Positions 1 to 64,000 of a DNA stretch of 64,000 bases are shown here, piece after piece. Positions within the stretch are counted from its first letter, which is position 1. Every line of letters begins with the position of its first letter. The notes under the pieces were generated by a model. The model ran no database searches. It saw only the letters and a program-made list of their open reading frames with translations, and was not told the DNA's origin. Location of the stretch: positions 1 through 64,000 of IMG/VR virus record IMGVR_UViG_3300030041_000009; one strand, written 5' to 3'. The position numbers were made by a program, and so were the translations under genes.

Positions 1-264
1 GTTTGTTTCATATTTTTTTAAATTGTTTAATTTTTGTTTTCTTTCAAATTTCAATGATGTTTCAAATAATCCTATATAATATATTTGATATGGTTCTTCT
101 TTTAATCCAACACGTATAATTGAATTGTCTACTATTGAATTGACTAATTGATCTACAGTATAAATTTCATTAAAATTTAATGTTTTTGGTACACCCATTT
201 CTTCAAATATATTTGTAGGTTGTTTAAGTACAATTTTATCACCAATTTTCAAAGATGTTATCAT
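1..264 (-). CDS. Small KOW/SH3-like hypothetical protein with RxxKLxxL C-terminal tag (runs off the window edge)
   Basis: Own translation MITSLKIGDKIVL...FERKQKLNNL; no stop before position 1. Confidence 0.6.
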   Translation of the reverse strand, partial: MITSLKIGDKIVLKQPTNIFEEMGVPKTLNFNEIYTVDQLVNSIVDNSIIRVGLKEEPYQIYYIGLFETSLKFERKQKLNNLKKYETN

Positions 265-275
265 TATTATATCAT

Positions 276-530
276 TTAGCATTCAAATTTTTCTTTTTCA
301 TCTATTTCATTTACATCACAAAAATGAGTTTTTAATACATATAATGCTTTATTAAAATTATTTTCAGTAGTATCTATAACATCTTTATATTCTGATGAAC
401 TATCAGCAAATAAAATTGTCCAACCATTTTCACCTGCTTGAATTGTTACTGTTAATTGTCCAACACCAACTTTAAAGCTTTTACTTTTTTTTACCTCACT
501 TGAAGGCATCATTCCAAAAAATCTATTCAT
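276..530 (-). CDS. Hypothetical phage protein
   Basis: 84 aa ORF in a co-oriented run. Confidence 0.6.
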   Translation of the reverse strand: MNRFFGMMPSSEVKKSKSFKVGVGQLTVTIQAGENGWTILFADSSSEYKDVIDTTENNFNKALYVLKTHFCDVNEIDEKEKFEC

Positions 531-547
531 ATTATTTATTTTTAAAA

Positions 548-967
548 TTAGTCCATCTCTGAAATTTCATCTTCTGAAATTTCAATACAATCAATATCTT
601 TTCTACAATCTTCAAGAAAAATATGAATAAATGTTTCATTTTTTCTTGGCATAATACCTCTTACTATAGTATGTCCATTTTTATTATAATGTTTCCAAAT
701 AGGAACATTAAATTTATCAAATTTCCAATCTGATTTTTCATATGATTCAAAAATTATTGGTTTTAAATCATTTTGTTTTCCTACTCTATTAAATCCATTA
801 GGAAGTCCTAATAATATATGCCCTATTCCAAATATCATAGTTCCTATTACATGTTTTCCACATCCAACTCCTGCTATTGTATTAGGTTCAAAACATTTAA
901 TGTTTGATCCACATACGCAACCAGGACATTGATATTCTTGAATTGCTAATTTAAATTTTTTTTCCAT
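548..967 (-). CDS. Cys-rich hypothetical protein
   Basis: CPGCVCG and CGKH, possible metal binding. Confidence 0.6.
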   Translation of the reverse strand: MEKKFKLAIQEYQCPGCVCGSNIKCFEPNTIAGVGCGKHVIGTMIFGIGHILLGLPNGFNRVGKQNDLKPIIFESYEKSDWKFDKFNVPIWKHYNKNGHTIVRGIMPRKNETFIHIFLEDCRKDIDCIEISEDEISEMD

Positions 968-1230
968 TATTTATTTTAATAAATTTTTAATTTTTTCAGG
1001 TATTTTGTTATTATTTATTTTTTTTAAATTTTTTATATAATGATCATATGATATTTTTTCATCAATACATCTCTTAATTTGATTATAAAATGTATCAATT
1101 ATTTCATCTGGTATTAGTTCTAAGTAATTATAAATCATAATTTTTAATTATTATCATTGGGTATAATATTATATATTTCATCTAATAATTTATATAAATC
1201 TTTTTCAGTTTTCAATAATTTTTTTTCATA

Positions 1231-1545
1231 TTATTTTTTCACAGCTAAAATTGAACTACCACAAGAATTATAAACTTCAATACCAACAAATACTGTATCT
1301 TCATATAGAGTAAAATAATCATTACTGCAACCTACTGTATAAATACCGTTAATACCAGTTTTATAGTAATTAGTTTTATCTATAATAGATGTTTCTTTCC
1401 AACTATTATCATGACATTCTTCAACACAATCTGTCATTCCATCAAATGAACTAATATTTTTTACAAATAGTTTATCACTATTCCTTTTTGCAAAACTTTT
1501 TAATGTAGCAAGTGTAATTTTTTTTGTGCCTATTAACTGTTTCAT
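1231..1545 (-). CDS. Hypothetical phage protein
   Basis: 104 aa ORF preceded by TATCTTTG. Confidence 0.65.
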   Translation of the reverse strand: MKQLIGTKKITLATLKSFAKRNSDKLFVKNISSFDGMTDCVEECHDNSWKETSIIDKTNYYKTGINGIYTVGCSNDYFTLYEDTVFVGIEVYNSCGSSILAVKK

Positions 1546-1568
1546 ATTGGTTATGTTTTAATTAGATA

Positions 1569-1576
1569 CAAAGATA
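1569..1576 (-). promoter_or_regulatory. Bacteroidota-type -7 promoter element TAnnTTTG (representative site)
   Basis: Same motif on the minus strand at 2021, 2897, 8294, 8652, 12153, 18529, 20037, 23502, 34236, 40528 and 41279, mostly 15-60 nt upstream of a start codon. Confidence 0.75.
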
Positions 1577-1599
1577 CTAATTATTTATCAGATTAATAG

Positions 1600-2001
1600 T
1601 TATTTGACAAAATCTTTAATGATTTTTAATCTTTCTTCATCTGACATAGATTTTTTTATATCATAAGAATATTTTTCTGATATTAATCTTAATCTTTCAC
1701 TTTCAGAATAGTTATATAGATTATCAATATTAGAGCAATCTGTTATAATATTATCATTTTCATCATAAATGATATAATTATCTTTATTTTTTATTAATAT
1801 ATCATCTATACTATCATATATAAAATCATTTATAATATCATAAAATGTTTCACCATAAATAGATTTTAATAAAATATTATTGATTTTATTATAATCTTCT
1901 AAAAAATCAAATAAATCTAATCCATTATCATGAATATTATTTTCTTTTTTACCTTTTTCTATAGATAATTCTATAAATTTTATGAATGCATTTTTTGTCA
2001 T
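1600..2001 (-). CDS. Hypothetical protein (likely start MTKNAF)
   Basis: ORF; TATATTTG at 2021-2028 favours the ATG at 2001. Confidence 0.6.
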   Translation of the reverse strand: MTKNAFIKFIELSIEKGKKENNIHDNGLDLFDFLEDYNKINNILLKSIYGETFYDIINDFIYDSIDDILIKNKDNYIIYDENDNIITDCSNIDNLYNYSESERLRLISEKYSYDIKKSMSDEERLKIIKDFVK

Positions 2002-2067
2002 AATTATGTTATTTAGAGTACAAATATACAAAATAAATTTGGAATAAAAAAATTAATATATAAATAT

Positions 2068-2691
2068 ATGAAAATAAAATTTGAAGAATTTATATTAGAA
2101 TCAAAAAATTATAACCTTTATAAAGGAGTAGGTAATTTAAAACAAATTTTACTTGATGGTAAAATAAAATTACTAAAAGGTGAATGGGGTTATCAATGGA
2201 GTTCAGATATGAGAAGAAATTTAGGAATAAAAGATGAAGTTGGCATATCAGTAACTAGAAATTTTTCAACTGCTGTTGGTTATGGTGATGCTGTAATAGA
2301 ATTTGATACTCAAAAATTGAGTGATAAATATAAAATTATTCCAATAATAGAAAATTTAGACTATTATTTGAATTTACCAAAAGAAAAAACTAAAAAATTA
2401 TCAATATCAAAACAACTTAGATTAAAAGAATTTGGTAAAGAATATTGGAACATCAAAACAAATAAAGATGCATTCGATTTTGGTATTGCAGAAGAGATAA
2501 TAGTATCAAATGAAGTTTCAATAAAATATATAAAAAAAGTATATATTATTTATAGTAATAGAGATATAACAAAAAAAATTGAATTGCTAAAATTGAATAA
2601 TATTCCTTACGAAATAATATCAAAAGATGATAAATATTTATCTAACGTTAAATATAGAAAAAATAAGATTAATACTTATTCACAGATGTGA
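2068..2691 (+). CDS. Putative ADP-ribosyltransferase-fold protein with CTS-like N-terminus
   Basis: MKIKFEEFILE leader; LYKG...ISVTR...AEE spacing resembles ART strands; TTAATATATAAATA upstream. Confidence 0.4.
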   Translation: MKIKFEEFILESKNYNLYKGVGNLKQILLDGKIKLLKGEWGYQWSSDMRRNLGIKDEVGISVTRNFSTAVGYGDAVIEFDTQKLSDKYKIIPIIENLDYYLNLPKEKTKKLSISKQLRLKEFGKEYWNIKTNKDAFDFGIAEEIIVSNEVSIKYIKKVYIIYSNRDITKKIELLKLNNIPYEIISKDDKYLSNVKYRKNKINTYSQM

Positions 2692-2866
2692 TATTATTAT
2701 CTTTAAATTCTATTTCTAAATTATTTGAGAATATTTCTACAACCTCATCATCTTTCATATAAACATAATCTTCACTTGAAGGCAGCCAACCATTTAAAGA
2801 TTCATTTAATCTACAAGATTTTTTTAATCTTAATTGTAAAATTTCGTCCAATTCTTTAAATTTCAT
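2669..2866 (-). CDS. Hypothetical protein
   Basis: 65 aa ORF with TATCTTTG upstream. Confidence 0.5.
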   Translation of the reverse strand: MKFKELDEILQLRLKKSCRLNESLNGWLPSSEDYVYMKDDEVVEIFSNNLEIEFKDNNITSVNKY

Positions 2867-3135
2867 ATCATTTATATTTATATAAGTTTATAAATACAAA
2901 GATACTACATTATTAATCATATGTCAATAATATAAAGTATATTTTCAATTATTTATATATTTTTAACTTATTATCATAATTTGCTGATTATAAGTACATT
3001 AAAATAAAAATAAACTAATTATTTAATTTTTACTATATAACAATGAGAATAATTTAATTTTAGTAATAAAGAATTACTATATAATAACATAACTAATAAT
3101 TATAAATCAAATTAGATAACCTAATTTTATAATTA

Positions 3136-3242
3136 ATTGATGAATTAATCCGCTGATTTTCTTACTGTAAATCCTATCTTATAAGCGGAATTTATTACCA
3201 TTTGGATATATTTATTTTTATCCTATTTACTGATTCATCAAT
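3136..3242 (+). ncRNA. Candidate structured 5' leader (three-way junction)
   Basis: Pairings 3136-3145/3233-3242 (10 bp), TCCGCT/AGCGGA and GGATA/TATCC. Confidence 0.3.
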
Positions 3243-3261
3243 AAAAAAACAATTTAAAGAC

Positions 3262-3732
3262 ATGAGAAAAATTTTACTAGGCATAATAATGCTATTCGCT
3301 TTTAGTGTATATTCAAATACTCAAAACATTACAACAAGATTTATTGATAAATATAATGCATTAACTATATCATTAAGCAACGAATATAAAATCCCTGCTA
3401 GCGTAATTCTTTCAATTTCAATATGGGAAAGTGGTTCTGGAACAAGTAAATTGAGTAGAACTAAACATAATTATTTTGGAGTTAAACAAGGAAAACATTA
3501 TAGAAGTTATGAAAATGATTCTATATCATTTAGGCATTTTTGTGAGTTTACTTCAAAAAGAAAATATTATTCTAAATTAATAAATAATAATGTTACAGAT
3601 TATAATATATGGGTACATAACATTCAAAGAGGTGGATATTCGCAAACAAAAAATTGGGGTAAACATATCGTTGACATGATTAAAATATACAATTTAAATA
3701 AAATTGATAATCAATATGTTTTTATTGATTAA
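3262..3732 (+). CDS. GH73 glucosaminidase (FlgJ-like peptidoglycan hydrolase) with signal peptide
   Basis: IPASVILSISIWESGSG, HNYFGVK, GGYSQ; hydrophobic N-terminus MRKILLGIIMLFAF. Confidence 0.85.
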   Translation: MRKILLGIIMLFAFSVYSNTQNITTRFIDKYNALTISLSNEYKIPASVILSISIWESGSGTSKLSRTKHNYFGVKQGKHYRSYENDSISFRHFCEFTSKRKYYSKLINNNVTDYNIWVHNIQRGGYSQTKNWGKHIVDMIKIYNLNKIDNQYVFID

Positions 3733-3889
3733 TTTGAAAATTATTTAATTTATTGAGTTTTTCAATTCTATCATCTTTCAATTTTTTTCTTTCTGCTTCT
3801 CTATCATATTTATATGATAGTTTTGCGTTTGAAAAACTTGGATCTGCTACTAAATCATAAGTAAATAGTTTATTTAAAATTATTTTCAA
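3722..3889 (-). CDS. 55 aa mini-protein: prohead-protease-like motif plus RxxKLxxL tag
   Basis: Own translation (TTG start): MKIILNKLFTYDLVADPSFSNAKLSYKYDREAERKKLKDDRIEKLNKLNNFQINQ. Confidence 0.6.
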   Translation of the reverse strand: MKIILNKLFTYDLVADPSFSNAKLSYKYDREAERKKLKDDRIEKLNKLNNFQINQ

Positions 3890-4181
3890 TTGATTTTAAT
3901 TTCTTTTTTCTTAAATGCTTAACATATTCATTTGGAAAATTATCATAGTCTAATACAGGTTTATCAGATGCTTTTTTTATCATATCTAATTGCCATTGTA
4001 TAGATTCTATTGGATCCTCACATTCACTTTCATATGAAAAAATGTTTATTGAATTTTCTGTACAAGATTCAGGTATATCACTTTCATCATTGTAATATAC
4101 TTCATAAACACCAAATTCGACTTCAGAGTCAAAATCTGTTACCATTCTTTTTGCTAAAATTCTATAATTCCAATACGACAT
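3870..4181 (-). CDS. Phage protein (WNYR type) with RxxKLxxI tag
   Basis: MSYWNYRIL...YEVYY...LRKKKLKSI. Confidence 0.7.
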   Translation of the reverse strand: MSYWNYRILAKRMVTDFDSEVEFGVYEVYYNDESDIPESCTENSINIFSYESECEDPIESIQWQLDMIKKASDKPVLDYDNFPNEYVKHLRKKKLKSIENNFK

Positions 4182-4217
4182 AATATATTTATATCACATG
4201 ATAAAAAAAAGTTTAAT

Positions 4218-4247
4218 AAAAAAGTCAGAATAATTATTCTGACTTTT
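4218..4247. terminator. Bidirectional intrinsic terminator; identical copy at 15732-15761
   Basis: Palindrome AAAAAAGTCAGAATAATTATTCTGACTTTT. Confidence 0.75.
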
Positions 4248-5691
4248 CTATTGTATCTAATTTAATTAATTTGTTTGTTTTTATAGCTGATCGTATGTCA
4301 AACTTATCAGAATGACAACCATTTTGAAATGGTACTTTTTTTCTCCATAAGAATTCGTCTGATATAATATTTTCAAATGATTTTCTCAAAATATACTTCA
4401 AGTGTTTTCCTTTACCGTTATTTTCATCACGATATTTTGGAGGTATTCTTAAACAAAAATTCACAAAATTATAATCAGCAAATGGAGTTCTTGCTTCAAT
4501 TGTACCTCCATACATCATAGATTTATTTAATGTACTCAGATTTTTATGATTTACATTTTTAACTAATGATATTCTTCTGTTATGATATTTTGTTTCATCA
4601 TTCCAGCACCACCTTTTAACATCATCATATGATCCAAATATTTCATCACTAACATCTCCACCAAATACTACTTTAAATCCTCTATTTGATATTTCTTTAG
4701 CTAATAATATTTGTGCAATAGCAAATGATAATTGAATATAATTTTCACTTTCTATCGCATAAATTGTTTCTTGCAATTTTTCTTTCATTACATCAAATGG
4801 AATATCAATAATAACTAATTTTATATTATTTTCTTCTGAGAATTTTTTTGCAAAATATAAATCATCTTTTAATATTTTTTTTGAATTTGTGGTGCCAGAT
4901 ATATTTATAACAAAACTTGTAATATTTTGTATTCTTTTAGATAATAAATATGTTATTAATGTAGAATCTATTCCACCACTTAATATTGTGCATATGGGTA
5001 CATCTGATACTAATTCATTATCAATAGCGGCATTTAGTAATCTTCTTATATTCGTTGTATAATAATTTTCACCTTTGTCAATTTTGTCATAATTAATATT
5101 ATCAAATGTAAAATATTTTGACATTTTTAATTCATTAGTATCTAAAAAATATTCTAATACTGTACCAGGCTGAACATCACAAATATTATCATTGGTATCA
5201 AAACATTTTTTTTCACTGGCAAATATCAGTTTACTATCATACTTATAATGAAATGGTAATCTTCCAATATAATCCCTACCTAAAACCAATTTATTTTTAA
5301 TTTTATCCAAGATACAAAAACAAAACATACCGTCTAATGATGACATAAATTTTATTAAATCGTCAGAATATTCTATATAAATTAATAATAATAATTCTAC
5401 ATCTGATTTATAATTATTAATATTGTATTTTTTTCTCAAATATGAAAAGTTATCAATAGTTCTATTAAATAATTCACCGTTAAAAACAATAACATAATTA
5501 TCATCTTTACTATGAAATGGCTGATTTGAATAATCTGACAAATCAACAATAGATAATCTATTATGACCCATAAATATATTTTTATATTCGTATATTTCTT
5601 GATAATCTCTTCCTCTGTGCTTAATTTTATCTAATGATATCTGAATATCTTCTTTAGATCCGAAACCATTTCCACCTACAATTCCACACAT
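4234..5691 (-). CDS. asnB: Asparagine synthetase B-like glutamine amidotransferase
   Basis: MCGI Ntn start, HRG, HNRLSIVD, FNGE, LSGGIDS PP-loop, SDEIFGSY, EARTPF. Confidence 0.85.
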   Translation of the reverse strand: MCGIVGGNGFGSKEDIQISLDKIKHRGRDYQEIYEYKNIFMGHNRLSIVDLSDYSNQPFHSKDDNYVIVFNGELFNRTIDNFSYLRKKYNINNYKSDVELLLLIYIEYSDDLIKFMSSLDGMFCFCILDKIKNKLVLGRDYIGRLPFHYKYDSKLIFASEKKCFDTNDNICDVQPGTVLEYFLDTNELKMSKYFTFDNINYDKIDKGENYYTTNIRRLLNAAIDNELVSDVPICTILSGGIDSTLITYLLSKRIQNITSFVINISGTTNSKKILKDDLYFAKKFSEENNIKLVIIDIPFDVMKEKLQETIYAIESENYIQLSFAIAQILLAKEISNRGFKVVFGGDVSDEIFGSYDDVKRWCWNDETKYHNRRISLVKNVNHKNLSTLNKSMMYGGTIEARTPFADYNFVNFCLRIPPKYRDENNGKGKHLKYILRKSFENIISDEFLWRKKVPFQNGCHSDKFDIRSAIKTNKLIKLDTIEKSE

Positions 5692-5858
5692 AAATTTAGT
5701 TTGTTTAATTTATTTCTTCTTGTAACATTCTTTATTGCTATATCAATAAGCTTGTTTGTGATATCTTTTTTATAATATCTGAAATAATAATCTCGTTTAA
5801 GTAATTCTAATTGAGATATACTAGCTGTCATTAATTTATTAAGAATACCATCTTCCAT
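5676..5858 (-). CDS. Small protein with RxxKLxxL tag
   Basis: Ends RRNKLNKLNL. Confidence 0.55.
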   Translation of the reverse strand: MEDGILNKLMTASISQLELLKRDYYFRYYKKDITNKLIDIAIKNVTRRNKLNKLNLCVEL

Positions 5859-5981
5859 TTTTTTTATATAATAGCATTTCTCCTACTACCTGAATATCTT
5901 TATATTTTAAAGTAAGTTCAGTAATTAATTCTAATTCTTCACAAGAATTATTTAACATTTTAATTAACTCTTCCATATTTT

Positions 5982-8071
5982 CTACATTATTTTTTTACTT
6001 AATTTATTAAATATTGGAGAACAGTGTTTTAATTTGCACCATTGAACAGATTTAAATGTTTTTATGTCGTATAATCTACCTGTATCCTCACCATTATATG
6101 AAATGTCATGATAATATGCCTTACCCCAATGATAGACAAGGATCATCTCTGCTTTATAACCAAAATATTCAGATTGAATTATGTGATGATATGGTATTTC
6201 TTTTCCAAGGATATAATTAGCAGATAAATTACCATCCTTAAATTCAAAGTTATCTAAACTCTGATATTCACTTCCTTCAAATATCCAAGTTTCTTTAATG
6301 CTATTGAAATAAATATTCATTAATCTACTAAACTCTTGAGTATTAATAATCTTAACATTAAAAAGCATAAATTCATTAAATGATAATCTTTTATCTACTT
6401 TTTTTATATCATTTCTTATAGAATATGTATCAGTATCTCTATTATATTGTATTAATTTACCACACTCTGATTTATAATATACTTTTTTATTCATGTTTAT
6501 TTTTTAAGAGTTAGTAGATAATATTTATCTTTATTAATCATAGATTTATATGTTAATTCAGATTTACATTGATAATTTCCAGAAGGTAACATCATCAATA
6601 TATCCTGTTCTTCAATAGGCAAATCAAGTTGCTCATAATCACCATCTAAGAACACTGGAATATCAAATTTTGCTAATTCTTCTGCATCATTATCAATATA
6701 AGCTCCTACTCCTTTAGGTAAATAATTACTTAATTCTCCTAAATTTATATTATCAGTTGATATTAATAATTCACTTTCACTTGAAGAGAACATTCCATAA
6801 GGATGAGTTGTAGTAAATCTTAATTGCTTCATAAATATATTATTTTTTTTATATTATTTCTAATCTATAAGCTTTTCCTTCATTATTATCTTCACATTTA
6901 CTATCATATTCAAATTTATCAAAGTTTTTTATGATAAATTTCTTACATTTAGTTTTTCTCATTATTCTATTTTTAAATTACCAAAAATATCTTTATTAAA
7001 ATATATAATTTCTTGTAGCTGTTTTGTTCTTGATTCCATTTTAATGTTATTTAAATAAAATTGAGCAACATTATTTAAATCTATAACAATTAAGTGTGTA
7101 TATAGTAAATCAATTCTCATTTCTTCTATACTTATACTACCAACCTTATGATTTATAATACTATCAGATAACAATTTAATAATAGCAAATTCTCCACAAA
7201 TTGACTTAATTAATATAGAAAGTGCAGAATTGTACACTTTTTCTTTGTTACATCTTGTGATTATAGCATCAGCTTTTTCTCTAAATAATTCTAATACTGA
7301 TTTGAAATTACCAATTGGTTTAATATCTTCAATTTTCATTATTAATGATTTAATTTTGAATCATATTCCATTCCAATTGATATTAACCAATCATTAGCAG
7401 ATTCAATTGTAGTAAAATGAATTGTTTCAAATATATTCTCCTCTATACAATCCCAATATCTATTAAAATCTGAATTATTAACATTTTCAATATCATCATA
7501 TGATTCATCTTCTTCTTTATAATCAATAACACAAGTAACGACATCATCTTCAATATAACATAAAAATACAGCTTCATCAGGATTTATAGTGCTCCTATTT
7601 CTATTTTTATATTTTTTTTCAATTCTATCATTTTTTATTGACATAACTTCATTATCATTAATATCAGTAACTAATGGAGTCCATATTTCAGTACCATTAA
7701 TTACTGTCACAAATGCTTCATAACCATCTTTATTTTTGAATCTATAATGCGTAACTACGTTATTATCAGGTTGTTCTACTACAAATTCCCAATCTATAAT
7801 ACCAAAATCTTCTTCTATTTTTTTCTTACAACGTTCTAATATGTTCATTATTATTTATTTTTTTAGATTCGATTTCTTTTTCTTTTTTCTTTACTTCTTC
7901 AATATTTTTATTCATATTTTGAATAATAGAACGAATTTCTTCTTCTTTCTGTTCAGATCCACTAAGATGACTATATTCATCATATCTAAAATTATATTTA
8001 GGATGATAAATTTTAGCAATACTATTCAATGCTTCATTCTTATACTGTTGTATGATTTGATTTTTTGTCAT
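5982..8071 (-). CDS. Run of five hypothetical ORFs (5982-6494, 6497-6832, 6962-7339, 7342-7848, 7826-8071)
   Basis: Tightly packed co-oriented ORFs with no recognised motifs. Confidence 0.6.
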
Positions 8072-8305
8072 GATTTTATATTTTATATTGTTTATAACTT
8101 AAGCCCAGAAATTTCAATCACAATATCTTCTTTTAATTTACCAGTACAAATTGCAAGAACTTCACTAATTTCAAAAATTGAAATTCTATCGACATCTTCT
8201 TGATTTTTGCTTGATCTAACAAATGCTCTTGCATTGTTTATCATCATTTTATAATACGGATTTTCCATTTGATTTAGTTTTATAATTTTGATACAAAGAT
8301 ATATA

Positions 8306-8363
8306 AAAAAATCCAGAACTAATCTGGATTTATTGTTTATTTAAAAAGATTAATATTATTTAA
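8306..8363 (+). repeat. Imperfect direct repeat (terminator plus flank); second copy at 11471-11524
   Basis: AAAAAA(T/G)CCAGAACTAATCTG...TTTATTTAAAAAGATTAATAT(T/C)ATTTAA in both copies. Confidence 0.7.
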
Positions 8364-8602
8364 CTTATTTCATATTCACTTTTTATTTTTAATAACTTAA
8401 GTTTTCTCTGTTCTTGAAGTGTACAGAAATATTCATAGAAATTAGGATAATCTCCTACAAATTTAGTTTTATTAAGAGAAAATATTCCAAAATTATACAA
8501 ATAAACTATATAATCATCATAAAATATAATATAATAATATTCACCTTCAATATAATTATTATATGCCTTTTTACAAATATATTTTGTATTTTTATTTAAC
8601 AT
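8360..8602 (-). CDS. Small protein with RKLKLLKI tag
   Basis: Ends FCTLQEQRKLKLLKIK. Confidence 0.6.
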   Translation of the reverse strand: MLNKNTKYICKKAYNNYIEGEYYYIIFYDDYIVYLYNFGIFSLNKTKFVGDYPNFYEYFCTLQEQRKLKLLKIKSEYEIS

Positions 8603-8728
8603 TATTTATATTTTTAAATTGAAGCATCATTTTCATGATTTTTAATTTTTACAAAGATAATGAAATTATTTGATATTACAAAAAAATAATAAATATTTTT
8701 ATATATAGTAGAAATAAATATTTTAAAT

Positions 8729-9388
8729 ATGAGTAGAATTAATAAATTTGATGAGTTTGTAAATGAGTATAATTATAAATTTGATGATTCAGAATTTTAT
8801 GATTCAGAATTTGATGACCCTGAATTCTATGACCCTGATTATGATGACTCTGTATTTGATGACCCAACAATGGGTGGTTTAAGTATTGATACTTTACAAA
8901 TTGCCGCAGATAAATATAAAACAAAAGAAGAATTTATTAAAAATGATCCAAGAGCTTATGATATTGCTCTTAAAAGTAATTTATTAGATTACTTATTCAA
9001 TAAACAATCTAAACAAGTGCCAAAAGGATATTGGACAGAAGAAAACCTTCAAAAAGAAGCTGATAAATATGAATTACGAAATGATTTCAAAGATAATAAT
9101 GCTTCAGCATATAATATTGCTTGTGATAAAGACATATTAGATAAATTGTTTAACGATCATGAGAATCAAGGATATGCGGAAAAACATAATCCTAATAAAG
9201 TTTTTACGAAAAAACAATTACAAAATATAGTAAATAAATATAAAACACGAAGAGAATTTCAAAAAAATGATTCAGAAGCATATTCTAATGCTGTTAGAAA
9301 TAGTTTACTAGATGAATTGTTCAAAGATAAACCAAACCAAGGATATAAAGGAAATCAAAGACAAAATAATAAAAATGACATCAGATGA
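8729..9388 (+). CDS. CTS-like leader, acidic repeats and three HEG-type helical repeats; no nuclease domain
   Basis: MSRINKFDEFVNE; (D)DSEFY repeats; WTEENLQKEADKY repeats like those in 14449-15747. Confidence 0.7.
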   Translation: MSRINKFDEFVNEYNYKFDDSEFYDSEFDDPEFYDPDYDDSVFDDPTMGGLSIDTLQIAADKYKTKEEFIKNDPRAYDIALKSNLLDYLFNKQSKQVPKGYWTEENLQKEADKYELRNDFKDNNASAYNIACDKDILDKLFNDHENQGYAEKHNPNKVFTKKQLQNIVNKYKTRREFQKNDSEAYSNAVRNSLLDELFKDKPNQGYKGNQRQNNKNDIR

Positions 9389-9522
9389 TGTCATTTTTAT
9401 TTTTAGTAATTTAAATTTTATTTCTTCTATTCTACTGTAAAAATAATCCGTAATTCTACTATCACAAGTTAATATAGAAATATTATAGAAACATTTAGAT
9501 TTCAATGTATCTATATATTTTT

Positions 9523-10455
9523 TTATTCATATTTTTGTTTAAAAATGAATTTTTTATGAATATAAAGAAGTAAATCTTTTATATTAATTGTATCTGATTT
9601 GTTATTTTTAAATTCATTTATAGATAAAATATCATCCAAAACTTTATATCCTTCTATTATATATTCATCAGATTTAGTAATAAAATATTTTTTCCAATTT
9701 TCAAAAAATATAAATATATCATTTTTATCTGCACATAAATTACCACCAAAATAATTTATAAAAATATTTACTTTATCTATAATATCTTGCTCATTAATTA
9801 ATTTATTATAATCAAATGATTTTAAAATATTAAAAGATTTATACATGTAAGAATCATGATATAACCTATATAATTCTTCTTTAGAACACTTACAATTTAT
9901 AAACATCTCCCATATCATAGTATTTCTAGCTATTAATTCGTGTTCTAATGATAAATAAATTAATTGTAAAAAATCTATAAAATATTTATTGCTTTCATTT
10001 TTAAGTAACTCAGTATAAAATAAAGAATTTGTGAATGATTTCATATCACTTTCTTCATTTATAGTGTAAACATCATAGATATGTCTTATTTCATGACTTA
10101 TAACTGAACATAATTTATCTACATTTAAATTTATATCATCAATTATAATTGGTATTATTGTTCTATCTTTTCCTGTTACTAAATCATTTATATTTACATT
10201 TGAATAGTAAATAATATCTTTATCCTCATATCTTATTTCAGAATTCAATTTGTTAAATTTAACATCTAATTCTATGATCAAATTACAAAATTCTAATGAA
10301 TTTAAATCTATATTTTTTTTAAATGATTTCGTTTGATTGCCTATAATTTGCCTTATTTCATTAAATAACTTTTTTAATTCATCTGGAATTTCTTTATTGA
10401 ATGATTCATATGTTTTTATGTATTTATTCCATAAATTTTTATTTAATATTTTCAT
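9523..10455 (-). CDS. HExxH (gluzincin-like) metallopeptidase, paralogue 1
   Basis: SHEIRH...YLSLEHELIAR. Confidence 0.7.
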   Translation of the reverse strand: MKILNKNLWNKYIKTYESFNKEIPDELKKLFNEIRQIIGNQTKSFKKNIDLNSLEFCNLIIELDVKFNKLNSEIRYEDKDIIYYSNVNINDLVTGKDRTIIPIIIDDINLNVDKLCSVISHEIRHIYDVYTINEESDMKSFTNSLFYTELLKNESNKYFIDFLQLIYLSLEHELIARNTMIWEMFINCKCSKEELYRLYHDSYMYKSFNILKSFDYNKLINEQDIIDKVNIFINYFGGNLCADKNDIFIFFENWKKYFITKSDEYIIEGYKVLDDILSINEFKNNKSDTINIKDLLLYIHKKFIFKQKYE

Positions 10456-10537
10456 ATAAAGTTTTTATTTATATATAAAAAGATAATAAATCTAATATTA
10501 ATTTTTAATATATAAACGAAATAAAATTTTTAAAATT

Positions 10538-11452
10538 ATGAAATATGTAAAAACATTTGAATTATATCGTGACTATGATATAGATTCTGTTGGTAATCTT
10601 GCTGTTGGTAATCTTGGTGGCTATCCTAATAATAAAAAACAATTATTAGCTTATATAGAAGCTGGCGGCGATATTGATGTTATAGATAAAAATGGAAACA
10701 CTCCTTTAATTAGATCTGTTACAAATAGCAAGAGTGAACTGACAAATATTTTAATTAAAAGTGGAGCAGATTTAAATATTCAAAATAATAATGGAGAAAC
10801 AGCATTAATGAAAGCAACAAAAAATAGAGATGTCATGAGATACATTAGTTTATTGATAGATGCTGGTGCAGATTGGAATATAGAAAAATATGACAAATTT
10901 TTATCATCTGTAGAAAATCCTATCTCTTATAGAGACAAATTATTAGCTAATATTGATTTTTTTGAGATGTTAACACCAAAATATCAAGAATTAACAAAAG
11001 AAAAATATCCAGAAAAATATAACTATTATTTAAGTAAAAAAGAAAGTTCAAATTCAAATTCAAATTCAAATTCACAGAATAATAAAGGAGATACAGCATT
11101 AATTTATGCAGTGAAAGATAGAAACATTAAACGTGTAGAATCTTTAATAAAATCTGGTGCAAATTTGAATATACAGAATAATAAAGGTGAAACAGCATTA
11201 ATTATTGCTGCTCGTTATCTAAATATGAATATAATTTATAAATTGATAGAAGCTGGATCAGATTGGAATATAACTAAATATAAAGATAATACTATTCTTT
11301 CATTTAATTCTATTAATGGTGGTAAACCTTATACGCCGAGAGGTAAATTTTATGAAGAAAAAGATTTTTTTGAAATATTATCACCAAAATATCAAGAAAT
11401 ATTAAAAGAGAAATATCCAGAAAAATATGCTAAATATTTGGCAAAAAAATAA
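10538..11452 (+). CDS. Ankyrin-repeat protein, internally duplicated, CTS-like leader
   Basis: GNTPLI/GETALM/GDTALI/GETALI repeats; duplicated DFFExLxPKYQExxKEKYPEKY; (AATTCA)n linker. Confidence 0.85.
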   Translation: MKYVKTFELYRDYDIDSVGNLAVGNLGGYPNNKKQLLAYIEAGGDIDVIDKNGNTPLIRSVTNSKSELTNILIKSGADLNIQNNNGETALMKATKNRDVMRYISLLIDAGADWNIEKYDKFLSSVENPISYRDKLLANIDFFEMLTPKYQELTKEKYPEKYNYYLSKKESSNSNSNSNSQNNKGDTALIYAVKDRNIKRVESLIKSGANLNIQNNKGETALIIAARYLNMNIIYKLIEAGSDWNITKYKDNTILSFNSINGGKPYTPRGKFYEEKDFFEILSPKYQEILKEKYPEKYAKYLAKK

Positions 11453-11530
11453 TATTCAAATTGAAAAATAAAAAAAGCCAGAACTAATCTGACTTTTTTA
11501 TTTAAAAAGATTAATATCATTTAATATCAT

Positions 11531-12094
11531 TCAATTTAAAATATTAAATAATATATATTCATTTGACATTATCAACTTAAATGAATAATTTCCATAATCT
11601 AAATTTTCAAGTTCAATTAAATATGAACTATCGCCGTATTTTGTAGCTTTATATTCAATTGTGTTTGGATTTTTTGATTCACCTCCACCAAAAACACTAC
11701 CAGTTGCTATTACAATAGATAGATATTTTTCACCTTCTGGTTCTAATTTTATAATCTTTATAATAGTAGTAGGATCAATTGTATTATTAAAACATTTAAT
11801 GATAAATTTATTGTTTTTATTTTTGAATGTGTATGAACCATTATCATGTGATAAAAATCTCAATCTTATTGTAGCTTTACCAGCAAATAACCCAACATAT
11901 GGTATATAAGATGCAGCATTTGCATTATTTTTATATGTTGGTATTTGTTTTTTTAATAATATACCGTCGCCAATTGTGTCATTGACATATACAACATTAT
12001 TTAAAAATTCAGGTTCTTTTATTTTTATTGTTTGTGTGAAAGAATTAATGCTAAAAATAATTAACATTATTAAAAATAATATATTTTTTTTCAT
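11531..12094 (-). CDS. Secreted/periplasmic protein with signal peptide
   Basis: MKKNILFLIMLIIFSINSFTQ Sec signal with +1 Gln, typical of Bacteroidota. Confidence 0.65.
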   Translation of the reverse strand: MKKNILFLIMLIIFSINSFTQTIKIKEPEFLNNVVYVNDTIGDGILLKKQIPTYKNNANAASYIPYVGLFAGKATIRLRFLSHDNGSYTFKNKNNKFIIKCFNNTIDPTTIIKIIKLEPEGEKYLSIVIATGSVFGGGESKNPNTIEYKATKYGDSSYLIELENLDYGNYSFKLIMSNEYILFNILN

Positions 12095-12273
12095 ATTTGT
12101 TAGACGATAACCTATACATCGTGAGGTTTTGGATTTTAAGATTTTTGAAAAACAAATATACAAAAAAAGTTTGGATTAACCAAACTTTTTTAAATATTTT
12201 TAATAAATTACTATACTAAAAATTATAAATATTACAATCCATATACTATTATCTTCTCAATATTTTTAAAATT

Positions 12274-13116
12274 TTATTTTTTAAAATTATTAAAATCAGA
12301 TATATATTTATTATAATCAATAACTTTTGATTTATTATATGTATTTGAAACATAAGTCTCAAAAATTTCCCAGTCTTTTTCTATTTCATTCAAAATTCTT
12401 TCAGAATTTTTTAAAAAAACATCTGATTTTAATTTAAATATTTTAAACCAGAAATTTAGCCAAGTTTCAATACTATTTGAAGTTATTGTTTTAACATCGT
12501 TTTTAATAAGTATATCATTAAAATCATCAACTTCTTTTTGTTTTAATTGTGAAACAAGAATACTCATTTTTATATTTTTTATATTATCATATAATTTATA
12601 TGTTTCCCAATCTTTTAATCTTAATATAGCATCATCTTTTGAACATCTACCTTCACTTTTAATATAAATATAAGTTTGAGCAACATTAGCATTAACTTCA
12701 TTGTCCAATGTTTTATAAAAAATATCAGTAATAAATTCCATTGCATTAGACATAGAATAATTTTTAAATTTTAATAAAGATGTTTTTATTTTATTATATT
12801 TTGGATAGTCCTTATCTCCAATACCTAAAATTTCTATAACATGAGTTAGCTCATGCGATATATTTTCCTTAACTCTATTTTCATTACCATTTGTTGGTAT
12901 TCCAATATTAACTATAATATTATTAGGTTTAATAATTTTAATGTTTGAGTAATAACTATTTATATTGTTAAAAATTATTGTAATATCTCTATATCCAATA
13001 TCATCACGTCCAAATTTTAATATGTGAGATGAATATGAATTATTAATAAATAATTTCCATATATTGTTTACTTCGTTCTTTATTATATCTGATATACCTT
13101 TACCCTCATTTAACAT
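12274..13116 (-). CDS. HExxH metallopeptidase, paralogue 2
   Basis: LNEGKGIS leader; SHELTH...YKTLDNEVNAN. Confidence 0.7.
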   Translation of the reverse strand: MLNEGKGISDIIKNEVNNIWKLFINNSYSSHILKFGRDDIGYRDITIIFNNINSYYSNIKIIKPNNIIVNIGIPTNGNENRVKENISHELTHVIEILGIGDKDYPKYNKIKTSLLKFKNYSMSNAMEFITDIFYKTLDNEVNANVAQTYIYIKSEGRCSKDDAILRLKDWETYKLYDNIKNIKMSILVSQLKQKEVDDFNDILIKNDVKTITSNSIETWLNFWFKIFKLKSDVFLKNSERILNEIEKDWEIFETYVSNTYNKSKVIDYNKYISDFNNFKK

Positions 13117-13236
13117 ATACTTATTCTATTTTTATTATATATTAAAGAATATATGTTATATTATTAAAAAATCAGAATAATTACTATTGATTTTTAATTT
13201 TACTAATTATTCTCAATACTAATATCTTCACAATAT

Positions 13237-13500
13237 TTATATCATTTCATATGTTTTTTGATACATATGTTCAATTTTATTAAGTTCTAATATATCATAA
13301 ATATCATCAGTTTCCATAGATATAAATGAAGTATCATCTTCATTTAATAATGATAATAATTTTTCAAATTTTATTTTGAAAAAATCACGAGTTTTTTCAT
13401 TAACATCTAAGACATCCCAATAAAAATCCCAAGTATCATTAGTTTTAACTAATGCAGAACAACAAAATTCAAATTCTTTTTTTAATTCTTTTTTATTCAT
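13237..13500 (-). CDS. Hypothetical protein (possible immunity partner of 13497-13958)
   Basis: Acidic 87 aa ORF overlapping the upstream stop. Confidence 0.5.
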   Translation of the reverse strand: MNKKELKKEFEFCCSALVKTNDTWDFYWDVLDVNEKTRDFFKIKFEKLLSLLNEDDTSFISMETDDIYDILELNKIEHMYQKTYEMI

Positions 13501-13958
13501 ATTTTTGTTTTTAATTCTATTATATTTTTTACATCAATAGTTTTTTGACCTGGTAATATTGTTATTATATTAATATTCAAATTATTAGAAATATTAACAA
13601 TTATAGTAAAATTATATTCTGAAAACCATAATGAGTATTTTCCATTATTCTTAATATAATCATAATTATTAATAAATAATTCATCTAATCCTTTACTAAT
13701 TAATGTATTTAATTCTGTTATATTTTTTAACGAAGTTCTTTCTTTAAATCTTTTTATTAAATCATGCTTAATTGTGTGATTCCAATTTATATTCAACCTA
13801 ATCTTTTTATTATCTATTCTTTTAGAGATAGTTTTATTTTTTATAAAATTATCTGTATTAATAATTTCTTGATCACTAAAAGTGACTCCAGTACCTTTAA
13901 TTATAGATATATCTGATAATCTTGCTTCATTAAATAATTTAAAATTTAATATCCTCAA
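13497..13958 (-). CDS. CTS-like leader plus possible BECR/RelE-like RNase fold
   Basis: MRILNFKLFNE; HDLIKRFKER...IITIL pattern. Confidence 0.35.
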   Translation of the reverse strand: MRILNFKLFNEARLSDISIIKGTGVTFSDQEIINTDNFIKNKTISKRIDNKKIRLNINWNHTIKHDLIKRFKERTSLKNITELNTLISKGLDELFINNYDYIKNNGKYSLWFSEYNFTIIVNISNNLNINIITILPGQKTIDVKNIIELKTKI

Positions 13959-13979
13959 AGTACGATTTTTAAGTATATA

Positions 13980-14138
13980 TTATTTTTTTATTTTACTAAT
14001 TATTATTTTCTCAATATATTCAGAATAATTCTCAATCCCATTATCCTCACAATATTTTTGCCAAAGTTCATACACTTCAGGATCAATAGATACTGATAAC
14101 TTTTTTCTTTTCTTATCTTCTGGCACAGTCTTTCTCAT
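13980..14138 (-). CDS. Ribbon-helix-helix (CopG-like) protein, not in the ORF track
   Basis: MRKTVPEDKKRKKLSVSIDPEVYELWQKYCEDNGIENYSEYIEKII. Confidence 0.7.
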   Translation of the reverse strand: MRKTVPEDKKRKKLSVSIDPEVYELWQKYCEDNGIENYSEYIEKIIISKIKK

Positions 14139-14269
14139 GACATATATAATAAAATTATTTTAAAATGTTTTATTTTTATTAAACTTTTTCTTAATAATTA
14201 ACTACAATTATTATAAAATTGTCAAAAAATGATTTTTGTATATTAATATATACAATAAAAATAATAATT

Positions 14270-14452
14270 ATGAGAAGAAAAATAGAAAAAAAGAAAATGA
14301 CATTTTCAATATCATTTGATCCAGATATATTAAATACTGTAAATAATACAATAGCAAATAGATCAAAATATATACAAAATATTATGATAGATGAAATGTG
14401 CAAAAATTATGAAATAAAAGAAGAACTAAAAAATAAACATATTATATTATGA
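14270..14452 (+). CDS. Ribbon-helix-helix protein
   Basis: KKMTFSISFDPDIL...NRSKYIQNIM. Confidence 0.7.
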   Translation: MRRKIEKKKMTFSISFDPDILNTVNNTIANRSKYIQNIMIDEMCKNYEIKEELKNKHIIL

Positions 14453-15747
14453 AGTGGACTAAGGAAATGTTGCAGGAAGAAGCAAACAAATATACAAATA
14501 GAATGGAATTTAGAGAAAATAGCAAAGCGGCTTACAGATATTCATATAGAAATCATATAATGAATGAATTATTCGAAAAACATATAAATAAAGGATATAT
14601 TATAACATGGACTAAAAAAAAATTAAAATATACCAACAAGCAGTTACAAGAAGAGGCTAATAAGTATTTTACTCGTGGAGAATTTATTAAAAATAATAAA
14701 CCTGCGTATCAATATTCATGTAGCAAAAATATGATAGATGATTTGTTTAAAAATCATAAAAATAATGGATATTATATAAAATGGACTGATGAAAAATTAC
14801 AAGAAGAGTCTAATAAATATTGTACTAGATGTGAATTTCAACAAAAATCGAATGGTGCATATTTATCTGCAGTTAGAAGAAATCTGATGGATGATTTATT
14901 TAAAAATCATAATAATAATGGATATTCAGATAAATACTCTAAAAATTATATTTATTTTGTTTATGTTTATGAATTGATAGATTATAATAAAGCTTATATT
15001 GGATTGACTATTAATATTGATAGAAGAGACAAAGAGCACGTATTTGATCAAAATGAAAAATTAAATAAATTTTGTAAAGAATCTAATATTTCATATCCAA
15101 AATATAAAATATTAGATTCTAATTTAAATTCAATAGATGCTAAAGAAGCTGAAATATTTTGGATTGATTATTATAAACAAAATAATTGGAAATTATTTAA
15201 TATTGCGAAAGGAGGTTCTTTAGGTGGCAAACCTTTTAAATGGACCGAAAATAAATTAATAAAATACGTTAAAAAATATAAAACTAGAGGAGATTTTTGT
15301 AATGATAACGAATCTGCATATAATTCTGCAAATAGATTAAAAATAATGGACAAATTATTCGAAAATCATATAAATAGTGGTTATACTAATAGACAAGTTA
15401 AAGAAGGATATTGGACGAAAGAAAAAATACAAGAAGAAGCTAACAAATATAATACTATAATGCAATTTAGAAAAGAATGTAGTAAAGCATATCATGCGGC
15501 AAGTAATTTAAAAATAATTGATGAATTATTTAAAAATCATATTAATCAAGGCAGGACAGCAAAGCATAAATATTATTGGACAACAGAAAGATTACAAGAA
15601 GAAGCTAACAAATATAAAACAAGAAATGATTTTAGAAAAAATGATATAAACTCTTATAGTTATTCTAAAACTAAAAAAATATTAAATGAATTATTTAAAA
15701 ATCATATAAATCAAGGATATATTCAAAAACAAAAAAAGTCAGAATAA
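14449..15747 (+). CDS. GIY-YIG homing endonuclease flanked by six helical repeats
   Basis: VYVY...YIGLT...RRDKEH...E...N; WTxEKLQEEANKY repeats on both sides. Confidence 0.8.
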   Translation: MKWTKEMLQEEANKYTNRMEFRENSKAAYRYSYRNHIMNELFEKHINKGYIITWTKKKLKYTNKQLQEEANKYFTRGEFIKNNKPAYQYSCSKNMIDDLFKNHKNNGYYIKWTDEKLQEESNKYCTRCEFQQKSNGAYLSAVRRNLMDDLFKNHNNNGYSDKYSKNYIYFVYVYELIDYNKAYIGLTINIDRRDKEHVFDQNEKLNKFCKESNISYPKYKILDSNLNSIDAKEAEIFWIDYYKQNNWKLFNIAKGGSLGGKPFKWTENKLIKYVKKYKTRGDFCNDNESAYNSANRLKIMDKLFENHINSGYTNRQVKEGYWTKEKIQEEANKYNTIMQFRKECSKAYHAASNLKIIDELFKNHINQGRTAKHKYYWTTERLQEEANKYKTRNDFRKNDINSYSYSKTKKILNELFKNHINQGYIQKQKKSE

Positions 15748-15783
15748 TTATTCTGACTTTTTGTTTTTGAATTATTTTAAAAA

Positions 15784-17655
15784 TTAGTGAACTTCTTCGA
15801 AATCCACGTCATTTATGTTTTCAGATTCATCTTTATTAGTTGATGTACTTTCATTAGTTGATTGATTATTATTCTCTTCGTAAAGCTTAGAACTTATATT
15901 TTGCCAAGTATCATTCAATTCTTTACTATATTTATCAATATCATCCAGATTTTGAGTTTTGTGAGCTTCTTTAAGATTATCAAGCTTAGAATTCAATTCA
16001 GTTTTATTTGATTCATTCAATTTATCGCCATATTCTTCAATTTGTTTTTCAGTTTGAAAAATCATAGCATCTGCTTGATTAAGTTTATCAATCTTTTCTT
16101 TTTCTTTTTTATCTGATTCCGCATTTTGCTCAGCTTCCATCTTCATTTTTTCAATTTCTTCTTTTGTTAAAGATGATTTACCTTCTATTCTAATATCATT
16201 AGATTTACCAGTTGCTTTATCAACTGCTTTAACTGTCAAAATTGAATTGCTATCTAAACTGAATGTAATTTCAATCTGTGGTGTGCCTCTACGAGCAGGT
16301 GGAACATCAAGTGAAAATGTGCCTAAATGTTTATTGTTTTTGTATAGAGGTCTATCTCCAGTACAAACATTTACCTGTACGCTTGGTTGTGAATCTGATG
16401 CTGTACTAAATACTTGACTCTTAGATGTCGGGATCGTAGTATTTGCGGGAATCATGATAGTAGCAATTTCACCCATTGTCTCAATAGAAAAGTTCAACGC
16501 TGTTACATCAAGTAATAATATATCTGTATTATCTCCATTTAATACAGAACCTTGAATAGCGGCTCCAGATGCAATTGCAGTATCAGCATTTAGAGATTTA
16601 TTTGCTTTTTTACCAAAGTATTTTTCAATACTTTCTACCAAATAAGGTATCCTGGTGCTACCCCCCACTAAAATTATATCATCAAATTGTGAAATTTGTT
16701 TGTTACTTTTCTTAAGTGATGACATAATTAATTTCATTGTTTTATCAACATAAAATTGAATTAATTGCTCAAATTTAGCACGAGTAATAATTTTATTTAA
16801 ATGTCGTGGTTGTCCATCTACCGCCGTGATGTACGGTAAGTTGATTTCAGTTTGTGTTACACTAGATAATTCTATTTTTGCTTTTTCTGCGGATTCAGTA
16901 ATACGTTGTAGTGCCATTGAATCTTTACGAATATCTACACCAGTTTCTTTTAAAAATTCTTCAGAAACATAATCAACAATTGCATCATCAATCAAATTTC
17001 CGCCTAAATCTAAATTACCGTCTGTTGATAGTACTTCATATAAACCATCTGATACCGTAATTGCTGAGCTATCCGTTGTACAACCACCAGCATCTATGAC
17101 CATATATAGTTTATCTGTCTTATCTTTAATATTTAATGCTGCTGCTGTTGGCTCTGAAATAATTCTATCTACTTGAAACCCAGCTATTTCACCTGCTACC
17201 TTAGTGCAACTTCTTTCATCCGAATTGAAATAAGCTGGAGTCGTTATAATTACCGAGTCTATTTTACAAGATAGATAATCTTCTGCTGTTTTTTTCATTT
17301 TTTGAAGAATCATTGCTGAAATTTCTTCTGGCGAATATACTCTATCACCAATTTTTACTGCTGCCTTACCATTATTATCAACTATATCATAAGGACGTTT
17401 TAGATGTTTAACTTCATCATATGTTCTACCAATAAGTCGTTTAATATTAAAAATGGTATTTTTAGGATTTAATGCTGCTTGGCGTTTAGCAGACTCTCCA
17501 ACTTTAATTTCTCCTGTTTTTTGATCAAATGCTACGATAGAAGGAGTTGTTAAATTTCCTTCTGCGTTTGGTATAACAACTGCTACACCTCCCTCAATGA
17601 TGCTTACTACCGAATTGTATGATCCAAGATCTACTCCAATAATTTTTTTACTCAT
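15784..17655 (-). CDS. dnaK: Hsp70 chaperone DnaK (divergent)
   Basis: GVDLGSYNS, TPSIVAF, TTPAYFN, EPTAAA, LVGGSTRIP, PQIEITF, C-terminal DVDFEEV. Confidence 0.95.
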   Translation of the reverse strand: MSKKIIGVDLGSYNSVVSIIEGGVAVVIPNAEGNLTTPSIVAFDQKTGEIKVGESAKRQAALNPKNTIFNIKRLIGRTYDEVKHLKRPYDIVDNNGKAAVKIGDRVYSPEEISAMILQKMKKTAEDYLSCKIDSVIITTPAYFNSDERSCTKVAGEIAGFQVDRIISEPTAAALNIKDKTDKLYMVIDAGGCTTDSSAITVSDGLYEVLSTDGNLDLGGNLIDDAIVDYVSEEFLKETGVDIRKDSMALQRITESAEKAKIELSSVTQTEINLPYITAVDGQPRHLNKIITRAKFEQLIQFYVDKTMKLIMSSLKKSNKQISQFDDIILVGGSTRIPYLVESIEKYFGKKANKSLNADTAIASGAAIQGSVLNGDNTDILLLDVTALNFSIETMGEIATIMIPANTTIPTSKSQVFSTASDSQPSVQVNVCTGDRPLYKNNKHLGTFSLDVPPARRGTPQIEITFSLDSNSILTVKAVDKATGKSNDIRIEGKSSLTKEEIEKMKMEAEQNAESDKKEKEKIDKLNQADAMIFQTEKQIEEYGDKLNESNKTELNSKLDNLKEAHKTQNLDDIDKYSKELNDTWQNISSKLYEENNNQSTNESTSTNKDESENINDVDFEEVH

Positions 17656-17658
17656 AAT

Positions 17659-18230
17659 TTACTTTAATTTTTTTTTTGAATTATTAATTTTTTTTAATTT
17701 TAATTTTCTATATTCTTTTAGTGATATGAATCTTTTAACATCTAATGAAAATGAACTATTACCAAATTCTTCAAATGATAAATTTATATATATGTAATCT
17801 AAATTACCAAAAGTTTTATAATAATCTGTTGTAAAATAATCATTATCTGATGAATACCACACTCTTCTGACTGTTAATATATCATATTTTTTAATATTAA
17901 TATTATCTTTTTCAAATAATTTATTATTTTTTAAAAGTTTCAAATAATCATCAAATGAAAATATATTATAATCTACAATTACTACTTTATCTCCTGATTT
18001 AAACACAACTTTTCAAGTTTTAATTTTCTATATTCTTTTAGTGATATGAATCTGTCTGCTCTGAAATTTCCTCCTATATTAATTAATTTTATATATTGAT
18101 TAAGCATATAATAATGACCATAACTTTCTATTTTATACGTAGAATATTTTTTCAAATTCTTATATGGTTCAAATGTTTTAGTATCATTACTATCATCAAT
18201 ACAAACTATTATATTTCCTTCTTTAAACAT
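17659..18230 (-). CDS. Two small FKxGD (KOW/SH3-like) proteins with an identical RFISLKEYRKLKL tail
   Basis: ORFs 17659-18006 and 17982-18230 share about 35 bp of identical DNA at the tail. Confidence 0.7.
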
Positions 18231-18327
18231 AATTAATATATTAATTACTTTTTATTATTATTCAAATGTTATGCCAAACCAAAAATAATGTCAATTTGTC
18301 ATATAATATGACACAATGACATCATAA

Positions 18328-18510
18328 TTAATAATACCAGCAATTTAAGCATTCATCAATACTATCATCAATATGAATCAATGATTGTATATCTTGTTTT
18401 CCTTCTGGAAAATATACATTATTAGAAATTTTTTCTCTTAAATCATCAATATGTTTTAAAATATCTTCTCTAATTGTATGCTCATAAATTTTTATTTCTT
18501 CGTTTTCCAT
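18328..18510 (-). CDS. Hypothetical protein
   Basis: Start MENEE, downstream of TATCTTTG. Confidence 0.5.
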   Translation of the reverse strand: MENEEIKIYEHTIREDILKHIDDLREKISNNVYFPEGKQDIQSLIHIDDSIDECLNCWYY

Positions 18511-18570
18511 ATTTTTATAATTTTGATGCAAAGATAATACATTTTTAGATATTTACCAAATTTTATAATG

Positions 18571-18607
18571 AAAAAAGGATGAAAAATAATTATTTTTCAT
18601 CCTTTTT
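18571..18607. terminator. Intrinsic terminator after rtcB
   Basis: AAAAAGGATGAAAAATAATTATTTTTCATCCTTTTT. Confidence 0.75.
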
Positions 18608-18611
18608 GTTA

Positions 18612-20006
18612 TTAAAACTTTTTCATTTTTTGATAAGAAATAGCATTTCTTTCATTGCTACGTTGTTTATCTTTCTTTTTTTGTTCTTTTCTATCTTTCC
18701 ATGAAGTACCTTCAGATTTATCTTTGATGTTTAAGATTGGTTTAATTTTATCAAGAATTAATGCAGTAGGTTCAATAGCTTTTTCAATCATTTCTGAGTT
18801 TTTGTAAGCAAATGGAGATTCATCAATTGTACTTTTACATACAGATGTTGAATAAACATTTTTCATTACTCTCTGAAAATCTTTTAAATCAATTGACTCT
18901 TTTGCTTTTGATCTTGACATCAATCTACCACTACCATGCGGAGCTGAATTATTCCAGTCTTCATTCGATTTCCCTTCACATATAAGTATTCCATCTCTCA
19001 TATTGAATGGTATAATCATTTTTTCTCCAAGATAAGATGATATTGCTCCTTTTCTTATGATAAAGTCTTTAAAGTCGACATAGTTATGTATTGAATTTAT
19101 TTCTTCATCAAATTTTTTGATATTTAATGCTTTTTTTATCAAAGATAACATAGTTTTTCTATTCCATAGAGCATATTGTTGTGCAAAAATCATATCAAAT
19201 AGATATCCAATAAGATTTTCACCGTCTAAATATTCTTTATTAATATTAAGACTATATCTTGTTCTTAAATCTTTTATTTTTTTATCAATATCAGATTTTG
19301 GATAAGTGTTCATAACAATATCATCTAATTCCATATTATATTCTTTGGTAGCAACAAATACTTTACCTCTTGCTACATTAGTCCAATATTCAGCAATTTT
19401 CAAACCAAAATTTCTTGAGCCAGAGTGAACTGTTATCCAATAATCATTAGTTTTATCTGATTTGCCAAGTTCAATAAAGTGATTGCCTCCTCCTAATGTA
19501 CCAATTGATTGAAAAAATTTACCTTCATCCATATTAATATCTTTCAATTTAGCTGTTAACCATTTTTCATTATATGTTGGTGACTCATAAGAAGTTCCAA
19601 ATTTCTCATTAAATTTTGCAGCAAATTTATCAGCAATTACTTGTACATCATCAAAAGGAATATTTTTGAATACTATATCTTCATGCATATCAAATCCCAT
19701 AGGAACATTTTCACGTATCAGATTATCAATTTTCTCTAAATCTAATGAAGTTTTACCTGAAAATCTTGCAGACAACATGCCACATCCGATATCTGTTCCG
19801 ATCGTACTTGGTTTGATGTATTTTCCTAATTCCATGGAAAATCCAATGCAGATATCCGATCCAACATGTGCATCTGGCATTATTCTAATTTTCAATCCAT
19901 TAGATGTTTCTGAGTTTATAACATTGTATATTTGAGTAAATACTCCTTCTTCAACTTCATCTATAAATATTTTAGCATCTGTATATTTACCTTTTAATTC
20001 TATCAT
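18612..20006 (-). CDS. rtcB: RtcB RNA 3'-phosphate/5'-OH ligase
   Basis: MPDAHVG, DIGCGM, GTLGGGNHFIE, VHSGSR, HNY, RKGA, PHGSGR, DESPFAYK. Confidence 0.95.
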   Translation of the reverse strand: MIELKGKYTDAKIFIDEVEEGVFTQIYNVINSETSNGLKIRIMPDAHVGSDICIGFSMELGKYIKPSTIGTDIGCGMLSARFSGKTSLDLEKIDNLIRENVPMGFDMHEDIVFKNIPFDDVQVIADKFAAKFNEKFGTSYESPTYNEKWLTAKLKDINMDEGKFFQSIGTLGGGNHFIELGKSDKTNDYWITVHSGSRNFGLKIAEYWTNVARGKVFVATKEYNMELDDIVMNTYPKSDIDKKIKDLRTRYSLNINKEYLDGENLIGYLFDMIFAQQYALWNRKTMLSLIKKALNIKKFDEEINSIHNYVDFKDFIIRKGAISSYLGEKMIIPFNMRDGILICEGKSNEDWNNSAPHGSGRLMSRSKAKESIDLKDFQRVMKNVYSTSVCKSTIDESPFAYKNSEMIEKAIEPTALILDKIKPILNIKDKSEGTSWKDRKEQKKKDKQRSNERNAISYQKMKKF

Positions 20007-20062
20007 AATTTTACTTTTTTATTTATATTTAATTTGCAAATGTACAACAATTATTTTAATTA

Positions 20063-22420
20063 TTAAAATGTTTCACTAATTTCTTTCAATTTATTTTTTC
20101 TTTCAATTCTTTTACTAATAAAAAATGTTTTAATAATTATATAGCAATCAACGTTAACATCAGTCATTATTAATATAGAACTATTTTTTTCATCTTCATA
20201 AATGTTTAATATTCTATATTCTTTACCTACTGTTATTAATAAATCATTTGTATTATCATTTTTTATACAAATAGCTAATTCTCCAACTTTAAATTTGTTG
20301 TTTGATTTCATTTATTTTCATTTTTCTAAGTTTTTGTTTACTAATGAAATAAGATTCAGGTACAAAAAAATTATAATTATTATTACATATCATATACATA
20401 TTACTTGAATTACAATTACTTAATTGAAGTACTTTATATTCGTTATTTATTGTCAATAATAGTTCAGTAAAAGTATCATTTTTTATACAAATAACTAATT
20501 CACCAACTTTAAATTTGTTTTTTGATTTCATTTATTTTCATTTTTCTAAGTTCTTTTTTACTAGCAAAACAGGATTTAGGTACAAAATAATTAATATTTA
20601 TATCGCATGTTACGCATATATTATCAGTATTAAATATTCCCATTGCTGATATTTTATATTCTTTATTTATTGTCAATATATTTGAATATTCAAAGGTTTT
20701 TATACAAACAATGGTATCATTTGTTTTGAACATATTTATTTAGTTTTTCAAGTTTAAATTTTCTTAAATCTTTTAAATTCTTTTTATTTATAAAATATGA
20801 ATCAGGTAACGGCATTATAAGATTATTATCGCATATTATATTTAAATATCCGCTATTTTTATATATCCATAATATTTTATATTCTTTATCTACTGTTATT
20901 AATTGATTGCTATTTTTTATACAAATAGCATAATCATCAATTTCAAATTTATTATTTTTAACTAATTTCATTTAGTTTATTTAATTTTAATTTTCTATAT
21001 CCTTTTACACTTATAAATCTCGTCATATCATAAACTGAATATCCATATTTATTTTCAATTTCATCTAATATATATGAAGTGCTTTCATATCGACTACTAG
21101 TATCATCAAGTGATTCATAACAATTTCCATCATCTCCCCAATATGATAGAATTTTTTTAATTGTGTAAGTTTTATTTATTTCTAATGGATTTATTTTATG
21201 AAATTCTAACATATATGATACGAAATCATAAAAAACATAATCTTGTTTAGGTTCATTATCTATACAAACAACTACATCACCTATTTTGTACATATTTATT
21301 TAGTTTTTTTAATTTTAATTTTCTGATTGATTTAATATCAGTAAAAAAACTTATTGGTACAAATTGGCTGAATTTTTTAGTGTCACTTTTTACTACAATT
21401 TTATTTTGAAAATACCAATCAATATATTCAATTTTATATTTTTTACCTATTGTTAAATGTTGATCCCAATAATCATTATCATCAATTTTTACACAAGTGA
21501 CAATTTGGCCAATTTTAAAATCATAATTTGTCAATTCATTTTCTTTCATTTAGTTTATTTAGTTTAACTTTTCTTAAAATTAAAATTAATTGATTTTCGG
21601 GTAAAGATAATAATCTAAATCTCATATTTGTATTCACTATATGATTATAATGAATAGTTACAACATAATTATCATTATTACAATCATATCTTATTTCACG
21701 TATATAAAAATCACTGTCTGGTATTTGTTCATCATAATATTTTTTCAGTTCTCTTAATAACAATAAATATGATTTGGTATCTAAGTTTGAAACTATATTG
21801 GTTGGCATAATTTATTTAGTTTATTTAGTTTATTTATTCTGGATATATTATTTAATTTGCATTCAGATAAATAATGATGTTCAGTAGTATAAAAATATCC
21901 TGATAATCTATATTTTTTTCTCATTTTAACAGAAATAACATACTCAGAATTATTATGATAACTTTTTCTAAATCCTGATATATCATATACAGTATATTTA
22001 AAATTATCATTTAGTATATTTGAATAATATATTTTTAATTCTTTGAGTAAATTTTCATATGATTGCGTATTTTCTTTATATTTATACATTATTAATTTTT
22101 TCTAATTTTTGTTTTCTTAAAAAAATATTATGTTCTTTATCATCATTAAATTGATATAATATATCATTAACTACTTCATATTTAGAGTATGTAATAACAA
22201 ATGGCAAATAATCATCAAATTTAATATAGAAAGAATATTCACTTGACATAAAAATTGAAAAACTTAAATTAAATTTCTCAGTCATTGCAATTATTGCGCC
22301 AGATCTAATTAATTCATTTTTTTCATTCAATTGAATATATTTATCCATAGAATAACAGTTTTTAGGCATACCCCATAACCCGTTATCTTGTTTTTTAGAA
22401 TTTATTTTTATTATTTGCAT
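20063..22420 (-). CDS. Tandem array of nine small overlapping ORFs, all ending in the RxxK[LI]xx[LI] tag
   Basis: ORFs at 20063, 20289, 20509, 20717, 20958, 21277, 21536, 21793 and 22082; the first six are [FY]KxG[DE]-xxCI paralogues; near-identical junction DNA at about 20282-20332 and 20502-20552. Confidence 0.75.
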
Positions 22421-22428
22421 AATACTGA

Positions 22429-22932
22429 TTATAAATTGCCTAATTTACTTACTTCGTCATTTAATTTAGTTCCAAGTGATTCTAAATTTATCATTTGCTT
22501 TTTTATTTGTTCTATACTATTATTAAATTCTTCTTTAATATCTTCTTCAGATATATCTTCGCTTGTCATTAGTTCATCAAATTTTTTAAATAATTCTTGA
22601 CTTTCTATATTATTTGATACAAATTCGAATGAATCATAATCTATATTTTGATCAATTTGATATTCATTTTCAGTTATTTTTTTATCTATGGTAAGTATAT
22701 CATTTTTCCTTTTATCTGAAAATTCTTTAAAGTTAAAAACATATTCTTCATTTTTAAGAGGACACCATTCTGCAGTGTAAAAACTAACATTATCATTAAA
22801 ATTAATAAAATATTCATCATTTTTTAAAAATTTTGATAGTATACATTCACTTATTGGTTCATCTCCTGATTCATAATAATATTCAGTATTACAAAATGGA
22901 CAATTTCCACAGCAATTTACGGTTTTTTTCAT
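22429..22932 (-). CDS. CxxCPFC zinc-finger plus coiled-coil protein
   Basis: CCGNCPFC...C...WCPL. Confidence 0.6.
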   Translation of the reverse strand: MKKTVNCCGNCPFCNTEYYYESGDEPISECILSKFLKNDEYFINFNDNVSFYTAEWCPLKNEEYVFNFKEFSDKRKNDILTIDKKITENEYQIDQNIDYDSFEFVSNNIESQELFKKFDELMTSEDISEEDIKEEFNNSIEQIKKQMINLESLGTKLNDEVSKLGNL

Positions 22933-23093
22933 TTTAAATTATTTATTTTTTCGATTTTTTCTTTTCTTTTCTTATTGAGTTCTTTTCTTTTAATTTCTCT
23001 CATAAATTCGTCATCAAATATAATATGTTTAGGATATAAGTTTGCATAATCCATATTTACTATCTGATATTCAAATTTATAATTTTTCTTCAT
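22929..23093 (-). CDS. 54 aa mini-protein: PolB motif A-like segment plus tag
   Basis: Own translation: MKKNYKFEYQIVNMDYANLYPKHIIFDDEFMREIKRKELNKKRKEKIEKINNLK. Confidence 0.6.
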   Translation of the reverse strand: MKKNYKFEYQIVNMDYANLYPKHIIFDDEFMREIKRKELNKKRKEKIEKINNLK

Positions 23094-23095
23094 AA

Positions 23096-23314
23096 TTATT
23101 TATATTGTTTATTTCTATTATGCTTCCAAGTTTTATACATTCTTATTTGATACATCAATAATTGTTTCTTTTTATATTTTTTTGTTATTCTTGAATATTC
23201 TGGATAAAAGTGTAAACCTTCGTCCCAATACGGATCTGTATCATCTTTTGTTAAGATGTTATAAGTTTTGTTGTCAGTTACAACTTCTGATTTTTTACAT
23301 TTGAATTTTTTCAT
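23096..23314 (-). CDS. Basic hypothetical protein
   Basis: Ends YKTWKHNRNKQYK. Confidence 0.55.
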   Translation of the reverse strand: MKKFKCKKSEVVTDNKTYNILTKDDTDPYWDEGLHFYPEYSRITKKYKKKQLLMYQIRMYKTWKHNRNKQYK

Positions 23315-23539
23315 TTTTATTAGATTATTTTTTAATAATCTAATATTTATCTAATTTTTTCTTCATTTTTGATATATTATGCTAATTTATTTTTTATATA
23401 TATGTTTTTTAAATAAATGTTTTTTAAAAATATAAAACTTTTTTTATTTATAATATATAAGTGATATAATTTTAAATGAACTATACTCAACTAGATTTTT
23501 ACAAAGATAACAAAAATATTTAATAATACAAATTTTTAT

Positions 23540-23830
23540 ATGATAAATAATAAAGTTGAAAGACTTTTAGCTGGAGAAACTATTATTAGTAAAGAACCAG
23601 GAAACTCAATGCTTCCAATAATCAAATCAAAACAGCCTGTAACATTAGAACCTGCAACTTGGGAATCAGTTGAAGTGGGAGATATTGTATATGCTAAATA
23701 TCACGGAAAATTATATACACACTTAGTAAAATCAAAAAACTCAGAACAAGGTGTTCTTATTGGTAACAATAAAGGACATATAAATGGATGGACCAAAAAT
23801 GTTTATGGTAAAGTAATAAACATTTTATAA
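23540..23830 (+). CDS. S24/S26 peptidase-like protein
   Basis: GNSMLP, VGDIV, THLVK, IGNN. Confidence 0.7.
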   Translation: MINNKVERLLAGETIISKEPGNSMLPIIKSKQPVTLEPATWESVEVGDIVYAKYHGKLYTHLVKSKNSEQGVLIGNNKGHINGWTKNVYGKVINIL

Positions 23831-23846
23831 AAAATAAATAAATATA

Positions 23847-25879
23847 ATGATGAGAGCAATATGTAAGCTAGATTACGGACAGTTTGAAAATAACAAAACC
23901 TACAATTATTCATGCACTAACGACAATAAATTCCACGTTGATGGTCAATATGGAAAAACAGAATTTAATAAAAGACAATTTAATGCATTATTTACATTAG
24001 AAAGAACAAAAAACCCAAACAAATCATTTAATTTTTAATATCTAATTTATGAAATTTAATATCGGAGATAATGTTATATTCATAAATAATTCTAAAACTA
24101 TTTATGCTTGGGATCTTGTTGATTATAAAATCTATAAAATTGAGAATTTTTCAATTCGTTCGTCTGAATTTATGTATTCGGTGAGTGATAATGATAGTAA
24201 TACAACTCAAAGTTGGTATTTTGAATGTGATTTTATTTCATTGCAAGAATATAGAAAAATTAAATTAAACGAAATAAAACAATTATCATGAGAAGATTTA
24301 GTAAAAAATTAAAAAATATATTTAATTCTATTAATCCATATTACGAAATTAATAAAGAATCCGATAGATTTCAAGAACTCAGAATAAAATTGAATGAAAA
24401 TCGATTAGATTATATAATAAAAGAGTTTGAAAGAATAGAAAATATGAGTGATGAAGAAAGAATAGAATATAAAAAAAATTTATTGAAAGAAGAAGCAAAT
24501 AATATAATTGATAAATTAGAATCAAATTCAGAATTATATAAAGAATATAATAATATTATGAGGAGAAAGAAAATTAAAAAATTAGAAAGTAATGAGTAAT
24601 TTAGTAGAACATGCAAAAAGAGAATTTCTTAAATTAGGTTATAAACCAATTGATAAATGCGAAAATGATCCAAATAAATGGATACAAGAAAATATATTAG
24701 AATTACTTGAAATATTTTCTAAACAAGGTCATTCTGGATTTTCAGCATCATATGTACTTAGTTATTTTAATAAATTGGCTAATTTTGAACCAATTGCTCC
24801 GATTATGTGTACCGATGATGAATGGAATGATATAGCAGATGAATGTTATCAAAATAATCGTTGTTCTGCAGTATTTAAAGAAAAAATTGATAGTAATCCA
24901 TATTATTTGGATGCTATTATTTTTGTTGATGAAAATAATTCATCTTTTACTGGTAGAGCATATAATAATAGTCATGATAGTATAACAAGTAGGCAAACAA
25001 TTAAATTACCATTTACACCTAAACGTTTTTATGTTGATGTAGTTTATTATAATGATGAAAATCATATTAAAGATGAATCCCAATTAAAAGAAGTTTGGAA
25101 ATATTATGAGCATCAAGAAACTAAGTCATATATTAGATTACAAAAATTAAAATCAATAGAATGAAAATTGGAGATGTTCAAGTTTATTTAGGAGATACTA
25201 ATATGTATTATACTAAAAATAAAAAATATTATGTATATAGGATAAATTCTCATTTTATACCTGGAACTATTTGTGGACATATAATGAATGATATAGGAGA
25301 TAGTGTTTATTTTCGTGATGATGATATCGACAGGAATTGGATAGATTTAAAAAAATATAGAAAAGAAAAAATTAATAATTTAAATAATATTTATGAAAAA
25401 AACTTTGAATGATTTTGATTATAGTTTTAAATTTCCTGATAATGATTTTAATAATTTATCGTTAGAAATGCTACAAAAATGGAAAACATTAATCAATCAA
25501 GATAAAATAAAATTAAAAAAAGAAGAAAGAATTGCTAAATTAAATGAAATAAATTCTAAATAAAATGACAATACAAAATTATAAGAAAAAATATTTAATA
25601 TGTAAAGATGATTTTGGTAAAAATATTTATGTTGGAGATACTGTGGAATTATTTTGTCCACTTGAATTTTCAACTACATGGAAATCAATTGTTTATTGGA
25701 GTATGTTATCTGGAGCGTGGGTAGATTTTCCTACTATATTTATTGATACTCCAAATCCTCAAAGAATTTTATATTCATTACTTAATCAGCAAGAATATAA
25801 TATTTGTGATGTAGATAGTGATATTCCAATAAAATATAAAGGATATTGTAAAAAAATAAAATCTTTTTATACAAAATAA
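23847..25879 (+). CDS. Run of small ORFs (23847, 24049, 24288, 24592, 25161, 25393, 25565); five carry the C-terminal tag
   Basis: Tails YRKIKLNEI, RRKKIKKL, RLQKLKSI, RKEKINNL, RIAKLNEI. Confidence 0.65.
25393..25563 (+). CDS. 56 aa mini-protein: LxKWxxLI segment plus tag
   Basis: Own translation: MKKTLNDFDYSFKFPDNDFNNLSLEMLQKWKTLINQDKIKLKKEERIAKLNEINSK. Confidence 0.55.
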   Translation: MKKTLNDFDYSFKFPDNDFNNLSLEMLQKWKTLINQDKIKLKKEERIAKLNEINSK

Positions 25880-25880
25880 T

Positions 25881-25914
25881 AAAAAAAGACTGAAATAATT
25901 ATTTCAGTCTTTTT
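25881..25914. terminator. Bidirectional terminator between convergent units
   Basis: AAAAAAAGACTGAAATAATTATTTCAGTCTTTTT. Confidence 0.8.
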
Positions 25915-25933
25915 ATTATATAATAAATGTTAT

Positions 25934-26308
25934 TTACTTTGAATCGTTTCCTATAGTATTAGTTTTTGTAGTATTCGTATCAGTAGTATTTTCTCCTGTA
26001 TTATCATTAGTAATATTACTAGTATTTGTATCAGTAGTGTTAATTATTTTTTTACCTTTTTCTATATAATTAATAATATATCCAGCAACCGCAAATTCTA
26101 TTCCAGCCCATATTGCGAAATCACCTGCTGATATTGTACTTAATGAGTGTAATAAAAAATAAATCATACCCCATTGACCAATTATAAACGCAATCGAAGA
26201 TTCAATCCTTTTCTTAGAAAAAAATGATGGTTGATTTGAATAAATTTTTAATATTTCCATGACAAATCTTTTTATATTAGTCCATCCAAAAAAATATGTT
26301 TTATTCAT
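25934..26308 (-). CDS. Two-TM membrane protein (holin-like?)
   Basis: Two hydrophobic segments and a Thr/Asn-rich tail. Confidence 0.4.
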   Translation of the reverse strand: MNKTYFFGWTNIKRFVMEILKIYSNQPSFFSKKRIESSIAFIIGQWGMIYFLLHSLSTISAGDFAIWAGIEFAVAGYIINYIEKGKKIINTTDTNTSNITNDNTGENTTDTNTTKTNTIGNDSK

Positions 26309-26319
26309 AAATTATATTA

Positions 26320-26841
26320 TTATTTTTTACCTTGTCTTTTTAATATGGCTTGCTGCAATGCAGTTGGTAGTTTCTTTTGGGCTGCAGAAAGACCAGTTTT
26401 TTCTTCTTTTTCATCATCGTCTTTAGAAAACTTTTTTATTGCCCCTTTTTTATCTTTACATTCTTTTTCATCATCTTTACATTTTTTTACGACTTTACCT
26501 TTTTTCTCATATTTATCATCGTCATCATCGTCATCATCTTTGATGTTTTTGAATTCTTTAAGAATATCTTTACCTACATTTGTGCGTTTAGTTGGACCAG
26601 AACTTTTAAAAAATTCTTTATCTGTAAAATTATCAAGATCACAAAGATTATTCAATTTACCAAATACGTGTTCTTCTTTACTTTTTGGTTTTTCTGTAAT
26701 ACATTTACCACCAGATTCTTCTTTATTTTCAAAAATATCTTTAGCAACTTCAGTTCTTTTAGTCACTTTTGCATTTTTGAAAATTTCTTTTTCTGTAAAA
26801 TCATCAATACTAAGTAGATTATTTAATTTATTATCTTTCAT
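26320..26841 (-). CDS. Charged head-core-like protein with two TKRT(E/N)V[AG]KD repeats
   Basis: Internal repeat shared with 37727-38578. Confidence 0.6.
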   Translation of the reverse strand: MKDNKLNNLLSIDDFTEKEIFKNAKVTKRTEVAKDIFENKEESGGKCITEKPKSKEEHVFGKLNNLCDLDNFTDKEFFKSSGPTKRTNVGKDILKEFKNIKDDDDDDDDKYEKKGKVVKKCKDDEKECKDKKGAIKKFSKDDDEKEEKTGLSAAQKKLPTALQQAILKRQGKK

Positions 26842-26864
26842 ATTATTTTATTTTTATTTTTATA

Positions 26865-28258
26865 TTATTTTATTGTTTTGTATTCTATATATTTTTTATA
26901 AAAAATGTCGTGATATATACTATTAAAATTTTTAGCAGATTTCATGTTTTGGGTTAAATGATTATCTGTTTCAGTTCTCAAATCATTTAACATTTTTATG
27001 CCTTGTTCATTCTTTCCATTTTTAAAATAATTATTAGCAGTTTCATCTAATAGTTTAGATTGTATATTAAGATAATTAACTAATTCAGTTTCAGCATTTT
27101 TATCTTGTGTTATTCCGTTTTCTGAATATCCAGCATAATCATCATCATTATTTTCGTTGTTTTCATTAACGAACATATCAAAAATCTTTAAGTGATTCAT
27201 ACATTTATTTTTTTTTTATATACTATATATATTATTTTTTATTTGTTTTTTCTTCACCGCAAATATCAATTTTAATTTTTTCTAAATCTTTAGTTGCACC
27301 TTTTCCTTTTGTCCAATATTTGTTTACATTATCAAAAAATTCACTTTTCTTTTCATCTGATAATTTAGCAGGAGATTTAACATCATAACAATCAAGTATG
27401 AATTTAAAATATTCTCTATATTCTATTTGTAAATCTGATAATTTTTCATTTAATGATAAACTTTCATTATATTGTTTGAAATTTTTAATTTTATTCATTG
27501 ATATTATTAGTTTTTTATATATATATTAAATAATAAAAATCATTTTTTATTATTTTAATGTAAATTGTCTTTTAATTAAATTTCCTTTTAATTTAACAGA
27601 TTTTTTAGTACCATCTTCAAAATAAATTATAATCTCAAAATTATCAAAAATTAAACCAAAGTCTTGATATTCAATCATATCATAACTACTTGATAGAATG
27701 ACAACATTTTTATTATGATAAAATCCTTTTCTTCCTATATAATATTCTTTAAACATTTATAAATTTAATTTATCTTGGATTAATTCTATTCGCAACTTGC
27801 ATCATAGAATTATATCTTGCTTTTTCAAACATTTCTAATGATACATAATCAGTATTAGTGAAATCTACTGTTTCATTTAAACTTTGACGTTCTTGCGCTT
27901 GTTTAACTTCATTTAGTCTTTCATCATGAAGTTTTTGCATAACTTCATTTAATTTATTTTCTTTTGCTTCTTGTTTAACTTCATTAATATTAAATCCATT
28001 TACTTTTGTTTCAATGTTAAATTCATTAATGTTAAAGTCTTGTGAGTATTCTTGACGTCTTACTTCATTTATATTTTGTTGACTATAATTACTATAATTA
28101 GTATTATAATTAGTATAATCAGGAGTTTCTTTTAACATTTGTCCATTAAAAGAATTATCATTACCTCTTAATTGCTCGTATGTGTAATCTGTTGTTTCTA
28201 TTTTTTTAGCATTTACTTGTTTGAATAAATCTAAATACGATTGATCATAATATTCCAT
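26865..28258 (-). CDS. Four late-type hypothetical ORFs (26865, 27232, 27550, 27770)
   Basis: CTS-like leaders MNHLKIFDMFVNE and MNKIKNFKQYNE; TAATATATA motifs upstream. Confidence 0.6.
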
Positions 28259-28508
28259 AAAAATTTATTATTTTTTGTTATATATTAATAATTAAGTATA
28301 TATTAATATTTACATATTGAATTTATTTGATTTATTTTTAATTTTTTGAATTTCTATTGCTTCTTTCGTAGCTAATATTAATTCATCTTCTGCTCCAGTA
28401 AAAATTTCACCTTCCCTTTTTAATCCGTTTTTTGGTTCAGATCCCATATATCTGGTAAACATAATAAGATTATTAGGTACATTATCATACTTAACATCAT
28501 AATAGCAT

Positions 28509-30001
28509 ATAGTTTCTAATTTCGATGAAAAACAATGAAATCAGTTTAAAATTAAGTTAATAATTTTTGGGGTAACTACAAACCCCTCTATTCCGTCAAT
28601 AAATATATTCGGAAATGCTTTTCTTAAAATGTTATAACTACCATTTACATCTGCGTTAATTATCACATTTGAATTTTTTATTTTATATAAACCTCTACTT
28701 TGACGATATCCACTGAATATTTTTTCGGTTTTGTCTCCGTAAACTGGTATTAAATCTAAATTCAAAAATGAAGATTTGCTAGTATAACTTTCTTCTTGTA
28801 ATATAACTCTTATTCCTTCTTTTTCGCACTTATACGATAACATCGATATAAATCTACTATGTGGAATCTGTATGAAATTCTGGTTGTTCTGTTTTGACAT
28901 GTTGCATTCTTGTTTCCAACCATCATTTTTACCAATAACTAATTTTGATATGTTATTGATAATTAATTCTTTAACTATTTGATTACTTGCTTTGTGTAGG
29001 TAATCATCTACTTTATTGTTTCGTTTATTTGTTAACTTCCTTATTCCTTTACTTGACTTCTTTTTATTAGTGATTTCAAGAACTGATTTCATTTCTGCTA
29101 AACGTTTATTGTAATATTGATTTGTAGATTTAAGTGGTCTACCATTAAAAATTAATGGTTGAAATCCTTTAATACTGGTCGTTAATGTCGCTAAATTATT
29201 TACACCTAAATCAATTGAAGCGTATCGTTTGTTGTCTCTGACTTGTTTCTTTTCATTATAGGTATAACACACTTCAATCACGTATTGATCAAGCCTTGGT
29301 ATTATCCGAACGCAATCTATTGAATTAATATCAGTTAACTTGGTATAGAATTCTATTTTAGTACCTGATAACTTGATTTTGTTTGTTTTCTTGAATACTT
29401 TTCTTGATATCGCTTGATAATTATATGAAATAATAAATCTTCCTTTAATCTTATGAAGAAATCCTGGTTGCTCTGGATAACTTTTATACTTTGATTTATT
29501 TTTACCATAATCTTTACATGAATTAAAGAAACTTTTGTAATTTCGTTGAACCTGAATGATAGTTCCAGTCGCAACTTTCATTGGTAATCTCTGAAAGCAC
29601 TCTTCAGACTTCATTACTTGATATAACTTATTTAAAGGATTATAATCAGTTGTTTCTAAACCTTGTCTGATTAAATAAACTGATCGATTATAGATGTTCT
29701 TTGATTTAAAACATAATTCATCACACTCTTTATAATTTGAATGTGATTTAGTAATTATATGTCTTTCCGTCAATTTCATGTATTAATACCTAATTTTAAT
29801 GTATATATTAATAAAAATATATTATTTATTTATATTTTATAGAAATTAAATCATTAAAAGTTTAAATTAATTTATTATTTTTATTTAACTATTTATTTTA
29901 ATTTATATGATAAATATTTACTATCTTAGTTTATTAAATCATTTGATGAAATAATTTCATTGAAATTCATTATTTTTCATTCATTTATATGAAGATTTTG
30001 A
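28509..30001 (-). mobile_element. Non-autonomous TnpB-only IS200/IS605/IS607-type element, about 1.49 kb
   Basis: Ends inferred from in-frame reconstitution at a shared TAT; TTCATTRTTTTTCAT inverted motifs near both ends; no tnpA. Confidence 0.75.
28541..29779 (-). CDS. tnpB: RNA-guided endonuclease TnpB
   Basis: SKNIYN, IDLGVNNL (RuvC-I), YLHKAS, EESYTSK, NADVNGSYNI (RuvC-III). Confidence 0.92.
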   Translation of the reverse strand: MKLTERHIITKSHSNYKECDELCFKSKNIYNRSVYLIRQGLETTDYNPLNKLYQVMKSEECFQRLPMKVATGTIIQVQRNYKSFFNSCKDYGKNKSKYKSYPEQPGFLHKIKGRFIISYNYQAISRKVFKKTNKIKLSGTKIEFYTKLTDINSIDCVRIIPRLDQYVIEVCYTYNEKKQVRDNKRYASIDLGVNNLATLTTSIKGFQPLIFNGRPLKSTNQYYNKRLAEMKSVLEITNKKKSSKGIRKLTNKRNNKVDDYLHKASNQIVKELIINNISKLVIGKNDGWKQECNMSKQNNQNFIQIPHSRFISMLSYKCEKEGIRVILQEESYTSKSSFLNLDLIPVYGDKTEKIFSGYRQSRGLYKIKNSNVIINADVNGSYNILRKAFPNIFIDGIEGFVVTPKIINLILN

Positions 30002-30212
30002 ATACCTTTATCATATTCAAAGTCAGCAATGATACCTACATTATTATCTAAAAAATCAACAATAGATTCATATTTATTTTGTCTATCTTTGATGTCAATT
30101 ATAACATAATCACCAATTTTAAATTTAGTATTTATATTTTCAAAAAATCTAATATATTTCATTTATAACTTATATTTATTTATATATATTAAAAAAATAA
30201 AGTTATTTTTGT

Positions 30213-30839
30213 ATGTCAAAAAGTGAAACACCAACAGCAAAAGATTATAAAGAATCTTTTCAAGATAATATAGATAAATTAAAAAGTGAAATTGAAGATG
30301 CCCAAGAAGAATTAGATTTTGATCCAACAGAATTTTTTCCAGTAAATAATAATATTGATCTAAATTTCAAAATTGAAATGCATGATTATGAAAAAGATTT
30401 GGAAGTAATTAGAGAAGAGTCAAAAGAAACTCTTGAATGTATAGCAAATTTGTATTTATCTGAGGATATTATGTTAAATAAAAACATAAATAATATAATT
30501 AAAAATGATGCACTTGCAATTTCGGATTTAAAATTTTCAATATCATGTTCAAAAAGAGGATTGATTAATTTAATGAAGCAAATAGATAATGGTAGCTCTG
30601 ATGCAGATTTGTTTCAAGCAGTATCAATGTTTCAAAGAGAGATGAAAGATTGTATTGAAACTTTATATAAATTACAAAAGAGTATGAAAGAGTTCTTTAA
30701 AGATCTTAAAGAAGAATTAAAAGAAATAAATATCGGAGATGCTGATTTAGAAATACATGATAAATATAAAGATATGAGAATTTCGGATAGAGATATAAAT
30801 AAATCAATTGATGCTGCATTAGCAAATAAGAAAAAATAA
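30213..30839 (+). CDS. Acidic coiled-coil hypothetical protein
   Basis: 208 aa ORF followed by a terminator at about 30840-30870. Confidence 0.65.
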   Translation: MSKSETPTAKDYKESFQDNIDKLKSEIEDAQEELDFDPTEFFPVNNNIDLNFKIEMHDYEKDLEVIREESKETLECIANLYLSEDIMLNKNINNIIKNDALAISDLKFSISCSKRGLINLMKQIDNGSSDADLFQAVSMFQREMKDCIETLYKLQKSMKEFFKDLKEELKEINIGDADLEIHDKYKDMRISDRDINKSIDAALANKKK

Positions 30840-31150
30840 AAAAATTCAGTAGATTTATACTGAATTTTTTTAAATGTTTCTGATTTAACTTTGTATATTG
30901 CTGCTATAATAATATTAACATATTGAGTTTTTTTATTATCCAACAAATTATACATTTTCTTTGTACTATCAGACAATCCTTTTAATTTATTATATTCTTA
31001 TTCTGTTAAATAAACAATTTTAGAATTTTTGTTTCTAACTTCAAATTCCTGAGTTTTAGTTAATTCTCCATTTTCAGATAACTCATATATATTTCTAATT
31101 TTAGACGTATCAAATTATTCATTAATTTTTTCTATTTTCATTTAATTTTT

Positions 31151-31876
31151 TTAATTTTTTTTATATTTATTTAATATAGATAATATTTGTTTATTATATT
31201 TATTAGAATAAAAATAATCATTTTTATTTACAATATCAAATACATTAAGTCCATCATCATTAGGTTCTGGTTTAAAATTATAGTCTTTAGCATATAAATT
31301 TGCACCTTTCTGTAAAAGTTCATCAATAATTTTCAATCTCATATCAACATTATGATTTTCACCAGAAAGTATATGATCTTTTCTTTTTAAATTTTCGACT
31401 GCTAGTATTAATGGAGTAGATCCATCTCTACTTATAGAATTAATATCAATATTAGGCTGTTCTAATAATAGTTCAAATACCTTAAATCCTTCTTCATTTA
31501 AACGTTTCTCATACACAATACTAGATAGTGGGCTAAAATTTGCATGTCCTTTTAAATTAATATCAGCTCCTTTATCAATTAAATACTTACATACATCATA
31601 ATTCTGATATGAACTTGATAAATTAAGTATATTATCACCAGCCAATTCAACATTTATTATTTCAGGATGCGCATCAATAAGACTTATAACATTATTTGTT
31701 TCTTTATTCATAAGATATGTTCTACACTCATAATAATAACTATGAATATTTTTTTCTAAATCTTTTTTCTGTTTTCTGCCGTCACTGTATTTCGTGAATG
31801 TTGATGTATAATCATCACCATAAAAATGTTCATCATTTGTAAATCCTTCAAATGATTTTAAATGTTTATTTTTCAT
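31151..31876 (-). CDS. Ankyrin-repeat protein with CTS-like leader
   Basis: MKNKHLKSFEGF; LIDKGADIN, GSTPLILAV, LLQKGANL. Confidence 0.8.
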   Translation of the reverse strand: MKNKHLKSFEGFTNDEHFYGDDYTSTFTKYSDGRKQKKDLEKNIHSYYYECRTYLMNKETNNVISLIDAHPEIINVELAGDNILNLSSSYQNYDVCKYLIDKGADINLKGHANFSPLSSIVYEKRLNEEGFKVFELLLEQPNIDINSISRDGSTPLILAVENLKRKDHILSGENHNVDMRLKIIDELLQKGANLYAKDYNFKPEPNDDGLNVFDIVNKNDYFYSNKYNKQILSILNKYKKN

Positions 31877-31891
31877 AATATCTATTTTTTT

Positions 31892-31975
31892 TTATAAATT
31901 AAATTTATCTGTTGTTCTATTAAATTCAGAATCATCTTTAACTCTTAAATATTCTTCAAATTTATTTACTTTCAT
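31892..31975 (-). CDS. 27 aa peptide made of a CTS-like leader and a KFNL tail
   Basis: MKVNKFEEYLRVKDDSEFNRTTDKFNL. Confidence 0.4.
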   Translation of the reverse strand: MKVNKFEEYLRVKDDSEFNRTTDKFNL

Positions 31976-31978
31976 ATA

Positions 31979-32287
31979 TCAATTTTTATTTTTAATATAT
32001 TTATCATAAATAACTTCTGCAGTATATTCTTTTCTTTTATCTTTAAGATTATTAATTTCTTTTATTATTTCTGGATTATTATCAAAAATATTTCTAATAA
32101 ATAATACAGCGTCATCTGATTGCTTAAATGATTTTTCACTTATATTGTGTTCATTACAATATATGTAGTCAATATGATCAAATACATCATCAACATAATT
32201 TCTTATAGGTACTTTCCATCCAAATGAATTTATTTCATGATCTGGATTTTTATTGTACATCTCTGTTATTAATTTTATGTGATTCAT
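31979..32287 (-). CDS. Hypothetical protein with CTS-like leader
   Basis: MNHIKLITE; TTTATATATA upstream. Confidence 0.6.
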   Translation of the reverse strand: MNHIKLITEMYNKNPDHEINSFGWKVPIRNYVDDVFDHIDYIYCNEHNISEKSFKQSDDAVLFIRNIFDNNPEIIKEINNLKDKRKEYTAEVIYDKYIKNKN

Positions 32288-32360
32288 TGAAATAATTTTT
32301 TTATTATATATAAAAAATTAAATAATTTAATTTTTTTATTATATATAAAAAATTAAATAA

Positions 32361-34208
32361 TTATTTTATAAATTTTTCAACCTTTTTATTAGTATCTTCT
32401 TTTAAGTATATTTTATTCATTATATTAAATATATATTTAAAAAATTTTTTAAGTTCTTTTCGTTGAAATTTTCTTGAATCAATAAGAATATCACTATGTA
32501 TATTATTTAATTCAAATTTAGTATATATTGCTTTAAATAATATACTATTTTCTATAACACTATTATTTTTGAAATATATTCTTTCTAAATCATTACATTT
32601 TATTGTTCTATTTTTTATTTCATTAAATTCAGTCTCAATATAAATTTCATAAATTTTTCTTATTGTATTATTTTTAAATTTTGAAATAATATCTTTATCT
32701 ATAATATTATTAATCACAAGATAATTTAATATTTCTCTTTCATCATTTTCAATTAAAATATCATTTTCACTACTAATATTATTGATATCAAGTAGTTTTT
32801 TATTAACTTCATCAGGTGCAAATACTTTACCTTTTTCATCTGATTCATTCCATAGCATAGTTATTCCCCATTTAACTCCTGATATATCATTAATGATTTT
32901 ATTTCTAAATAAATCTAAAAACTTAATATCTTTATATGATTCTAATTTACATTTATTGAATATATTAGAGCAAGAACCTATACCATCATGCCCCCCTGCA
33001 ACAGTTCTATCATCATTATATCCCATATGAGTTTGAAAATTTTTTAATAAACCATCCATATATTTACCTAAATTATTAATCGGTAATCCTAATTTATCTT
33101 TTGGTAAATCTTCTTCTAACATATCTGACATTTTAGTTGTTAAATTTGCAAGTTGAAGAGTATTACCATATTGTAATAATACAAAATTTATTTTAGTATC
33201 ATTAGGTATGATGCCAGATTTTACATCTTGTGCAAAAATTGCTTTTGCTCTTAGAGCATTAGACCATGTACCAGATGGAACATACATAAGATTTACAATA
33301 ATTTGATATACAACTGGTTTAACTTGTAATTTTACTACATCTGAATTTATAATATTACCATCATTGTCATAATCTATATATGAAATATTTTGTGCGAATT
33401 TTTTCCAAAATTGTTCTTGTGAAGTGAATATAATTTTTTTACCATCTTCTGAGAATCCTTGATATTTTTCTCCAATACCTTTTGTTTTTATTTTCATTTG
33501 TGCTAATCTTAAATATGCATCAGATACAAAATCAGGTTCATCACCATTTTTGAAATTAGGATTGTTTTTAGGATAGAATATTTTAAATAACCTGAATATA
33601 TTATAAATTGATGGCTCTTGAGATGCATTTATAACTTCAATAAATGTTTTATGATCAGAACGTTTTAACATTTGATTAAATGATGCTGCAAAATTTAATT
33701 TTGCATTAGGCCCGCTAGCAATTTTTTTTAAATCAAAATCTAATATTCCTTTGATATCAACGTTATATTCTTCATATTTAGCAGAATCAACCATATCAAT
33801 CCAATCTTTAGTATCATTTGAAAACGGTATTCCTAATTGTAACGCTAAACCTTCAGCAGCAGAACCTGTATCAGTTTTTATGCTACCTTTCTTTTGAGCT
33901 ATTATTTTATCTTCTTCTGAAAAAACACCGTGATGATCAACGTAATAATTAAATATTTCGTCATCTGATGCAAAATCTAAAGTTATATTAATCAACGAGT
34001 CATCAAGTTTAAATGCTGAAACACCTTCTTGATAATCAATCAATCCATATTTGATAATTTTAAAATCATGATTAATTAAATAATTTTTCATTATTATTGC
34101 GGAAACAATTCCGTCTAAATCGTTGTGTGTAATTAAACATACATTTTTTCCAGATTTTCCTTTTTTAATCCAATAATTTATATTATTTGGAAGTCTTGGC
34201 GCTGCCAT
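32361..34208 (-). CDS. DHH-family phosphoesterase
   Basis: THNDLDG, LDF, VDHH, GSAA, AGGH. Confidence 0.8.
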   Translation of the reverse strand: MAAPRLPNNINYWIKKGKSGKNVCLITHNDLDGIVSAIIMKNYLINHDFKIIKYGLIDYQEGVSAFKLDDSLINITLDFASDDEIFNYYVDHHGVFSEEDKIIAQKKGSIKTDTGSAAEGLALQLGIPFSNDTKDWIDMVDSAKYEEYNVDIKGILDFDLKKIASGPNAKLNFAASFNQMLKRSDHKTFIEVINASQEPSIYNIFRLFKIFYPKNNPNFKNGDEPDFVSDAYLRLAQMKIKTKGIGEKYQGFSEDGKKIIFTSQEQFWKKFAQNISYIDYDNDGNIINSDVVKLQVKPVVYQIIVNLMYVPSGTWSNALRAKAIFAQDVKSGIIPNDTKINFVLLQYGNTLQLANLTTKMSDMLEEDLPKDKLGLPINNLGKYMDGLLKNFQTHMGYNDDRTVAGGHDGIGSCSNIFNKCKLESYKDIKFLDLFRNKIINDISGVKWGITMLWNESDEKGKVFAPDEVNKKLLDINNISSENDILIENDEREILNYLVINNIIDKDIISKFKNNTIRKIYEIYIETEFNEIKNRTIKCNDLERIYFKNNSVIENSILFKAIYTKFELNNIHSDILIDSRKFQRKELKKFFKYIFNIMNKIYLKEDTNKKVEKFIK

Positions 34209-34276
34209 ATTTTTATATCTTTAATAATTAGATTACAAAGATACAAAATATTTTTTATATACAACTATTTAAGTGA

Positions 34277-34774
34277 TTATTTTTTCTTTGATAGTAAAGA
34301 TGTTATATCATTAATAAATTTCTCAGAATTTTTTGGATTCATATTTTCAATTATAGTAAAATTTTGATTCCCTTTAATTTTTATTCCTTCTGTAATTTTT
34401 CTTAATTCAGGTTTTGTTGAATAATATTTTAATAAAGTATTGACGAATTCATTAATATTCATTTTTAATTTTTCATTATATTTAACAATATGTAATTGAT
34501 TATCTTTTTTTCTAATAAAGTAATCAGTATCTGAATATTTATTTTTTATAGTTTCTAATATATCAGTTATATGTCCGCTATTAAATTTTATAATTTTTTC
34601 CTCTAATATTTCAATACTCAACATAGAGTCATCTTTAGGAGCTAGTAAAACTTCTTCTTTTATAGGTTTAATAACCTTTTCAATAGTTTCATCTACTGCA
34701 TTATTTGATGAAATATTATCAGATTCTATTTTTGTATCAATTATATTAAAATCTGTATATTTTTTAATAGGCAT
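34277..34774 (-). CDS. Hypothetical protein, paralogue of 48550-48936
   Basis: Shared LxxxKYN...YY...KIxGNxxFxII. Confidence 0.65.
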   Translation of the reverse strand: MPIKKYTDFNIIDTKIESDNISSNNAVDETIEKVIKPIKEEVLLAPKDDSMLSIEILEEKIIKFNSGHITDILETIKNKYSDTDYFIRKKDNQLHIVKYNEKLKMNINEFVNTLLKYYSTKPELRKITEGIKIKGNQNFTIIENMNPKNSEKFINDITSLLSKKK

Positions 34775-34904
34775 ATTATATTGTTATTTTTTATTATATA
34801 TTAATAAATTAAAGTCATTTTTATTTTTTATTGAATAAAAGTTAATTATATAAAAAAAGATTATTACTTTATAGTAATAATCTTTTTTTGTGTTAAATAA
34901 TTAA

Positions 34905-35414
34905 TTAAATTTCTTGTGCTGGTACTTGAGATGCAGCAGATTGAGCACTTGGTTGAATAGTTGCTTGAACTTGTCCTTGTGCTGAGCCTGCAGGTTGAGC
35001 TTGTGCAGTTCTTGGTTGAACTTGTGCTTGTGCACCTTGTGCCTGTGGTTGAGCTTGTGAATCATCATTAAATTCATCTTGTGCACCTTGAGCTTGTGGT
35101 TGAGCCTGAACTGGTCCTTTATCTGAACCTGTTACTATTTCAACAGGAAGATTTTCTATGTTCAAATAATTTTCATTTGCCCATTGTACTAATCTTTCAG
35201 CTAATCTTTTTTCACCCATTTCTGCTCTTAAATCTTTACCAGAGCTTTCTTTTACTTTTTTGATGAATGATCCAACTAAAGATTTAGGAAGATCAACATC
35301 AACACTAACTCTATAAAAATCATCAATAGCATCTACCATTTCATTTATTGCTGAATCTTGTGTAATAGATTTCTTACCTTTGAAATCGTTTAAACTTAAA
35401 ATATTTTTTGTCAT
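34905..35414 (-). CDS. Hypothetical late protein with QAQPQ low-complexity tail
   Basis: ORF; two TTAATATATAAATAAAA copies upstream. Confidence 0.7.
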   Translation of the reverse strand: MTKNILSLNDFKGKKSITQDSAINEMVDAIDDFYRVSVDVDLPKSLVGSFIKKVKESSGKDLRAEMGEKRLAERLVQWANENYLNIENLPVEIVTGSDKGPVQAQPQAQGAQDEFNDDSQAQPQAQGAQAQVQPRTAQAQPAGSAQGQVQATIQPSAQSAASQVPAQEI

Positions 35415-35432
35415 TTTGTTGATATTATTTTT

Positions 35433-35466
35433 TTTTATTTATATATTAATTTTATTTATATATTAA
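35433..35466 (-). promoter_or_regulatory. Late-type promoter motif TT[AT]ATATATA (tandem copy; representative site)
   Basis: Motif recurs about 5-30 nt upstream of starts at 2068, 8729, 10455, 10538, 14270, 27498, 28258, 29779, 30162, 32287, 34774, 38578, 45309, 47111, 48550, 56208 and 59638; resembles T4 late TATAAATA. Confidence 0.6.
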
Positions 35467-35599
35467 AATTCATATGCCTATTTTTATTCAAGTATATATA
35501 TTAAATAAAAAAACTCATTTTTTGATTTTTTTATACTAAATAATTAATTAAACTTTATAAGAAAAATATTATAAATAAATCAAATTGAATAATTAAAAT

Positions 35600-36091
35600 A
35601 TGAAAATAAATATTATTGTAGCAGCATCAGAAAATTGGGTTATCGGTAATGATAATAAATTATTATGGAAACTTAGTAATGATCTTAAAAAATTTAAAGA
35701 ATTAACTCTAAATAAACCTATTATAATGGGTGATAAAACATTTTACTCTTTACCAAAAGGCGCATTACCAAATAGAATAAACATTATACTGACATTAGAT
35801 GAGAGTTTTAATGAACCTAATACAATTGCTGCATATTCAATAGAAGATGCTTTAAAAACAGCCGAAATGTATGGAGATGATGTTTTTATAACAGGCGGAG
35901 GTGGTATATATAAACAATTTTTAAATATTTCAGATACTGTATATTTAACTGTAGTTCATACAATTATAGATGGAGATACTAAATTTCCAGAACTTGATGA
36001 TAAATGGATTTGTATATCTGAAAAATTTGAATCAAAAGATGAAAAAAATGATTACGACCATACTTATAAAATATATAATAGAAAGATATGA
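35600..36091 (+). CDS. folA: Dihydrofolate reductase
   Basis: IVAASENWVIG, LLWKLSNDLKKFK, IIMG, LPNR, GGGGIY, GDTKFP. Confidence 0.95.
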   Translation: MKINIIVAASENWVIGNDNKLLWKLSNDLKKFKELTLNKPIIMGDKTFYSLPKGALPNRINIILTLDESFNEPNTIAAYSIEDALKTAEMYGDDVFITGGGGIYKQFLNISDTVYLTVVHTIIDGDTKFPELDDKWICISEKFESKDEKNDYDHTYKIYNRKI

Positions 36092-36339
36092 TAATATTAA
36101 AACGTAGTAAAATAAATGCGATGATAGAATTATTAAATCATAATAATTCATACATAGAAAATGATGATACTGAATATCTAATGAGTCACATATATAAAAC
36201 TTTAGAAATAAGAAAGAAAATTTCTATTAATAATAATTTTACTTCTGATGAATTTAAAGAAACTGCAAATTTTGTGAAATTATTGAACAATGAAGAATAT
36301 GAAAAATTAACAAATTATTACGTTGATGAAAATCAATAA
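36088..36339 (+). CDS. Hypothetical protein
   Basis: 83 aa ORF in the operon. Confidence 0.5.
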   Translation: MIILKRSKINAMIELLNHNNSYIENDDTEYLMSHIYKTLEIRKKISINNNFTSDEFKETANFVKLLNNEEYEKLTNYYVDENQ

Positions 36340-36359
36340 AACAAAAAAAATTAAAATTA

Positions 36360-37694
36360 ATGGCTAAAAAAGAAAAAAGTGATAAAATATTTGTACTCGA
36401 TACAAGTGTAATACTTTATGATCACAATGCAATTTACAATTTCGAAGAAAATGATGTCGCAATTCCTATTACAGTTTTTGAAGAATTAGACGATTTTAAA
36501 AAAGGTAACGATACAATTAATTACGAAGCAAGAGAATTTATTAGAAAAACAGACAAATTAGCAGCAAAAAATAATTTGAGTGATTGGATTTCTATTGGTA
36601 AAGGTAAAGGAAATTTGAAAGTTGTGATGAATGAAACTACTGGAACAACAGATGCTTGCGTAGTTTTTAAAACTACAAAACCAGATCATTTGATTTTAAA
36701 TACAGCAATCTCATTATCAGAAGAATATCCTAATAAAAAGATTATACTTGTATCAAAAGATATAAATCTGAGATTAAAAGCTAAATCATTAAATATTAAC
36801 GCAGAAGATTATTTAACAGGTAAAATCAAAGATACTGATAAATTATTTACAGGTAGATCAACAATAGAACTTGACGACGATGAAATAATTACAAAATTAT
36901 ATCAAAATAAAGTTTGTACACCTCAAGAATTAGGTATCACAGATCTATTAAATAATAAATATTTAATTATTAAATCTTCAACATCATCTGCATTAGCATA
37001 TTACAATTCTTTAACTCAACAAGTAGAAAGAATTGATAAAGAAACTTGTTATAAAATAACTCCAAGAAATTCAGAACAAATTTTTGCTCTACACGCATTA
37101 TTAAATCCTGATGTTAAATTAGTTTCATTACAAGGAGTCGCCGGTACAGGTAAAACATTGCTAGCATTGGCTGCAGCACTTCAGCAAAAAAGAAATTTTA
37201 AACAAATATTTTTGGCAAGACCAATTATACCTCTAAGTAACTCATCAATAGGCTATTTACCTGGCGATGTGTCGGAAAAAATATCCCCATATATGCTTGC
37301 ATTGTTCGATAACTTAAAATTTATACAAAGTCAGTTTAAAGATACTGATAAAGAATATAAATTTATTCAAGATTGTGTTAAAGAAGAAAAATTAGTAATT
37401 ACTCCGTTAGCATATATTCGTGGACGTAGTATTTCAAATGTATTTTTTATAGTAGACGAATCCCAAAATCTAACTCCTCACGAAATTAAGACTATTATAA
37501 CTAGAGCAGGAGAAGGAACTAAAATAGTATTCACTGGAGATATAAATCAAATTGATACTCCTTATTTAGATGCACAAAGTAATGGATTATCACATATGAT
37601 TGCTAAAATAAAAGGACAACCTATTTATTCTCACGTAACATTGGTAAAAGGAGAAAGATCCGAATTAGCAAATATCGCAAATGAATTATTATAA
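36360..37694 (+). CDS. phoH: PIN-PhoH (PhoH2-type) protein
   Basis: VLDTSV...EELD...SKDINLR PIN domain; GVAGTGKT, GYLPG, RGRS, DESQN, GDxxQID. Confidence 0.92.
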   Translation: MAKKEKSDKIFVLDTSVILYDHNAIYNFEENDVAIPITVFEELDDFKKGNDTINYEAREFIRKTDKLAAKNNLSDWISIGKGKGNLKVVMNETTGTTDACVVFKTTKPDHLILNTAISLSEEYPNKKIILVSKDINLRLKAKSLNINAEDYLTGKIKDTDKLFTGRSTIELDDDEIITKLYQNKVCTPQELGITDLLNNKYLIIKSSTSSALAYYNSLTQQVERIDKETCYKITPRNSEQIFALHALLNPDVKLVSLQGVAGTGKTLLALAAALQQKRNFKQIFLARPIIPLSNSSIGYLPGDVSEKISPYMLALFDNLKFIQSQFKDTDKEYKFIQDCVKEEKLVITPLAYIRGRSISNVFFIVDESQNLTPHEIKTIITRAGEGTKIVFTGDINQIDTPYLDAQSNGLSHMIAKIKGQPIYSHVTLVKGERSELANIANELL

Positions 37695-37695
37695 A

Positions 37696-37726
37696 TAAAA
37701 AAGCTACTCATTTGAGTAGCTTTTTT
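37696..37726. terminator. Bidirectional terminator
   Basis: AAAAAAGCTACTCATTTGAGTAGCTTTTTT. Confidence 0.8.
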
Positions 37727-38578
37727 TTATTTTTCTTTTTTAAGTTTAACAGCATCTTTAATACTAAATTTTTTAATTACTAGAGGATCATCAGGAGATT
37801 CAATATAAACATCTTTACCGTCAATTCTATTCACACGTCCATTCATAATATCATTATCTATGTATACACCAGCATTAAGAATTGATCTTTCTTTTGGTGT
37901 TTGTGGATCGATAACATTAAAGTCTGATATTTTTTTAACCCATTGTGCTTTTACTGCACCTATGCCGAAGTTTGGATCAGATTTAGGTTCTTCTTCTTGA
38001 CCTAACATAGTATATTTAGGCATTTCATTTGATTCTGTTATTTCATCAATTTTTAAATAATCATACAAATCTTCAACTTCTTTATCACTAATTGAATTTA
38101 ATGCATCTTCATCAATATCTGAGTTACTATTAAGTATTTCTTTTTTTAAAGTTTCAATATATTCACTATATTCGTCATATGCAGGTTTAGCTTCTACAGA
38201 ATCTCTACTATAATATTCTTTTATTACATCTTTTGCTACATCAGTTCTTTTTGTCTTTGTTACATTTTCTTCTTTCCAATTATCATCAAAATCTTTAAAT
38301 TTTAATACATTTTCAATATTTTTCATATTACTATAATTATTTTCTTTTATTGATTGATTTACTAATTTAGATTTGAACGCAATTGTTTGTAGTTTACTAT
38401 CCTTTGCAGCAAATTCATCCCAGCTTTCTATATGATGATCAACTGCATTACCTATATATTGAAGATTTGGAATGCCTTTATTCATTCTATCATTGGTTGT
38501 TAAATCTCCGATATCTTTTCCTTTGGTCTCTGCTCTTAATTTTTTTAATTGTCGAATACTAGTTTCTCTTGGTAACAT
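37727..38578 (-). CDS. Hypothetical late protein with TKRTDVAKD motif
   Basis: ORF; late-type motif upstream. Confidence 0.65.
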   Translation of the reverse strand: MLPRETSIRQLKKLRAETKGKDIGDLTTNDRMNKGIPNLQYIGNAVDHHIESWDEFAAKDSKLQTIAFKSKLVNQSIKENNYSNMKNIENVLKFKDFDDNWKEENVTKTKRTDVAKDVIKEYYSRDSVEAKPAYDEYSEYIETLKKEILNSNSDIDEDALNSISDKEVEDLYDYLKIDEITESNEMPKYTMLGQEEEPKSDPNFGIGAVKAQWVKKISDFNVIDPQTPKERSILNAGVYIDNDIMNGRVNRIDGKDVYIESPDDPLVIKKFSIKDAVKLKKEK

Positions 38579-38649
38579 ATTAAGTTGTTATTTTTTATGT
38601 ATATATTAAAAACCGTTTTCCGTTTTTTTATAAAAAAATGTTGTGAAAA

Positions 38650-40498
38650 TTAATTCACAACATTATCATTTTTCTTTTCCATTATTTTTATTAATTCAAG
38701 AATTTTTGTTTTTTCATTAAATGTTTGAATTTCTTTATCAGAAATTTCTAATGGTTTAAAATGTAAAACTATTTCACCTCCTGCTAATTTGTGTAATTTA
38801 CCTTCAACAGTATGCCAATCTAAAATTCTGTGAATTCCTTCTATATGTGAAATTACATTTTCATTTTTTGATATTTTAATAGCATGTTTTTTATTTCTTT
38901 TATAAATTTCAATCGAAGGACATCCTTGATTACTAATAATACCAATCTCTTTAGAATTTTCATCAAATAATTTAGAATAAATAGTGAACTCTATGTTACA
39001 ACGCTTTGTTGTATATCCAAGTGATATACATATATCTTCCATAAAATTAATATTAAATACATCATTTATGACATAGTATTCCATTATACCATATTTTTCA
39101 ATTATTGGATTTTTAATATTATTATTTTTTCCTATCCATTCTTCTTTTGTCATATTTGTCATTTTACCAACAATCATAATCAGTTATATTTTCTTCTTTT
39201 TTTAAAAGATTATCAATTATAATTACTGCAGTTCCTATTCCTGTTGGAGTAAATCTATAACTAAATCTACCGCCTATTGCTGTTTTCGGTGATTTTTTCT
39301 TTTTCTCTTGTTTTTTGATCCATTCATTTGCAGATTTTTCTTCTTTTTCATTTAAATAATATGTTATCATAATTTAATATATTTTTAATTGTTCAAGTTT
39401 TTGCTTACGAATATCTTGTTTACAAAAATGATGATAATCTATTAATCTAATAGTAATTAATTTCATTCTATTTTTTGCAAGTTCTATATCAAAATATTTT
39501 ACTGAATAACAAGCTAAATCATCAGTATACGTAGATAATTTTATATCTTTTATTATATTTTCACCTAATGAATTTATAGATTTTAAATAATTTTTAACTG
39601 ATGTATTTTTCATTATTTTAATTTCTTAATTGTTTTAATTTTTATATCTATCATTGATATCAATCTATTTATTTCTTGAGAATGAATGCCACCCTGTGAT
39701 ATTTTAATTAAATATTGAATATTTATATTATATAAATCTTCTAATATGGTAATTGTATCAGAATTATTTATCAAAGTTTCAAGTTCTGTACTATCATTCC
39801 AAAAAATTTTATTTTTCCTTGTAGAATTAGTAGTAATTATTATTAATGAAGAAAATAAAAAAGATATATAAAGCGCCAATTTAAGCATAATATTAACTGA
39901 AATATCTTTATCTATAGTAATAAAATAAACCATCGAATAAATAATAATAAAATATATCACGAATGATATACCAAAAATAATCCATAAAGAACATTTACTA
40001 AAAAATTTAGTTATTGCTTTCATAATTTTATTTTTTTAAACTGAAATAATATAGAATTAACCATGATAAAACTAATATAATAAAAATAATTAACAAATAA
40101 TATTTACTAAAAAAATTATTTATTGCTTTCATAATTTTATTTTTTAAATGTAAATACTAAAAAGTTTATAAACCTATGCTTATGAATAATATCAAACAAT
40201 TACTTTTAAATTTATTTGAGAAAATAGAATACATATTTAAAAATATAGTAAATTCGCTAATCAATTCTTTAAATTTTATATCTGCATCTTCTTGACTCAT
40301 TTTATTATCAAGTACATAATTTTTAATATCAATCATTCTATTTGATAAACTAAATACTTTTTCGACCATTTTGTCAGAAAAAACTCCAATCAAATCAAAT
40401 GTTTCCATTAATTTGTTGAAAGATTTATAATTATCAATATTATTATCATTTATCCAAGAATTTTCTAAATTAAAACTATAGTCTGATTTCATTTCCAT
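38650..40498 (-). CDS. Five hypothetical ORFs (38650, 39164, 39374 tagged, 39613 two-TM, 40166)
   Basis: Co-oriented packed ORFs. Confidence 0.6.
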
Positions 40499-40565
40499 TT
40501 ACATTTGTTTGTTTAATTAATAATGTACAAAGATAATAAAAATAATATGTAGTTCATTACATTTT

Positions 40566-40793
40566 TTATTTATTTAATTTTTTTTTAATGTTTTTTGAAT
40601 TAGATATTTTTTCAAGATTTTTTAATTTTTTAATTCTTTCTTCCTTTTTCTTTCTTTTGTTTTCGTATTTTTTTAATATTTCTGCAGTTTTAAAATTAAT
40701 AATTATAAAATCTCCTGATCCTGAAAGTTTTTTATTATGTATCAGATTAGATGCATCTAATAATTTTTGATAAAGTTCATTATTAATCGACAT
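40566..40793 (-). CDS. 75 aa mini-protein: major-capsid-like segment plus tag
   Basis: KLLDASNLIHNKKLSGSGDFIIINFKTAEIL...EERIKKLKNL. Confidence 0.6.
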   Translation of the reverse strand: MSINNELYQKLLDASNLIHNKKLSGSGDFIIINFKTAEILKKYENKRKKKEERIKKLKNLEKISNSKNIKKKLNK

Positions 40794-41265
40794 TTAATTT
40801 TTTTAATTTTTTGCTTCTTATATATTTAACAATATTAGAATTTTTATTAATTATATCATTACTAATATAACGAATACAATTTTCTTCTACTTCACAATAA
40901 TTATTGTAACAATTTTTTAATTTACATGCATCATATTTATCATAAGAATCCCATTCAATTCTTTTATTCGGACAATTTTCATCAATAAAATTAATAAATT
41001 TTTTCTTATTTTCAATATTAATATATCTATTCTTTGATGTTTTTATATCTGTTTTTATTGTGAAAGTTTTTAATGCACTTGATGATATAGTTAATTCTAT
41101 TTCAGCCTCATTATCTCTTATGGTGTATCCCGTTATTGAATCATAATCAATTATTGTGAATTCATGATAACAACTAAATTTACAATAACTTAAAGTTATT
41201 TCAGTTAATGATACAATTATATCTCTTACTTTAAATTCTGGATTTAAATAAATTGGAATTACCAT
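40783..41265 (-). CDS. Cys-containing hypothetical protein with tag
   Basis: Ends YIRSKKLKKL. Confidence 0.6.
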   Translation of the reverse strand: MVIPIYLNPEFKVRDIIVSLTEITLSYCKFSCYHEFTIIDYDSITGYTIRDNEAEIELTISSSALKTFTIKTDIKTSKNRYINIENKKKFINFIDENCPNKRIEWDSYDKYDACKLKNCYNNYCEVEENCIRYISNDIINKNSNIVKYIRSKKLKKLNVD

Positions 41266-41360
41266 ATTATATTTTTTTCAAAGATAATAAAAAAAAATTG
41301 AATTACCTACTATTTTAAAAATATTTATATAAAAAAAGTCCCATAAAGAGACTTTTTAAT

Positions 41361-41432
41361 TTGAGCAAGTGGTCTGATTTGAACAGAATCCTTTAACTGG
41401 AAGCTAAACGCATTAACATATGCTACCACTGC
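41361..41432 (-). tRNA. tRNA-Gly(TCC)-like, atypical (copy 1)
   Basis: GCAGTGG...TTTAG-CTTCCAG-TTAAA...TCTG-TTCAAAT-CAGA-CCACTTGC-TCAA; bulged acceptor stem, 4 bp T stem. Confidence 0.7.
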
Positions 41433-41435
41433 ATT

Positions 41436-42293
41436 TTAATAATATCTATATTTTTCATTCATATTTCCTTGATCCTTAATAACTTCATTAATTATAGATA
41501 ATAACTTTTTTTTATTTTTAATACATTTATTTTTAAATATATTTTCCCATTTTTTAAAATAATCTATTAATGGTAAATTTGAATCTATAAAATCTAAATT
41601 GTAATTATTTTTAATAATTTGTTCATTTAAATGATTAATTAAAACTATTAACGCTGGCTCTGATATTTTTTCTAACATATAATTATAAAATTTTTCAGCA
41701 TTAAAACTATCCAATTCTTCATATTTTTTCCATGATTCACATTCTTTAATTTTTTCTAATAAAATATTTTTATCTATGCTATTAAATTTCATTAAAAAAT
41801 GATACGCTTCTGAAACTCTAGCGTTTAATTCATTATCCAAAGATAAATAAATAAAATATGTAAAATCATTTAAAGGTGTCTCGATTTTGTTAAAATTTGT
41901 TATAATTTTTTGTAAATTAACATGAGTAGGTAAATCTCTTTGATTCTTAACCAAATTATAAAATTCTAAAACATGAGTCAATTCATGAGATATTTTACTT
42001 TTTATGATGTAATCATCAGTTCCAATAGGAACAAAAAAGTATAAATTTATATTTTTTAATATATTATTTGAAAAAGTATAATTTATAGGATCAAATTTAG
42101 CATAACAATCTAATCTTTTTTCAAAATTAATAGTCAATTTAATATTATATAAAGGAAATAAAATATCTTTTAAATCTAAAAAAATAATCTTATCTTCATA
42201 GTCTAAAAAATTAGTATAAATAATATCAGAATATGTTTTAATAATGTTAGAAATACCATTACCTTCATTGATAAAATTTAAATACTTTTTCAT
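41436..42293 (-). CDS. HExxH metallopeptidase, paralogue 3
   Basis: MKKYLNFINEGNGIS; SHELTH...YLSLDNELNAR. Confidence 0.7.
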   Translation of the reverse strand: MKKYLNFINEGNGISNIIKTYSDIIYTNFLDYEDKIIFLDLKDILFPLYNIKLTINFEKRLDCYAKFDPINYTFSNNILKNINLYFFVPIGTDDYIIKSKISHELTHVLEFYNLVKNQRDLPTHVNLQKIITNFNKIETPLNDFTYFIYLSLDNELNARVSEAYHFLMKFNSIDKNILLEKIKECESWKKYEELDSFNAEKFYNYMLEKISEPALIVLINHLNEQIIKNNYNLDFIDSNLPLIDYFKKWENIFKNKCIKNKKKLLSIINEVIKDQGNMNEKYRYY

Positions 42294-43264
42294 ATTGGTA
42301 TATTAAAATTTTCATTTAATAAATTTTTAAAAAATATAGGATCATATAAATACATTCTATTAAAATCTTTATGAAATATTGCAGATGGTATCGATGAGAA
42401 CTCTAAATTACCCTCATTAATCCTATTATCAACACTTGATATTTTACTTTTTATATATTTTAACCTAATATCAAATAATTCTTTAAGATCAATTAAAAAT
42501 TTATCATTATTAGTTTCTTTCCATATAGATTTATTTAATTTCTTAATATATTTCTTATTTTTTGAATAATAATAAATACTCTGATATATTTTATCTTTTA
42601 ATAAATTTAATTCAATTTCTTCTATATTACTAAGCTTTTTTATATTAAATTTTTCAATATCTTTAATATTATCAAATATTTTATTGTATTTTTTACCAAT
42701 CTTACTAAAATAATAATATTGATGTATTTGAGCATCGATTTCATGACTTAAAGTTTTATATAATAATTCAATTATATTATTAATATAATCTGATTTAAAA
42801 TTGTTTCTAAATTGACTCAAAATAACTCCGATAGACCAAGAAGATGACCTAAATTTATTATTTTTAGAAATATTGTAATATTGAAAAATGTGTAAACATT
42901 CATGTAAAATGACAGAATCTATATAATCATTAAAATATATCTCATCTTTATCAGAAATATAAATATCTAAAACTATTTCAATATTAGATAAAATATCATT
43001 ACTCATTTTAGAGTTATTAAATCTAGCAACAGAGTTGCAAACATTTTCTTTATATTTATATAAATTAAATATTACTTTAATATTATCTAATTTTAAGTCA
43101 TTTTCAGATAATTCATAAGTAAACTCATTACTTAAATTAATATTATTAAAATTAATTAATATATTATGCAAATCTTTTGATATAGTCTCCTGTAAAATTT
43201 CACAAGAATCAGATATCGATTTTCTTTCTAATAAATATGTGTTGTAATTGTTTAAATAATCCAT
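42290..43264 (-). CDS. HExxH metallopeptidase, paralogue 4 (start MDYLNNY)
   Basis: LHECLH...YKTLSHEIDAQ; the longer track ORF extends into the tRNA. Confidence 0.7.
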   Translation of the reverse strand: MDYLNNYNTYLLERKSISDSCEILQETISKDLHNILINFNNINLSNEFTYELSENDLKLDNIKVIFNLYKYKENVCNSVARFNNSKMSNDILSNIEIVLDIYISDKDEIYFNDYIDSVILHECLHIFQYYNISKNNKFRSSSWSIGVILSQFRNNFKSDYINNIIELLYKTLSHEIDAQIHQYYYFSKIGKKYNKIFDNIKDIEKFNIKKLSNIEEIELNLLKDKIYQSIYYYSKNKKYIKKLNKSIWKETNNDKFLIDLKELFDIRLKYIKSKISSVDNRINEGNLEFSSIPSAIFHKDFNRMYLYDPIFFKNLLNENFNIPI

Positions 43265-43273
43265 AATATAAAT

Positions 43274-43345
43274 TTGAGCAAGTGGTCTGATTTGAACAGA
43301 ATCCTTTAACTGGAAGCTAAACGCATTAACATATGCTACCACTGC
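43274..43345 (-). tRNA. tRNA-Gly(TCC)-like (copy 2, identical)
   Basis: Inside the 88 bp perfect direct repeat 43271-43358 = 41358-41445. Confidence 0.7.
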
Positions 43346-43379
43346 ATTTTAATAATATAGTAATTAAATATTAAAAAGT

Positions 43380-43706
43380 TTATAAATTAAATTTTTTAAT
43401 ATCATATTTTATTTGTATTTCTGGATCTAATTTTACATCATTTAAAACCTTAGCAGTATCTAAATAAATTTTTTTATCTAAATCACATACATTAAAATTC
43501 TCAATTAATGTATCAATATCAAAAATATCTTCAATTTCATAATCTATATCATTGTCTTTATATTCATTGCAAATATGATTTATAGTAAAATTATTTCTGC
43601 TTAATTTATCATCAAATGAATACATATCATTTATACCACAATCTGATATAGTACAAAGATAAATTATTGTTCCAGTATTATTTTCAAATAATTTTAAATG
43701 CTTCAT
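43380..43706 (-). CDS. Hypothetical protein with CTS-like leader and KKFNL tail
   Basis: MKHLKLFE...DIKKFNL. Confidence 0.6.
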   Translation of the reverse strand: MKHLKLFENNTGTIIYLCTISDCGINDMYSFDDKLSRNNFTINHICNEYKDNDIDYEIEDIFDIDTLIENFNVCDLDKKIYLDTAKVLNDVKLDPEIQIKYDIKKFNL

Positions 43707-43707
43707 A

Positions 43708-45309
43708 TTATTTTTTTAAAGTATATATAAATTTTAAAAATCCAGAATCATATATGCGATATACCTTCCGTTCTAACATAATTTCATGCTCTGTTTTATT
43801 TATATCAAATCCTTCTGTTACTAATTTATTTTTACGAAAATTACATTTATTATGCCTAATATTATCAATAATATATTGATAATCTGGCTTAACTTTATCG
43901 ACAAAATCAAATCCTATTTTTTTATATAAATTAATTTGACTAAAACTTCTATCAAAATAACATACTATTTCTTTCGCACTATATTTATTTATAAAATAAT
44001 TTAATAACGTAATTTCACTATCAATAATATTAGTATTTATTTTATTACTAAAACTTATCATCTCATAATTATTATTCTTAATATTAAATGTCATTAAACT
44101 AATTAATTCATTACCTAAATATAAACCAATTTTTATATTAGATTTAATATATCCATGTATATCATTTTTTTCTAAATAACTTTTAATTAAATTTATATCT
44201 AAAACTTCTCTTATTTCACAATCTTTTGAATCAATTACGTTTTCAAAAATATTTAATTTACTTAATATTATAGATTTTATAATTTCATTATTATAAATCC
44301 AGTCATCTTCATAAATATGAATCAATTGAATGCCTTGTTTTTCACATTCTTCAGTTTTATTTAAATGATAATCTTTATCTTTATTTAATTCATTGTGCCA
44401 CCATAAACCATTAAATTCAAATGCTAATTTCAAATTAGGTAAATAAATATCTAATTCTAAAGGATTTAAAATTTTTCTATCATTCAAAATTATCTCATCA
44501 TTATAATTTTCTTTAATAAAACCTAATAATTGTAACTCTAACCCACTAACATTTTTTGAAATTGGATTGCATTCTGTACATAATATTGTTTTATTATTTA
44601 TCCTATTCCACAATAATTTATAATCAATATTAAAATGATGATCTTTATGTAAATCACATTTAAATTCATATTGACCATTTGATAAATATCCAACAAATAT
44701 ATCTTTTCTATCTCTAATAATTTCAGATTTATATAATCCTTTATCAAAATTTTTCTTAAAACTAATAAATTGATTTTCTCTCATTTTAATAGATATTTCT
44801 GCATTTTGACTAGCATATTCTACTCCATATCTTTCTAAATTCGTTGATTTCATTTTATATGGATTTGTATAGTTAGCATCTCCATATTTTTCTAATTTAC
44901 TTACATGTCCTTTTTTGTTAATTTCTTTAGATTGCTGAGGATATTCGACACCAAAATTTTTTAAACAAGTTTCTACTTTTTTATCTTTAATAATTTGAGA
45001 ATTTGAAACATTTTCTACTCCATATTTTTCTAAATTTGTATTTTTTGATTTTTGTTCAGAACATTTTCTACTACAAGCATAATATGTTGTTGAATTTTTT
45101 GTGTTATAATTATATCTACTATATGAAATAATAGTTTCTTCGCCACAAACATCACATTTTGCTTTAATTTTTGATACACTTCTTGTAGGTAAATCTATTG
45201 CAAGTATAGAAATAATTTCATTTCCTCCTTTTACTTCATACCCTTTTTCTTTATAATATTTAATTTGATTATTAGATATTTTTACATCGACATACTTTGT
45301 CAAAATCAT
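43708..45309 (-). CDS. Hef-like homing endonuclease (Vsr/PD-(D/E)xK type)
   Basis: CDVCG, KYGV repeats, ELDIYLP...AFEFNGLWWH...IHIYEDDW. Confidence 0.75.
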   Translation of the reverse strand: MILTKYVDVKISNNQIKYYKEKGYEVKGGNEIISILAIDLPTRSVSKIKAKCDVCGEETIISYSRYNYNTKNSTTYYACSRKCSEQKSKNTNLEKYGVENVSNSQIIKDKKVETCLKNFGVEYPQQSKEINKKGHVSKLEKYGDANYTNPYKMKSTNLERYGVEYASQNAEISIKMRENQFISFKKNFDKGLYKSEIIRDRKDIFVGYLSNGQYEFKCDLHKDHHFNIDYKLLWNRINNKTILCTECNPISKNVSGLELQLLGFIKENYNDEIILNDRKILNPLELDIYLPNLKLAFEFNGLWWHNELNKDKDYHLNKTEECEKQGIQLIHIYEDDWIYNNEIIKSIILSKLNIFENVIDSKDCEIREVLDINLIKSYLEKNDIHGYIKSNIKIGLYLGNELISLMTFNIKNNNYEMISFSNKINTNIIDSEITLLNYFINKYSAKEIVCYFDRSFSQINLYKKIGFDFVDKVKPDYQYIIDNIRHNKCNFRKNKLVTEGFDINKTEHEIMLERKVYRIYDSGFLKFIYTLKK

Positions 45310-45371
45310 AACATTTTTTATTTTATATATAAAAATAAAAATATAAAAAAATTATATTTTTATTTATTATT

Positions 45372-46856
45372 TCATAAAGGAGTTCCCTCTAATTTTTTAA
45401 GCTCATTTTGTAATTTATCAAGTTCTTCATGTTTTTCCATCATCACGTTTTTCCACTTTTTTCTATCAGAATATACTTCTCTCATTACACTACTAACAAC
45501 TCCTTCCTCATTCTTAAATACTGATCCATTTAAAGTTATGATATCATCAGGCTCAATTGTTAATTGATGTCCATTAAATATGGAATAATCTTTACCTTTT
45601 ACTTTTTGACCTTTATATGAATCTGCAGATATGTTAAATTCTCTCATAGTAGTAGGATACAAGGAACTAAAGTCAAAACAGCATGTCCATTCTGCCATAC
45701 CTCTTACAGGTTCTTTAACCCATCCTCCTTTTATAGATTCAGTTTCAGTATCTCCGTATTCACTATCTTCATTTCTAACAAGAACAATATTTTTTTGATC
45801 TCTTAATTTTTCTCTTAAAATTCCTTCTGTTAATGCAAGAGTTGAAATTGCATCTTTAATCTTAATTTTACCCAATACAGCCATGCCATAAAGTATGTCT
45901 ACATATTTCATTTTTTTATGTATCTGTTGAACTAAGCAACTATCTACAGCATTATAGAATACAAATTTCTTATAGTCCTCTTTATGCAATTTTTTTAAAT
46001 CTCCATCGTAATTAATTTTCTTAATTTCTTTTCCTAGTAATTTTTCAGAAGCGAAATCTAAAGATAAACTTTCCTTTACTTTAACTGATTGATCCCATTT
46101 TTTAAATAATTCCATATAATCAACTATAACCCTATGCGCTGGCATTTCTGCGTAACTTGGATTAATAGCATTAGGAGGATTAAATGGTTTATTAAGTTTT
46201 TTTGTGAATGAGGCAACCTCAGGTTCAAGTCCAATTCTTCTTGCTCTTGCAACTAAATATGTCCAGTCATAATTAATGAAATTCCAACCAGTTATTACTG
46301 GCATTTTAGGAACTAATTTGTTAAAAAAACTATGAAGCATATCATATTCAGTTTTGTACTGAACATATTTAAATTTATAATTTGTTCCAAATTTTTGAAA
46401 ATGAGTATTGATATCATTACCAATTGATTCAATTTGTGCAGCATCTAAAAACTGAGTTCCAATTACCAACACTTTATCTTTATTTACTATTGATATTGTT
46501 TGTATCTCACCCTCAGCAAGTTGTGGTTGTGGTTTACCAGTATTAAGAATCTCGTTCTCAATATCAACGAAGAATATATCTGGTTCTGCATATGAATATA
46601 TTTCATCTCGTTCTTCTTTATCAAAACTATCTATGAAATCATAAATGGAATACCGATTTGGGTATTTTGTATAAATCTCTTTAACATTTTCTCCTGACCA
46701 TGTGACAAATCTACCACTTTTTTCTTTATCATCATCAGTAGTTTTTATAAATTTTGTTGGGCGACTCCAATTTTTATATTTTAGTTTGATCTGACCAGAA
46801 CTATCTATATATGAGATAATTAGGTTATTATTTTTATATTCAGTATCTACAATCAT
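45372..46856 (-). CDS. Family B DNA polymerase, N-terminal subunit only (exonuclease plus motif A)
   Basis: VDIE (ExoI), GWNFINYD (ExoII), YNAVD (ExoIII), GGWV, DFSSLYP; motifs B and C absent. Confidence 0.9.
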   Translation of the reverse strand: MIVDTEYKNNNLIISYIDSSGQIKLKYKNWSRPTKFIKTTDDDKEKSGRFVTWSGENVKEIYTKYPNRYSIYDFIDSFDKEERDEIYSYAEPDIFFVDIENEILNTGKPQPQLAEGEIQTISIVNKDKVLVIGTQFLDAAQIESIGNDINTHFQKFGTNYKFKYVQYKTEYDMLHSFFNKLVPKMPVITGWNFINYDWTYLVARARRIGLEPEVASFTKKLNKPFNPPNAINPSYAEMPAHRVIVDYMELFKKWDQSVKVKESLSLDFASEKLLGKEIKKINYDGDLKKLHKEDYKKFVFYNAVDSCLVQQIHKKMKYVDILYGMAVLGKIKIKDAISTLALTEGILREKLRDQKNIVLVRNEDSEYGDTETESIKGGWVKEPVRGMAEWTCCFDFSSLYPTTMREFNISADSYKGQKVKGKDYSIFNGHQLTIEPDDIITLNGSVFKNEEGVVSSVMREVYSDRKKWKNVMMEKHEELDKLQNELKKLEGTPL

Positions 46857-47005
46857 ATATTATTTTTTAATTTATTTTTTAATAAAGTTTCAATGAATTT
46901 TGATTTAGATTTTTTAATATATTTATCTAATAATTCATAAATATATGGATTTAGTGAAAAACTCACTGTAATTTTTTTTTCACTATCTAACATTTTTTTC
47001 TTCAT
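46853..47005 (-). CDS. Ribbon-helix-helix protein, not in the ORF track
   Basis: MKKKMLDSEKKITVSFSLNPYIYELLDKYIKKSKSKFIETLL. Confidence 0.65.
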   Translation of the reverse strand: MKKKMLDSEKKITVSFSLNPYIYELLDKYIKKSKSKFIETLLKNKLKNNI

Positions 47006-47110
47006 ATAATTTATATATGTTTTTATATTATTTGTTTGTTATTTTATAAATAAGATATATTCTTGTGTTATGACTTGAAATTATTTATATATAGAATAAA
47101 AATAAAAGTT

Positions 47111-47275
47111 ATGAAAAAAGTTGAAGAAAAAAAGAGGAAAATAACAATAACATTAAGTCCTGACATACTTATATTATTAGATGATAAAACATCTAATAGA
47201 TCTAATTATGTAGATAATTTATTATTAGAATATTTTAATAAATTAGGAGAAGATGTATCAAAAATAAAATTATAA
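47111..47275 (+). CDS. Ribbon-helix-helix protein
   Basis: KRKITITLSPDIL...NRSNYVDNLL. Confidence 0.7.
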   Translation: MKKVEEKKRKITITLSPDILILLDDKTSNRSNYVDNLLLEYFNKLGEDVSKIKL

Positions 47276-47277
47276 TA

Positions 47278-48492
47278 ATGAGAAAATTAACTACAAATGA
47301 ATTTATAGAAAAATCAAATGAGATACATAATAATAGATATGATTATTCAAATACTATTTATACTGGTTGTAAAAATGATGTCGAAATAATTTGTTCAATA
47401 CACGGAAAATTTACTCAAAATGCTCAATCTCATTTAAATGGGCATGAATGTACGAAATGTTCTGGTCATTATATATATTCTAAAATAGAATTTATTGAAA
47501 AAGCTAATATTGTACATAATAAATATGACTATAGTTTAACGAATTATATAAATAGTAGAAATAAGATTAAAATAATATGTCCGATTCACGGAGAATTTAT
47601 CATAAGGGCGAATAATCATTTACTTGGAATAGGATGTTCAAAATGTAGTGGAAAAAATAAAAATATATCTGAAATAATTGATGATTTTAATAAAATATAT
47701 GATTATAAATATGATTATAGTTTAGTTAATAATTATAAAGATAAACATTCTATAATTAAAATAATATGTCCAATTCACGGAGAATTCGAAAAAATTGCAT
47801 ATGCTCATAACAATGGTCACGGATGTCCAAAATGCGGCATAAATACATTATCTACTTCTAAATTTATAGAATTATCAAAATTAAATCATAATAATAAATA
47901 TGATTATAGTTTAGTTAAATATAATGGTGTTATGAATACTGTAAAAATAATATGTCCAATACATGGTATGTTTGAACAGATTAGTAGATTTCATTTAAAT
48001 GGTAGTGATTGTCCAAACTGTTCAGAATCTAAAGGTGAAAAAGAAATCAGAAATTATTTAGATAATAATAATATAACTGAGAATGAATTTAATAAATTAT
48101 TTAAAAAATATTATAAACAATGTTACATATATGATGCTTCTATAATGTTAGATAAATTTAATTTAAAAAATTTTAGTAGATTAAATTCTAATAATTTGGT
48201 TATATTTTTTAATGTTTTAAATGATAAAAAGAATTTATTGAAAATACATCAAAAAAGTGGAAAATTTAAAAAATTTTTATTAGATATTTATGATGTGTTA
48301 ACTAACCGTTATTTTAATGATTATTATTATAAAAAAATAGATAAGAGTATTAAAATAGAAAATTTGGATAATATATTAGAAATTTATGATAAAAGATTTA
48401 AGAATGCATCAAAAACTATTAAAAATAAGTTATCTAAATTATATAGTTTAATATTAGATGAATTAAAACATGAAAATTTAATAAAAAATTAA
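47278..48492 (+). CDS. Chimera: four C[PS]IHG zinc repeats (HEG type) fused to a metallopeptidase C-terminal domain
   Basis: C[PS]IHG..F...H..G..CxxC four times, SKGE, then about 140 aa matching the end of 49934-50866. Confidence 0.75.
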   Translation: MRKLTTNEFIEKSNEIHNNRYDYSNTIYTGCKNDVEIICSIHGKFTQNAQSHLNGHECTKCSGHYIYSKIEFIEKANIVHNKYDYSLTNYINSRNKIKIICPIHGEFIIRANNHLLGIGCSKCSGKNKNISEIIDDFNKIYDYKYDYSLVNNYKDKHSIIKIICPIHGEFEKIAYAHNNGHGCPKCGINTLSTSKFIELSKLNHNNKYDYSLVKYNGVMNTVKIICPIHGMFEQISRFHLNGSDCPNCSESKGEKEIRNYLDNNNITENEFNKLFKKYYKQCYIYDASIMLDKFNLKNFSRLNSNNLVIFFNVLNDKKNLLKIHQKSGKFKKFLLDIYDVLTNRYFNDYYYKKIDKSIKIENLDNILEIYDKRFKNASKTIKNKLSKLYSLILDELKHENLIKN

Positions 48493-48549
48493 TTATAAAA
48501 TTGAATCTTTTAATATTAATATATAAAAGTATAAAAATTTAAATTAAAA

Positions 48550-48936
48550 ATGGAAGATAAAGATAAAAAACTAGAATTTATCGGTAAAGTGGTTAAAATG
48601 CCAAAAAACACTAAAGCAAAAAATGCATACAATTTTTTAGAAAACATAAAAGTTTCAAAAAGTAAATTGTGGTATATTCTTATTGAAAAAGATGAGAATA
48701 AGTTACAATGTATTAAATATAATAATAAAATGGGTGTTAATTTAACTTTATTAATAGAAGGAATGAAGAATTATTATGAAAAGGATGAGAACATTCAGAA
48801 ATATATTAATGAGCTTAAAATTGAAGGTAATGATAAATTTAGTATAATTACAGCTATTCCTGATGTAGAAATTTTACCAGGTAAAAAAATGATAACGTTT
48901 TTAACAGAGAATTTAATACAGTTATTATATAAATAA
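48550..48936 (+). CDS. Hypothetical protein, paralogue of 34277-34774
   Basis: Shared motifs. Confidence 0.65.
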   Translation: MEDKDKKLEFIGKVVKMPKNTKAKNAYNFLENIKVSKSKLWYILIEKDENKLQCIKYNNKMGVNLTLLIEGMKNYYEKDENIQKYINELKIEGNDKFSIITAIPDVEILPGKKMITFLTENLIQLLYK

Positions 48937-48948
48937 AAAATTAAATAT

Positions 48949-49893
48949 ATGATAAATAATTACGATGAATATATATTAGAAAATAGAGGAATATCAAATA
49001 TTATAAAACAATATACAGATATAATATTTATAGAAATTAAAAAAAATATAGAAGATAATATTTCAGATGAAATAATATTAGATTTAGATGCTCAGAATGA
49101 TTTTATTTTAAAAAATATGTTAATTGATTATAAATTATCTAATAGAAATTATGGATTATTTGATTCATCTCATATTATATTTAAAGATGATATATTATAT
49201 AATGTTATAATTAGAATTGAAATAGATCAAAATAAATTCAACGACGTAAAAATAAAGGAAATAATAACTCACGAATTGACTCACATTTTAGAATATTTTA
49301 GAATAAAACAAAATGATGTAAAATTAAATTTAAATATTAACGTTGATCCGAACTATATTTCAGTTCGTAAATCTATAAACTATATTAATTTTGATAATGA
49401 GTGGAATAGTTTTAAAACTCTGATTTATTTATCTTTAGATACTGAATATAACGCAAGGATTGCACAACTTTATCAATTTTTAATAGATTTTAATTCAAAA
49501 GATAGTGATTTTTTAATGAATAAATTTTTAAATAGTGAAACTTATAAATGTTACAGTTATTTAGATGAATTTAATGCAGAACTATTTTTGATAAAATTAA
49601 AAATGAATATTGGAGAAAATACATTAATATCGGAAATTAATAGATTGAATCAGGAATTAATAAATAGTGGTGTAAACAAACTTAATGGTTATAAATTTAT
49701 AAAAATTGTTGATATAGATAATGTTGAAGCATATTTAAACAATTGGAAAAATTTATTTAAGAATAAAAATAAAAAACACATAAAAAAAATAAATTTGATT
49801 ATCAAAGAAGTTATATCCGATGTTAAAGATAATAAAAAATGGTGTGATAATTTTGAAATTGATGAGAGTTATAAAAATAGATTATTAGAATAA
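48949..49893 (+). CDS. HExxH metallopeptidase, paralogue 5
   Basis: MINNYDEYILENRGIS; THELTH...YLSLDTEYNAR. Confidence 0.7.
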   Translation: MINNYDEYILENRGISNIIKQYTDIIFIEIKKNIEDNISDEIILDLDAQNDFILKNMLIDYKLSNRNYGLFDSSHIIFKDDILYNVIIRIEIDQNKFNDVKIKEIITHELTHILEYFRIKQNDVKLNLNINVDPNYISVRKSINYINFDNEWNSFKTLIYLSLDTEYNARIAQLYQFLIDFNSKDSDFLMNKFLNSETYKCYSYLDEFNAELFLIKLKMNIGENTLISEINRLNQELINSGVNKLNGYKFIKIVDIDNVEAYLNNWKNLFKNKNKKHIKKINLIIKEVISDVKDNKKWCDNFEIDESYKNRLLE

Positions 49894-49933
49894 ATTATAT
49901 AATTAAAAAATAAATTGAATTATAAATAAAATA

Positions 49934-50866
49934 ATGATAATAAAAAATAAAATATTTAATTTAATAGTAGAGAAAGTTGGAATTGAGTTGGATATTAAAG
50001 ATTTAAGTGATCAAATTTATAAATTGATTATAAATGATAAAAAATTATATTATAAATTTGATGGTAAGTTATTTGATGTTAGAATTATGCACATTAATTC
50101 AATACTGATATTTATATCAAACAATGATTCTTCATTTGATGCATCATCTTCAACATTAACTGAAAAAGGATTTGATATTATATTGAATATAAATAAGAAT
50201 GATATAGAAACTAAAGTTATACATCACGAATTAAATCATGCTTTAAAATTTTATATGATAGGTAAAGAAAAATATATAGATAAAACTCGTGAATTAAAAA
50301 GTTATAAAATGAGTAGAACTTTTATTAAAAACCCAGATATTGAAGATTTTATAGATTTGGTTTATTATTCTGATTTAGAAGAAGTTGATTCTTTCATTAG
50401 TGAAGCATATTATGAAATTATGGAAAATTTTAAAAAAATTGGTAGAGTTATAACTAATATAGAATTTAATAAATATTTTAATTCATTTCACAAAGATACT
50501 TACATATATAAAATGTCTGATGTATTATATAATTATAATTTTAAAATATTAAAAAAATATAATTCTGATATGCTGGTTGTATTTTTTAATGTTTTAAATG
50601 ATAAAAAAAATTTATTAATAATATCAAAAAAAAGTGGAAAATTTAAAAAATTTTTATTGAATATTATAAATTTATTTAATGATAAATATTATATGAGTTG
50701 GTATTATAGTAGAATAGATAAAAACATTAAAATTGAGAATTTAGATGAGATATTAGAAATATATGATAAAAGATTTAAAAGTGCATCAAAAACTATTAAA
50801 AATAAATTATCTAAATTATATAGTTTAATCTTGGAAGAATTAAAGAATGAAAATTTAATAAAATAA
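49934..50866 (+). CDS. HExxH metallopeptidase, paralogue 6
   Basis: HHELNH...YYSDLEEVDSF. Confidence 0.65.
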   Translation: MIIKNKIFNLIVEKVGIELDIKDLSDQIYKLIINDKKLYYKFDGKLFDVRIMHINSILIFISNNDSSFDASSSTLTEKGFDIILNINKNDIETKVIHHELNHALKFYMIGKEKYIDKTRELKSYKMSRTFIKNPDIEDFIDLVYYSDLEEVDSFISEAYYEIMENFKKIGRVITNIEFNKYFNSFHKDTYIYKMSDVLYNYNFKILKKYNSDMLVVFFNVLNDKKNLLIISKKSGKFKKFLLNIINLFNDKYYMSWYYSRIDKNIKIENLDEILEIYDKRFKSASKTIKNKLSKLYSLILEELKNENLIK

Positions 50867-50919
50867 AAAATGTAGATATTAATATCTACATTTTTTATTT
50901 TCAAGGAAGTTGAGAGTAA

Positions 50920-51546
50920 TAATCTATTTTAAAATTAGGATATAATTCTATTATATAAATAATTCATCAACACTGACTAATTTAAGTAATTCTTTTCTAT
51001 TATAATTAAAATAATTCCAATCTGTTTGTAAATTATATTTTTTTGAACTAAAATTTATGTTTTCCTTATTTTTTTATAACTTCGACTCCCCAATCTGTAT
51101 CTACTGTAAAATAATTTAATTCAAAAGTAGTTACTGCATTAATATAACCACAATATACATTTCCATTCCAATCACCTCCATCTTTAATCCACAAAGTTGA
51201 AAATCACCTATCATATCAGAAAAAGAAAAATAATCAAAAATGTATAATATAAGAATTCATAACAACCCTAATATCACTTAAATCTTTTGATATATAATTA
51301 TCATAACAATATTGAAGAGCAGTTTTATGATGCATTGCTGTCATATTAATCTTATCGTTATTTTGTATAACTATTTCTTTAATATTTAATATATCACAAA
51401 AATCTCTTATTGTTTTTCTAAAATCATCATCAATTCCATTATTTACAATAACATAATTTATTTTTTTTACAATATTTCATTAATTGAAAATATTGTAAAT
51501 ATAGATGATCTAATTTATTATAATGAATAGAATATACTGTTATCAT
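50920..51546 (-). pseudogene. Frameshifted glycosyltransferase-like pseudogene
   Basis: MITVYSIHYN...LQY, frameshift, YVIVNNG...HHKTALQY...VVMNSYII, then further shifts; 3' end approximate. Confidence 0.5.
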
Positions 51547-51556
51547 AAATTATATA

Positions 51557-51608
51557 TTAGTTTATTATTTTGAATATTAATAAATTCATTCTTATATATT
51601 AATAATTC
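51557..51608 (-). repeat. Duplicated 3' end of the GT6 gene (identical to 52411-52462)
   Basis: 52 bp identity encoding ELLIYKNEFINIQNNKL. Confidence 0.85.
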
Positions 51609-51653
51609 ATTTTTAATATTTTGAATATCTAAATTTGTATATTAATTAAATAA

Positions 51654-52385
51654 TTATTTATAATATTTCAATCTAGATTTATTTAATCTTATATTAGTCA
51701 CCAAAGTAGAATATGTTAAATTTAAATCCTTTGCTGCTTGTCCTATGGTATCATAAATTTTATTAGTTAATGTATCAATAACTTTTTTTGATTTTTTGTG
51801 ATTTTTACCGGATTTTTTTTCTATTTGTTCAATGGTTTGTTTTATACCAAAAAACGGAGAAGTACTTCCTGTTTTACCATACCAATAATTATTTTCTCCA
51901 CTAGTTTTTAATATTCTTTCAATTGTTTGTTTTTTTCCAAAATTCGGATTTTTTTCTCCTTTATTACCAAAATTCGCATTACCTTCTCCTTTTATTTTTT
52001 CACAAAATTCTTTAGTTCTTTTTTTACCATAAGAAGGATGCAATACCCCTTTTCTATTTCTCATTTTTTCTTTTGATTCTTCACTATGCTTTCCTCTACT
52101 ACCACCTGATGCCAAATTTAACATATCAAATCCGTTATTTTTATATTCATTAATATAATATATTTCTTTTTGATCTAATATATCTTGTGTAATATCATCA
52201 TTAAATTCACATATTATTTCTACAATATGGTTTTCAAAACCATATTTAACTAATGAATTAAATAATTTTCTTTGTTTTTCACAATTTAGATTTTTATATT
52301 TATTAAATCTTTTTTTTAAATCCCAACTTTGTCCGATATATATTTTTCCTGATGGACTAATAATTTTATATATTCCTATGTTCAT
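51654..52385 (-). CDS. GIY-YIG homing endonuclease with NUMOD3-like repeats
   Basis: GIYKI...YIGQS; HSEESKEKM; GKK repeats. Confidence 0.9.
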   Translation of the reverse strand: MNIGIYKIISPSGKIYIGQSWDLKKRFNKYKNLNCEKQRKLFNSLVKYGFENHIVEIICEFNDDITQDILDQKEIYYINEYKNNGFDMLNLASGGSRGKHSEESKEKMRNRKGVLHPSYGKKRTKEFCEKIKGEGNANFGNKGEKNPNFGKKQTIERILKTSGENNYWYGKTGSTSPFFGIKQTIEQIEKKSGKNHKKSKKVIDTLTNKIYDTIGQAAKDLNLTYSTLVTNIRLNKSRLKYYK

Positions 52386-52402
52386 AATTATATATTAGTT
52401 TA

Positions 52403-53158
52403 TTAGTTTATTAGTTTATTATTTTGAATATTAATAAATTCATTCTTATATATTAATAATTCTTTTTTAAGTTCATCTACATTTAGATCTGGATATCTAG
52501 TTTCTCCTATTCCACCTTTATCACTAATAGCAAAAGCAAAGTCTTTACATAAAACTACTTTTGTTGGTGGATTAAAGTGTAAGTAGCAATTAATGTAACT
52601 TTCATCGTTTACCCCAGGTTCATATGGTATTTTTTTATCTTCCAATTGATAATATCTCATAGTTTTACAAAATTCAATCATATTTTCAGATGTACCACCA
52701 AAAAAAGCACCATAAAAATACATTTGATGTAATTTAGTATCAAATGGTACATATGCTTTTGATAACGGATTTCTATCAAATCCTTTTTCATTTTTCATCC
52801 AATCTTGATCTGCATAATGCTGGCCTCCAACTAAATCTCCAATAAACCAATCTTCAATAAAATCTTTATTTACATTAGTATCAGCATCAAAATAAAATAG
52901 ATAATCACTTTTTAATTTATCTTTAATTGATAATATAGATGTAAATTTTAAGTTTGTTCCATCTACCCAATTACTATTAGTCACATGAAAATATTCAACA
53001 TCAATATTATCAGGTATATAATTTTTTGGATCATTATCCGAGAAAAAATAGAATGTGATATTTTTATCACCTTTGTAAAATTTCATAAATCTTTTAATAA
53101 ATCTTATTCCTAACACAAAATAAGCATTTGTAGCTAATACAACTATTCCTATATTCAT
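52403..53158 (-). CDS. GT6 (ABO-like) glycosyltransferase
   Basis: IGIVVLATNAY, YLFYFDAD, GAFFGG, NDESYIN. Confidence 0.85.
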   Translation of the reverse strand: MNIGIVVLATNAYFVLGIRFIKRFMKFYKGDKNITFYFFSDNDPKNYIPDNIDVEYFHVTNSNWVDGTNLKFTSILSIKDKLKSDYLFYFDADTNVNKDFIEDWFIGDLVGGQHYADQDWMKNEKGFDRNPLSKAYVPFDTKLHQMYFYGAFFGGTSENMIEFCKTMRYYQLEDKKIPYEPGVNDESYINCYLHFNPPTKVVLCKDFAFAISDKGGIGETRYPDLNVDELKKELLIYKNEFINIQNNKLIN

Positions 53159-53173
53159 TTAATTTTTTATTTT

Positions 53174-54088
53174 TTACCAGATTATATCTTTGAAATTTTC
53201 TTCTGTCTCTTTTATTTCTTTTACATAATTATATGTACAATTATCATCATCACCGTTGAGTTCTTTATTAAATGGAGAAACTTGATATTCTATTTTACTA
53301 AAATGTGTATCACTTTTTCCAGCAATACCTGCATTATGAAAAATATAAGTTTCATTCCATCTATTTATTGAATCAGTAGCCCAACAAAAATCCAATTCTT
53401 TATTAATCTCAACTTCATGATTATAATAAACTGCATTCCATAGAACTGCCCACATATCAGATGTCCATGATTGAATAGGATGTTCAGGATTATATATACT
53501 TTCTGTTTTTTTCATATGAGAATATAAATTTTCACTATCATCATACACCTTTTTCCAATAATCAGAATTTATTCCTTTCATTAAATATTGTGCTCCTCCT
53601 GCATTTTCATCAATTGCTACAATATCTTCTGGTTTTACTTTAGATATTTCACACATCTCATTAAATAATTGTTCACTTTTACTTTTAATATACACTGTAT
53701 CAATATACGATTTTGTATCACTTAAATGCCATTTTTTATCATTTATCATTTCAGTGAAATCTAATTTTTTTGTGAAAACCATATCTGGATCACAATAAAA
53801 TAAAGTTTCATCATTATATTCAGGATGTTCATTAAAGAATTTTTCTAATATATGAGGTCTTAATGAAGATGGATATATTGGATTTACTCTTTCATCTTTA
53901 TAAATAAAAAATTTAGATTTAATTTTTTCATTATTCATTAATGATTTTAAAATTGGACTAGGATTTGAAGATGATACTACATAAATAGTGTCTTCATCAT
54001 ATCCATATTTCATAAAATTATTTATTTGTACAAGAACTTGCCATAAATAATAATTGTGATCAAAAGTTGCTACTAATATTTTCATTGA
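53174..54088 (-). CDS. GT-A glycosyltransferase, HPAT/peptidyl-serine galactosyltransferase-like
   Basis: YCDPDMVF, GGAQYL, WTSDMWAVLW, FHNAG. Confidence 0.55.
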   Translation of the reverse strand, partial: SMKILVATFDHNYYLWQVLVQINNFMKYGYDEDTIYVVSSSNPSPILKSLMNNEKIKSKFFIYKDERVNPIYPSSLRPHILEKFFNEHPEYNDETLFYCDPDMVFTKKLDFTEMINDKKWHLSDTKSYIDTVYIKSKSEQLFNEMCEISKVKPEDIVAIDENAGGAQYLMKGINSDYWKKVYDDSENLYSHMKKTESIYNPEHPIQSWTSDMWAVLWNAVYYNHEVEINKELDFCWATDSINRWNETYIFHNAGIAGKSDTHFSKIEYQVSPFNKELNGDDDNCTYNYVKEIKETEENFKDIIW

Positions 54089-54177
54089 TTTATTTGTTTT
54101 TTTTATTGTAGGCAAAATATATAAATAGGTTTATATTTTATAAAAAAAATGACTGATTAATCAGTCATTTTAATAAT

Positions 54178-56208
54178 TTATATAAAATTTAAATTTGTTT
54201 CTTGATCAACACCAGCGGAGGTTACTACTTTAATCATAGAAAGTCCAATATATGTAGTATTAGGTATAATTCCTTGTATTTCAGTACTAGATATAAATTT
54301 TTGAGAATCTAATACTAAATATTGAACTGTACTTCCTGTAATTATACTTACATAAACATCAGTATAATATTTAACAAAATTACTTCCAAGAATAGTAATT
54401 AATGTTCCTCCTGATACATTTACAGGACTATCTAATTTATTTATTATTGGAGATGATGATGCTTCTACATAAATTTCAAAAGGAGAATATGTACAAGATC
54501 CAGCTATTGTTGTAGCATAAATATTTATAATTTCATTAGAATCTATTGTAAATCCAGATGGTACATAAACACTTAAATGAGTATCATCTATTGTAGTTGT
54601 TTCTGCATAAGTTCCTGGATACGAAGTTCCAAAACTAATGGTACCTCCTGATAAATATGTACCATAGATATCAATAATATCATCATATTGACCATATATA
54701 GGACTTATTTTTGAAATTATTGGTGGATTTAAACCTGTATTAGGATCAACTGTAAATCCATTTAATGTATAACTTGAATTTATACTTTCTACTCTAATAT
54801 CAACTGGTCCAGTCGGAATTAAATCACTTGTTGATGAAGCATTTAATATTTGAACAGTTAATCCTGATTGATTATTATAAGAAAATCTTGATAATACATT
54901 TCCAATATAAACACTCATTGATGGACTATTAATAAACCCACTACCATATAATCCAATTGAATTATTTCCTCTTTGCATATGATTAATACTAAAACTTGTT
55001 ATAGTCAAACTACCAGGATTTAATACTGTATAAGAATAAGGTAATGATGATCCATATTTATTTATAACAATTACTGTATTTATACCTGGAATTACATTAG
55101 TTCCTATATAAATATAGCAACTACCTGAATCTATAGGTAAAGTATTACATATAACGCTACTAAAAGTAACTGTTAATGGTGAATCTAAATTTGTCCCTGT
55201 CATAATTACAGTATTCCCTGGATATACTGATGTCGATATACTTGATACTGTTGGAATTAATGTAGAAGTAGAGCCACAAACTGTAAATCCTGAAAATGTC
55301 ATATCATTAACGCTAATTAATGTATCTCCAATTGGAGTATCTCCTGATATTGTAACTGTTAACTGTCCTGAATTTATTATGCTAATATTTGATGATTGAT
55401 TAGGTCCAAAACGTACTAATAAATTATTAATATCTATAAAATTTTCGCCAAATATATTAATAGTATCTCCTAAATTTGCATATGTTGGGTAAAAATTAGT
55501 AACTATTGGAATTGTTCCGCCATTAATATTAATATTTGAAAGTAAACTTTGTCCAAAAGTTGTTTGAATATAAAATTGTGTTGATCCAGTTGGAATTATT
55601 GGAACTACTGCTGTTAACGTAGTTGAATTAATTACCGTTGTTGTTGAAATAGTAGATGCTGGATTAAAATATACAGAAGTTTGTCCAGCGATAAAATATA
55701 ATCCATTAATAGTTATTGTAGAATTTATATTAGCAATTGATGGATAACTAGTAATTACAGGCTTATTTATTTGCTGATATACTTTATATTTTACGGAAGT
55801 TCCTGTTCCTAATGAAGAAGTTATTACAACATCAACTTCATTATCATAATTAGGTAAATTAGGTATTATTACGGTCAATTGATTTGAATTCACTACTGTT
55901 GTTATTCCTGTAATTCCACTAAATGACGCCACTACAGCACCAAAGAAATTTATACCATATATTGTTATAGTATCACCATTAAATGCTGATGATGTTGGAT
56001 TAAAAGATATAATATTTGGCGCATTTGAATAACCTGCAAATAAATATGTTGCTCCGCTACCAGTATCATCTTTCATCCAAAATCCACCAGTTACTCCACT
56101 AGTTACTCCACTACCAACTGTTGAATCATCATAACCAAAATAAATATAACCTTCTTCAGGTGTTTCAACTTCTTCTTTAAGTATTTTTTGAATTTTTATA
56201 TAGCTCAT
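54178..56208 (-). CDS. IPT/TIG (Ig-like) repeat virion protein, Ser/Thr-rich
   Basis: About seven PxIxxxxP...GxxITIxGxNF repeats. Confidence 0.8.
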   Translation of the reverse strand: MSYIKIQKILKEEVETPEEGYIYFGYDDSTVGSGVTSGVTGGFWMKDDTGSGATYLFAGYSNAPNIISFNPTSSAFNGDTITIYGINFFGAVVASFSGITGITTVVNSNQLTVIIPNLPNYDNEVDVVITSSLGTGTSVKYKVYQQINKPVITSYPSIANINSTITINGLYFIAGQTSVYFNPASTISTTTVINSTTLTAVVPIIPTGSTQFYIQTTFGQSLLSNININGGTIPIVTNFYPTYANLGDTINIFGENFIDINNLLVRFGPNQSSNISIINSGQLTVTISGDTPIGDTLISVNDMTFSGFTVCGSTSTLIPTVSSISTSVYPGNTVIMTGTNLDSPLTVTFSSVICNTLPIDSGSCYIYIGTNVIPGINTVIVINKYGSSLPYSYTVLNPGSLTITSFSINHMQRGNNSIGLYGSGFINSPSMSVYIGNVLSRFSYNNQSGLTVQILNASSTSDLIPTGPVDIRVESINSSYTLNGFTVDPNTGLNPPIISKISPIYGQYDDIIDIYGTYLSGGTISFGTSYPGTYAETTTIDDTHLSVYVPSGFTIDSNEIINIYATTIAGSCTYSPFEIYVEASSSPIINKLDSPVNVSGGTLITILGSNFVKYYTDVYVSIITGSTVQYLVLDSQKFISSTEIQGIIPNTTYIGLSMIKVVTSAGVDQETNLNFI

Positions 56209-56243
56209 ATGTAACGATTTTTCTTTTCGTTATATATAAATTT

Positions 56244-58715
56244 TTAAATATCATATTGCAATTCTAATATTTTATTTTTTTCGTAAAATACTATAAGTAA
56301 CTTATTTGTTTCTTCAAACATTTTTTTCTCTGGTATACTCCAAATTATATTATTTTTACTTAATGATGTGTCAGATAATGTATAATATATCATATCTGAA
56401 TTATAATCTCTAATATCAATATTTAAAGGTTCAACATCATCACCTTTATAAATTATTGTAAATTTATTTTCATTTTTATCATATTTAAAGAAAATATCAT
56501 TTTTATTTAAATTATATTTTAAATTATATTTAGTAAAATTGAAATTATTAGGATTTTCAATGAGTTTACATTTAATAATTTTATCAGTTATCATTTTTGG
56601 CGTAATATTAGTTGAACATTCAAATTGATTATCTGTATTTTTATGTATAGGACACCAATTCCAATCTCCTGGATCAAATTGATGAGTATTAAAACAACCA
56701 TTACAAACATTAAAATTATGAACATTTATATTATTAGATTTAAATTCACAGAAAGGATTAGAAAATCCAGACATCATTACTACTTTTTTACCAACAGCCC
56801 AAGCTAACCAACTTAATCCAGAACCAACTCCAATATAAAATTCACACCATTTTAATTCATTTATTCTTTGCTCAATAGGAAAATCACCAGTTTTATTTAT
56901 TATATTTTTAAGAGTAGTTGACTGCTTACTTATTACCATAACTTTATAACCTTGAACATTAAGCCAATCAACTAAAATTTGCCAGCCTTTGTTGCTATCT
57001 TTACAAGGGTAATGCCAGTGTTTTGCATTCGCAGTAGAAAATTGTCCAATACAAACATATTTTTCTTTAATTGGTCTAACTCCTTCAGGAATTTCAATTT
57101 TTGGTACAATTTCTTTATATTCTAATCCAAGAATATCACATGCTGTTTTTTGCAAAGGAATAGTTTTATAATCAATTGGATTTTTATTTCTATCAAATGG
57201 TAAATACCATCCTATTTTATATTTAGCATATAAATCGTTAATATTTGATTGACCAGGCTTTAAAAATGTAATTTCAGGATATTGATTTATAAACCAATTA
57301 TTCCAAAATGTAGAACAATAAACTTTACAGTTATGAATTTTTCTAAATTCTTCTATATATGGAAACCACGCTAATGTATCACCAATAGATTTACTTTCTA
57401 ATGTTATTAATACATTTCTATTTGTTAAATCAAAATTATGATTAATTACTAATTTATTATTATGATAAATGTTAATTTTATATTCTTTATAACATTCATT
57501 ATTTGTTTTACACCAATTATTATTATTTATTAAATTTTTATATATGACTTCTTTGGTATTTTTATCTAATATCTCAACATAAAATTCTGATTTTTTTGTA
57601 CCAAGAATTTCAACTTTTGCACCTTCAATAAAATCAATATTATATTCATATTGAGCATCAATTGAATTTTGTTTTATTTTATCTATATTAAGTACTTCTT
57701 TATATTCATTTATTAATATATCTTCAAATGTATCATTATCATCTATAAGTTTTATATTAAAATTATCTAATATTCTTTTAGCATCTTTATCAACATCTCT
57801 TGTAAGATATTTTATATTTTTATAAGAATCATAAGTATCTAAATATGTACTAAGATTATTTAAATATATCGGTAAATCATAAGATGTTGCTTCTTTTACT
57901 GCTAACGGATTTAATTCATTTATAGATGAATGTATAAGTAAATTTGATGCCTGATAAAATAAATCAATATCATCTCTTTCACCGTGAATAATACAATTAT
58001 TTGGTTTATTTTCTAATAAAGGTTTCCAATAATCTGAAAAATTATCAGCTTGATTACCTACAAAATGAAATTGTATTTTATATTTTTCTAATCTTCTTGC
58101 TATTTCAAATACATAACCTTGATTTTTACCTGATGTGAATAATCCAACATTCAAAACATGAAAATATTCAGGATCAAAATTTAATTTTTTAATAGCATAT
58201 CCTTGATTTTTTTTTAATTTATTCATTGGATATTCAACCACAGATGAAGGAATATTAAATTTTTCATATTGTAATTGTGAAAATTTAGATACGAATAAAA
58301 ATTTATCAGGAAAATATACTTTCTTATTTACATCAAATGTTGATGTGTGAGTAGTTTCAATAATTTTATATGGTCTATCATTCCTATATAACCAATCTGA
58401 ATGTTCTTCCCTCATTCCATCATTGAACAGTTCAGGAATTTCTTCCATATGAATGATATCAGGATTAATATTTTCAATTATTTCTTGAAATTTGTCTCTA
58501 ACACTTTCATCTTTATCCCATGTATTACCTAATGATATAAATCTATCTCCTAATAATTCTATTATTTTATTTCGTTGTACAACAAAACTCCAAGAAATTT
58601 GTCTATATTCTATAAGATATACTTCATTATTTTTTATTAAATATTCAACTCTTTTTAAAGATACAGAAGGCATTCCTCCAGTACTAACATGAGGTAAAAT
58701 TAACAATATTCTCAT
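56244..58715 (-). CDS. Bifunctional glycosyltransferase: GT4 plus autotransporter O-heptosyltransferase-like domain
   Basis: PHVSTGGMP, NVGLFTSGKNQ, ELNPLAVKEA; SIGDTLAW, CSTFW, SGLSWLAW, SGFS, CNGC...WCP. Confidence 0.8.
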   Translation of the reverse strand: MRILLILPHVSTGGMPSVSLKRVEYLIKNNEVYLIEYRQISWSFVVQRNKIIELLGDRFISLGNTWDKDESVRDKFQEIIENINPDIIHMEEIPELFNDGMREEHSDWLYRNDRPYKIIETTHTSTFDVNKKVYFPDKFLFVSKFSQLQYEKFNIPSSVVEYPMNKLKKNQGYAIKKLNFDPEYFHVLNVGLFTSGKNQGYVFEIARRLEKYKIQFHFVGNQADNFSDYWKPLLENKPNNCIIHGERDDIDLFYQASNLLIHSSINELNPLAVKEATSYDLPIYLNNLSTYLDTYDSYKNIKYLTRDVDKDAKRILDNFNIKLIDDNDTFEDILINEYKEVLNIDKIKQNSIDAQYEYNIDFIEGAKVEILGTKKSEFYVEILDKNTKEVIYKNLINNNNWCKTNNECYKEYKINIYHNNKLVINHNFDLTNRNVLITLESKSIGDTLAWFPYIEEFRKIHNCKVYCSTFWNNWFINQYPEITFLKPGQSNINDLYAKYKIGWYLPFDRNKNPIDYKTIPLQKTACDILGLEYKEIVPKIEIPEGVRPIKEKYVCIGQFSTANAKHWHYPCKDSNKGWQILVDWLNVQGYKVMVISKQSTTLKNIINKTGDFPIEQRINELKWCEFYIGVGSGLSWLAWAVGKKVVMMSGFSNPFCEFKSNNINVHNFNVCNGCFNTHQFDPGDWNWCPIHKNTDNQFECSTNITPKMITDKIIKCKLIENPNNFNFTKYNLKYNLNKNDIFFKYDKNENKFTIIYKGDDVEPLNIDIRDYNSDMIYYTLSDTSLSKNNIIWSIPEKKMFEETNKLLIVFYEKNKILELQYDI

Positions 58716-59638
58716 TATAAATTATTTTTTTCTCTTTTTATAAGTTTATATCCCAAAAAATGTTTACATATAAAGAAATATAAACTGCAATCTAATTTTT
58801 TTATTATTTCACTTTTTTTATTAAATATTAATATTTCTCCATTAGGAGATTCAATAGTATAAATATAATATTCATCATCTTCTTTATTTATTATTATTTC
58901 TTTTTTATTTATTATTTCTTTTCTTATAAGTTTATATCCTTTATATTTTTTTAATGTAAAAAATCCCATGCTACATCCAATATATTCAATTACTTCTTTT
59001 CTACTATTAAATATTAATTCTTTTTTATCTGGTGTTTCAATATAATATCTAGTTGCAGCAGGATTATTAATACCTACATTTTTACCTTTTCTTATTTCAC
59101 TCCAATGTTTTTTAGTTTCTTCTGAATGAGTTTTACCGTAAAAAGTAGATTTTTCCCCATATCTATCTAATTCTTTTGCTGCATTTTTTATTTTTTCTAT
59201 TGTTTCATTTGATTTATTTTTGCCTGGATTAGCATTAGTTTTCCATAATTTTCTAAGTCTTTCTTTTTCAAAATTAGACATTTTTTGAAGTTTTCTTTTT
59301 TCTTTAATTATAGCTCTAGTTTCTTCTGTATGATGTTTACCAAAAAATGGATGATTTTCACCTTTCATTGTTCTATATGTTTTTCCTCCTTCACAAATAT
59401 TATAAGCTATTTTTTTATTTGTTGCATTAAGTTCTTTTATCCAAAATATTTCTCTTTCATCCATATGTTTTTCATCAGTACAATATTCTATTATCTCTTT
59501 TTTAAAATTTTCTTTACCATATTTTTTTATTGCAAATGTAATTAATTTACCAGAACCATAATATTTAGGATTATCATTAAAATCTTGCCCAATATAAAAT
59601 TTATTATTAATGAGATTTGTAGTTTTATATATTATCAT
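58715..59638 (-). CDS. GIY-YIG (Seg-like) homing endonuclease
   Basis: IIYKTTNLINNKFYIGQ, YYGSG, GKHHTEE NUMOD3. Confidence 0.9.
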   Translation of the reverse strand: MIIYKTTNLINNKFYIGQDFNDNPKYYGSGKLITFAIKKYGKENFKKEIIEYCTDEKHMDEREIFWIKELNATNKKIAYNICEGGKTYRTMKGENHPFFGKHHTEETRAIIKEKRKLQKMSNFEKERLRKLWKTNANPGKNKSNETIEKIKNAAKELDRYGEKSTFYGKTHSEETKKHWSEIRKGKNVGINNPAATRYYIETPDKKELIFNSRKEVIEYIGCSMGFFTLKKYKGYKLIRKEIINKKEIIINKEDDEYYIYTIESPNGEILIFNKKSEIIKKLDCSLYFFICKHFLGYKLIKREKNNL

Positions 59639-59817
59639 AATTTTTTTATTAATATATATAAAAAATGAACCGCCCGTCGTGAAATTGGTAGTTAGATTTA
59701 CATTATATTCTCATATTATAAATTATTTATTTTTTATGTAATTTTTTATTATATTTTTTATAATAAGTTTAAACTTTTTATTTATTTTGTTATAGATATA
59801 AACAAAAAAATATAGTT

Positions 59818-59997
59818 ATGGAAAATTTGAAATTTGAATTCACAGTAGAAGAAGTAAATTTAATATTGGGTGCATTATCTGAAATGCCTTATAAAGTAGT
59901 AAATACTCTTTTATTAAAAGTTACTAAGGAAGCTAATGATCAAGTAAACGCACAAAACATTGCTAATGCACCAAAAGAACAAGCTTCAATTCAATAA
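59818..59997 (+). CDS. Small phage protein (59 aa), not in the ORF track
   Basis: MENLKFEFTVEEVNLILGALSEMPYKVV... Confidence 0.6.
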   Translation: MENLKFEFTVEEVNLILGALSEMPYKVVNTLLLKVTKEANDQVNAQNIANAPKEQASIQ

Positions 59998-60078
59998 TTA
60001 AAAAATTTTGATCGTTTTATTGATAAGATGACCAAATTTTTTAATTTTAAAAAACTCATAAATATTTTTATGAGTTTT

Positions 60079-60110
60079 TTTGTTTATATCAATTGTTATA
60101 TGTATCTTTG
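60079..60110 (+). promoter_or_regulatory. Bacteroidota -33/-7 promoter of nadE
   Basis: TTTG (60079-60082), 20 nt spacer, TATCTTTG (60103-60110). Confidence 0.75.
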
Positions 60111-60137
60111 TACTCAAATTTAAAACATTTATATATT

Positions 60138-61919
60138 ATGATTGAAAATGCAAATATTTCAGTACACCAAATTAATACAGTTACAGGAGATTTAATCGGT
60201 AATACCAGAAAAATTTTAAATTGTTTAAAGTTGGATAAAAATCATGCTAGTTATGATGATAATGTAGATATATCAGTGTTTCCAGAAACAGCTATTAGTG
60301 GATATTGCTGTGGTTCTCTTTGGGATAGAGAGGATTTTATTCGTGACCAAATTTCAAGGTTGAAAAAAATTGAAGAATATAGAAAAGAATTAGGATTGTG
60401 TGGAATAATTGTAATTGGATTTGTATCATCTCATGGTATAAATAGAAATGGATTTCCAATTTTAAAAAATTCAGTAGCTGTAATTGATGATAATGGAATT
60501 CGTACATATGATAAACAATTATTAGCTGATACAGACCATCATGAAGATAGAAAATATTTTACAGAAGGAACTGAAACTAAAGTGTTCGAAGTTAATTTAC
60601 CAAGTATTGGTAAAACCATTATAGGTACACCAATTTGTGAAGATGCTTGGTTTATGAATCATAGTAGAGATATTTCACGAGAAATGGTTGATATGGGTGC
60701 TGAAATTTTGATTATACCTAATCAATCTTATTTTTATTATGGAAAGCAAAAAATTAGAAAAAATTTATTTTCTAAAATTGCCAAAAATAATATGGTTCCA
60801 GTTATTTCAGTAAATTCAGTTGGTTGCGGTGATATAGTTAAAAATATTATAATTTATGATGGTGCTTCTCTTGTATATAATAGTTATGGAAGATTAGTTA
60901 AAGAACTTCCTAAATTTGAAGAAAAAACTGAAACATTCAGATTAAAAGATTGTGAACCAATATTAGGCAGTAATGATAGTAAATATAAAGAAATAACTGA
61001 AGCTATTATATTTGAGCAGAAAGAATTTTTTAAATTATCAGGTATTGAAAATGCTCAGGTTCATGTATCTGGCGGACTTGATTCGTCTATTGTAGCAGCA
61101 TTGGTTTATCGTGCTATGGGCAAAGAACACACTATATTCATTTCAAATCCATCTTCATTGAATACTAAATCTAAAAGTTATGTAAATCAATTAGATGAAA
61201 AATTAGGAATGATTACATATTGGCAACCTATTCAATCAACAGTTGATGAAATATTAAATGTAGATGATGTACATATGAAAAATGCGCCTAAACTAAGTGA
61301 TACGGGTAAAGCTTCAATACATGCAGTATTAAGAACTGTATTAGGTTTAGAAGATACTCATAGATTTAAAAGTGGTATCGTTTCAACAGGCAATCAAACA
61401 GAAATAGTGCTTTCTTGGTCTTCCTTTCATGACATTGGAAGTATTGGCGTTCATGCTATTATTGGAGATTTAACTAAAGTTGAATTATATGAATTATCTG
61501 AATATATTAATAAAGAATTATATAATGATGAAATAGTACCATATGATTTATATAATGGTAAATTTAAACCCGCTGCAGAATTACCTGATGCAAATGAAGA
61601 TCCAATTGATTATTGGGTACAAAGTGGTATATGTGCTTCATTAATACGTGATAGAAAAACAAGAGATGATTTAATTTTAGATTATAAAAATAAATCTTTG
61701 AATATTGATTATTTTCCTAAAATGGATGAAGTATATAAATATGACATTAAACAATGGGATGAGCAAGTCAATTTTGCAGTTAATAAAATGAAAATTTCAG
61801 TTTATAAAGCTGCTCAAAGTTCACCAATTGTTATTATTAGTCCACGTAGTAGAGGATTTAGTAATCGTGAAACATTAATCAATAAATATAAATCTATTAA
61901 TAATATATCATTAGATTAA
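60138..61919 (+). CDS. nadE: Glutamine-dependent NAD+ synthetase
   Basis: Nitrilase triad FPE / YDK / ICED; SGGLDS, TGNxTE, IGDLTK, PAAEL. Confidence 0.9.
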   Translation: MIENANISVHQINTVTGDLIGNTRKILNCLKLDKNHASYDDNVDISVFPETAISGYCCGSLWDREDFIRDQISRLKKIEEYRKELGLCGIIVIGFVSSHGINRNGFPILKNSVAVIDDNGIRTYDKQLLADTDHHEDRKYFTEGTETKVFEVNLPSIGKTIIGTPICEDAWFMNHSRDISREMVDMGAEILIIPNQSYFYYGKQKIRKNLFSKIAKNNMVPVISVNSVGCGDIVKNIIIYDGASLVYNSYGRLVKELPKFEEKTETFRLKDCEPILGSNDSKYKEITEAIIFEQKEFFKLSGIENAQVHVSGGLDSSIVAALVYRAMGKEHTIFISNPSSLNTKSKSYVNQLDEKLGMITYWQPIQSTVDEILNVDDVHMKNAPKLSDTGKASIHAVLRTVLGLEDTHRFKSGIVSTGNQTEIVLSWSSFHDIGSIGVHAIIGDLTKVELYELSEYINKELYNDEIVPYDLYNGKFKPAAELPDANEDPIDYWVQSGICASLIRDRKTRDDLILDYKNKSLNIDYFPKMDEVYKYDIKQWDEQVNFAVNKMKISVYKAAQSSPIVIISPRSRGFSNRETLINKYKSINNISLD

Positions 61920-61926
61920 AAATTAT

Positions 61927-62427
61927 TTATAATAAAGCTATTGCAACCGTCCAAAACGCAATCCATTCTAGTATATACATCCATTGAGGTAATTTTTTAT
62001 TAAGTAAGTATAATATTACTGCACTTACTGCGGTAATAATAACTAAATAATATAAATGATAGAAAAATATTAATGATAGTTGACTTAATACTACTGCTCC
62101 TAACGCACTATATTGATGCATATTTGCTGTAAAACTATCAAGTCTGAATGCTGACGCTATGCCTACAAAACAAATTAACCCACAAGCAAAAAACATAAAT
62201 CCATCGGTTACTAAGAATAAGGTTGGTATTGCATATCCTAAGCAAAATAAAAGAAATAATGAATTATATTTAATAGGTAAAGTTAATACTACATTATTAT
62301 TCCATTTTATTTTTATATATTCATCAGGTAAACTGTAGTAGCTTGCTGATATCGAATTTAACCATCCATATTTTAAAAGAATGAATAAATTGTAAAGTAC
62401 AAAAACTGAAATCATTGTTATCCACAT
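61927..62427 (-). CDS. Multi-pass membrane protein
   Basis: Several hydrophobic helices; SISASYY. Confidence 0.65.
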   Translation of the reverse strand: MWITMISVFVLYNLFILLKYGWLNSISASYYSLPDEYIKIKWNNNVVLTLPIKYNSLFLLFCLGYAIPTLFLVTDGFMFFACGLICFVGIASAFRLDSFTANMHQYSALGAVVLSQLSLIFFYHLYYLVIITAVSAVILYLLNKKLPQWMYILEWIAFWTVAIALL

Positions 62428-62443
62428 AATATATTATTGTTTT

Positions 62444-64000
62444 TTATACGCTCGTAATCGTCTCCCAACCTGTTGCACCACCAATTCTCATCTTATTCAA
62501 GGTAGTATCGAAATACATTCCACCTTTAACATATGCTGGTGCTGCTGCAGTAGTTGCTTGTTGTGGCATTATTACTCCCTGAACTACTAAACTACCAGTT
62601 GCTCCAACATACGCTTTTTCAACCCCATTATTTCTGAATGAAAATAACTTAGCTGTTGCATTTGCTAAAGCACTTGATGTATCTGTAAATGCTCCTACTG
62701 CACTCGCTCCATCAACTACACGAGGATCAATTCTAAATCTTTCAGTAGATACTATTGTACCTGAAATTAATGCTCCTGAAACTGATGTACAGTTGGTTGG
62801 GTTATCAGTTATATTTAATAAATTACCACTTACTGCATATGTGGAGTTACCATCAACACGTCTTGACATTATAAGTACAGAACCAGTATTGTTTTGGGTT
62901 AATTTATCTACCCCATCACCTATATACATTGCTCCACCAGATGAATTTGTTGATATACCAATAAATCCAACTCCAGTTGTTGATATACCGCCTAATCCAT
63001 AAGAACTACTTGATTGTCCATAAACTCCATAATTATTTGTAGAGTTTCCATTAACTCCAGCACTATTTGTAGAGATTCCTTGAACTCCATAACTATTTGT
63101 AGAGTTTCCATTAACTCCAGTACTATTTGTAGAGTTTCCGTAAACTCCATAACTATTTGTAGAGATTCCATAAACTCCACCACTATTTGTAGAGATTCCT
63201 TGAACTCCATAACTATTTGTAGAGCTTCCATAAACTCCAACATAATTTGTAGAGGTTACATAAATACCCCTTGGAGTCTGTCCATAAATAATATATCTTC
63301 CTAAACCTGTATTTATTGTCCAATCTCCACTCGCAGGAGTTACAACATTTGTCGTACTTAAAGAATTAGAATTTCTATCAACTGTAATTGAACCTCCTCC
63401 TGTTACCGATGCACTTCTTTCAACTACTAACCAATATGAAGTACCATTAACCATCGTATAGTCTCCACCAAACAAGTATTCAACATAAGAAGTCGTTAAT
63501 GTGCCCATTTTAACCTGATCAGAAGTGTATAATAAAGCATTTGGGGCTGTACCTGTATCTGAATATAATTTAAGTCTAATATAATCTGTTGTATTTGTAA
63601 CAGTACCTATTTTCTTCAATCTAACTGATAACGAACCCATTGTGTTTGCAGCACTTGCGGTAAATTTCCAGGCATAGTATTGATTTAAAAGTGGTTCATC
63701 ATTACCTGTAGATACTATATCTTGTTGAAGATTAGTAGCATTCATCACCACGTTTAATCCATAAACAGTGCGTTGATTCTGAGTTTGAGTATTATCTAAG
63801 AAATGTAAAGGAGTTGTATATCCGCCAATACCAGTATTACCCTGTAAAATAGTTTTAGTAATTAATGTATTACCTAATGTTACTGAGTTACTTCCATTAC
63901 CAGTTGCGTTATATCCAATTACTATTTCATTTGAATTGCCATCAGCAGATGCCATTGTATTTGCTCCAATATAGACAGAATTATAAGAATTGATATTAGT
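62444..64000 (-). CDS. Tail fibre / receptor-binding protein (5' part beyond the window)
   Basis: NEIVIGYNATGNGSNSVTLGN; GVxGxSTN repeats; C-terminal GGMYFDTT; frame open to the window end. Confidence 0.75.
   Translation of the reverse strand, partial: TNINSYNSVYIGANTMASADGNSNEIVIGYNATGNGSNSVTLGNTLITKTILQGNTGIGGYTTPLHFLDNTQTQNQRTVYGLNVVMNATNLQQDIVSTGNDEPLLNQYYAWKFTASAANTMGSLSVRLKKIGTVTNTTDYIRLKLYSDTGTAPNALLYTSDQVKMGTLTTSYVEYLFGGDYTMVNGTSYWLVVERSASVTGGGSITVDRNSNSLSTTNVVTPASGDWTINTGLGRYIIYGQTPRGIYVTSTNYVGVYGSSTNSYGVQGISTNSGGVYGISTNSYGVYGNSTNSTGVNGNSTNSYGVQGISTNSAGVNGNSTNNYGVYGQSSSSYGLGGISTTGVGFIGISTNSSGGAMYIGDGVDKLTQNNTGSVLIMSRRVDGNSTYAVSGNLLNITDNPTNCTSVSGALISGTIVSTERFRIDPRVVDGASAVGAFTDTSSALANATAKLFSFRNNGVEKAYVGATGSLVVQGVIMPQQATTAAAPAYVKGGMYFDTTLNKMRIGGATGWETITSV
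62990..63260 (-). repeat. 30 bp tandem coding repeat (GVxGxSTNSx), about nine units
   Basis: AACTCCAnnACTATTTGTAGAG recurs every 30 bp. Confidence 0.85.

What the first reader, a model, noticed from the sequence alone, without database searches (positions are those of the whole stretch)
8306..50866. Every metallopeptidase locus is bracketed by direct repeats of local sequence
Gene 9523 lies between terminator repeats (8306 and 11471). Gene 12274 lies between RHH-gene remnants (about 12245 and 13200). Genes 41436 and 42290 lie between tRNA copies. Genes 48949 and 49934 lie with the duplicated 48073-48492 and 50450-50866 segments. Inference: a common duplication-insertion mechanism, possibly break repair driven by the many homing nucleases, spreads these cassettes.
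Basis: inference. Interest (0 to 1): 0.6.

Follow-up and report, generated by a model that had tools for sequence, protein, structure and literature searches.

The report
Insertion scars in a phage's variable islands
The repeats around the six HExxH genes are real, but they look like scars of gene modules recombined into three variable, homing-nuclease-rich islands of an uncultivated huge phage, a process already described in T4-like phages, and they are not a special property of the peptidase-like genes.

Summary
The window is the first 64 kb of a 256-kb, 22% GC fragment of a huge phage from peat. The phage carries a CRISPR array and Cas3.

**The genes.** The six HExxH genes form one orphan zincin-like family. 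They are old paralogs (25-37% identity), and each has closer relatives in other phages.

**The repeats.** Three of the four repeat pairs are confirmed at the stated places:
- 61 nt at 87% identity (a terminator);
- 88 nt at 100% (a tRNA-like gene);
- 416 nt at 78%.

The fourth is only a 23-nt motif, the 3' end of an Arc-like gene, present three times. The 416-nt pair is not a bracket. It is the 3' half of a third family gene, intact in a sister strain and here fused to a homing-endonuclease remnant.

**The islands.** Two collinear relatives (G004, G005) lack all six genes. The genes lie in three accessory islands that also hold homing endonuclease genes. A third relative has the tRNA-like gene once, with no insert, so it shows an empty site.

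**Not specific to this family.**
- The best single-gene bracket surrounds a GIY-YIG endonuclease.
- About 16% of all genes are bracketed.
- Only 1 of 18 family loci in other phages has a strong bracket.

**Verdict.** These are insertion scars of modular shuffling, plausibly triggered by homing nucleases. This is a known kind of process.

The parts
8303..8363 (.). T1: terminator hairpin plus about 30 nt. Left copy of the 61-nt repeat, and the left edge of island A.
   Evidence: It is the ortholog of the G004 Hsp70 terminator region together with its left context.
11468..11524 (.). T2: second copy of the same terminator cassette, in the middle of island A.
15721..15772 (.). T3: terminator of the Hsp70 gene. 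It is a diverged third member of the cassette (G005 type) and the right edge of island A.
   Evidence: Palindrome; alignment; matches to G004 and G005.
9523..10455 (-). HExxH family gene (310 aa), in island A.
   Evidence: Absent from G004 and G005.
8729..9388 (+). Remnant of a homing-endonuclease-type repeat protein. It is a paralog of the repeat modules of 14449-15747 and has no nuclease domain.
   Evidence: phrog_20046.
12274..13116 (-). HExxH family gene (280 aa), in island A.
12243..12265 (-). 23-nt remnant of the 3' end of the Arc-like gene, just downstream of gene 12274.
13216..13238 (-). Second remnant of the same 3' end (about 35 nt alignable). It overlaps the stop codon of the 87-aa gene.
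13980..14138 (-). 52-aa Arc-like ribbon-helix-helix ORF. Its 3' end (14035-14057) is the source of the motif.
   Evidence: (phrog_3180, E 0.005).
14449..15747 (+). Endonuclease-like repeat protein with a putative GIY-YIG core, flanked by repeated DNA-binding-type modules.
   Evidence: Sequence read; the GIY-YIG core is my reading of that sequence, since Pfam gave no hit. phrog_20046, function unknown. Paralogs.
41358..41445 (-). Copy 1 of the 88-nt exact repeat (tRNA-like gene 41364-41432). It is followed by the terminator, and its first 10 nt supply the last codons and stop of gene 41436.
41436..42293 (-). HExxH family gene (285 aa), part of the 1825-nt insert.
42290..43264 (-). HExxH family gene (324 aa from the ATG start). 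The 350-aa GTG reading overlaps the tRNA-like gene.
   Evidence: Its closest homolog lies 2 nt after a DUF7487 endonuclease gene.
43271..43358 (-). Copy 2 of the 88-nt exact repeat (tRNA-like gene 43277-43345). It keeps the ancestral upstream flank.
43708..45309 (-). HNH homing endonuclease (DUF7487), which follows the 494-aa PolB N-terminal ORF.
   Evidence: phrog_3339, E 4e-90. It is multi-copy in relatives.
47278..48492 (+). Fusion ORF. Residues 1 to about 262 are endonuclease-type zinc-finger repeats. Residues 266-403 (from about 48064) are the 3' half of a third HExxH family gene.
   Evidence: The sister strain L004/L005 has the intact 314-aa gene.
48949..49893 (+). HExxH family gene (314 aa), in island C.
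   Evidence: Model with pLDDT 83.
49934..50866 (+). HExxH family gene (310 aa). Its 3' half (50449-50863) is the right copy of the 416-nt pair.
51654..52385 (-). GIY-YIG homing endonuclease gene. It is bracketed by 51549-51616 and 52402-52470, a 68-nt duplicate of the last 22 codons and stop of the GT6 gene.

Best explanation
The window belongs to an uncultivated huge phage. Its six HExxH genes are old members of a phage-only, zincin-like family. They sit in three accessory islands: about 8.3-15.8 kb, 41.3-45.4 kb, and 46.9-48.5 plus 48.9-52.4 kb. The closest collinear relatives lack these islands, and the islands are also rich in homing endonuclease genes.

The direct repeats are copies of whatever local sequence lay at the point where a gene module was recombined in:
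- the terminator behind Hsp70 (three copies: T1, T2, T3);
- the 3' end of a small Arc-like gene (three copies);
- a tRNA-like gene that normally follows the HNH endonuclease gene as a single copy (two identical 88-nt copies around a two-gene insert);
- the 3' end of the GT6 gene, around a GIY-YIG endonuclease gene.

At locus 4 the 'repeat' is the rest of a third family gene, cut off by fusion to an endonuclease remnant.

The likely mechanism is a double-strand break, probably made by one of the resident homing endonucleases. The break is then repaired by the phage's recombination machinery through short homologies, which leaves the target sequence on both sides of the new DNA. This is modular shuffling of a hyperplastic region, not a mobility mechanism of the HExxH genes.

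Shown: the repeats, the islands, the empty sites, the old age of the paralogs, and the endonuclease neighbours. Inferred: that the endonucleases made the breaks, and the exact repair route.
For: - **Islands and empty sites.** G004 and G005 are collinear with the whole window at 50-95% amino-acid identity and lack every HExxH gene and the islands. In G004 the PolB-N gene abuts the 160-aa gene. G001 has no family member in 159 kb. It has a single tRNA-like copy directly after its HNH endonuclease gene.
- **Flanks of the 88-nt pair.** Copy 2 keeps the ancestral upstream flank (aligned with G001). Copy 1 is followed directly by a terminator, as a terminator also follows the single copy in G001, though that flank is not alignable.
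- **Age mismatch.** The 88-nt copies are 100% identical while the two enclosed genes are about 27% identical. The insert therefore came in as old, diverged DNA.
- **Terminators.** T1 and T2 are of the G004 type and T3 of the G005 type.
- **Old paralogs.** Explaining the window's family genes on the tree needs 6 changes for 7 rows, the same as shuffled labels.
- **Locus 4.** Sister strains L004 and L005 are 99.99% identical from 48064 rightwards but carry an intact 314-aa gene to the left.
- **Not specific to the family.** The top single-gene bracket is a GIY-YIG gene. 16% of genes are bracketed. 15 of 18 family loci in other phages have no bracket.
- **Endonucleases.** Six of nine endonuclease-like genes lie in the first 60 kb. 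The tRNA-like gene follows DUF7487 endonuclease genes in L020, L021, L065 and L046/L047.
- **Precedents.** PeSL-bounded module exchange (PMC2839356). SegB-dependent duplication of a tRNA segment with microhomology junctions (PMC13096335). Nuclease genes at boundaries of exchange between phages (PMC10448857; title and abstract only).
Against: - Within this genome the HExxH blocks do rank first and second among blocks of their size, so some enrichment remains. Among accessory genes of the window I count 4 of 6 family genes bracketed against 5 of 21 others (p about 0.07, my own arithmetic).
- Family genes lie next to DUF7487 or GIY-YIG endonuclease genes in several other phages. This could mean a closer tie than shared residence in variable regions.
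- No break site, minicircle or deletion variant was seen. All 19-21 contigs of the same strain show the same arrangement, and the reads test failed.
- The T1/T2 cassette is local, not a dispersed family like PeSLs.
- Junction microhomology is only 7 nt in AT-rich DNA.
Confidence: 0.68

Rival explanations
1. The HExxH genes are cargo of a dedicated mobile unit. This could be the DUF7487 HNH endonuclease plus its tRNA-like target, or other endonuclease cassettes. They would be moved together with the nuclease gene by homing, leaving duplicated target sequence. This is.
For: Family genes lie within 0.4-2.5 kb of an endonuclease-like gene at all four loci. In other phages:
- the closest homolog of gene 42290 starts 2 nt after a DUF7487 gene;
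- L161/L030 has a family gene between two DUF7487 copies, and L078 has one about 700 nt away;
- about 7-8 of 12 distinct close-relative loci have an endonuclease-like gene within 6 kb.
Against: - 15 of 18 family loci in relatives lack flanking repeats.
- A distant subfamily sits in a conserved place without endonucleases.
- The islands carry many other genes (ankyrin, Arc-like and small ORFs).
- Endonuclease density is high in these regions anyway (six in 60 kb), so adjacency inside the islands is near expectation.
- No tRNA-like element lies near family genes in relatives.
Confidence: 0.12
2. The repeats are decayed remains of tandem segmental duplications (a genomic accordion). A segment holding local sequence plus genes was duplicated in place, and most of the second copy was later lost or diverged.
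For: Locus 4 is a tandem array of family genes with a truncated member. The genome has many tandem paralog arrays, and SegB-type amplification gives tandem units (PMC13096335).
Against: At locus 3 the repeat is 100% identical while the enclosed genes are about 27% identical to each other and have no second copy. The six genes do not cluster in the tree. Relatives show empty sites with a single copy of the target.
Confidence: 0.1
3. The repeats are functional elements kept alike by selection or gene conversion. On this view each transcription unit needs its own terminator, and two tRNA-like genes are useful. Their position around the HExxH genes would then be incidental.
For: Terminator-like hairpins are strongly enriched, 8 found against 0.2 expected. 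The tRNA-like fold is conserved, with compensatory changes in 15 of 20 pairs.
Against: - Identity extends 6 and 13 nt beyond the tRNA-like gene, and about 30 nt beyond the hairpin.
- Other terminators in the region are unrelated in sequence.
- Relatives have one copy at the empty site.
- The Arc-like remnants are non-coding fragments of a coding sequence.
Confidence: 0.08

Closest known systems
PeSL-mediated modular shuffling in hyperplastic regions of T4-type phages (Arbiol et al. 2010, PMC2839356; PMC4122927)
   Same: Accessory genes are clustered in variable regions. The insertions and deletions that separate close relatives are bounded by copies of short regulatory cassettes holding a stem-loop terminator. 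Homologous exchange between the cassettes is the proposed route.
   Different: Here each locus duplicates its own local sequence (a terminator, a gene's 3' end, or a tRNA-like gene), not one dispersed cassette family. A promoter half was not shown, and minicircles could not be tested.
SegB-driven segmental amplification of a tRNA segment in phage T6 (PMC13096335)
   Same: A free-standing homing endonuclease gene lies next to tRNA genes. The tRNA region is duplicated, with a junction between the 3' end of a gene and the 5' end of the tRNA, and that gene's C-terminus is altered.
   Different: In T6 the unit (tRNA plus truncated segB) is amplified in tandem and is unstable. Here only the 88-nt tRNA-like segment is doubled, around foreign old genes. 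The endonuclease is of HNH (DUF7487) type, not GIY-YIG SegB, and is not itself duplicated.
Nuclease genes at boundaries of genetic exchange between phages (PMC10448857; title and abstract only)
   Same: The switch from 99.99% identity to unrelated sequence between sister strains falls at the end of an endonuclease-derived ORF, near 48064. The islands are delimited by or contain endonuclease genes.
   Different: That work concerns ICP1-type vibriophages, according to my recollection and not checked here. This case is metagenomic only, and no cleavage sites are known.
Integrase-mediated insertion into tRNA genes (attL/attR duplication)
   Same: An insert is flanked by direct repeats that include a tRNA-like gene.
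   Different: There is no integrase in or next to the 1825-nt insert, which holds only two HExxH ORFs. The whole gene plus both flanks is duplicated, not only a 3' core.
Zincin metallopeptidases of the IrrE/ImmA (M78) or M3 kind
   Same: An HExxH motif with a conserved Glu about 54 residues downstream. There is weak shape similarity to Atlas clusters named IrrE (M78) and M3.
   Different: There is no Pfam, PHROG or PDB sequence match and no significant fold match in the PDB. No activity is known.

Membership tests
PeSL-type regulatory cassette shuffling | The cassette contains a stem-loop that works as a terminator. | tested here: met
   T1 and T2 hold terminator-like hairpins followed by T runs. 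8 such sites were found in 6.5 kb against 0.2 expected. Function was not assayed.
PeSL-type regulatory cassette shuffling | The cassette also holds a strong sigma-70-like early promoter. | tested here: inconclusive
   Promoter-like matches equal the shuffled expectation, 78 against 78.7. A conserved motif upstream of small minus-strand genes near T1 was seen by eye only.
PeSL-type regulatory cassette shuffling | One cassette family is dispersed through the variable regions. | tested here: not met
   The T1/T2 sequence occurs only at 8.3 and 11.5 kb, with a diverged T3 at 15.7 kb. The other repeats are unrelated local sequences.
PeSL-type regulatory cassette shuffling | Insertions and deletions between close relatives are bounded by the cassettes. 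| tested here: met
   Island A lies between T1 and T3. G004 and G005 have a single terminator there.
PeSL-type regulatory cassette shuffling | Minicircles are formed by exchange between neighbouring cassettes. | not testable with these tools
SegB-type endonuclease-driven segmental duplication | A free-standing homing endonuclease gene lies beside the tRNA gene that is duplicated. | tested here: met
   The HNH endonuclease gene 43708-45309 lies about 360 nt from copy 2. The same pairing occurs in L020, L021, L065 and L046/L047.
SegB-type endonuclease-driven segmental duplication | Tandem units each hold the tRNA and a truncated endonuclease gene. | tested here: not met
   Only the 88-nt segment is doubled. 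The endonuclease gene is single, and the enclosed DNA is two old HExxH genes.
SegB-type endonuclease-driven segmental duplication | The junction forms through microhomology between a gene's 3' end and the tRNA's 5' end. | tested here: inconclusive
   A 7-nt ATATTAT is shared by the start of the repeat and the start of the insert, but the DNA is 80% A+T.
SegB-type endonuclease-driven segmental duplication | The duplication depends on the nuclease activity and on phage recombination genes. | not testable with these tools
   This needs a cultivable phage and host.
Zincin (HExxH) metallopeptidase | An HExxH motif with a third zinc ligand conserved in the family. | tested here: met
   H108, H112, E166 and Y160 are invariant and E109 is at 90% or more in 19 sequences. 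The sister-strain copy has HGxxH.
Zincin (HExxH) metallopeptidase | A sequence match to a curated peptidase family. | tested here: not met
   No Pfam family for five of the six genes. One has a sub-threshold Tox-MPTase4 hit (16.4 bits against a cut-off of 25). No PHROG and no PDB sequence match.
Zincin (HExxH) metallopeptidase | A zincin fold. | tested here: inconclusive
   The model has pLDDT 83 and pTM 0.80. There is no Foldseek match at E up to 0.001, and only generic helical matches at Z 6 or below. Atlas neighbours are unnamed phage clusters (TM 0.65-0.69), with weak M3 and M78 rows.
Integrase-mediated tRNA-site integration | A tyrosine or serine recombinase is encoded in the inserted element. 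| tested here: not met
   The 1825-nt insert holds only the two HExxH ORFs, and neither has a Pfam recombinase hit.
Transposon with target-site duplication | Short target duplication and terminal inverted repeats. | tested here: not met
   The duplications are 23-88 nt long. No inverted repeat was found at the insert ends at E up to 1e-3.

The most novel reading that the evidence does not exclude
The DUF7487 HNH endonuclease and the tRNA-like gene that follows it form a homing unit whose cut site lies in or beside the tRNA-like gene. Repair of that cut captured a two-gene HExxH module with an exact 88-nt target duplication. More broadly, this orphan zincin-like family would be preferred cargo of homing endonuclease cassettes in huge phages, for example as an anti-defence or superinfection function that rides on homing.
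Probability: 0.15. Interest if true: 0.55.

Novelty: new member of a known kind. Interest (0 to 1): 0.32.

Why it matters
The case gives a clean, dated example of how a huge phage's variable regions grow: an exact 88-nt target duplication, a single-copy empty site in a relative, and three nested island states. It ties that growth to homing endonuclease genes, in line with recent work on T4-like phages. It also flags an orphan HExxH family that recurs beside such nucleases. It does not reveal a new kind of mobile element.

Tried and rejected
- **Giant virus of eukaryotes.** Low GC, Hsp70, asparagine synthetase and ankyrin genes first suggested this. I rejected it for three reasons: a CRISPR array with Cas3, PHROG-type endonucleases, and Atlas neighbours that are all tailed-phage proteins. 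Searches for both capsid families (PF04451, PF07068) found nothing, but the record is only about 36% complete and the controls did not ring.
- **Assembly artefact.** Rejected. The same arrangement is in 19-21 contigs from independent assemblies. Short-k Logan contigs break at the 88-nt repeat, as expected for a true repeat.
- **Fold assignment of the family.** Foldseek against the PDB, VIA-align wide and a profile against PDB sequences gave nothing usable.
- **Empty site for locus 1 through the 187-aa neighbour.** This found only the same strain. The empty site came later from G004 and G005.
- **Reads test for deletion or circle forms.** All runs were kept as contigs only. One exception: a local tblastn inside a script still held the protein that spans them. 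Later scripts and calls left that gene out.
- **Promoter scan.** It equals the shuffled expectation and is uninformative.
- **tRNA-like element near family genes in other phages.** None was found.
- **The large representative protein search.** Not used, because no claim here rests on absence of relatives.

Full report
**What the window is.** The window is the first 64 kb of a single 256,033-bp virus record with 22% GC. CheckV rates the record about 36% complete. It encodes Hsp70, asparagine synthetase, RtcB, a glutamine-dependent NAD synthase-like protein (NAD_synthase plus CN_hydrolase domains), PhoH, DHFR and a 494-aa N-terminal PolB fragment. Outside the window lie a 35-unit CRISPR array with a 36-nt repeat and, right beside it, a Cas3 gene. 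The endonuclease genes match phage families. The nearest structural neighbours of the HExxH protein are clusters of tailed-phage proteins. I therefore read it as an uncultivated huge phage. The sequencing runs that hold it are mainly peat metagenomes.

**The genes.** Only seven ORFs of the whole record carry HExxH, and six of them are the genes named in the finding. These six are one family, with 25-37% pairwise identity, and a profile of the six finds each at E 1e-73 or better. A seventh, partial member is the C-terminal 138 residues of ORF 47278-48492, which is 66% identical to the end of gene 49934. In an alignment of 19 members, H108, H112, Y160 and E166 are invariant and E109 nearly so. 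This is a zincin-like signature. Beyond the motif the family is an orphan:
- No Pfam, PHROG or PDB sequence match.
- A confident model (pLDDT 83) has no significant fold match in the PDB.
- In the Atlas it has only unnamed phage clusters plus weak M3 and M78 rows.

'Metallopeptidase' is therefore a motif-based guess.

**The repeats.** Self-BLASTN confirms three pairs at the stated places.
- *Pair 1* is 8303-8363 vs 11468-11524, 61 nt at 87% identity. It consists of an intrinsic-terminator-like hairpin plus about 30 nt.
- *Pair 2* is 41358-41445 vs 43271-43358, 88 nt at 100% identity. Each copy holds a tRNA-like gene with a Gly-UCC-like anticodon loop. Rfam scores it at 36.7 bits and ARAGORN does not call it.
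- *Pair 3* is 48072-48486 vs 50449-50863, 416 nt at 78% identity.
- *The fourth claimed pair* gives no BLAST hit. There is a 23-nt motif just after the stop of gene 12274 and again at the stop of the 87-aa gene. A third copy lies inside the 3' end of a 52-aa Arc-like ORF at 13980-14138.

**Are the repeats special to these genes?** I scored the two 200-nt flanks of every gene and of every block of two to four genes against each other.
- The two-gene block 41436-43264 ranks first of 415, the four-gene block 8360-11452 ranks 2nd of 413, and gene 12274 ranks 34th of 416.
- The best single gene is the GIY-YIG endonuclease gene 51654-52385. It is flanked by a 68-nt copy of the last 22 codons and stop of the neighbouring GT6 gene.
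- Genome-wide, 16% of 417 genes are bracketed by direct repeats up to 3.5 kb apart at E up to 1e-5. Most of these are in tandem arrays of small paralogs.
- In 18 loci of the family from other phages, 15 have no bracketing repeat. One has a strong bracket made of two endonuclease paralogs, and two have weak ones.

The pattern is therefore more than chance in this genome, but it is not a trait of the family.

**Relatives give the history.** Two virus records, G004 and G005, are collinear with the whole window, gene by gene, at about 50-95% amino-acid identity. Both lack every HExxH gene. The missing DNA forms three islands.
- *Island A* lies between the small gene next to T1 and the stop of Hsp70. 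It holds two family genes, two endonuclease-like genes, an ankyrin gene and the Arc-like genes. G004 and G005 have only 0.7-1.1 kb there, with one Hsp70 terminator. T1 and T2 are of the G004 type of that terminator, and T1 keeps its left context. T3, the present Hsp70 terminator, is of the G005 type.
- *Island B* (41266-45371) holds the HNH endonuclease gene, a 108-aa gene, and the tRNA-like gene twice around two family genes. In G004 the PolB-N gene abuts the 160-aa gene directly.
  - A more distant relative, G001, has the endonuclease gene followed by one tRNA-like copy and no family gene in 159 kb. G005 also has a single copy.
  - Copy 2 in the window keeps the upstream flank seen in G001. 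Copy 1 is followed directly by a terminator, and G001 also has a terminator downstream of its single copy, although that flank does not align. This is the picture of an 1825-nt insertion with an exact 88-nt duplication of the target.
  - The two enclosed genes are only about 27% identical to each other. The insert is therefore old DNA that arrived recently.
- *Island C* flanks the conserved 128-aa gene. It holds the fusion ORF, two family genes and the GIY-YIG gene. G004 has none of these, and G005 has only the GIY-YIG gene.

**Locus 4.** Contigs L004 and L005 come from the same peat samples. They are 99.99% identical to the window from 48064 rightwards, but to the left they carry an intact 314-aa family gene. 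That gene has HGxxH in place of HExxH and a different upstream context. In the window, the 5' half of that gene is replaced in frame by zinc-finger repeats that match phage HNH endonuclease families. The 'duplicated segment' at 48072-48486 is thus the remnant of a third tandem family gene. The strain breakpoint falls at the end of an endonuclease-derived sequence.

**The six genes were not spread by duplication here.** I built a maximum-likelihood tree of 34 family members. In it, the window's genes need six changes for seven rows, the same as shuffled labels. Each has closer relatives in other phages, and only gene 49934 and the sister-strain gene pair up.

**Endonucleases.** Endonuclease-like genes or remnants in the window are:
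- 8729-9388: repeat modules only;
- 14449-15747: repeat modules around a GIY-YIG-like core, read by eye, with no Pfam hit;
- 43708-45309: HNH, DUF7487, phrog_3339;
- 47278 to about 48063: a remnant;
- 51654-52385 and 58715-59638: 51654 is GIY-YIG with NUMOD3; 58715 has NUMOD3 and a sub-threshold SegE-type GIY-YIG hit.

Only three more lie in the remaining 196 kb. A covariance model of the tRNA-like gene finds it within about 35 nt of the end of DUF7487 genes in L020, L021, L065 and L046/L047. On those matches 99% of cells pair and 15 of 20 pairs show compensatory change, though the alignment is fitted to the model. Family genes also lie beside endonuclease genes in several other phages. The closest homolog of gene 42290 starts 2 nt after a DUF7487 gene. 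This leaves room for a closer tie between the family and these nucleases. The data at hand do not separate that from shared residence in variable regions.

**Mechanism and what is known.** The anatomy fits modular shuffling of hyperplastic regions as described for T4-type phages. There, insertions and deletions between close relatives are bounded by terminator-containing cassettes that recombine (PMC2839356). It also fits endonuclease-triggered duplication. In phage T6, SegB cuts within tRNA genes. With the phage recombination genes it produces tandem units whose junction joins the 3' end of a gene to the 5' end of the tRNA through microhomology (PMC13096335). In the window the junction likewise joins the end of gene 41436 to the 5' flank of the tRNA-like gene, and a 7-nt ATATTAT is shared. 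There are three differences from those precedents:
- Each locus duplicates its own local sequence, not one dispersed cassette.
- Only the target is doubled, not a whole unit.
- The endonuclease is of another family.

That the endonucleases made the breaks is inference. I worked beside those places afterwards. One local tblastn in a script still included the protein that spans them, and later steps left it out.

**Verdict.** The claim that this is a feature of the metallopeptidase-like genes, or the way they spread, is not supported. This is a new instance of a known kind of phage genome plasticity.

Noticed in passing
outside the window: G000 128470-130811 and 130997-133294 (L105:4470-6811 and L105:6997-9294): A CRISPR-like array of about 35 units (36-nt repeat, about 30-nt spacers) lies directly beside a Cas3 gene (HD plus helicase). 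The phage carries its own CRISPR system.
   Followed up: partly
window 51549-51616 and 52402-52470 around 51654-52385: A GIY-YIG homing endonuclease gene is flanked by a 68-nt, about 98% identical copy of the last 22 codons and stop of the GT6 gene. Relative G005/L172 has the endonuclease gene at the same place without the duplicate, and G004/L170 has neither.
   Followed up: partly
window 45372-46856 (-): A 494-aa ORF holds only the exonuclease domain and the start of the polymerase domain of a family B DNA polymerase, followed by an HNH endonuclease gene. The rest of the polymerase is not in the 256-kb record. The same 494-aa ORF is conserved in G001, G004 and G005, so the polymerase seems to be split.
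   Followed up: partly
window 28541-29779 (-): A TnpB / IS605 OrfB-like gene (OrfB_IS605 plus Cas12f1-like TNB domain) that is absent from G004 and G005.
   Followed up: no
window 41364-41432 and 43277-43345; L020:9648-9723, L021:9484-9560, L065:6289-6368, L182:10067-10143: A tRNA-like gene that ARAGORN does not call is conserved right after DUF7487 HNH endonuclease genes in several related phages, with many compensatory changes. It may be the endonuclease's companion or target.
   Followed up: partly
L004:3424-4368 (sister strain): The intact third family gene of the sister strain has HGxxH where the others have HExxH. The presumed catalytic Glu is lost.
   Followed up: no
window 4234-5691 (-): The asparagine synthetase gene is missing from both collinear relatives, G004 and G005, so it is accessory here too. 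Hsp70, RtcB and the NAD synthase-like gene are shared.
   Followed up: no
outside the window: G000 about 248960-249031 (L111:4960-5031, - strand): ARAGORN calls a tRNA with a CTA anticodon, an amber-suppressor type. This is a possible hint of stop-codon recoding in part of the genome. ORFs in the window read well under code 11.
   Followed up: no
outside the window: G000 202300-204900; 121700-125650; 185800-187400; 210500-213600; 244200-246300: There is a second long non-coding repeat region (93-nt units among others). There are also several tandem arrays of small paralogous genes whose gene junctions carry 37-47-nt conserved motifs.
   Followed up: no
window 13980-15747; 47063-48063; G000 120296-121413: A small Arc-like or RHH-like gene pair followed by an endonuclease-type repeat protein recurs three times. 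This looks like a cassette type of its own.
   Followed up: partly

Follow-up and report, generated by a model that had tools for sequence, protein, structure and literature searches.

Diverged zincin-type proteins of a Mahaphage-type huge phage share a leader resembling the T4 capsid targeting sequence

This study provides evidence from sequence comparison and structure prediction that six open reading frames (ORFs) of a huge phage encode a diverged family of zincin-type proteins, which begin with a leader that resembles the capsid targeting sequence of phage T4 and also heads unrelated proteins of the same genome. The ORFs lie in the first 64,000 nucleotides (the window) of the 256 kb virus record IMGVR_UViG_3300030041_000009, and are named here by their lowest coordinate. 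Reading the leader as a T4-type capsid-targeting tag appears to be the new point, and the explanation that we favour, at about even odds, is that the proteins are metalloproteases that are packaged in the head, processed, and injected into the bacterium with the DNA.

The six ORFs are homologous, with lengths of about 280–325 aa. On the minus strand lie g9523 (9523..10455; 310 aa; HEIRH at 10081-10095; ligand Glu at 9937-9939), g12274 (12274..13116; 280 aa; HELTH at 12841-12855; Glu at 12697-12699), g41436 (41436..42293; 285 aa; HELTH at 41973-41987; E155 at 41829-41831), whose structure was modelled, and g42290 (42290..43264; 324 aa; HECLH at 42890-42904; Glu at 42740-42742). The start of g42290 is most likely the ATG at 43264 rather than the GTG at 43342 given in the ORF list, and a 4-nt overlap makes g41436 and g42290 a probable operon. 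On the plus strand lie g48949 (48949..49893; 314 aa; HELTH at 49270-49284; Glu at 49444-49446) and g49934 (49934..50866; 310 aa; HELNH at 50225-50239; Glu at 50381-50383). As the preliminary description of this DNA had stated, every ORF carries one HExxH motif followed by Y-x-[ST]-x-x-x-E, with the Tyr 46–52 aa and the Glu 52–58 aa after the first His. The E-x-x-[GS]-I motif, which it had placed in most of the leaders, was found in five of the six, the exception being g9523 with the variant ...KTYE-SFNKEIP.

On these comparisons, the likeness among the six ORFs is homology, and chance is excluded. BLASTP related g41436 to g48949 (6e-27) and g12274 to g41436 (3e-9), and a profile built from the g41436/g48949 clade alone found g42290 (hhalign probability 97.6%, E 4e-12), g9523 (97.3%, E 2e-11), and g49934 (96.0%, E 4e-9). 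In an alignment of 121 diverse homologues, the sole invariant columns were H103, E104, H107, and E155 (g41436 numbering); Y149 was kept in 118 of them, and an N-A-R motif follows the ligand Glu. The earlier assignment of this Glu as the third ligand of a gluzincin site is strengthened by the invariance of HExxH and the downstream Glu, by the zincin order of the elements, and by the dominance of zincins among the weak structural neighbours. The predicted zinc protease family had no sequence match in Pfam, PHROG, NCBIfam, or the PDB, no Pfam, PHROG, or NCBIfam model describes it, and its homologues are named only "hypothetical protein", in line with the earlier remark that such a family had no described function. 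Among the 121 members there were 29 weak Pfam matches, 23 of which were to SprT-like, DUF2268, BSP, M76, PhageMetallopep, M56, or Tox-MPTase4, which we take to be zincin families.

Concerning the fold, the structure prediction proposed in the preliminary description yielded AlphaFold models with pLDDT values of 93.2 (pTM 0.90) and 89.8 and the zincin order of elements: a backing helix (residues 16-31), a beta-sheet (strands within 36-89), the active-site helix containing HExxH (94-116), and a helix with E155 at its start (153-169), preceded by the near-invariant Tyr. The N-terminal ~170 residues are modelled as a zincin-type metallopeptidase domain and the remainder as a helical domain. The pLDDT was 56-60 at residues 1-10 and exceeded 90 beyond them. 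An unbiased scan of the N-terminal domain against 48,161 PDB chains placed PprI/IrrE, lugdulysin, ACE2, CapP, VgrG2b, Wss1, lethal factor, neurolysin, deuterolysin, BlaR1, and abylysin near the top. The weak neighbours of the models were almost all zincins (IrrE/PprI, M3, HtpX, lethal factor, selecase), and all of the best 30 Swiss-Prot structural matches were HtpX. No single match was significant, since the best Z was 5.2 and TM-scores were at most 0.32 (Foldseek E at least 0.03). Non-peptidase HExxH folds, namely the ChlB HExxH oxygenase domain (8s5f), 1oz9 (AQ_1354), which we take to be YbeY-like, and MATCAP, were also among the neighbours. The metal motif of the family is well supported, and so is the predicted fold class at the level of element order and neighbour lists.

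The six ORFs had been described as highly diverged, which agrees with their pairwise identities of 20–37% and their six deep clades. The accompanying label of an expanded six-member family is misleading, as the six fall into supported, separate deep clades of an ancient set of at least seven. For each paralogue a separate orthologue exists in other genomes, with best observed identities of 56–83%, and related huge phages carry 0 to 7 copies, with no copy detectable in the 735 kb phage that is closest by PolB. The whole 256 kb record contains just the six; a seventh copy is carried, ~2.7 kb past its left end, by a contig that overlaps the record and encodes a g41436 protein 100% identical to that of the record. 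Judged by this divergence, the paralogue set is old and does not reflect a recent burst. A copy of the C-terminal helical module of the family also occurs at 48072..48492 (plus strand), in ORF 47278-48492, a neighbour of g49934 in which this module is fused to a zinc-ribbon-repeat (DUF723) protein outside the family. The module shares 66% protein identity with residues 173-310 of g49934 (the C-terminal 138 aa), and the DNA identity is 73% across 300 nt.

The leader itself, which the preliminary description had noticed, proved to be real; it fits the capsid targeting sequence of T4 as well as the [LI]-x-E rule of the prohead protease. Its consensus is M-K-x-[YF]-x-x-[FY]-[IL]-x-E, and its length is 4–23 residues across the family. 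In T4, residues 1–10 form the targeting sequence, with positions 4 and 7 serving targeting and 8 and 10 serving processing, and the prohead protease gp21 cleaves by the rule L/I-x-E (PMC9026906). T4 IPII and IPIII begin with MKTYQEFIAE|A, and the counterpart in g41436 is MKKYLNFINE (42264-42293). The other leaders are MDYLNNYNTYLLE in g42290 (43226-43264), MINNYDEYILE in g48949 (48949-48981), MIIKNKIFNLIVE in g49934 (49934-49972), and MKILNKNLWNKYIKTYE in g9523 (10405-10455), the least canonical among the six. A Glu anchors the leader (P0) in 105 of the 121 family rows, at position 9-13 in 53 rows. Of the 105 anchored rows, 82 have L or I at P-2, where the g9523 clade often has T, and aromatic or hydrophobic residues occupy P-3 and P-6. 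In one subfamily, the leader has shrunk to the four residues M-[LIV]-N-E (14 rows), as in g12274 (MLNE, 13105-13116; three codons before it stands an in-frame TAG); as these members lack T4 targeting positions 4 and 7, they may escape packaging. A high AT content biases the N-terminal regions encoded by this genome towards K, N, I, Y, and F, but it leaves the Glu unexplained.

The leader heads at least eight unrelated proteins in the phage genome, and its bearers are mutually unrelated once it is removed. The strict pattern was found at the N-terminus of seven of the 455 ORFs in the record, with ~0.3 expected, and among the 15 N-termini with the pre-motif, seven end in E and none in D. Outside the family, the window holds a candidate capsid-targeted ORF at 2068..2691 (plus strand, 207 aa) with the strict T4-type leader MKIKFEEFILE|S, a repeat-containing ORF adjoining g9523 at 8729..9388 (plus strand, 219 aa) with the looser leader MSRINKFDEFVNE|Y, and an ORF at 26865..27200 (minus strand, 111 aa) with the looser-type leader MNHLKIFDMFVNE|N. 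In a complete 640 kb relative, the pattern occurs on 21 ORFs, where ~1 would be expected, and E closes 21 of the 35 pre-motifs. The same relative encodes a head maturation protease (phrog_207, E 6e-26, with a weak Pfam S77 match), a Gp23-type capsid gene directly downstream of it (E 1e-25), and a large terminase. No prohead protease, capsid, or terminase gene was found in the 36%-complete record, and no gp21-type prohead protease or T4-type head gene in the contigs overlapping it; as the record is a fragment, it is the relative that supplies the connection with a gp21-type protease. The earlier suggestion that the proteins are injected is therefore a reasoned inference and no longer a guess, since the leader fits that of T4, is common to unrelated proteins, and recurs in the relative.

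The genes identify the source as a huge tailed phage, of Mahaphage type. The N-terminal part of its PolB is 55% identical to that of the 735 kb phage and 42-43% identical to those of 634-642 kb phages; these are the genomes of Mahaphages, with predicted Bacteroidetes hosts (PMC7162821). The CheckV completeness of the 256 kb record is 36%, the genome size is probably ~700 kb, and the host is probably a Bacteroidota bacterium. A giant eukaryotic virus (Nucleocytoviricota) was rejected, because the closest clusters of PolB are Uroviricota and the closest genomes are the 634-735 kb phages. The Capsid_NCLDV model gave no match either, although it was silent on the controls as well, so that this negative carries no weight as to absence.

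Based on these observations, we propose that the leader would carry the predicted protease into the scaffolding core of the prohead, where a gp21-type prohead protease would cleave behind the leader Glu according to the [LI]-x-E rule. The processed enzyme would remain within the DNA-filled head, enter the bacterium together with the ejected DNA, and cut proteins of the host that serve in defence or are targets of takeover, and the seven long-separated paralogues may each have different substrates. The notion of different host substrates derives solely from the deep divergence of the paralogues, and the idea that multi-copy zincin peptidases of jumbo phages are aimed at host proteins has already been published (PMC7824862, PMC5512222).

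The packaged reading has to be weighed against one in which the family consists of phage metalloproteases that stay in the cytoplasm and never enter the head, acting within the infected cell to take over the host, remove defence proteins, or process proteins of the phage itself, with the conserved N-terminus as no more than a structural or translational feature. The genes surrounding the family are replication and accessory genes (a split PolB, homing endonucleases, HSP70, PhoH), together with an ankyrin gene and genes without assignment, and no recognisable head module lies around the family genes, which counts against packaging; moreover, one clade retains merely M-[LIV]-N-E, and the SprT-like and ArdC-like peptidases that jumbo phages carry in multiple copies were proposed to act on host proteins with no need of packaging (PMC7824862). 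However, a Glu-ending leader on at least eight unrelated families, and on 21 ORFs of the relative, is far beyond chance and prefers E over D, it fits the experimentally defined targeting and cleavage positions of T4, and it is a low-pLDDT segment detached from the fold in the models. We consider the cytoplasmic explanation unlikely.

The leader evidence is equally compatible with proteins that are packaged but act in the capsid or its assembly, as accessory maturation peptidases trimming internal proteins or themselves, and similar roles were proposed by Iyer et al. for the conserved group 1 jumbo-phage zincin and for polyvalent-protein peptidase domains (PMC7824862, PMC5512222). Copy numbers that run from zero, as in the 735 kb phage, to seven among related huge phages are unlike a core assembly function, and the separate conservation of seven deep subfamilies points to a number of different targets, so that such a role seems quite improbable. 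Lowest of all we rate a zincin-like scaffold without a peptidase role, in which HExxH would serve other chemistry in a metal-dependent hydrolase, an oxygenase, or a DNA- or protein-binding inhibitor. The presence of 8s5f, 1oz9, and MATCAP among the neighbours, the binding of ssDNA by the top match IrrE/PprI (8sln), and the weakness of every structural match fit this explanation, whereas the invariant gluzincin catalytic set (the general-base Glu, the Tyr six residues ahead of the ligand Glu, and N-A-R after it) and the majority of true peptidases among the neighbours argue for a peptidase.

A broader proposal, which we regard as rather doubtful, is that in Mahaphage-type phages a T4-like leader sends a large arsenal into the capsid, including up to seven zincin proteases injected against different host targets. 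The arsenal would comprise at least 15 capsid-addressed proteins in this phage genome and at least 21 in the 640 kb relative. Leader-bearing precursors would be harmless in the producing cell until activated by the prohead protease, and each protease would destroy a distinct host defence or housekeeping protein within the first seconds of infection. If this is true, the leader would be a sequence key by which the ejected proteomes of uncultivated huge phages could be read from metagenomes.

Among known systems, the internal proteins of T4 (IPI, IPII, IPIII, and Alt, processed by gp21) offer the closest parallel for the leader. They share its key positions (MKTYQEFIAE compared with MKKYLNFINE, MKTYNKFVYE, and MKNYKHFLNE), the [LI]-x-E ending, and its occurrence on unrelated, fast-diverging proteins within one genome, and within the lineage, the 640 kb relative encodes both a gp21-like protease and a capsid protein of the Gp23 type. 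In contrast, the T4 proteins are small, basic, and without a peptidase fold, whereas the cargo here would be a zincin of 30–35 kDa in seven paralogues, in a genome ~4 times larger; packaging is demonstrated for T4 and is inferred for the family.

The zincins of polyvalent proteins and ArdC (Iyer et al. 2017, PMC5512222; González-Montes et al. 2020, PMC7213743) resemble the family in the HExxH and Glu helices on a minimal beta-sheet/helix core, in their location on invading DNA elements, in a predicted early anti-host action, and in their often multiple copies. A homologue of 1328 aa (P0058) with two family domains on one polypeptide adds to the likeness with polyvalent proteins, in which, however, the zincins are domains of giant multidomain proteins, unlike the stand-alone, leader-addressed family, which also lacks the ArdC-N domain. 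A SprT/Wss1/ArdC-type assignment was rejected, as the 121 homologues have no conserved third His after HExxH; the SprT-like model matched nine of the 121 with a best E of 2.8e-4, all under the curated cut-off.

The best structural neighbours are IrrE/PprI (8sln, 3dti), at a low Z of 5.2 over 100-103 aligned residues that include the HExxH and Glu helices, and CapP (7t5t) aligned with the catalytic domain at Z 4.3. The family differs from IrrE, ImmA, and CapP in that it lacks both a GAF or HTH partner domain and a neighbouring repressor gene, and its His-to-Glu spacing of 52–58 aa differs from that of IrrE (~27 aa). ImmA/IrrE (M78) was rejected, as Peptidase_M78 matched none of the six proteins with E up to 1 and none of the 121 members with E up to 0.01. 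M48/HtpX/Ste24 and the minigluzincins (selecase, abylysin) share a gluzincin site with a distant Glu helix, and structural alignment with selecase gave 19–22% identity; the family differs in having no transmembrane segments, the structural TM-scores were at most 0.32, and Peptidase_M48 had no match at the same E limits for the six proteins and the 121 members. The catalytic domain of anthrax lethal factor (M34; H686, H690, Y728, and E735) likewise has HExxH and then a catalytic Tyr shortly before a ligand Glu ~50 aa on, and its residues 600-750 matched the family at Z 3.7–3.8; this resemblance is solely one of motif spacing, with no sequence match and a different host and biology.

All six open reading frames that a preliminary description had named as an HExxH metallopeptidase family were found in the window sequence: g9523 (9523-10455, minus strand), g12274 (12274-13116, minus), g41436 (41436-42293, minus), g42290 (listed as 42290-43342, minus, most likely starting at the ATG at 43264), g48949 (48949-49893, plus) and g49934 (49934-50866, plus). 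As described there, each contains HExxH, present once, and a Y-x-[ST]-x-x-x-E; the Glu of the latter was measured to lie 52-58 residues past the first His. The E-x-x-[GS]-I ascribed to most of them is present near the N-terminus of five of the six. The proteins are as diverged as had been claimed, with pairwise identities of just 20-37%. Despite this low identity, their likeness is homology: BLASTP linked g41436 with g48949 (6e-27) and g12274 with g41436 (3e-9), and hhalign with a profile from the g41436/g48949 clade alone matched g9523, g49934 and g42290 at a probability of 96-98%.

The six genes are arranged as three pairs, one overlapping by 4 nt and another in tandem with 41 nt between, and are located amid replication-associated and mobile genes. 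g41436 and g42290 sit immediately downstream of a split family-B polymerase gene: the fragment at 45372-46856 (minus) encodes only the 494-aa N-terminal part (exonuclease domain and start of the polymerase domain) and is followed by a 533-aa homing endonuclease (43708-45309, minus; phrog_3339, E 4e-90), and the C-terminal half was not detected with PF00136 across the 256 kb record. The C-terminal 138 aa of g49934 (plus) share 66% identity with the end of an unrelated protein encoded next to it (47278-48492, plus), the DNA of the shared stretch being 73% identical over 300 nt; the N-terminal part of this neighbour is made up of a zinc-ribbon (DUF723-like) unit of ~186 nt repeated four times in tandem. 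The likeness suggests a recent module exchange and a C-terminal helical module that functions independently.

A profile search of 1.84 billion cluster representatives retrieved 734 proteins at E <=1e-3, of which 299 remained at E <=1e-10; the family representatives are nearly all 270-330 aa long. In an alignment of 121 homologues (g41436 numbering), H103, E104, H107 and E155 are the sole invariant columns, Y149 is kept in 118, and the ligand Glu is embedded in a conserved Y-L-[ST]-L-[DE]-x-E-[IL]-N-A-R block. Sequence searches of Pfam, PHROGs, NCBIfam and the PDB gave no match above threshold, and comparison with described families placed the proteins in none of them. When the 121 members were scanned singly against Pfam at E <=0.01, with about one false match expected, 23 of the 29 matches were to families taken as zincins (we count SprT-like, DUF2268, BSP, M76, PhageMetallopep, M56 and Tox-MPTase4 as such). 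The homologues are named "hypothetical protein" without exception, in agreement with the preliminary statement that no function had been described, and a protein family is defined that has a clear catalytic signature and no model in any library searched.

Two fused architectures, a 1328-aa protein with two domains and an odd fusion to a portal, hold few functional hints. The former (P0058, contig L081, 8001-11987) carries two family domains in a polyvalent-protein-like architecture, and its gene has DnaJ and FKBP genes on either side, on a 39 kb contig with amidase, NUDIX and RNase HII genes. The latter (P0045, L080 183-1454, on a 2.5 kb JGI contig) joins the family N-domain (residues 7-232) in frame with a P22-type portal fragment (E 1.4e-8), and an adjacent ORF carries the portal onward; this may be a chimera created in assembly or a true fusion, portal fusions having been taken elsewhere as a sign of virion packaging (PMC5512222).

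The AlphaFold2 model of g41436, built with the 121-member alignment, reached a pLDDT of 93.2 and a pTM of 0.90. It comprises two domains. The N-terminal one is alpha/beta and runs from helix 16-31 through strands within 36-89, a helix (94-116) bearing HExxH and two short helices to a helix (153-169) that opens with E155; the C-terminal one is all-helical, with a last helix of 43 residues. With the full model, Foldseek found nothing significant in the PDB, and a wide VIA-align scan was swamped by the C-terminal helices; therefore, residues 1-172 were modelled alone (pLDDT 89.8). When this N-domain was aligned exhaustively with 48,161 PDB chains, no match was strong (best Z 5.2), and the list was dominated by zincins: PprI/IrrE, lugdulysin (M30), ACE, ACE2, CapP, the VgrG2b effector domain, M3 oligopeptidases, Wss1, lethal factor, M1 aminopeptidases, deuterolysin, BlaR1 and abylysin. 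Re-examination of Foldseek's own candidates gave a like picture and added Ste24, SPRTN and selecase, the best 30 Swiss-Prot models were all HtpX, and Foldseek against the AFDB clusters returned just weak M48-like and M3-like matches. Close structural relatives (TM 0.62-0.84) were found in BFVD and the ESM Atlas, as uncharacterised viral proteins only. Weak rows for 3c18, KNTase and alarmone synthetases could be read as a nucleotidyltransferase fold, which was rejected at TM ~0.15-0.2 and with no nucleotidyltransferase motif in the family. The check proposed in the preliminary description, structure prediction plus Foldseek, thus yielded a zincin-type order of elements with mostly zincin neighbours, each match being weak, and from the models the fold class is concluded to be that of a predicted zincin, with a site of gluzincin type and only distant kin among characterised proteins.

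The N-termini of the family are strikingly regular as far as a Glu, after which a cut is predicted (marked by a slash), as in MKKYLNFINE/G, MKKYLKFITE/S, MKNYKHFLNE/S, MKTYNKFVYE/G and MINNYDEYILE/N. Over the 105 rows with this anchoring Glu, the residue two before it (P-2) is L or I in 82, P-3 is mostly F, Y, L or M and P-6 mostly Y or F; the Glu stands at position 9-13 in 53 rows. The T4 internal proteins IPII and IPIII both begin with MKTYQEFIAE/A, as read from the T4 record, and the T4 and family leaders have identical residue types at equivalent positions. Those ten residues are the T4 capsid targeting sequence, in which targeting depends mainly on residues 4 and 7 and processing on residues 8 and 10; the prohead protease gp21 cleaves after Glu in L/I-x-E, and the T-even internal proteins are diverse injected anti-defence proteins with the leader as their sole common feature (PMC9026906; PMC3012670). 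The related proteases of phiKZ and SPN3US also cleave after Glu (PMC5694885). In our models, packing is poor over the ten N-terminal residues (pLDDT 56-60), and past the Glu all values exceed 90. No report that connects huge phages or megaphages with capsid targeting sequences was found in a literature covered incompletely. The g9523 clade has an atypical P-2 residue, and the g12274 subfamily has mostly lost the leader, with M-[LIV]-N-E left; in the window genome a stop codon lies three codons upstream of the g12274 start. This subfamily may be an unpackaged branch, for which T4 ModA and ModB, relatives of the packaged Alt, offer a parallel.

If the leader is an address label, unrelated proteins of one phage should bear it, and they do. 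A strict pattern, ^M.{2,3}[YF]..[FY][ILV].E, occurs at the N-terminus of 7 of the 455 ORFs in the 256 kb record, against ~0.3 expected from its frequency elsewhere in those proteins, and five of the seven lie outside the family. A looser pattern matched 17 N-termini, whereas five control windows of equal width, placed further along those proteins, gave 1-5 matches each (~1%). Non-family bearers include the ORFs at window 2068-2691 (plus; MKIKFEEFILE/S) and at record 81931-82752 (MKTYLQYIKE/A, with an ExoX-like C motif), and the leader is also borne by record ORFs 80635-81018, 101381-101776, 101806-102507, 102518-103213, 148462-149196 (with a weak nucleotidyltransferase match), 151068-151541 and 223204-223497. 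Without their first 25 residues, the bearers are unrelated to the family and to one another, except for one paralogous pair, and no HExxH was found in the non-family bearers of the record. Among 15 N-termini of the record with the pre-motif, 7 end in Glu and 0 in Asp, the two residues being equally common. The pattern was replicated in G001, a complete 640 kb IMG/VR relative, where 21 ORFs bear the leader (~1 expected) and Glu closes 21 of the 35 pre-motifs; most leader-bearing ORFs of both genomes belong to no family.

Another bearer, at window 8729-9388 (plus), has an acidic D/E/F/Y-rich stretch and then three ~45-aa repeats (...K[TY]K..EF.KN...AY..A......D.LF...). A 247-aa ORF of G001 (217827-218570, plus) combines the leader MIFKFKEFILE/K with HExxH and is absent from the matches of the family profile; it could belong to the family as a remote member or represent a second leader-bearing zincin family. 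With 63 matches in the window, the T4 late promoter TATAAATA was not clearly enriched over the 49.5 +/- 6.9 expected; it lies 2-13 nt ahead of the ATG in four leader-bearing genes, 9523 (minus), 48949 (plus), 49934 (plus) and 2068 (plus). A looser TATATA stands within 50 nt upstream of 12 among the 20 leader or family genes, compared with 78 among 351 other ORFs (p 5e-4), a comparison confounded by AT-richness and by spurious ORFs in the control set. These elements may mark a shared promoter or initiation region.

The record, of which the window is the first 64 kb, is rated 36% complete at 256 kb, so that a genome of ~700 kb is expected. Its GC of ~21% and its cell-like genes, which in the window lie at 4234-5691, 15784-17655, 18612-20006, 36360-37694 and 60093-61919 and encode asparagine synthase, HSP70 (641 bits against the Pfam model), RtcB RNA ligase, a PIN-PhoH fusion and glutamine-dependent NAD synthase, together with ankyrin-repeat proteins (10538-11452, plus; 31151-31876, minus), homing endonucleases and an IS605 OrfB, at first suggested a giant eukaryotic virus. 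A Capsid_NCLDV search gave no match, but the controls were equally silent. That reading was rejected because the genomes nearest in polymerase are huge phages and relatives have T4-type head genes. The nearest clusters of the polymerase fragment are Uroviricota, and its tblastn identity is 55% with the 735 kb "uncultured phage" LR756501/LR756503 and 42-43% with phages of 642, 636 and 634 kb. Together, these phages make up the largest genomes reported by Al-Shayeb et al. 2020; they fall in the Mahaphage clade and have Bacteroidetes as predicted hosts (PMC7162821). G001, which has terminal repeats, encodes a large terminase and a Gp23-type major capsid protein, and the gene immediately upstream of the latter specifies a head maturation protease (phrog_207, E 6e-26; also a weak Pfam Peptidase_S77 match), whose N-terminus, MEKLKPILIVE, recalls the LIE-9 site of T4 gp21 (PMC9026906). 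No prohead protease, portal, capsid or terminase was found in the 256 kb record, itself a fragment, or in overlapping contigs. The polymerase affinities and the head genes of G001 indicate a huge tailed phage, its head-assembly core predicted to be of T4 type. The window also holds homing endonucleases (GIY-YIG and others) and an IS605 OrfB/TnpB-like gene (28541-29779, minus; OrfB_IS605 and Cas12f1-like TNB domain), has no tRNA genes and contains nothing that calls for an alternative genetic code. The ankyrin ORF at 10538-11452 lies between g9523 and g12274 and consists of two near-duplicate halves ending ...KYQE[LI][LT]KEKYPEKY.

The family varies in copy number: six in this record, three in G001, two and one in two further IMG/VR relatives, and two, two and one in the 634, 636 and 642 kb phages, with none detected in the 735 kb and 462 kb phages. 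The overlapping contig G006, whose g41436 protein is 100% identical, adds a seventh copy ~2.7 kb past the left end of the record (279 aa, MTYYDYLNE/GKGIS, with HELTH). In a maximum-likelihood tree of 121 members, the six window proteins fall in six distinct, well-supported deep clades, each with its own nearest orthologue in other metagenomes (best identities 83, 67, 65 and 56% in the four rows listed). Therefore, the set is a long-kept collection of ancient subfamilies, and its description as "expanded" does not hold in the sense of a recent expansion.

On the most parsimonious interpretation, the family members are capsid-internal proteins like those of T4. The leader would direct each protein into the prohead core, the prohead protease would remove it after the Glu, and the mature zincin would be kept with the DNA in the head and then ejected into the cell; speculatively, leader removal might be an activation step protecting the producing cell. 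The variable copy number among relatives and the deep subfamilies, each conserved on its own, are consistent with several distinct targets in the host. Comparable reasoning has been applied to jumbo-phage SprT-like and ArdC-like peptidases and to the peptidase domains that injected polyvalent proteins carry (PMC7824862, PMC5512222).

For huge phages, the T4-like leader with its terminal [LI]-x-E offers a simple sequence rule for candidate capsid-internal and ejected proteins. To our knowledge, huge phages of 500-735 kb are represented by metagenomes only, and the majority of their genes lack an assigned role. If the rule is true, the first-strike weaponry of uncultivated phages would be predictable from sequence, and a new source of specific proteases and cargo-loading tags would be available for phage engineering. 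Injected proteases would then join the T4 inhibitor IPI* and the ADP-ribosyltransferase Alt as pre-made anti-host effectors, and the proposed working of the family would combine two known kinds, the leader-addressed internal proteins of T4 type and the zincin peptidases of invading DNA.

Follow-up and report, generated by a model that had tools for sequence, protein, structure and literature searches.

Divergent ribbon-helix-helix gene pairs, putatively two repressors, coupled to homing endonuclease-type genes in a huge, AT-rich phage genome

The window analyzed here comprises positions 1 to 64,000 of IMG/VR record IMGVR_UViG_3300030041_000009, a 256-kb fragment of a huge phage whose DNA is only 22% GC. 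Two loci in the window, 13980–15747 and 46853–48492, share one layout. A minus-strand ribbon-helix-helix (RHH) gene faces, across a short control region, a plus-strand RHH gene, and the stop codon of the latter overlaps or abuts a nuclease-type gene. The features are as follows.

13980–14138, minus strand: module 1 reverse RHH, 52 aa, first gene of the leftward transcription unit (the next ORF is 13497–13958).
14139–14269: module 1 control region of 131 bp between the two RHH start codons, with a rightward promoter composed of a −35-like ATGATT (14229–14234), ATATATA (14246–14252) and a −10 TACAAT (14251–14256); imperfect 11-bp-phased repeats lie upstream of the −35, and a weaker leftward promoter-like element lies near 14139–14185.
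14270–14452, plus strand: module 1 forward RHH, 60 aa, clade A, with a C-terminal helix and conserved tail; the ATG at 14270 is the most likely start.
14449–15747, plus strand: GIY-YIG homing-endonuclease-like gene, 432 aa, apparently intact, overlapping the RHH stop by ATGA; the catalytic core (14920–15252) is flanked by about six 45-aa repeats.
15733–15762: bidirectional terminator-like hairpin with a 13-bp stem, closing module 1 and shared with the convergent Hsp70/DnaK gene (15784–17655).
45372–46856, minus strand: N-terminal fragment of a family-B DNA polymerase (PolB), 494 aa, coupled by ATGA to the module 2 reverse RHH.
46853–47005, minus strand: module 2 reverse RHH, 50 aa, leader gene of the polymerase transcription unit.
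47006–47110: module 2 control region of 105 bp between the two RHH start codons, with a rightward promoter composed of ATGACT (47070–47075), a 16-nt spacer and TAGAAT (47092–47097); a short palindrome-like element lies just upstream of the −35.
47111–47275, plus strand: module 2 forward RHH, 54 aa, clade B; an identical protein is found on 21 public contigs.
47278–48492, plus strand: zinc-repeat gene derived from a homing endonuclease gene (HEG), 404 aa, with four DUF723-type repeats.

The initial annotation had described this layout as a recurring module, and that observation is confirmed; the ORFs lie where it placed them. When the RHH proteins were searched against all 2063 stop-to-stop ORFs of the genome, the two forward proteins matched each other at E 2e-7 to 5e-7 and the two reverse proteins at 2e-4 to 5e-4. 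The forward motifs noted earlier, PDIL and NRSxY, are present. The same search found a third divergent pair outside the window, at genome positions 120943–121418, whose nuclease gene is frameshifted; the reverse protein of module 1 is 65% identical to its paralogue there. Two single-RHH cassettes were also found in the genome. In one, an RHH (RHH_3, E 1.3e-5) is ATGA-coupled to a GIY-YIG/NUMOD3 gene at 183123–184138. In the other, an RHH-like ORF lies next to the same promoter type and a DUF7487 nuclease at 107084–108246. At least five pairs occur in one 330-kb relative. Chance ORFs in AT-rich DNA were considered and rejected, as the family comprises 656 clusters. An alternative genetic code was also rejected because the frames are open under table 11, as was the idea that the RHH is a frameshifted N-terminal domain of the nuclease, since the same RHH precedes unrelated enzymes.

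The reverse family is assigned to the RHH superfamily by sequence. Its profile matches the RHH domains of NikR (best E 5e-4), ArtA, HicB and CopG in the PDB, and members hit Pfam RHH_3 at 5e-7 and RHH_1 at 4e-6. The assignment of the forward family is weaker. It cross-hits the reverse family at 1e-5 to 1e-7, but its best PDB sequence hit is an RHH antitoxin at E 0.11. An AF2 model of the forward protein (pLDDT 76) has an extended stretch at residues 10–17, followed by helices at 18–27, 31–43 and 47–55. About 30 of its top 50 structural neighbours in an exhaustive alignment are RHH proteins (omega, CopA, PutA, Arc, NikR and ParD), though Z is at most 4, and a Foldseek search of the model against the PDB found no match. 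A homodimer prediction, bearing on the obligate dimer of RHH proteins in which a two-stranded antiparallel sheet reads the major groove, gave no verdict and is not used as evidence either way.

The nuclease-type genes differ in kind and in condition. For the 432-aa protein, a whole-protein Pfam scan missed GIY-YIG, whereas a scan of the core alone found PF01541 at 24.1 bits (cut-off 22.6; E 4.5e-5). The protein matches phrog_20046 at 2.5e-62, and the Tyr, Gly, Arg, His and Glu columns of the family alignment are invariant. The module 2 gene, which the initial annotation took to be a zinc-repeat HEG, matches DUF723, phrog_681 and phrog_559 but has no nuclease core. Its homology to intact relatives stops at 48075, where the C-terminal PD-(D/E)XK-like catalytic core, with the conserved acidic/Lys-type motif block seen in relatives, is lost (48075/48076) and replaced by an unrelated 139-aa tail. 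An alignment with relatives and a tblastn search in all frames both show that the core is missing. In contrast, a population variant, public contig L050, is 100% identical over 46700–48075 and then continues with an intact 354-aa enzyme. The adjoining polymerase gene is identified by Pfam DNA_pol_B_exo1 and DNA_pol_B and by phrog_2062. The reverse RHH is translationally coupled to the polymerase gene here and in five other phages (contigs L001, L022, L023, L025 and L045).

The initial annotation had set as a refuting condition that the small ORFs not be RHH folds or show no linkage to nucleases elsewhere. Linkage was examined in 32 distinct contexts from public phage contigs, where the gene after the forward RHH was GIY-YIG (5), zinc-repeat plus PD-(D/E)XK-like (16), DUF7487 types (4), HNH (3), other HEG types (2), TnpB (1) or a methyltransferase (1). 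Thus, 31 of 32 payloads are nuclease-type, spanning at least seven unrelated architectures. The layout is a recurring, portable unit rather than a coincidence, and it is tightly linked to nuclease genes elsewhere. The gap between the forward RHH and its payload is mostly −4 to +4 bp, and the reverse RHH is divergent at 80–165 bp in 30 of the 32 contexts.

The control region was analyzed comparatively, because a generic promoter scan is uninformative in such AT-rich DNA (28 and 32 sites found against 22 and 26 expected). For terminator-like hairpins, 3 sites were found against 0.2 expected. In an alignment of 24 modules the rightward, sigma-70-like promoter is conserved in all, with an invariant ATATATA and a near-invariant TTGACT. 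The promoter motif occurs only 5 times in the 256 kb, against 0–1 in shuffled sequence. The 27–36 nt upstream of the −35 repeat at a lag of 11 (z = 8.1 across modules), and the repeated 5–7-mers differ between modules. These repeats are putative operators, and the proposal rests on the relatives: a repeat finder run on the window's own three control regions returned only weak AT-rich inverted repeats, which cannot be told from background. Nor could the repeats be assigned to one RHH by co-variation, since both proteins co-vary with them.

The modules are intergenic and lie beside conserved genes, next to the Hsp70, PolB and helicase genes and the genes at 85770 and 140347, and are present in some relatives and absent in this genome or in others. 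Sites next to the genes at 85770 and 140347 that are filled in relatives are empty here, and more distant relatives lack the pair upstream of PolB. The payload class changes at least 8 times on the 22-tip RHH-pair tree, and sister modules carry different nuclease classes at different genomic sites.

We suggest that each module is a portable, self-regulated expression cassette for a free-standing homing endonuclease, a reading to which we give a probability of about 0.6. In this view, a near-consensus sigma-70-type promoter (TTGACT, 16 nt, TAnAAT, with the ATATATA) would fire rightward to make one short mRNA encoding the forward RHH and then the nuclease. Because the nuclease start overlaps or abuts the RHH stop, the nuclease would be made only by re-initiation and in lower amount than the RHH. 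The forward RHH, as a dimer or higher oligomer, would bind the two or three module-specific repeats, which sit one helical turn apart and abut the −35 box, and so shut its own promoter, limiting the nuclease to a brief, low pulse. The reverse RHH, as first gene of the divergent transcript, would autoregulate, and possibly cross-regulate, the leftward promoter feeding the neighbouring phage genes, such as the polymerase fragment in module 2. The RHH pair with its control region would be the conserved chassis, behind which nuclease genes are exchanged or decay.

The analysis itself establishes the gene order, the assignment to the RHH fold by sequence, which is weaker for the forward family, the coupling, the conserved promoter and phased repeats, the linkage to nucleases, the multiple copies per genome and the patchy presence among relatives. 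DNA binding, repression, which RHH binds which site, and mobility by homing, with site-specific cleavage of the element-less allele and unidirectional inheritance, are inferred; repression is inferred from fold, position and analogy only. A site abutting the −35 box could serve activation rather than repression. In addition, the RHH pair stays intact where the nuclease is dead (modules 2 and 3 and contigs L011 and L009), so the pair may serve the phage rather than the nuclease.

The initial interpretation is therefore partly supported. Its portable two-repressor switch controlling toxic nucleases fits the RHH assignment, the recurrence and the nuclease linkage, and its suggestion that the module 2 reverse RHH could regulate the polymerase is in keeping with the coupling, but repression is inferred. 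Its alternative, a new class of selfish element, goes too far, as the payloads are ordinary free-standing HEGs.

A bolder extension, which we regard as doubtful, is that the RHH pair and its bidirectional control region form a universal docking chassis for selfish nucleases in huge phages, letting unrelated classes be swapped in and out. Its outward-facing promoter and reverse RHH would have taken over transcription of essential neighbours such as the polymerase gene. The phage could not then delete the cassette without silencing an essential gene, which amounts to addiction by promoter capture. This would explain why intact RHH pairs outlive their dead nucleases.

Of the rival explanations, the one that survives best, although unlikely, is that the RHH pair is a resident regulatory switch of the phage, supplying divergent early promoters for operons such as that of the polymerase. 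Homing endonucleases would then be squatters, inserting or being swapped in behind the forward RHH because that spot offers a promoter and translational coupling. The tight coupling of the reverse RHH to PolB in six phages with 54–76% PolB identity, the survival of the pair where the nuclease is truncated or frameshifted, and the different nuclease classes following closely related pairs at the same site next to the helicase gene all agree with it. However, no pair without a nuclease-type or methyltransferase payload was seen in the 32 contexts. The pairs also occupy at least six different genomic neighbourhoods and are absent from those sites in close relatives, and more distant relatives lack them at PolB. 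The pair therefore moves too. Pairs at the same site are not monophyletic.

Much less likely is a toxin–antitoxin-like arrangement, in which the forward RHH would neutralize the nuclease by direct binding, as the RHH antitoxins ParD, CcdA and RelB do, besides autoregulating. The gene order, the ATGA overlap and the RHH N-terminal domain are typical of type II systems, the best PDB sequence hits include RHH antitoxins, and the forward family has a conserved C-terminal helix and tail beyond the RHH core. But one forward-RHH clade precedes at least four unrelated nuclease architectures, rather than one cognate toxin family, and a single tail of 15–20 residues, much shorter than typical toxin-binding domains, is unlikely to inhibit all of them. 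Part of the tail's conservation can be explained by the overlapping start region of the next gene. Least likely is that the RHHs serve homing itself, for example by masking the element's own copy of the target site (self-immunity) or helping to position the nuclease: free-standing HEGs must avoid cutting their own genome and the RHHs, by fold, would bind DNA, but no direct evidence supports the idea, the phased repeats lie exactly at a conserved promoter rather than in the flanking conserved genes where such HEGs usually cut, and the same chassis precedes TnpB and a methyltransferase, which have other targeting modes.

How free-standing HEGs avoid harming their carrier is known mainly from T4, through self-repression by I-TevI, RNA hairpins and coupling. 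A dedicated, transferable two-repressor chassis shared by GIY-YIG, HNH, PD-(D/E)XK-like and even TnpB nucleases would be a general solution to that problem, and would tie phage HEGs to the recently shown Arc control of IS605. It would also offer simple experimental handles, i.e., repressors of about 50 aa, control regions of about 100 bp and natural operator variants, which could serve for orthogonal gene control. The design also bears on how selfish elements become entangled with essential genes in megaphage genomes.

The cassettes can be compared with four known systems. In restriction–modification systems, controller (C) proteins are likewise small DNA-binding regulators encoded just upstream of, and co-transcribed with, a dangerous nuclease whose expression they time. 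C proteins are helix-turn-helix proteins, however. A distant member of the present family, on contig L043, flanks a methyltransferase-like gene and an unassigned ORF, with no restriction partner identified.

The T4 homing endonucleases (I-TevI and the seg/mob genes) follow the same logic. They are kept scarce by repression at their own promoter, by translational coupling to the upstream gene and by promoter choice, and promoters for neighbouring essential genes carried by the element favour its retention. In T4, the nuclease itself is the repressor (I-TevI), or RNA hairpins do the job, and no dedicated trans-acting repressor gene is described. T4 HEG promoters are middle or late, whereas the promoter here looks like a strong host-type (early) promoter.

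RHH control of a selfish nuclease is already known from IS605-family transposons, where the tiny Arc protein binds a bidirectional promoter region and represses the divergent promoters of tnpB and tnpA (Moon et al., bioRxiv 2026, doi 10.64898/2026.09.24.754181). These authors note in passing that Arc homologues are also adjacent to HEGs, and one module found here (contig L062) has the forward RHH followed by a TnpB-like gene. IS605 elements carry one Arc, whereas here two paralogous RHHs lie back to back in free-standing HEG cassettes of phage genomes with no transposase.

The closest architecture is that of the phage P22 immunity I region, in which mnt faces arc-ant. There too, two small RHH repressors are transcribed divergently from a short shared control region, and one of them, Arc, is the first gene of an operon whose second gene is the potentially harmful payload. 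In such a switch the operators overlap the promoters and are bound by the two repressors with distinct specificities. The region behaves as an insertable "moron" and varies among related phages. The payload of P22 is an antirepressor (Ant), whereas the payloads here are nuclease-type, the putative operators are phased direct or inverted repeats upstream of the −35, and the phages are huge, apparently lytic-type, with several cassettes per genome. Similarity to Arc and Mnt is at superfamily level only (phrog Arc-like hits at E 0.005–0.01). Thus, the resemblance is architectural, and the cassettes are not members of immI but are built like it, with a nuclease in place of the antirepressor.

The window is the first 64 kb of a single 256,033-bp contig with 22% GC, and CheckV estimates the virus record at 36% complete. 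Its family-B DNA polymerase fragment is most similar to those of 460–735-kb uncultured "huge" phages, with 55% identity to LR756501/3. No tRNA genes were found, and all frames discussed are open under table 11. The initial annotation recorded that a divergent RHH pair, followed by a coupled nuclease gene, occurs twice in the window. That observation holds, and it can be extended. The features of the two modules and their neighbors are as follows.

13980-14138 (-): reverse RHH gene of module 1.
14270-14452: forward RHH gene of module 1, after a 131-bp spacer; the internal ATG is preferred to the upstream TTG because it matches the N-termini of the family.
14449-15747: 432-aa gene overlapping the stop of the forward RHH gene by ATGA.
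15733-15762: bidirectional terminator-like hairpin shared by the module 1 nuclease gene and the convergent Hsp70 gene.
15784-17655 (-): full-length Hsp70/DnaK homologue (Pfam HSP70, E 2e-192).
43708-45309 (-): 533-aa homing endonuclease (DUF7487; phrog_3339 at 4e-90).
45372-46856 (-): 494-aa N-terminal fragment of a family-B DNA polymerase.
46853-47005 (-): reverse RHH gene of module 2, the stop of which overlaps the start of the polymerase fragment by ATGA.
47111-47275: forward RHH gene of module 2, after a 105-bp spacer.
47278-48492: 404-aa zinc-repeat gene of module 2.

When every stop-to-stop ORF of the genome was searched with the four small proteins, each partner was recovered, with forward–forward matches at 2e-7 to 5e-7 and reverse–reverse matches at 2e-4 to 5e-4. 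The search also revealed a third divergent pair at genome 120943-121418, with a GIY-YIG gene behind its forward RHH gene. Thus, the recurrence is not chance. Downstream of the third reverse RHH gene, at genome 121730-123900 (locus L002), lies a tandem array of at least seven paralogous genes of ~90–115 aa, mostly overlapping by a few codons and sharing a conserved C-terminal motif. Similar arrays follow reverse RHH genes in relatives, the related loci being L033 and L065. As for the polymerase, the fragment is followed immediately by the DUF7487 homing endonuclease, and no C-terminal polymerase half was found in the 256-kb contig with Pfam DNA_pol_B, for which the only hit is 45408-45800. Relatives also have a fragment of ~500 aa, so the polymerase appears to be a split gene in this clade.

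The assignment of the small proteins to the RHH fold rests on several comparisons. A profile of 22 reverse-type proteins hits the RHH domains of NikR (E 5e-4), ArtA, HicB3, and CopG among solved structures, and individual members hit Pfam RHH_3 (5e-7), RHH_1 (4e-6), RepB-RCR_reg, and CcdA. The forward type obtained no Pfam or PHROG assignment, but it is homologous to the reverse type, with cross-hits of 1e-5 to 1e-7. Its best solved relative is an RHH antitoxin, aligned over the strand and the NRS turn at E 0.11. The AlphaFold2 model of the forward protein (pLDDT 76) has an extended N-terminal segment followed by helices. An exhaustive structural comparison with this model lists mostly RHH proteins (omega, CopA, PutA, Arc, NikR, ParD, MazE, and VapB), although only at Z up to 4, as expected for 60 residues; Foldseek found nothing. 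We take both families as RHH, the forward one with somewhat less certainty.

The core of the 432-aa protein, 14920-15252, passes the GIY-YIG threshold of Pfam and is flanked by repeats of about 45 residues. A 219-aa ORF at 8729-9388 (+) consists of an acidic N-terminus plus three copies of this repeat (phmmer E 1e-38 to a relative's HEG). It has no nuclease core and no Pfam hit, and it may be a HEG-derived DNA-binding remnant or a domesticated protein. The 404-aa protein of module 2 has four DUF723-type zinc modules but lacks the C-terminal PD-(D/E)XK-like core present in all its relatives, and that core is not present in any other frame either. A public contig, L050, is 100% identical to the window from 46700 to 48075 and then diverges, encoding an intact 354-aa enzyme followed by a second HEG and different downstream genes. 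It follows that the window genome carries a recombinant in which the catalytic domain was replaced, with a sharp breakpoint at 48075/48076. The 404-aa form also occurs on other contigs (L051), and both variants circulate in public metagenomes. This fits reports that nuclease genes mark boundaries of genetic exchange between phages. The GIY-YIG gene of the third copy is frameshifted near genome position 120400. To summarize, one of the three paired nucleases looks intact, whereas all six RHH genes do.

Scans of IMG/VR with the forward and reverse alignments returned 47 loci, to which look-ups by identity and searches of five larger records added more. After removal of duplicates, 32 distinct forward-RHH contexts were examined. 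The gene directly downstream, mostly at -4 to +4 bp, was GIY-YIG in 5 contexts, zinc-repeat plus PD-(D/E)XK-like in 16, DUF7487 plus PD-(D/E)XK-like in 3, a DUF7487 N-terminal domain plus HNH in 1, a type homologous to the gene at 84801 of the present genome in 1, HNH in 3, NUMOD3 plus DUF559-like in 1, a TnpB-like protein in 1, and a methyltransferase-like gene in 1. The gene behind the forward RHH was thus nuclease-type in 31 of 32 contexts, but these 32 are a fraction of several hundred family contexts and come mostly from one group of AT-rich phages, so the figure counts related lineages rather than independent events. The reverse RHH lay divergently at 80–165 bp in 30 of the 32. In a distant member, locus L043 (5001-6742), the two RHH genes are not divergent neighbors but flank a convergent pair, namely, a 178-aa ORF with no family hit and a methyltransferase-like gene with weak N6_Mtase and RrnaAD hits. 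This may be a restriction-modification system under RHH rather than helix-turn-helix control. A word-index protein search found 656 clusters of the forward family, essentially all metagenomic and unnamed, and one 330-kb contig holds at least five pairs.

In the present genome, 5 of the 8 HEG-like genes that we recognized are RHH-associated. Three belong to the pairs, and the other two, outside the window, are single-RHH variants of the cassette (loci L073 and L074). At genome 183123-184138, an RHH_3 gene is ATGA-coupled to a canonical GIY-YIG/NUMOD3 endonuclease, behind the same promoter type and a terminator. At genome 107084-108246, an RHH-like ORF faces a DUF7487 nuclease that directly follows the same promoter type without a forward RHH.

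Alignment of the 75 nt upstream of 24 forward RHH genes shows a strikingly conserved promoter-like element: TTGACT, a 16-nt spacer, and TAnAAT, with ATATATA invariant in all 24, the distant methyltransferase-linked and HNH-linked modules included. The motif occurs only five times in the 256-kb genome, against 0–1 in shuffles. Its strict version also occurs at window 34795-34818 (-) and genome 72046-72069 (-), upstream of two ordinary-looking genes (34277-34774 and 71404-72021, respectively), and may therefore be a rare strong promoter class of the phage rather than one exclusive to the cassettes. Immediately upstream, and abutting the -35 box, are two or three copies of an A-tract plus a 5–7-nt word, which is the same within a module but differs between modules. 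Over all modules, the match at lag 11 is 0.54 against 0.38 expected (z = 8.1), and no other lag stands out. Clades A and C of the pairs have direct repeats, whereas the polymerase-linked clade B tends to have inverted repeats. RHH oligomers such as omega, MetJ, CopG, or Arc read DNA through phased short repeats on one face of the helix, and we therefore read these repeats as putative operators, although in the window's own copies they are imperfect and cannot be called alone. The leftward side carries a weaker, less conserved promoter-like element.

A maximum-likelihood tree of the concatenated pair has three well-supported clades, and payload class changes at least eight times on its 22 tips. 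Several sister modules differ in both nuclease class and site. Module 1, with GIY-YIG beside Hsp70, is sister to a module with a different nuclease at another site (90/91 support), and a DUF7487 module is sister to a GIY-YIG module (91/91). At the site upstream of the helicase gene, related pairs carry either GIY-YIG or a zinc-repeat enzyme. Sites that are filled in relatives, next to homologues of the genes at 85770 and 140347, hold either a bare HEG or other genes here, and relatives whose polymerase is 37–43% identical have no pair upstream of it. Thus, the pair and the nuclease behave as a mobile, recombining unit, with the nuclease as the more replaceable part.

The best-supported reading is a self-regulated HEG cassette. 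In this view, translational coupling would keep the nuclease below the level of the RHH, and RHH binding at the -35 would give a short pulse from an otherwise strong promoter. The reverse RHH would head the transcript of the polymerase fragment, as the gene order in six phages suggests, and the cassette would therefore have become part of the expression signal of an essential gene. The gene layout, its recurrence, its linkage to nuclease genes, and the conserved upstream sequence were observed directly, whereas DNA binding, repression, transcription, and homing are inferred. The proposal of the initial annotation, that the module is a portable two-repressor switch controlling toxic nucleases or else a new class of selfish element, is supported in part.

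Of the alternatives, the one that survives best is that the pair is a resident phage switch behind which HEGs squat. The persistence of pairs with dead nucleases and the tight PolB coupling speak for this reading, but the patchy, multi-site distribution of the pairs themselves speaks against it. An antitoxin-like role, in which the RHH is a protein inhibitor of the nuclease, is unlikely because one RHH clade serves unrelated nucleases and has only a short tail. No evidence supports a role in target-site masking, and the repeats lie at the promoter.

Neither RHH control of selfish nucleases nor the immI-like architecture is new in itself; what is described here is a variant of these in which the architecture would serve homing endonucleases, and it should be of real interest to workers on homing endonucleases and huge phages. 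The proposed cassette is built like P22 immI, in which Mnt faces Arc-Ant and Arc limits expression of the gene behind it. The T4 literature shows why such control is useful: HEG expression is held down by autorepression, hairpins, and coupling, and promoters for neighboring essential genes that come to lie in the element favor its retention. A 2026 preprint shows that an RHH protein, Arc, represses the divergent promoters of IS605 elements that encode the TnpB nuclease, and it remarks that Arc homologues also sit next to homing endonucleases. One of the modules examined here indeed carries a TnpB-like gene.

What the first reader, a model, noticed from the sequence alone, without database searches (positions are those of the whole stretch)
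20063..22420. Tandem overlapping array built by recombination at tag-encoding DNA
Nine tagged genes overlap stop-to-start, so tag-coding DNA also forms the next gene's initiation region. Junctions are near-identical (about 20282-20332 vs 20502-20552; 20731-20749 vs 21291-21309), as are 17698-17733 vs 18018-18053. Inference: the tag DNA is a recombination handle for accordion-like cassette shuffling without an integrase.
Basis: partly seen in the sequence, partly recalled or inferred. Interest (0 to 1): 0.6.

Follow-up and report, generated by a model that had tools for sequence, protein, structure and literature searches.

The report
Tagged small-gene array in a megaphage
Nine overlapping small genes in a peat "megaphage" belong to a large, undescribed protein family that shares one C-terminal peptide tag; related strains have gained or lost whole genes at the tag DNA, but the tag looks like a conserved peptide that recombination happens to use, not a dedicated recombination site.

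Summary
Nine minus-strand ORFs (20063-22420) overlap by 8-23 nt, all end in an RKxKLxKL-type tail, and the quoted junction pairs are 49/51, 18/19 and 36/36 identical.

The window is part of a 256-kb fragment of a huge tailed phage. Its nearest published relative is the 735-kb Mahaphage. In this fragment 92 of 451 genes carry the tag 8-22 residues from their end, against 0.4 expected by chance.

The tag is a peptide: the last strand plus a basic C-terminal helix of an SH3/Tudor-like barrel. Its codon usage matches the genome background. In 61 of 91 tagged genes the next ATG lies 23-38 nt after the tag's Arg codon, so the A-rich tag DNA doubles as a Shine-Dalgarno-less initiation region.

Two related strains carry 6 genes and 5 genes plus one decayed cassette here instead of 9. 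The one deletion between unrelated genes has both breakpoints inside tag DNA. Shared genes keep their order, and near-identical contigs show a fixed array. Genome-wide, tag junctions are not clearly more indel-prone than other gene ends.

Verdict: a real multigene-family accordion. The "recombination handle" reading is partly supported, as a passive homology patch only.

The parts
22082..22420 (-). First array gene, 112 aa. The N-terminal part is unrelated to the SH3-like members. The tag runs from 22082 to 22138.
   Evidence: ORF and tag. Orthologues in strains B and C are 53-58% identical. In C its tag is fused to the tail of the missing 98-aa gene. The AF2 model was unusable, pLDDT 43.6.
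21793..22089 (-). 98-aa gene with a degenerate tag (R-I-N-K-L-N-K-L). This cassette is present in strains A and B and absent from strain C.
   Evidence: The 283-nt segment missing in C begins 15 nt before the stop of the 112-aa gene and ends 21 nt before the stop of this gene, so both ends lie in tag DNA.
21536..21808 (-). 90-aa tagged gene. Its N-terminal part resembles that of the 98-aa gene and is not SH3-like.
   Evidence: Orthologues are 93 aa in B and 95 aa in C.
21277..21549 (-). 90-aa tagged gene of the SH3-like barrel family.
   Evidence: Orthologues B89 and C89 are 66-73% identical.
20958..21293 (-). 111-aa tagged gene, an SH3-like barrel with an insertion.
   Evidence: The identical protein occurs on 16 contigs with the same gene order. 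In strain C a decayed extra cassette lies just upstream of its orthologue.
20717..20971 (-). 84-aa tagged SH3-like gene, present only in strain A.
   Evidence: It is 43% identical to the 82-aa gene and has no counterpart in B or C.
20509..20733 (-). 74-aa tagged SH3-like gene, present only in strain A.
   Evidence: Its last ~100 nt are 93-100% identical to those of the 80-aa gene, while the bodies are 50-60% identical.
20289..20531 (-). 80-aa tagged SH3-like gene, present only in strain A, with a mosaic structure. Its first ~70 nt, together with the tag DNA upstream of its start (~130 nt in all), match the 82-aa unit. Its last ~100 nt match the 74-aa gene. Its middle matches neither.
   Evidence: sliding identity; 20254-20373 vs 20474-20593, 120 nt at 90%.
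20063..20311 (-). Last array gene, 82 aa. It is the orthologue of the single B83/C85 gene. A 56-nt spacer and then RtcB follow.
   Evidence: 52-55% identical to B83 and C85. It carries the tag although no gene overlaps its end.
17982..18230 (-). 82-aa tagged SH3-like gene downstream of RtcB. Its post-tag tail (C-L-N-Q-E-I-K) is the other-frame reading of the next gene's start.
   Evidence: The same tail recurs in database members.
17659..18006 (-). 115-aa tagged gene with a GTG start, present only in strain A. It is an extra 320-nt cassette bounded by the tag repeat 17698-17733 / 18018-18053.
   Evidence: B and C have a single 77-aa gene here, and the alignment overlap of 48 nt is tag DNA.
22929..23093 (-). 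54-aa tagged ORF. Strains B and C carry a 217-219-aa tagged gene in the same interval between the 72-aa and 167-169-aa genes, but this ORF aligns with the tag end of that gene and the spacer downstream of it.
   Evidence: One breakpoint of the 647-nt difference lies 5 nt from the tag's Arg codon.
24049..24291 (+). 80-aa tagged SH3-like member on the other strand. This is the member that was modelled.
   Evidence: AF2 gave pLDDT 88.7: strands at 8-11, 28-37, 40-47, 53-58 and 62-64, and a helix at 65-79. The tag is therefore the last strand plus the C-terminal helix. Fold matches are only generic SH3/Tudor/chromo/KOW.

Best explanation
The array is one local cluster of a greatly expanded, undescribed multigene family in a huge tailed phage of the Mahaphage kind. 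The host probably belongs to the Bacteroidota.

The proteins are small (median 87 aa) and share a C-terminal peptide of about 20 residues: [YF]-x-x-x-x-F-[IY]-[ST]-x-[KQ]-E-x-R-K-x-K-L-x-K-[LI]. In the main subfamily this forms the last beta-strand and a basic C-terminal helix of an SH3/Tudor-like barrel. The same peptide also ends many proteins whose N-terminal parts show no detectable similarity to each other.

The genes are packed so that the next ATG sits just after the tag's second Leu. Two things follow. The A-rich tag codons act as the Shine-Dalgarno-less initiation region of the next gene. The residues after the tag are simply the next gene's start read in another frame.

The array grows and shrinks by gain, loss and duplication of whole cassettes. 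This happens through general recombination, driven by homology or microhomology, or through replication slippage between junctions. In gene-dense DNA without spacers, the conserved tag plus the next gene's start is the only homology shared by neighbouring genes. It is also the only place where a break leaves both genes intact.

The tag DNA is conserved because the peptide is conserved. It acts as a passive homology patch, not a dedicated recombination site.

Shown: the anatomy, the peptide-level conservation, the copy-number differences and the breakpoints.

Inferred: translational coupling, the recombination mechanism, and the peptide's function. My guess for the function is a constant basic docking helix on a diversified set of small binders used in host takeover or counter-defence. 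I hold that guess at about 0.3.
For: Genome identity:
- T4-type family B polymerase split by a homing endonuclease.
- UvsW-type helicase.
- Best match is the 735-kb uncultured phage LR756501, 54.6% over the polymerase half. That phage belongs to the Mahaphage clade, predicted to infect Bacteroidetes (PMC7162821).
- No Shine-Dalgarno motif (8 of 451 genes), with A enrichment at -9 to -15.

Family size:
- 92 of 451 genes are tagged.
- 51 genes in strain A and 40 in strain C match the profile, against 7, 2, 1 and 0 in four published genomes of 462-735 kb.
- 2,470 clusters in the 50%-identity library match, mostly 70-90 aa and full length.
- Overlapping arrays also occur in unrelated samples.

The tag is a peptide:
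- Codon usage equals the background, and Arg is encoded by three different codons.
- Synonymous identity is equal in tag and body.
- 30 of 91 tagged genes have no overlapping downstream gene.
- AF2 places the tag as strand 62-64 plus helix 65-79, with pLDDT above 90.
- After the tag is removed, the 92 proteins fall into 46 BLAST clusters.

Initiation region:
- Next-ATG spacing of 23-38 nt in 57 of 61 cases.
- Junction DNA is unstructured, with z-scores from -1.1 to +1.2.
- The tail is the next gene's start in another frame.

Accordion: 9, 6 and 5+1 genes in strains A, B and C, with tag-bounded events.
Against: - No recombination intermediate or within-population variant was seen. Near-identical contigs all show one fixed array. 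The only read-level evidence consists of short contig joints with sides of 34 nt or less, which are unreliable.
- The microhomology at the best-resolved breakpoint is only 7 nt. Selection on random breaks could therefore give the same picture.
- Gain versus loss is not polarised, because there is no outgroup with this array.
- The ~190-nt junction-centred stretch that is 93% or more identical, flanked by bodies 40-60% identical, points to a conversion-like exchange. Plain duplication does not explain it, so recombination at junctions may be more active than 'passive' implies.
- Translational coupling and the peptide's role are untested.
- Only about 36% of the genome is in hand.
Confidence: 0.6

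Rival explanations
1. The tag DNA is a selected recombination handle and hot spot. It actively drives accordion-like shuffling of cassettes, much as repeated regulatory cassettes are proposed to do in T4-type phages.
For: - Resolved cassette events end in tag DNA.
- Short high-identity repeats are enriched at tag junctions: 46 of 429 repeat pairs have both copies at tags, although DNA within 30 nt of a tag's Arg codon makes up only about 2% of the genome.
- A junction-centred ~190-nt stretch is 93% or more identical between neighbouring units whose bodies are 40-60% identical.
- The tag sits on 46 apparently unrelated N-terminal sequence clusters. This would be easy to explain if bodies are swapped between constant ends.
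Against: - There is no DNA-level constraint beyond the peptide.
- The order of shared cassettes is conserved in three strains.
- The array is fixed in 16 near-identical contigs.
- Tags are no clearer an indel site than other gene 3' ends: 9 of 29, against a 13-20% share of tagged genes.
- About 80% of indels between strains have nothing to do with tags.
Confidence: 0.12
2. Tags play no part in recombination. The family arose by ordinary tandem duplication and divergence. Breaks occur anywhere, and selection keeps only indels that leave neighbouring genes intact. In overlapping genes those indels necessarily map to the junction.
For: - 41 of 49 indel sites between strains lie at some gene boundary, whether tagged or not.
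- The best-resolved joint has only 7 nt of microhomology.
- Junction similarity is explained by conserved peptides plus codon bias.
Against: - The deletion between the unrelated 112-aa and 98-aa genes is exactly in frame and rebuilds a full tag.
- A 1.9-kb segment with an opposite-strand methylase gene is bounded by two tags in direct orientation.
- The decayed cassette in strain C keeps 47/50-identical tag/start flanks.
- The junction-centred mosaic needs an exchange between junctions.
Confidence: 0.17
3. The 'tag' is mainly a nucleic-acid signal: an A-rich, unstructured leader for Shine-Dalgarno-less initiation or termination-reinitiation of the next gene. The conserved peptide is a by-product of that signal.
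For: - 61 of 91 tagged genes are overlapped by the next gene, with a nearly fixed ATG spacing.
- 53 of 91 tagged genes overlap the next gene by 8 nt or more, against 33 of 359 untagged genes.
- No Shine-Dalgarno motif and A enrichment upstream of all genes.
- Junctions are unstructured.
Against: - 30 of 91 tags have no overlapping downstream gene, including 7 followed by a gene on the opposite strand.
- Arg is kept through AGA, CGA and CGT. Leu/Ile positions vary in codon but not in residue class.
- Conserved Phe at -7 and Glu at -2 lie further upstream than the A-rich window.
- The tag is modelled with high confidence as a strand plus a helix of the fold.
Confidence: 0.08
4. A site-specific cassette system of the integron type. 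Tags would contain a recombination site read by an unrecognised recombinase encoded elsewhere in the roughly 700-kb genome.
For: - Cassette-sized, tag-bounded presence/absence differences.
- Only about 36% of the genome was available to search.
Against: - No tyrosine recombinase in the 256 kb.
- Junction DNA has no hairpin or inverted-repeat potential.
- No constant crossover core. Joints lie at different positions in tag and start.
- Tag DNA varies freely at synonymous sites.
Confidence: 0.03

Closest known systems
PeSL-mediated modular shuffling in T4-type phages (Arbiol et al. 2010, PMC2839356; Comeau et al. 2014, PMC4122927)
   Same: - Small genes of unknown function in variable regions of a phage with T4-type replication genes differ between close relatives.
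- The differing cassette is bounded by two copies of a short conserved sequence.
- The strain that lacks the cassette holds one chimeric copy of that sequence (for the published model; here).
- No integrase is invoked.
   Different: - PeSLs are intergenic regulatory cassettes of about 100 bp, made of a sigma-70-type promoter and a stem-loop terminator.
- Here the repeat is coding DNA: the C-terminal peptide of one gene overlapping the start of the next. It has no hairpin and no promoter excess.
- Mini-circles were shown for PeSLs. No such form was seen here.
Genomic accordions and multigene families of large DNA viruses, such as poxvirus gene amplification and the terminal paralogue families of giant viruses (from my own knowledge, not checked in the paper library)
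   Same: - Tandem paralogue arrays whose copy number differs between close relatives.
- Fast-diverging bodies (23% aa identity), consistent with an arms-race family.
   Different: - This is a tailed phage, not a eukaryotic virus.
- Units are 220-340 nt, overlap each other, and include non-homologous cassettes that share only the tag.
- No experimental amplification under selection has been shown.
Integron gene cassettes
   Same: - An ordered, same-strand array of short promoterless cassettes, with presence/absence variation at cassette boundaries.
   Different: - No attC-like hairpin.
- No integrase found.
- The boundary lies inside coding sequence.
SH3 / Tudor / chromo / KOW small beta-barrels
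   Same: - The modelled member has five strands forming a barrel followed by a C-terminal helix, as in chromo and PWWP domains.
   Different: - Only generic fold similarity: Foldseek E about 0.02 and VIA-align Z of 7.8 or less.
- No sequence match to PDB chains.
- For the window's own tagged genes, no Pfam match reaches its curated cut-off and PHROG matches are weak, E 0.004 or above.
- The conserved basic C-terminal motif is not a feature of those families.

Membership tests
PeSL regulatory cassettes (T4-type phages) | Intergenic location between small ORFs | tested here: not met
   The repeat lies inside coding DNA, and neighbouring genes overlap by 8-23 nt.
PeSL regulatory cassettes (T4-type phages) | Strong sigma-70-like early promoter in the element | tested here: not met
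   80 promoter-like sites were found in 15.5-25.5 kb, against 99.7 +/- 9.7 in shuffles, and none is positioned consistently at junctions. This is a consensus scan only.
PeSL regulatory cassettes (T4-type phages) | Stem-loop terminator in the element | tested here: not met
   Eight junctions folded at -0.9 to -4 kcal/mol, with z-scores from -1.1 to +1.2. No terminator-like site was found in the array.
PeSL regulatory cassettes (T4-type phages) | Flanks cassettes that differ between close relatives, with one chimeric element at the empty site | tested here: met
   The 98-aa cassette, the 115-aa cassette, the decayed cassette in strain C and the 1.9-kb methylase segment all fit.
Integron cassette array | attC-type imperfect inverted repeat at each cassette end | tested here: not met
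   No secondary-structure potential at the junctions.
Integron cassette array | Adjacent tyrosine-recombinase integrase | tested here: inconclusive
   PF00589 is absent from the 256-kb record, and the control genomes rang. However, the record is only about 36% of the genome.
Tandem multigene-family accordion | Copy number of tandem paralogues differs between related genomes | tested here: met
   9 vs 6 vs 5+1 genes upstream of RtcB. 14 vs 12 copies in the second array. Further tagged-gene gains and losses appear.
Tandem multigene-family accordion | Variation within a population or on short time scales | tested here: not met
   Sixteen contigs at 99.9% identity or more share one structure. The contig-level read layout was uninformative.
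Mahaphage-clade huge phage | Closest relatives by a replication hallmark gene are Mahaphage genomes, and genome size is several hundred kb | tested here: met
   The PolB half is 54.6% identical to LR756501 (735 kb) and 41.5-43% identical to the 634-642-kb genomes. An identical protein is also seen on a 346-kb contig. CheckV estimates 36% completeness at 256 kb. No phylogeny was made.
SH3/Tudor-like small beta-barrel fold | Five-stranded barrel recovered by structure comparison | tested here: met
   AF2 pLDDT 88.7. Z 7-7.8 to KOW, Tudor, PetP and chromo domains over residues 1-65. This shows the fold only, not membership of any sequence family.

The most novel reading that the evidence does not exclude
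A portable C-terminal strand-plus-basic-helix tag marks about a fifth of the genes of a lineage of roughly 700-kb megaphages for one common fate, meaning docking to a single hub. That hub could be a packaging or injection route, or a host target. On this reading the tag's coding DNA does three jobs at once. It encodes the peptide. It serves as the Shine-Dalgarno-less start region of the next gene. It provides an in-frame homology patch that lets unrelated gene bodies be gained, lost or swapped between constant ends. That would make it a coding-sequence counterpart of PeSL or integron cassettes.
Probability: 0.2. Interest if true: 0.75.

Novelty: new variant of a known kind. Interest (0 to 1): 0.55.

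Why it matters
Huge phages carry hundreds of small genes of unknown function, and it is unclear how they acquire and turn them over.

Here, one recognisable peptide tag labels about 20% of the genes in the fragment. It defines a family of more than 2,000 sequence clusters. The window's own members have no Pfam, PHROG or PDB match worth the name, and short tag strings were not found in the paper library.

This gives a handle for sorting megaphage 'dark matter'. It gives a testable case of one stretch of DNA serving both as protein code and as a start region in a host group that lacks Shine-Dalgarno sites. It also gives a natural example of whole-gene gain and loss in spacer-free DNA.

If the tag docks all these proteins to one partner, finding that partner would assign a role to dozens of genes at once.

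Tried and rejected
- **Giant eukaryotic virus.** I considered this first because of 22% GC, DnaK, AsnB and the CheckV size estimate. I rejected it. There is no NCLDV capsid, VLTF3 or RNA polymerase (the capsid search had no positive control). The polymerase and UvsW are T4-type. The nearest relatives are Mahaphages. The Atlas neighbours are Uroviricota. T4 gp23 and portal searches found nothing, but their controls did not ring either.
- **Family scans.** Pfam and PHROG scans of the nine proteins gave nothing above threshold.
- **Word-index protein search.** It found only the query protein itself.
- **tblastn of a consensus-like member** against 50,697 phage records: no match.
- **PDB sequence search** with the family profile: none.
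- **Rfam** on 15-26 kb: none.
- **Paper-library search** for three short tag strings: no paper.
- **Read layout** (one call, 5,901 letters, within the operators' limit). The runs are held only as short contigs. Seven joints were listed, several ending at tag junctions, but their sides are 22-34 nt. At that length they may come from other tagged loci or from related phages. I treat this as inconclusive.
- **Homodimer prediction** for the 80-aa member: 'no answer'. This is evidence neither way.
- **AF2 of the 112-aa non-SH3 member** from three orthologues: pLDDT 43.6, unusable. Whether the tag is helical outside the SH3-like subfamily therefore remains untested.
- **Concerted evolution of tag DNA** in the 14-copy array. 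Rejected, because synonymous identity in the tag equals that in the body.
- **Other points.** No other genetic code was used.
Full report
**1. The observation**

The minus strand of 20063-22420 holds nine ATG-started ORFs of 112, 98, 90, 90, 111, 84, 74, 80 and 82 aa. Each overlaps the next. From 20063 upwards the overlaps are 23, 23, 17, 14, 17, 14, 16 and 8 nt.

All nine end in a basic, leucine-spaced tail. Eight fit R[KR]x[KR][LIMFV]xx[LIMFV]. The 98-aa gene has a degenerate version.

**2. What genome this is**

The window is the first 64 kb of a 256,033-bp IMG/VR virus record with 22% GC. CheckV estimates it as 36% complete.

I first suspected a giant eukaryotic virus. No NCLDV capsid, VLTF3 or RNA polymerase is present. 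The evidence points to a huge tailed phage instead:
- The family B polymerase is T4-type and is split by a homing endonuclease.
- A UvsW-type helicase is present.
- The best polymerase matches are the 735-kb, 642-kb, 636-kb and 635-kb uncultured phages of Al-Shayeb et al..
- Those genomes form the Mahaphage clade and are predicted to infect Bacteroidetes (PMC7162821).

The DNA comes from peat metagenomes. Only 8 of 451 genes have a Shine-Dalgarno-like motif, and the region -9 to -15 is 60-69% A. From established knowledge, this matches the leader type of Bacteroidota.

**3. The tag is a genome-wide feature**

In the whole record the motif occurs 98 times in 451 genes. Ninety-two of those lie 8-22 residues from the C-terminus. 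Shuffled proteomes give 0.4.

The aligned logo spans about 20 residues. Phe is conserved at -7, Ile/Tyr at -6, Thr/Ser at -5 and Glu at -2. Then come an invariant Arg, Lys, x, Lys, Leu, x, Lys, Leu/Ile, followed by 3-9 further residues.

Tagged proteins are small, with a median of 87 aa. They lie singly or in runs of up to 10 by the strict motif. The longest array, at 121.7-125.6 kb, has 14 family copies.

With the tag removed, the proteins fall into 46 BLAST clusters. One has 37 members, and 37 are singletons.

**4. The tag is a peptide, not a DNA signal**

- Codon usage at every conserved tag position equals the genome background. Arg is AGA 86%, CGA 8% and CGT 4%. Leu uses four to five codons.
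- In the 14-copy array at 121.7-125.6 kb and its 12-copy counterpart in strain C, amino-acid identity is 0.7 in the N-terminal motif and in the tag, but 0.23 in the body.
- In the same arrays, the chance that two identical residues use the same codon is equal in tag and body: 0.85 vs 0.865 in A, and 0.77 vs 0.745 in C.
- The near-identity of junction DNA therefore follows from two conserved peptide motifs and an extreme AT codon bias.
- Thirty of 91 tagged genes have no overlapping downstream gene.

An AlphaFold model of the 80-aa member at 24049-24291 (18-sequence alignment, pLDDT 88.7) is a five-stranded small barrel. The 'F-I-S' part of the tag is the last strand (62-64). The rest is a C-terminal helix (65-79).

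Structure searches give only generic SH3, Tudor, chromo, KOW and PetP matches.

**5. The tag DNA is also the next gene's start region**

Fifty-three of 91 tagged genes overlap the next gene by 8 nt or more. Only 33 of 359 untagged genes do.

In 57 of the 61 overlapping cases the next ATG starts 23-38 nt after the first base of the Arg codon, most often at +25. That is directly after the tag's second Leu.

The junctions have no secondary structure. No promoter or terminator excess lies in the array.

As a consequence, the residues after the tag are the next gene's start read in another frame. At 17982-18006 the tail C-L-N-Q-E-I-K is the other-frame reading of the start F-K-S-G-D-K of the following gene. 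The same tails recur in many database members. This shows that overlapping arrays are typical of the family.

**6. How widespread the family is**

A profile of 18 members finds 2,470 clusters in the 50%-identity library. Most are 70-90 aa and match over the full length, tag included.

Three members that I looked up lie in similar overlapping arrays. One comes from the same peat sample series. Two come from samples under other accessions, whose habitat I did not check.

Profile hits per genome:
- 51 in strain A and 40 in strain C.
- 7, 2, 1 (partial) and 0 in published genomes of 642, 635, 735 and 462 kb.

The family is therefore strongly expanded in this lineage. The window's own members have no Pfam or PHROG match worth the name and no PDB match. 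The tblastn query found nothing in deposited phage records. Short tag strings were not found in the paper library.

**7. Does the array vary among relatives?**

Sixteen contigs from different samples and assemblers carry the identical 111-aa protein. The four that were read are at least 99.9% identical and have the same gene order. At that distance the array is fixed.

Two more distant strains were found through RtcB:

| Strain | RtcB identity to A | Contigs | Genes upstream of RtcB |
|---|---|---|---|
| A (window) | 100% | 16 or more | 9 |
| B | 92% | 4 | 6 |
| C | 94% | 2 | 5 plus one decayed cassette |

Shared genes are in the same order. The 84-, 74- and 80-aa genes are unique to A. The 82-aa gene is the orthologue of the single B83/C85 gene, at 52-55% identity.

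**8. Where the breakpoints lie**

- **The 98-aa gene, absent in C.** The missing 283 nt start 15 nt before the stop of the 112-aa gene and end 21 nt before the stop of the 98-aa gene. The 112-aa protein of C ends in a chimeric tag. The joint lies in a 7-nt microhomology. The two gene bodies are unrelated, so this event can only be placed in tag DNA.
- **The 115-aa gene at 17659-18006, only in A.** The alignment overlap of 48 nt is tag DNA.
- **A 228-nt decayed cassette in C**, between the 89-aa and 112-aa genes. It is bounded by 50-nt tag/start repeats that are 47/50 identical.
- **The three extra genes of A.** Their breakpoints cannot be placed more precisely than a 113-nt stretch made of tag plus N-terminal motif.
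- **A 1.9-kb tag-to-tag segment elsewhere in the genome.** It contains an opposite-strand Eco57I-like methylase gene and one tagged gene, and is absent from C.
- **Other differences.** Several further tagged genes are present in only one strain.

**9. Limits of the recombination reading**

A whole-genome comparison of A and C gives 49 simple indels of 150 nt or more.
- Nine have their empty site within 60 nt of a tag's Arg codon. That zone is 4.3% of the genome, giving binomial P = 2e-4.
- However, 41 of the 49 lie within 40 nt of some gene boundary, and 29 lie at a gene 3' end.
- Nine tagged among those 29 is at most a 1.5-2-fold excess over the 13-20% share of tagged genes.

Tag junctions are thus not clearly hotter than other gene ends. 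Most indels have nothing to do with tags, and no reordering of cassettes was seen.

One pattern does point to real exchange between junctions. The upstream tag plus the first ~70 nt of the 80-aa unit (about 130 nt) are 93-100% identical to the 82-aa unit. The last ~100 nt of the 80-aa gene are 93-100% identical to the 74-aa gene. The bodies are 40-60% identical. Plain duplication with divergence does not explain this mosaic. A conversion-like event, or the import of a new body between constant ends, does.

**10. Conclusion**

The finding is a real and rather striking gene arrangement.

The inference is right in a weak sense. In these spacer-free arrays, cassettes are gained and lost with joints in tag or start DNA, and no integrase is evident.

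The inference is not supported in the strong sense. The tag DNA shows no sign of being maintained as a recombination site, cassettes are not shuffled, and tags are not a demonstrated hot spot.

The closest published idea is PeSL-mediated modular shuffling in T4-type phages (PMC2839356). The logic of flanking repeats and a chimeric empty site matches. PeSLs, however, are intergenic promoter-terminator elements, and those features were tested here and are absent.

**11. Function of the peptide (inference only)**

The family combines a constant basic helix face (Arg 0, Lys +1, +3, +6) with hypervariable barrels, and it is greatly expanded in one lineage. This fits a diversified family of small binders that share one docking surface, as expected for host-takeover or counter-defence genes.

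A homodimer prediction gave no answer. A model of a non-SH3 member was unusable. Read-level data were uninformative. I hold this functional guess at about 0.3.

- Read laying was given 5,901 letters.
- No alternative genetic code was named.

Noticed in passing
window 41358-41445 and 43271-43358: A perfect 88-nt direct repeat (100% identity). The copies lie at the 3' end of the 285-aa ORF (41436-42293) and the 5' end of the 350-aa ORF (42290-43342), next to the homing-endonuclease gene that splits the DNA polymerase. It could be a trace of a mobile-element insertion or a duplication.
   Followed up: no
window 43708-45309, beside 45372-46856: The T4-type family B DNA polymerase is split. Only its N-terminal half lies at 45372-46856 (exonuclease domain and start of the polymerase domain). 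It is followed by a 533-aa homing/HNH endonuclease gene. A second HNH endonuclease gene lies at 47278-48492.
   Followed up: partly
window 28541-29779: A TnpB/OrfB_IS605-type gene with a Cas12f-like TNB domain lies inside the phage genome.
   Followed up: no
L028 6385-8873 (strain C): The RtcB gene of strain C is interrupted by about 1.1 kb carrying a 261-aa ORF. RtcB is therefore read as pieces of 184 and 240 aa. Strains A and B have it intact. It may be an intron or a mobile insertion.
   Followed up: no
G000 128469-130930 (outside the window): A tandem repeat of about 2.4 kb with a period near 66 nt and about 74% identity between copies. It probably encodes a repetitive protein.
   Followed up: no
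G000 189609-191435 (L094): A 1.9-kb segment absent from strain C carries an Eco57I-like N6-adenine methyltransferase gene on the opposite strand plus one tagged gene. It is bounded by two tags in direct orientation.
   Followed up: partly
proteins P0016, P0025, P0088 (database members): Some relatives are in-frame fusions of two cassettes (150-164 aa). In P0025 the first tag is cut short and runs straight into the next cassette's start motif. Junction indels can therefore also create two-domain proteins.
   Followed up: no
protein P0002 (database member): A 7,545-aa protein matches the barrel part of the profile 127 times, covering query positions 3-58 and not the tag. Its source and nature are unknown.
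   Followed up: no
window 17659-18006: The 115-aa tagged gene has no ATG and would start at GTG. The same base change is synonymous in the overlapping tail of the upstream gene.
   Followed up: partly
whole record G000: Genes almost entirely lack Shine-Dalgarno motifs: 8 of 451, which is below the random expectation of 6.4%. G is depleted to 2-7% and A enriched upstream of start codons. Stop-codon usage is TAA 208, TGA 65 and TAG 6.
   Followed up: partly
window 15733-15762: A 13-bp perfect hairpin with T runs on both sides lies between the convergent DnaK gene and the 432-aa gene. It looks like a bidirectional terminator and is the only strong one in 15.5-25.5 kb.
   Followed up: no
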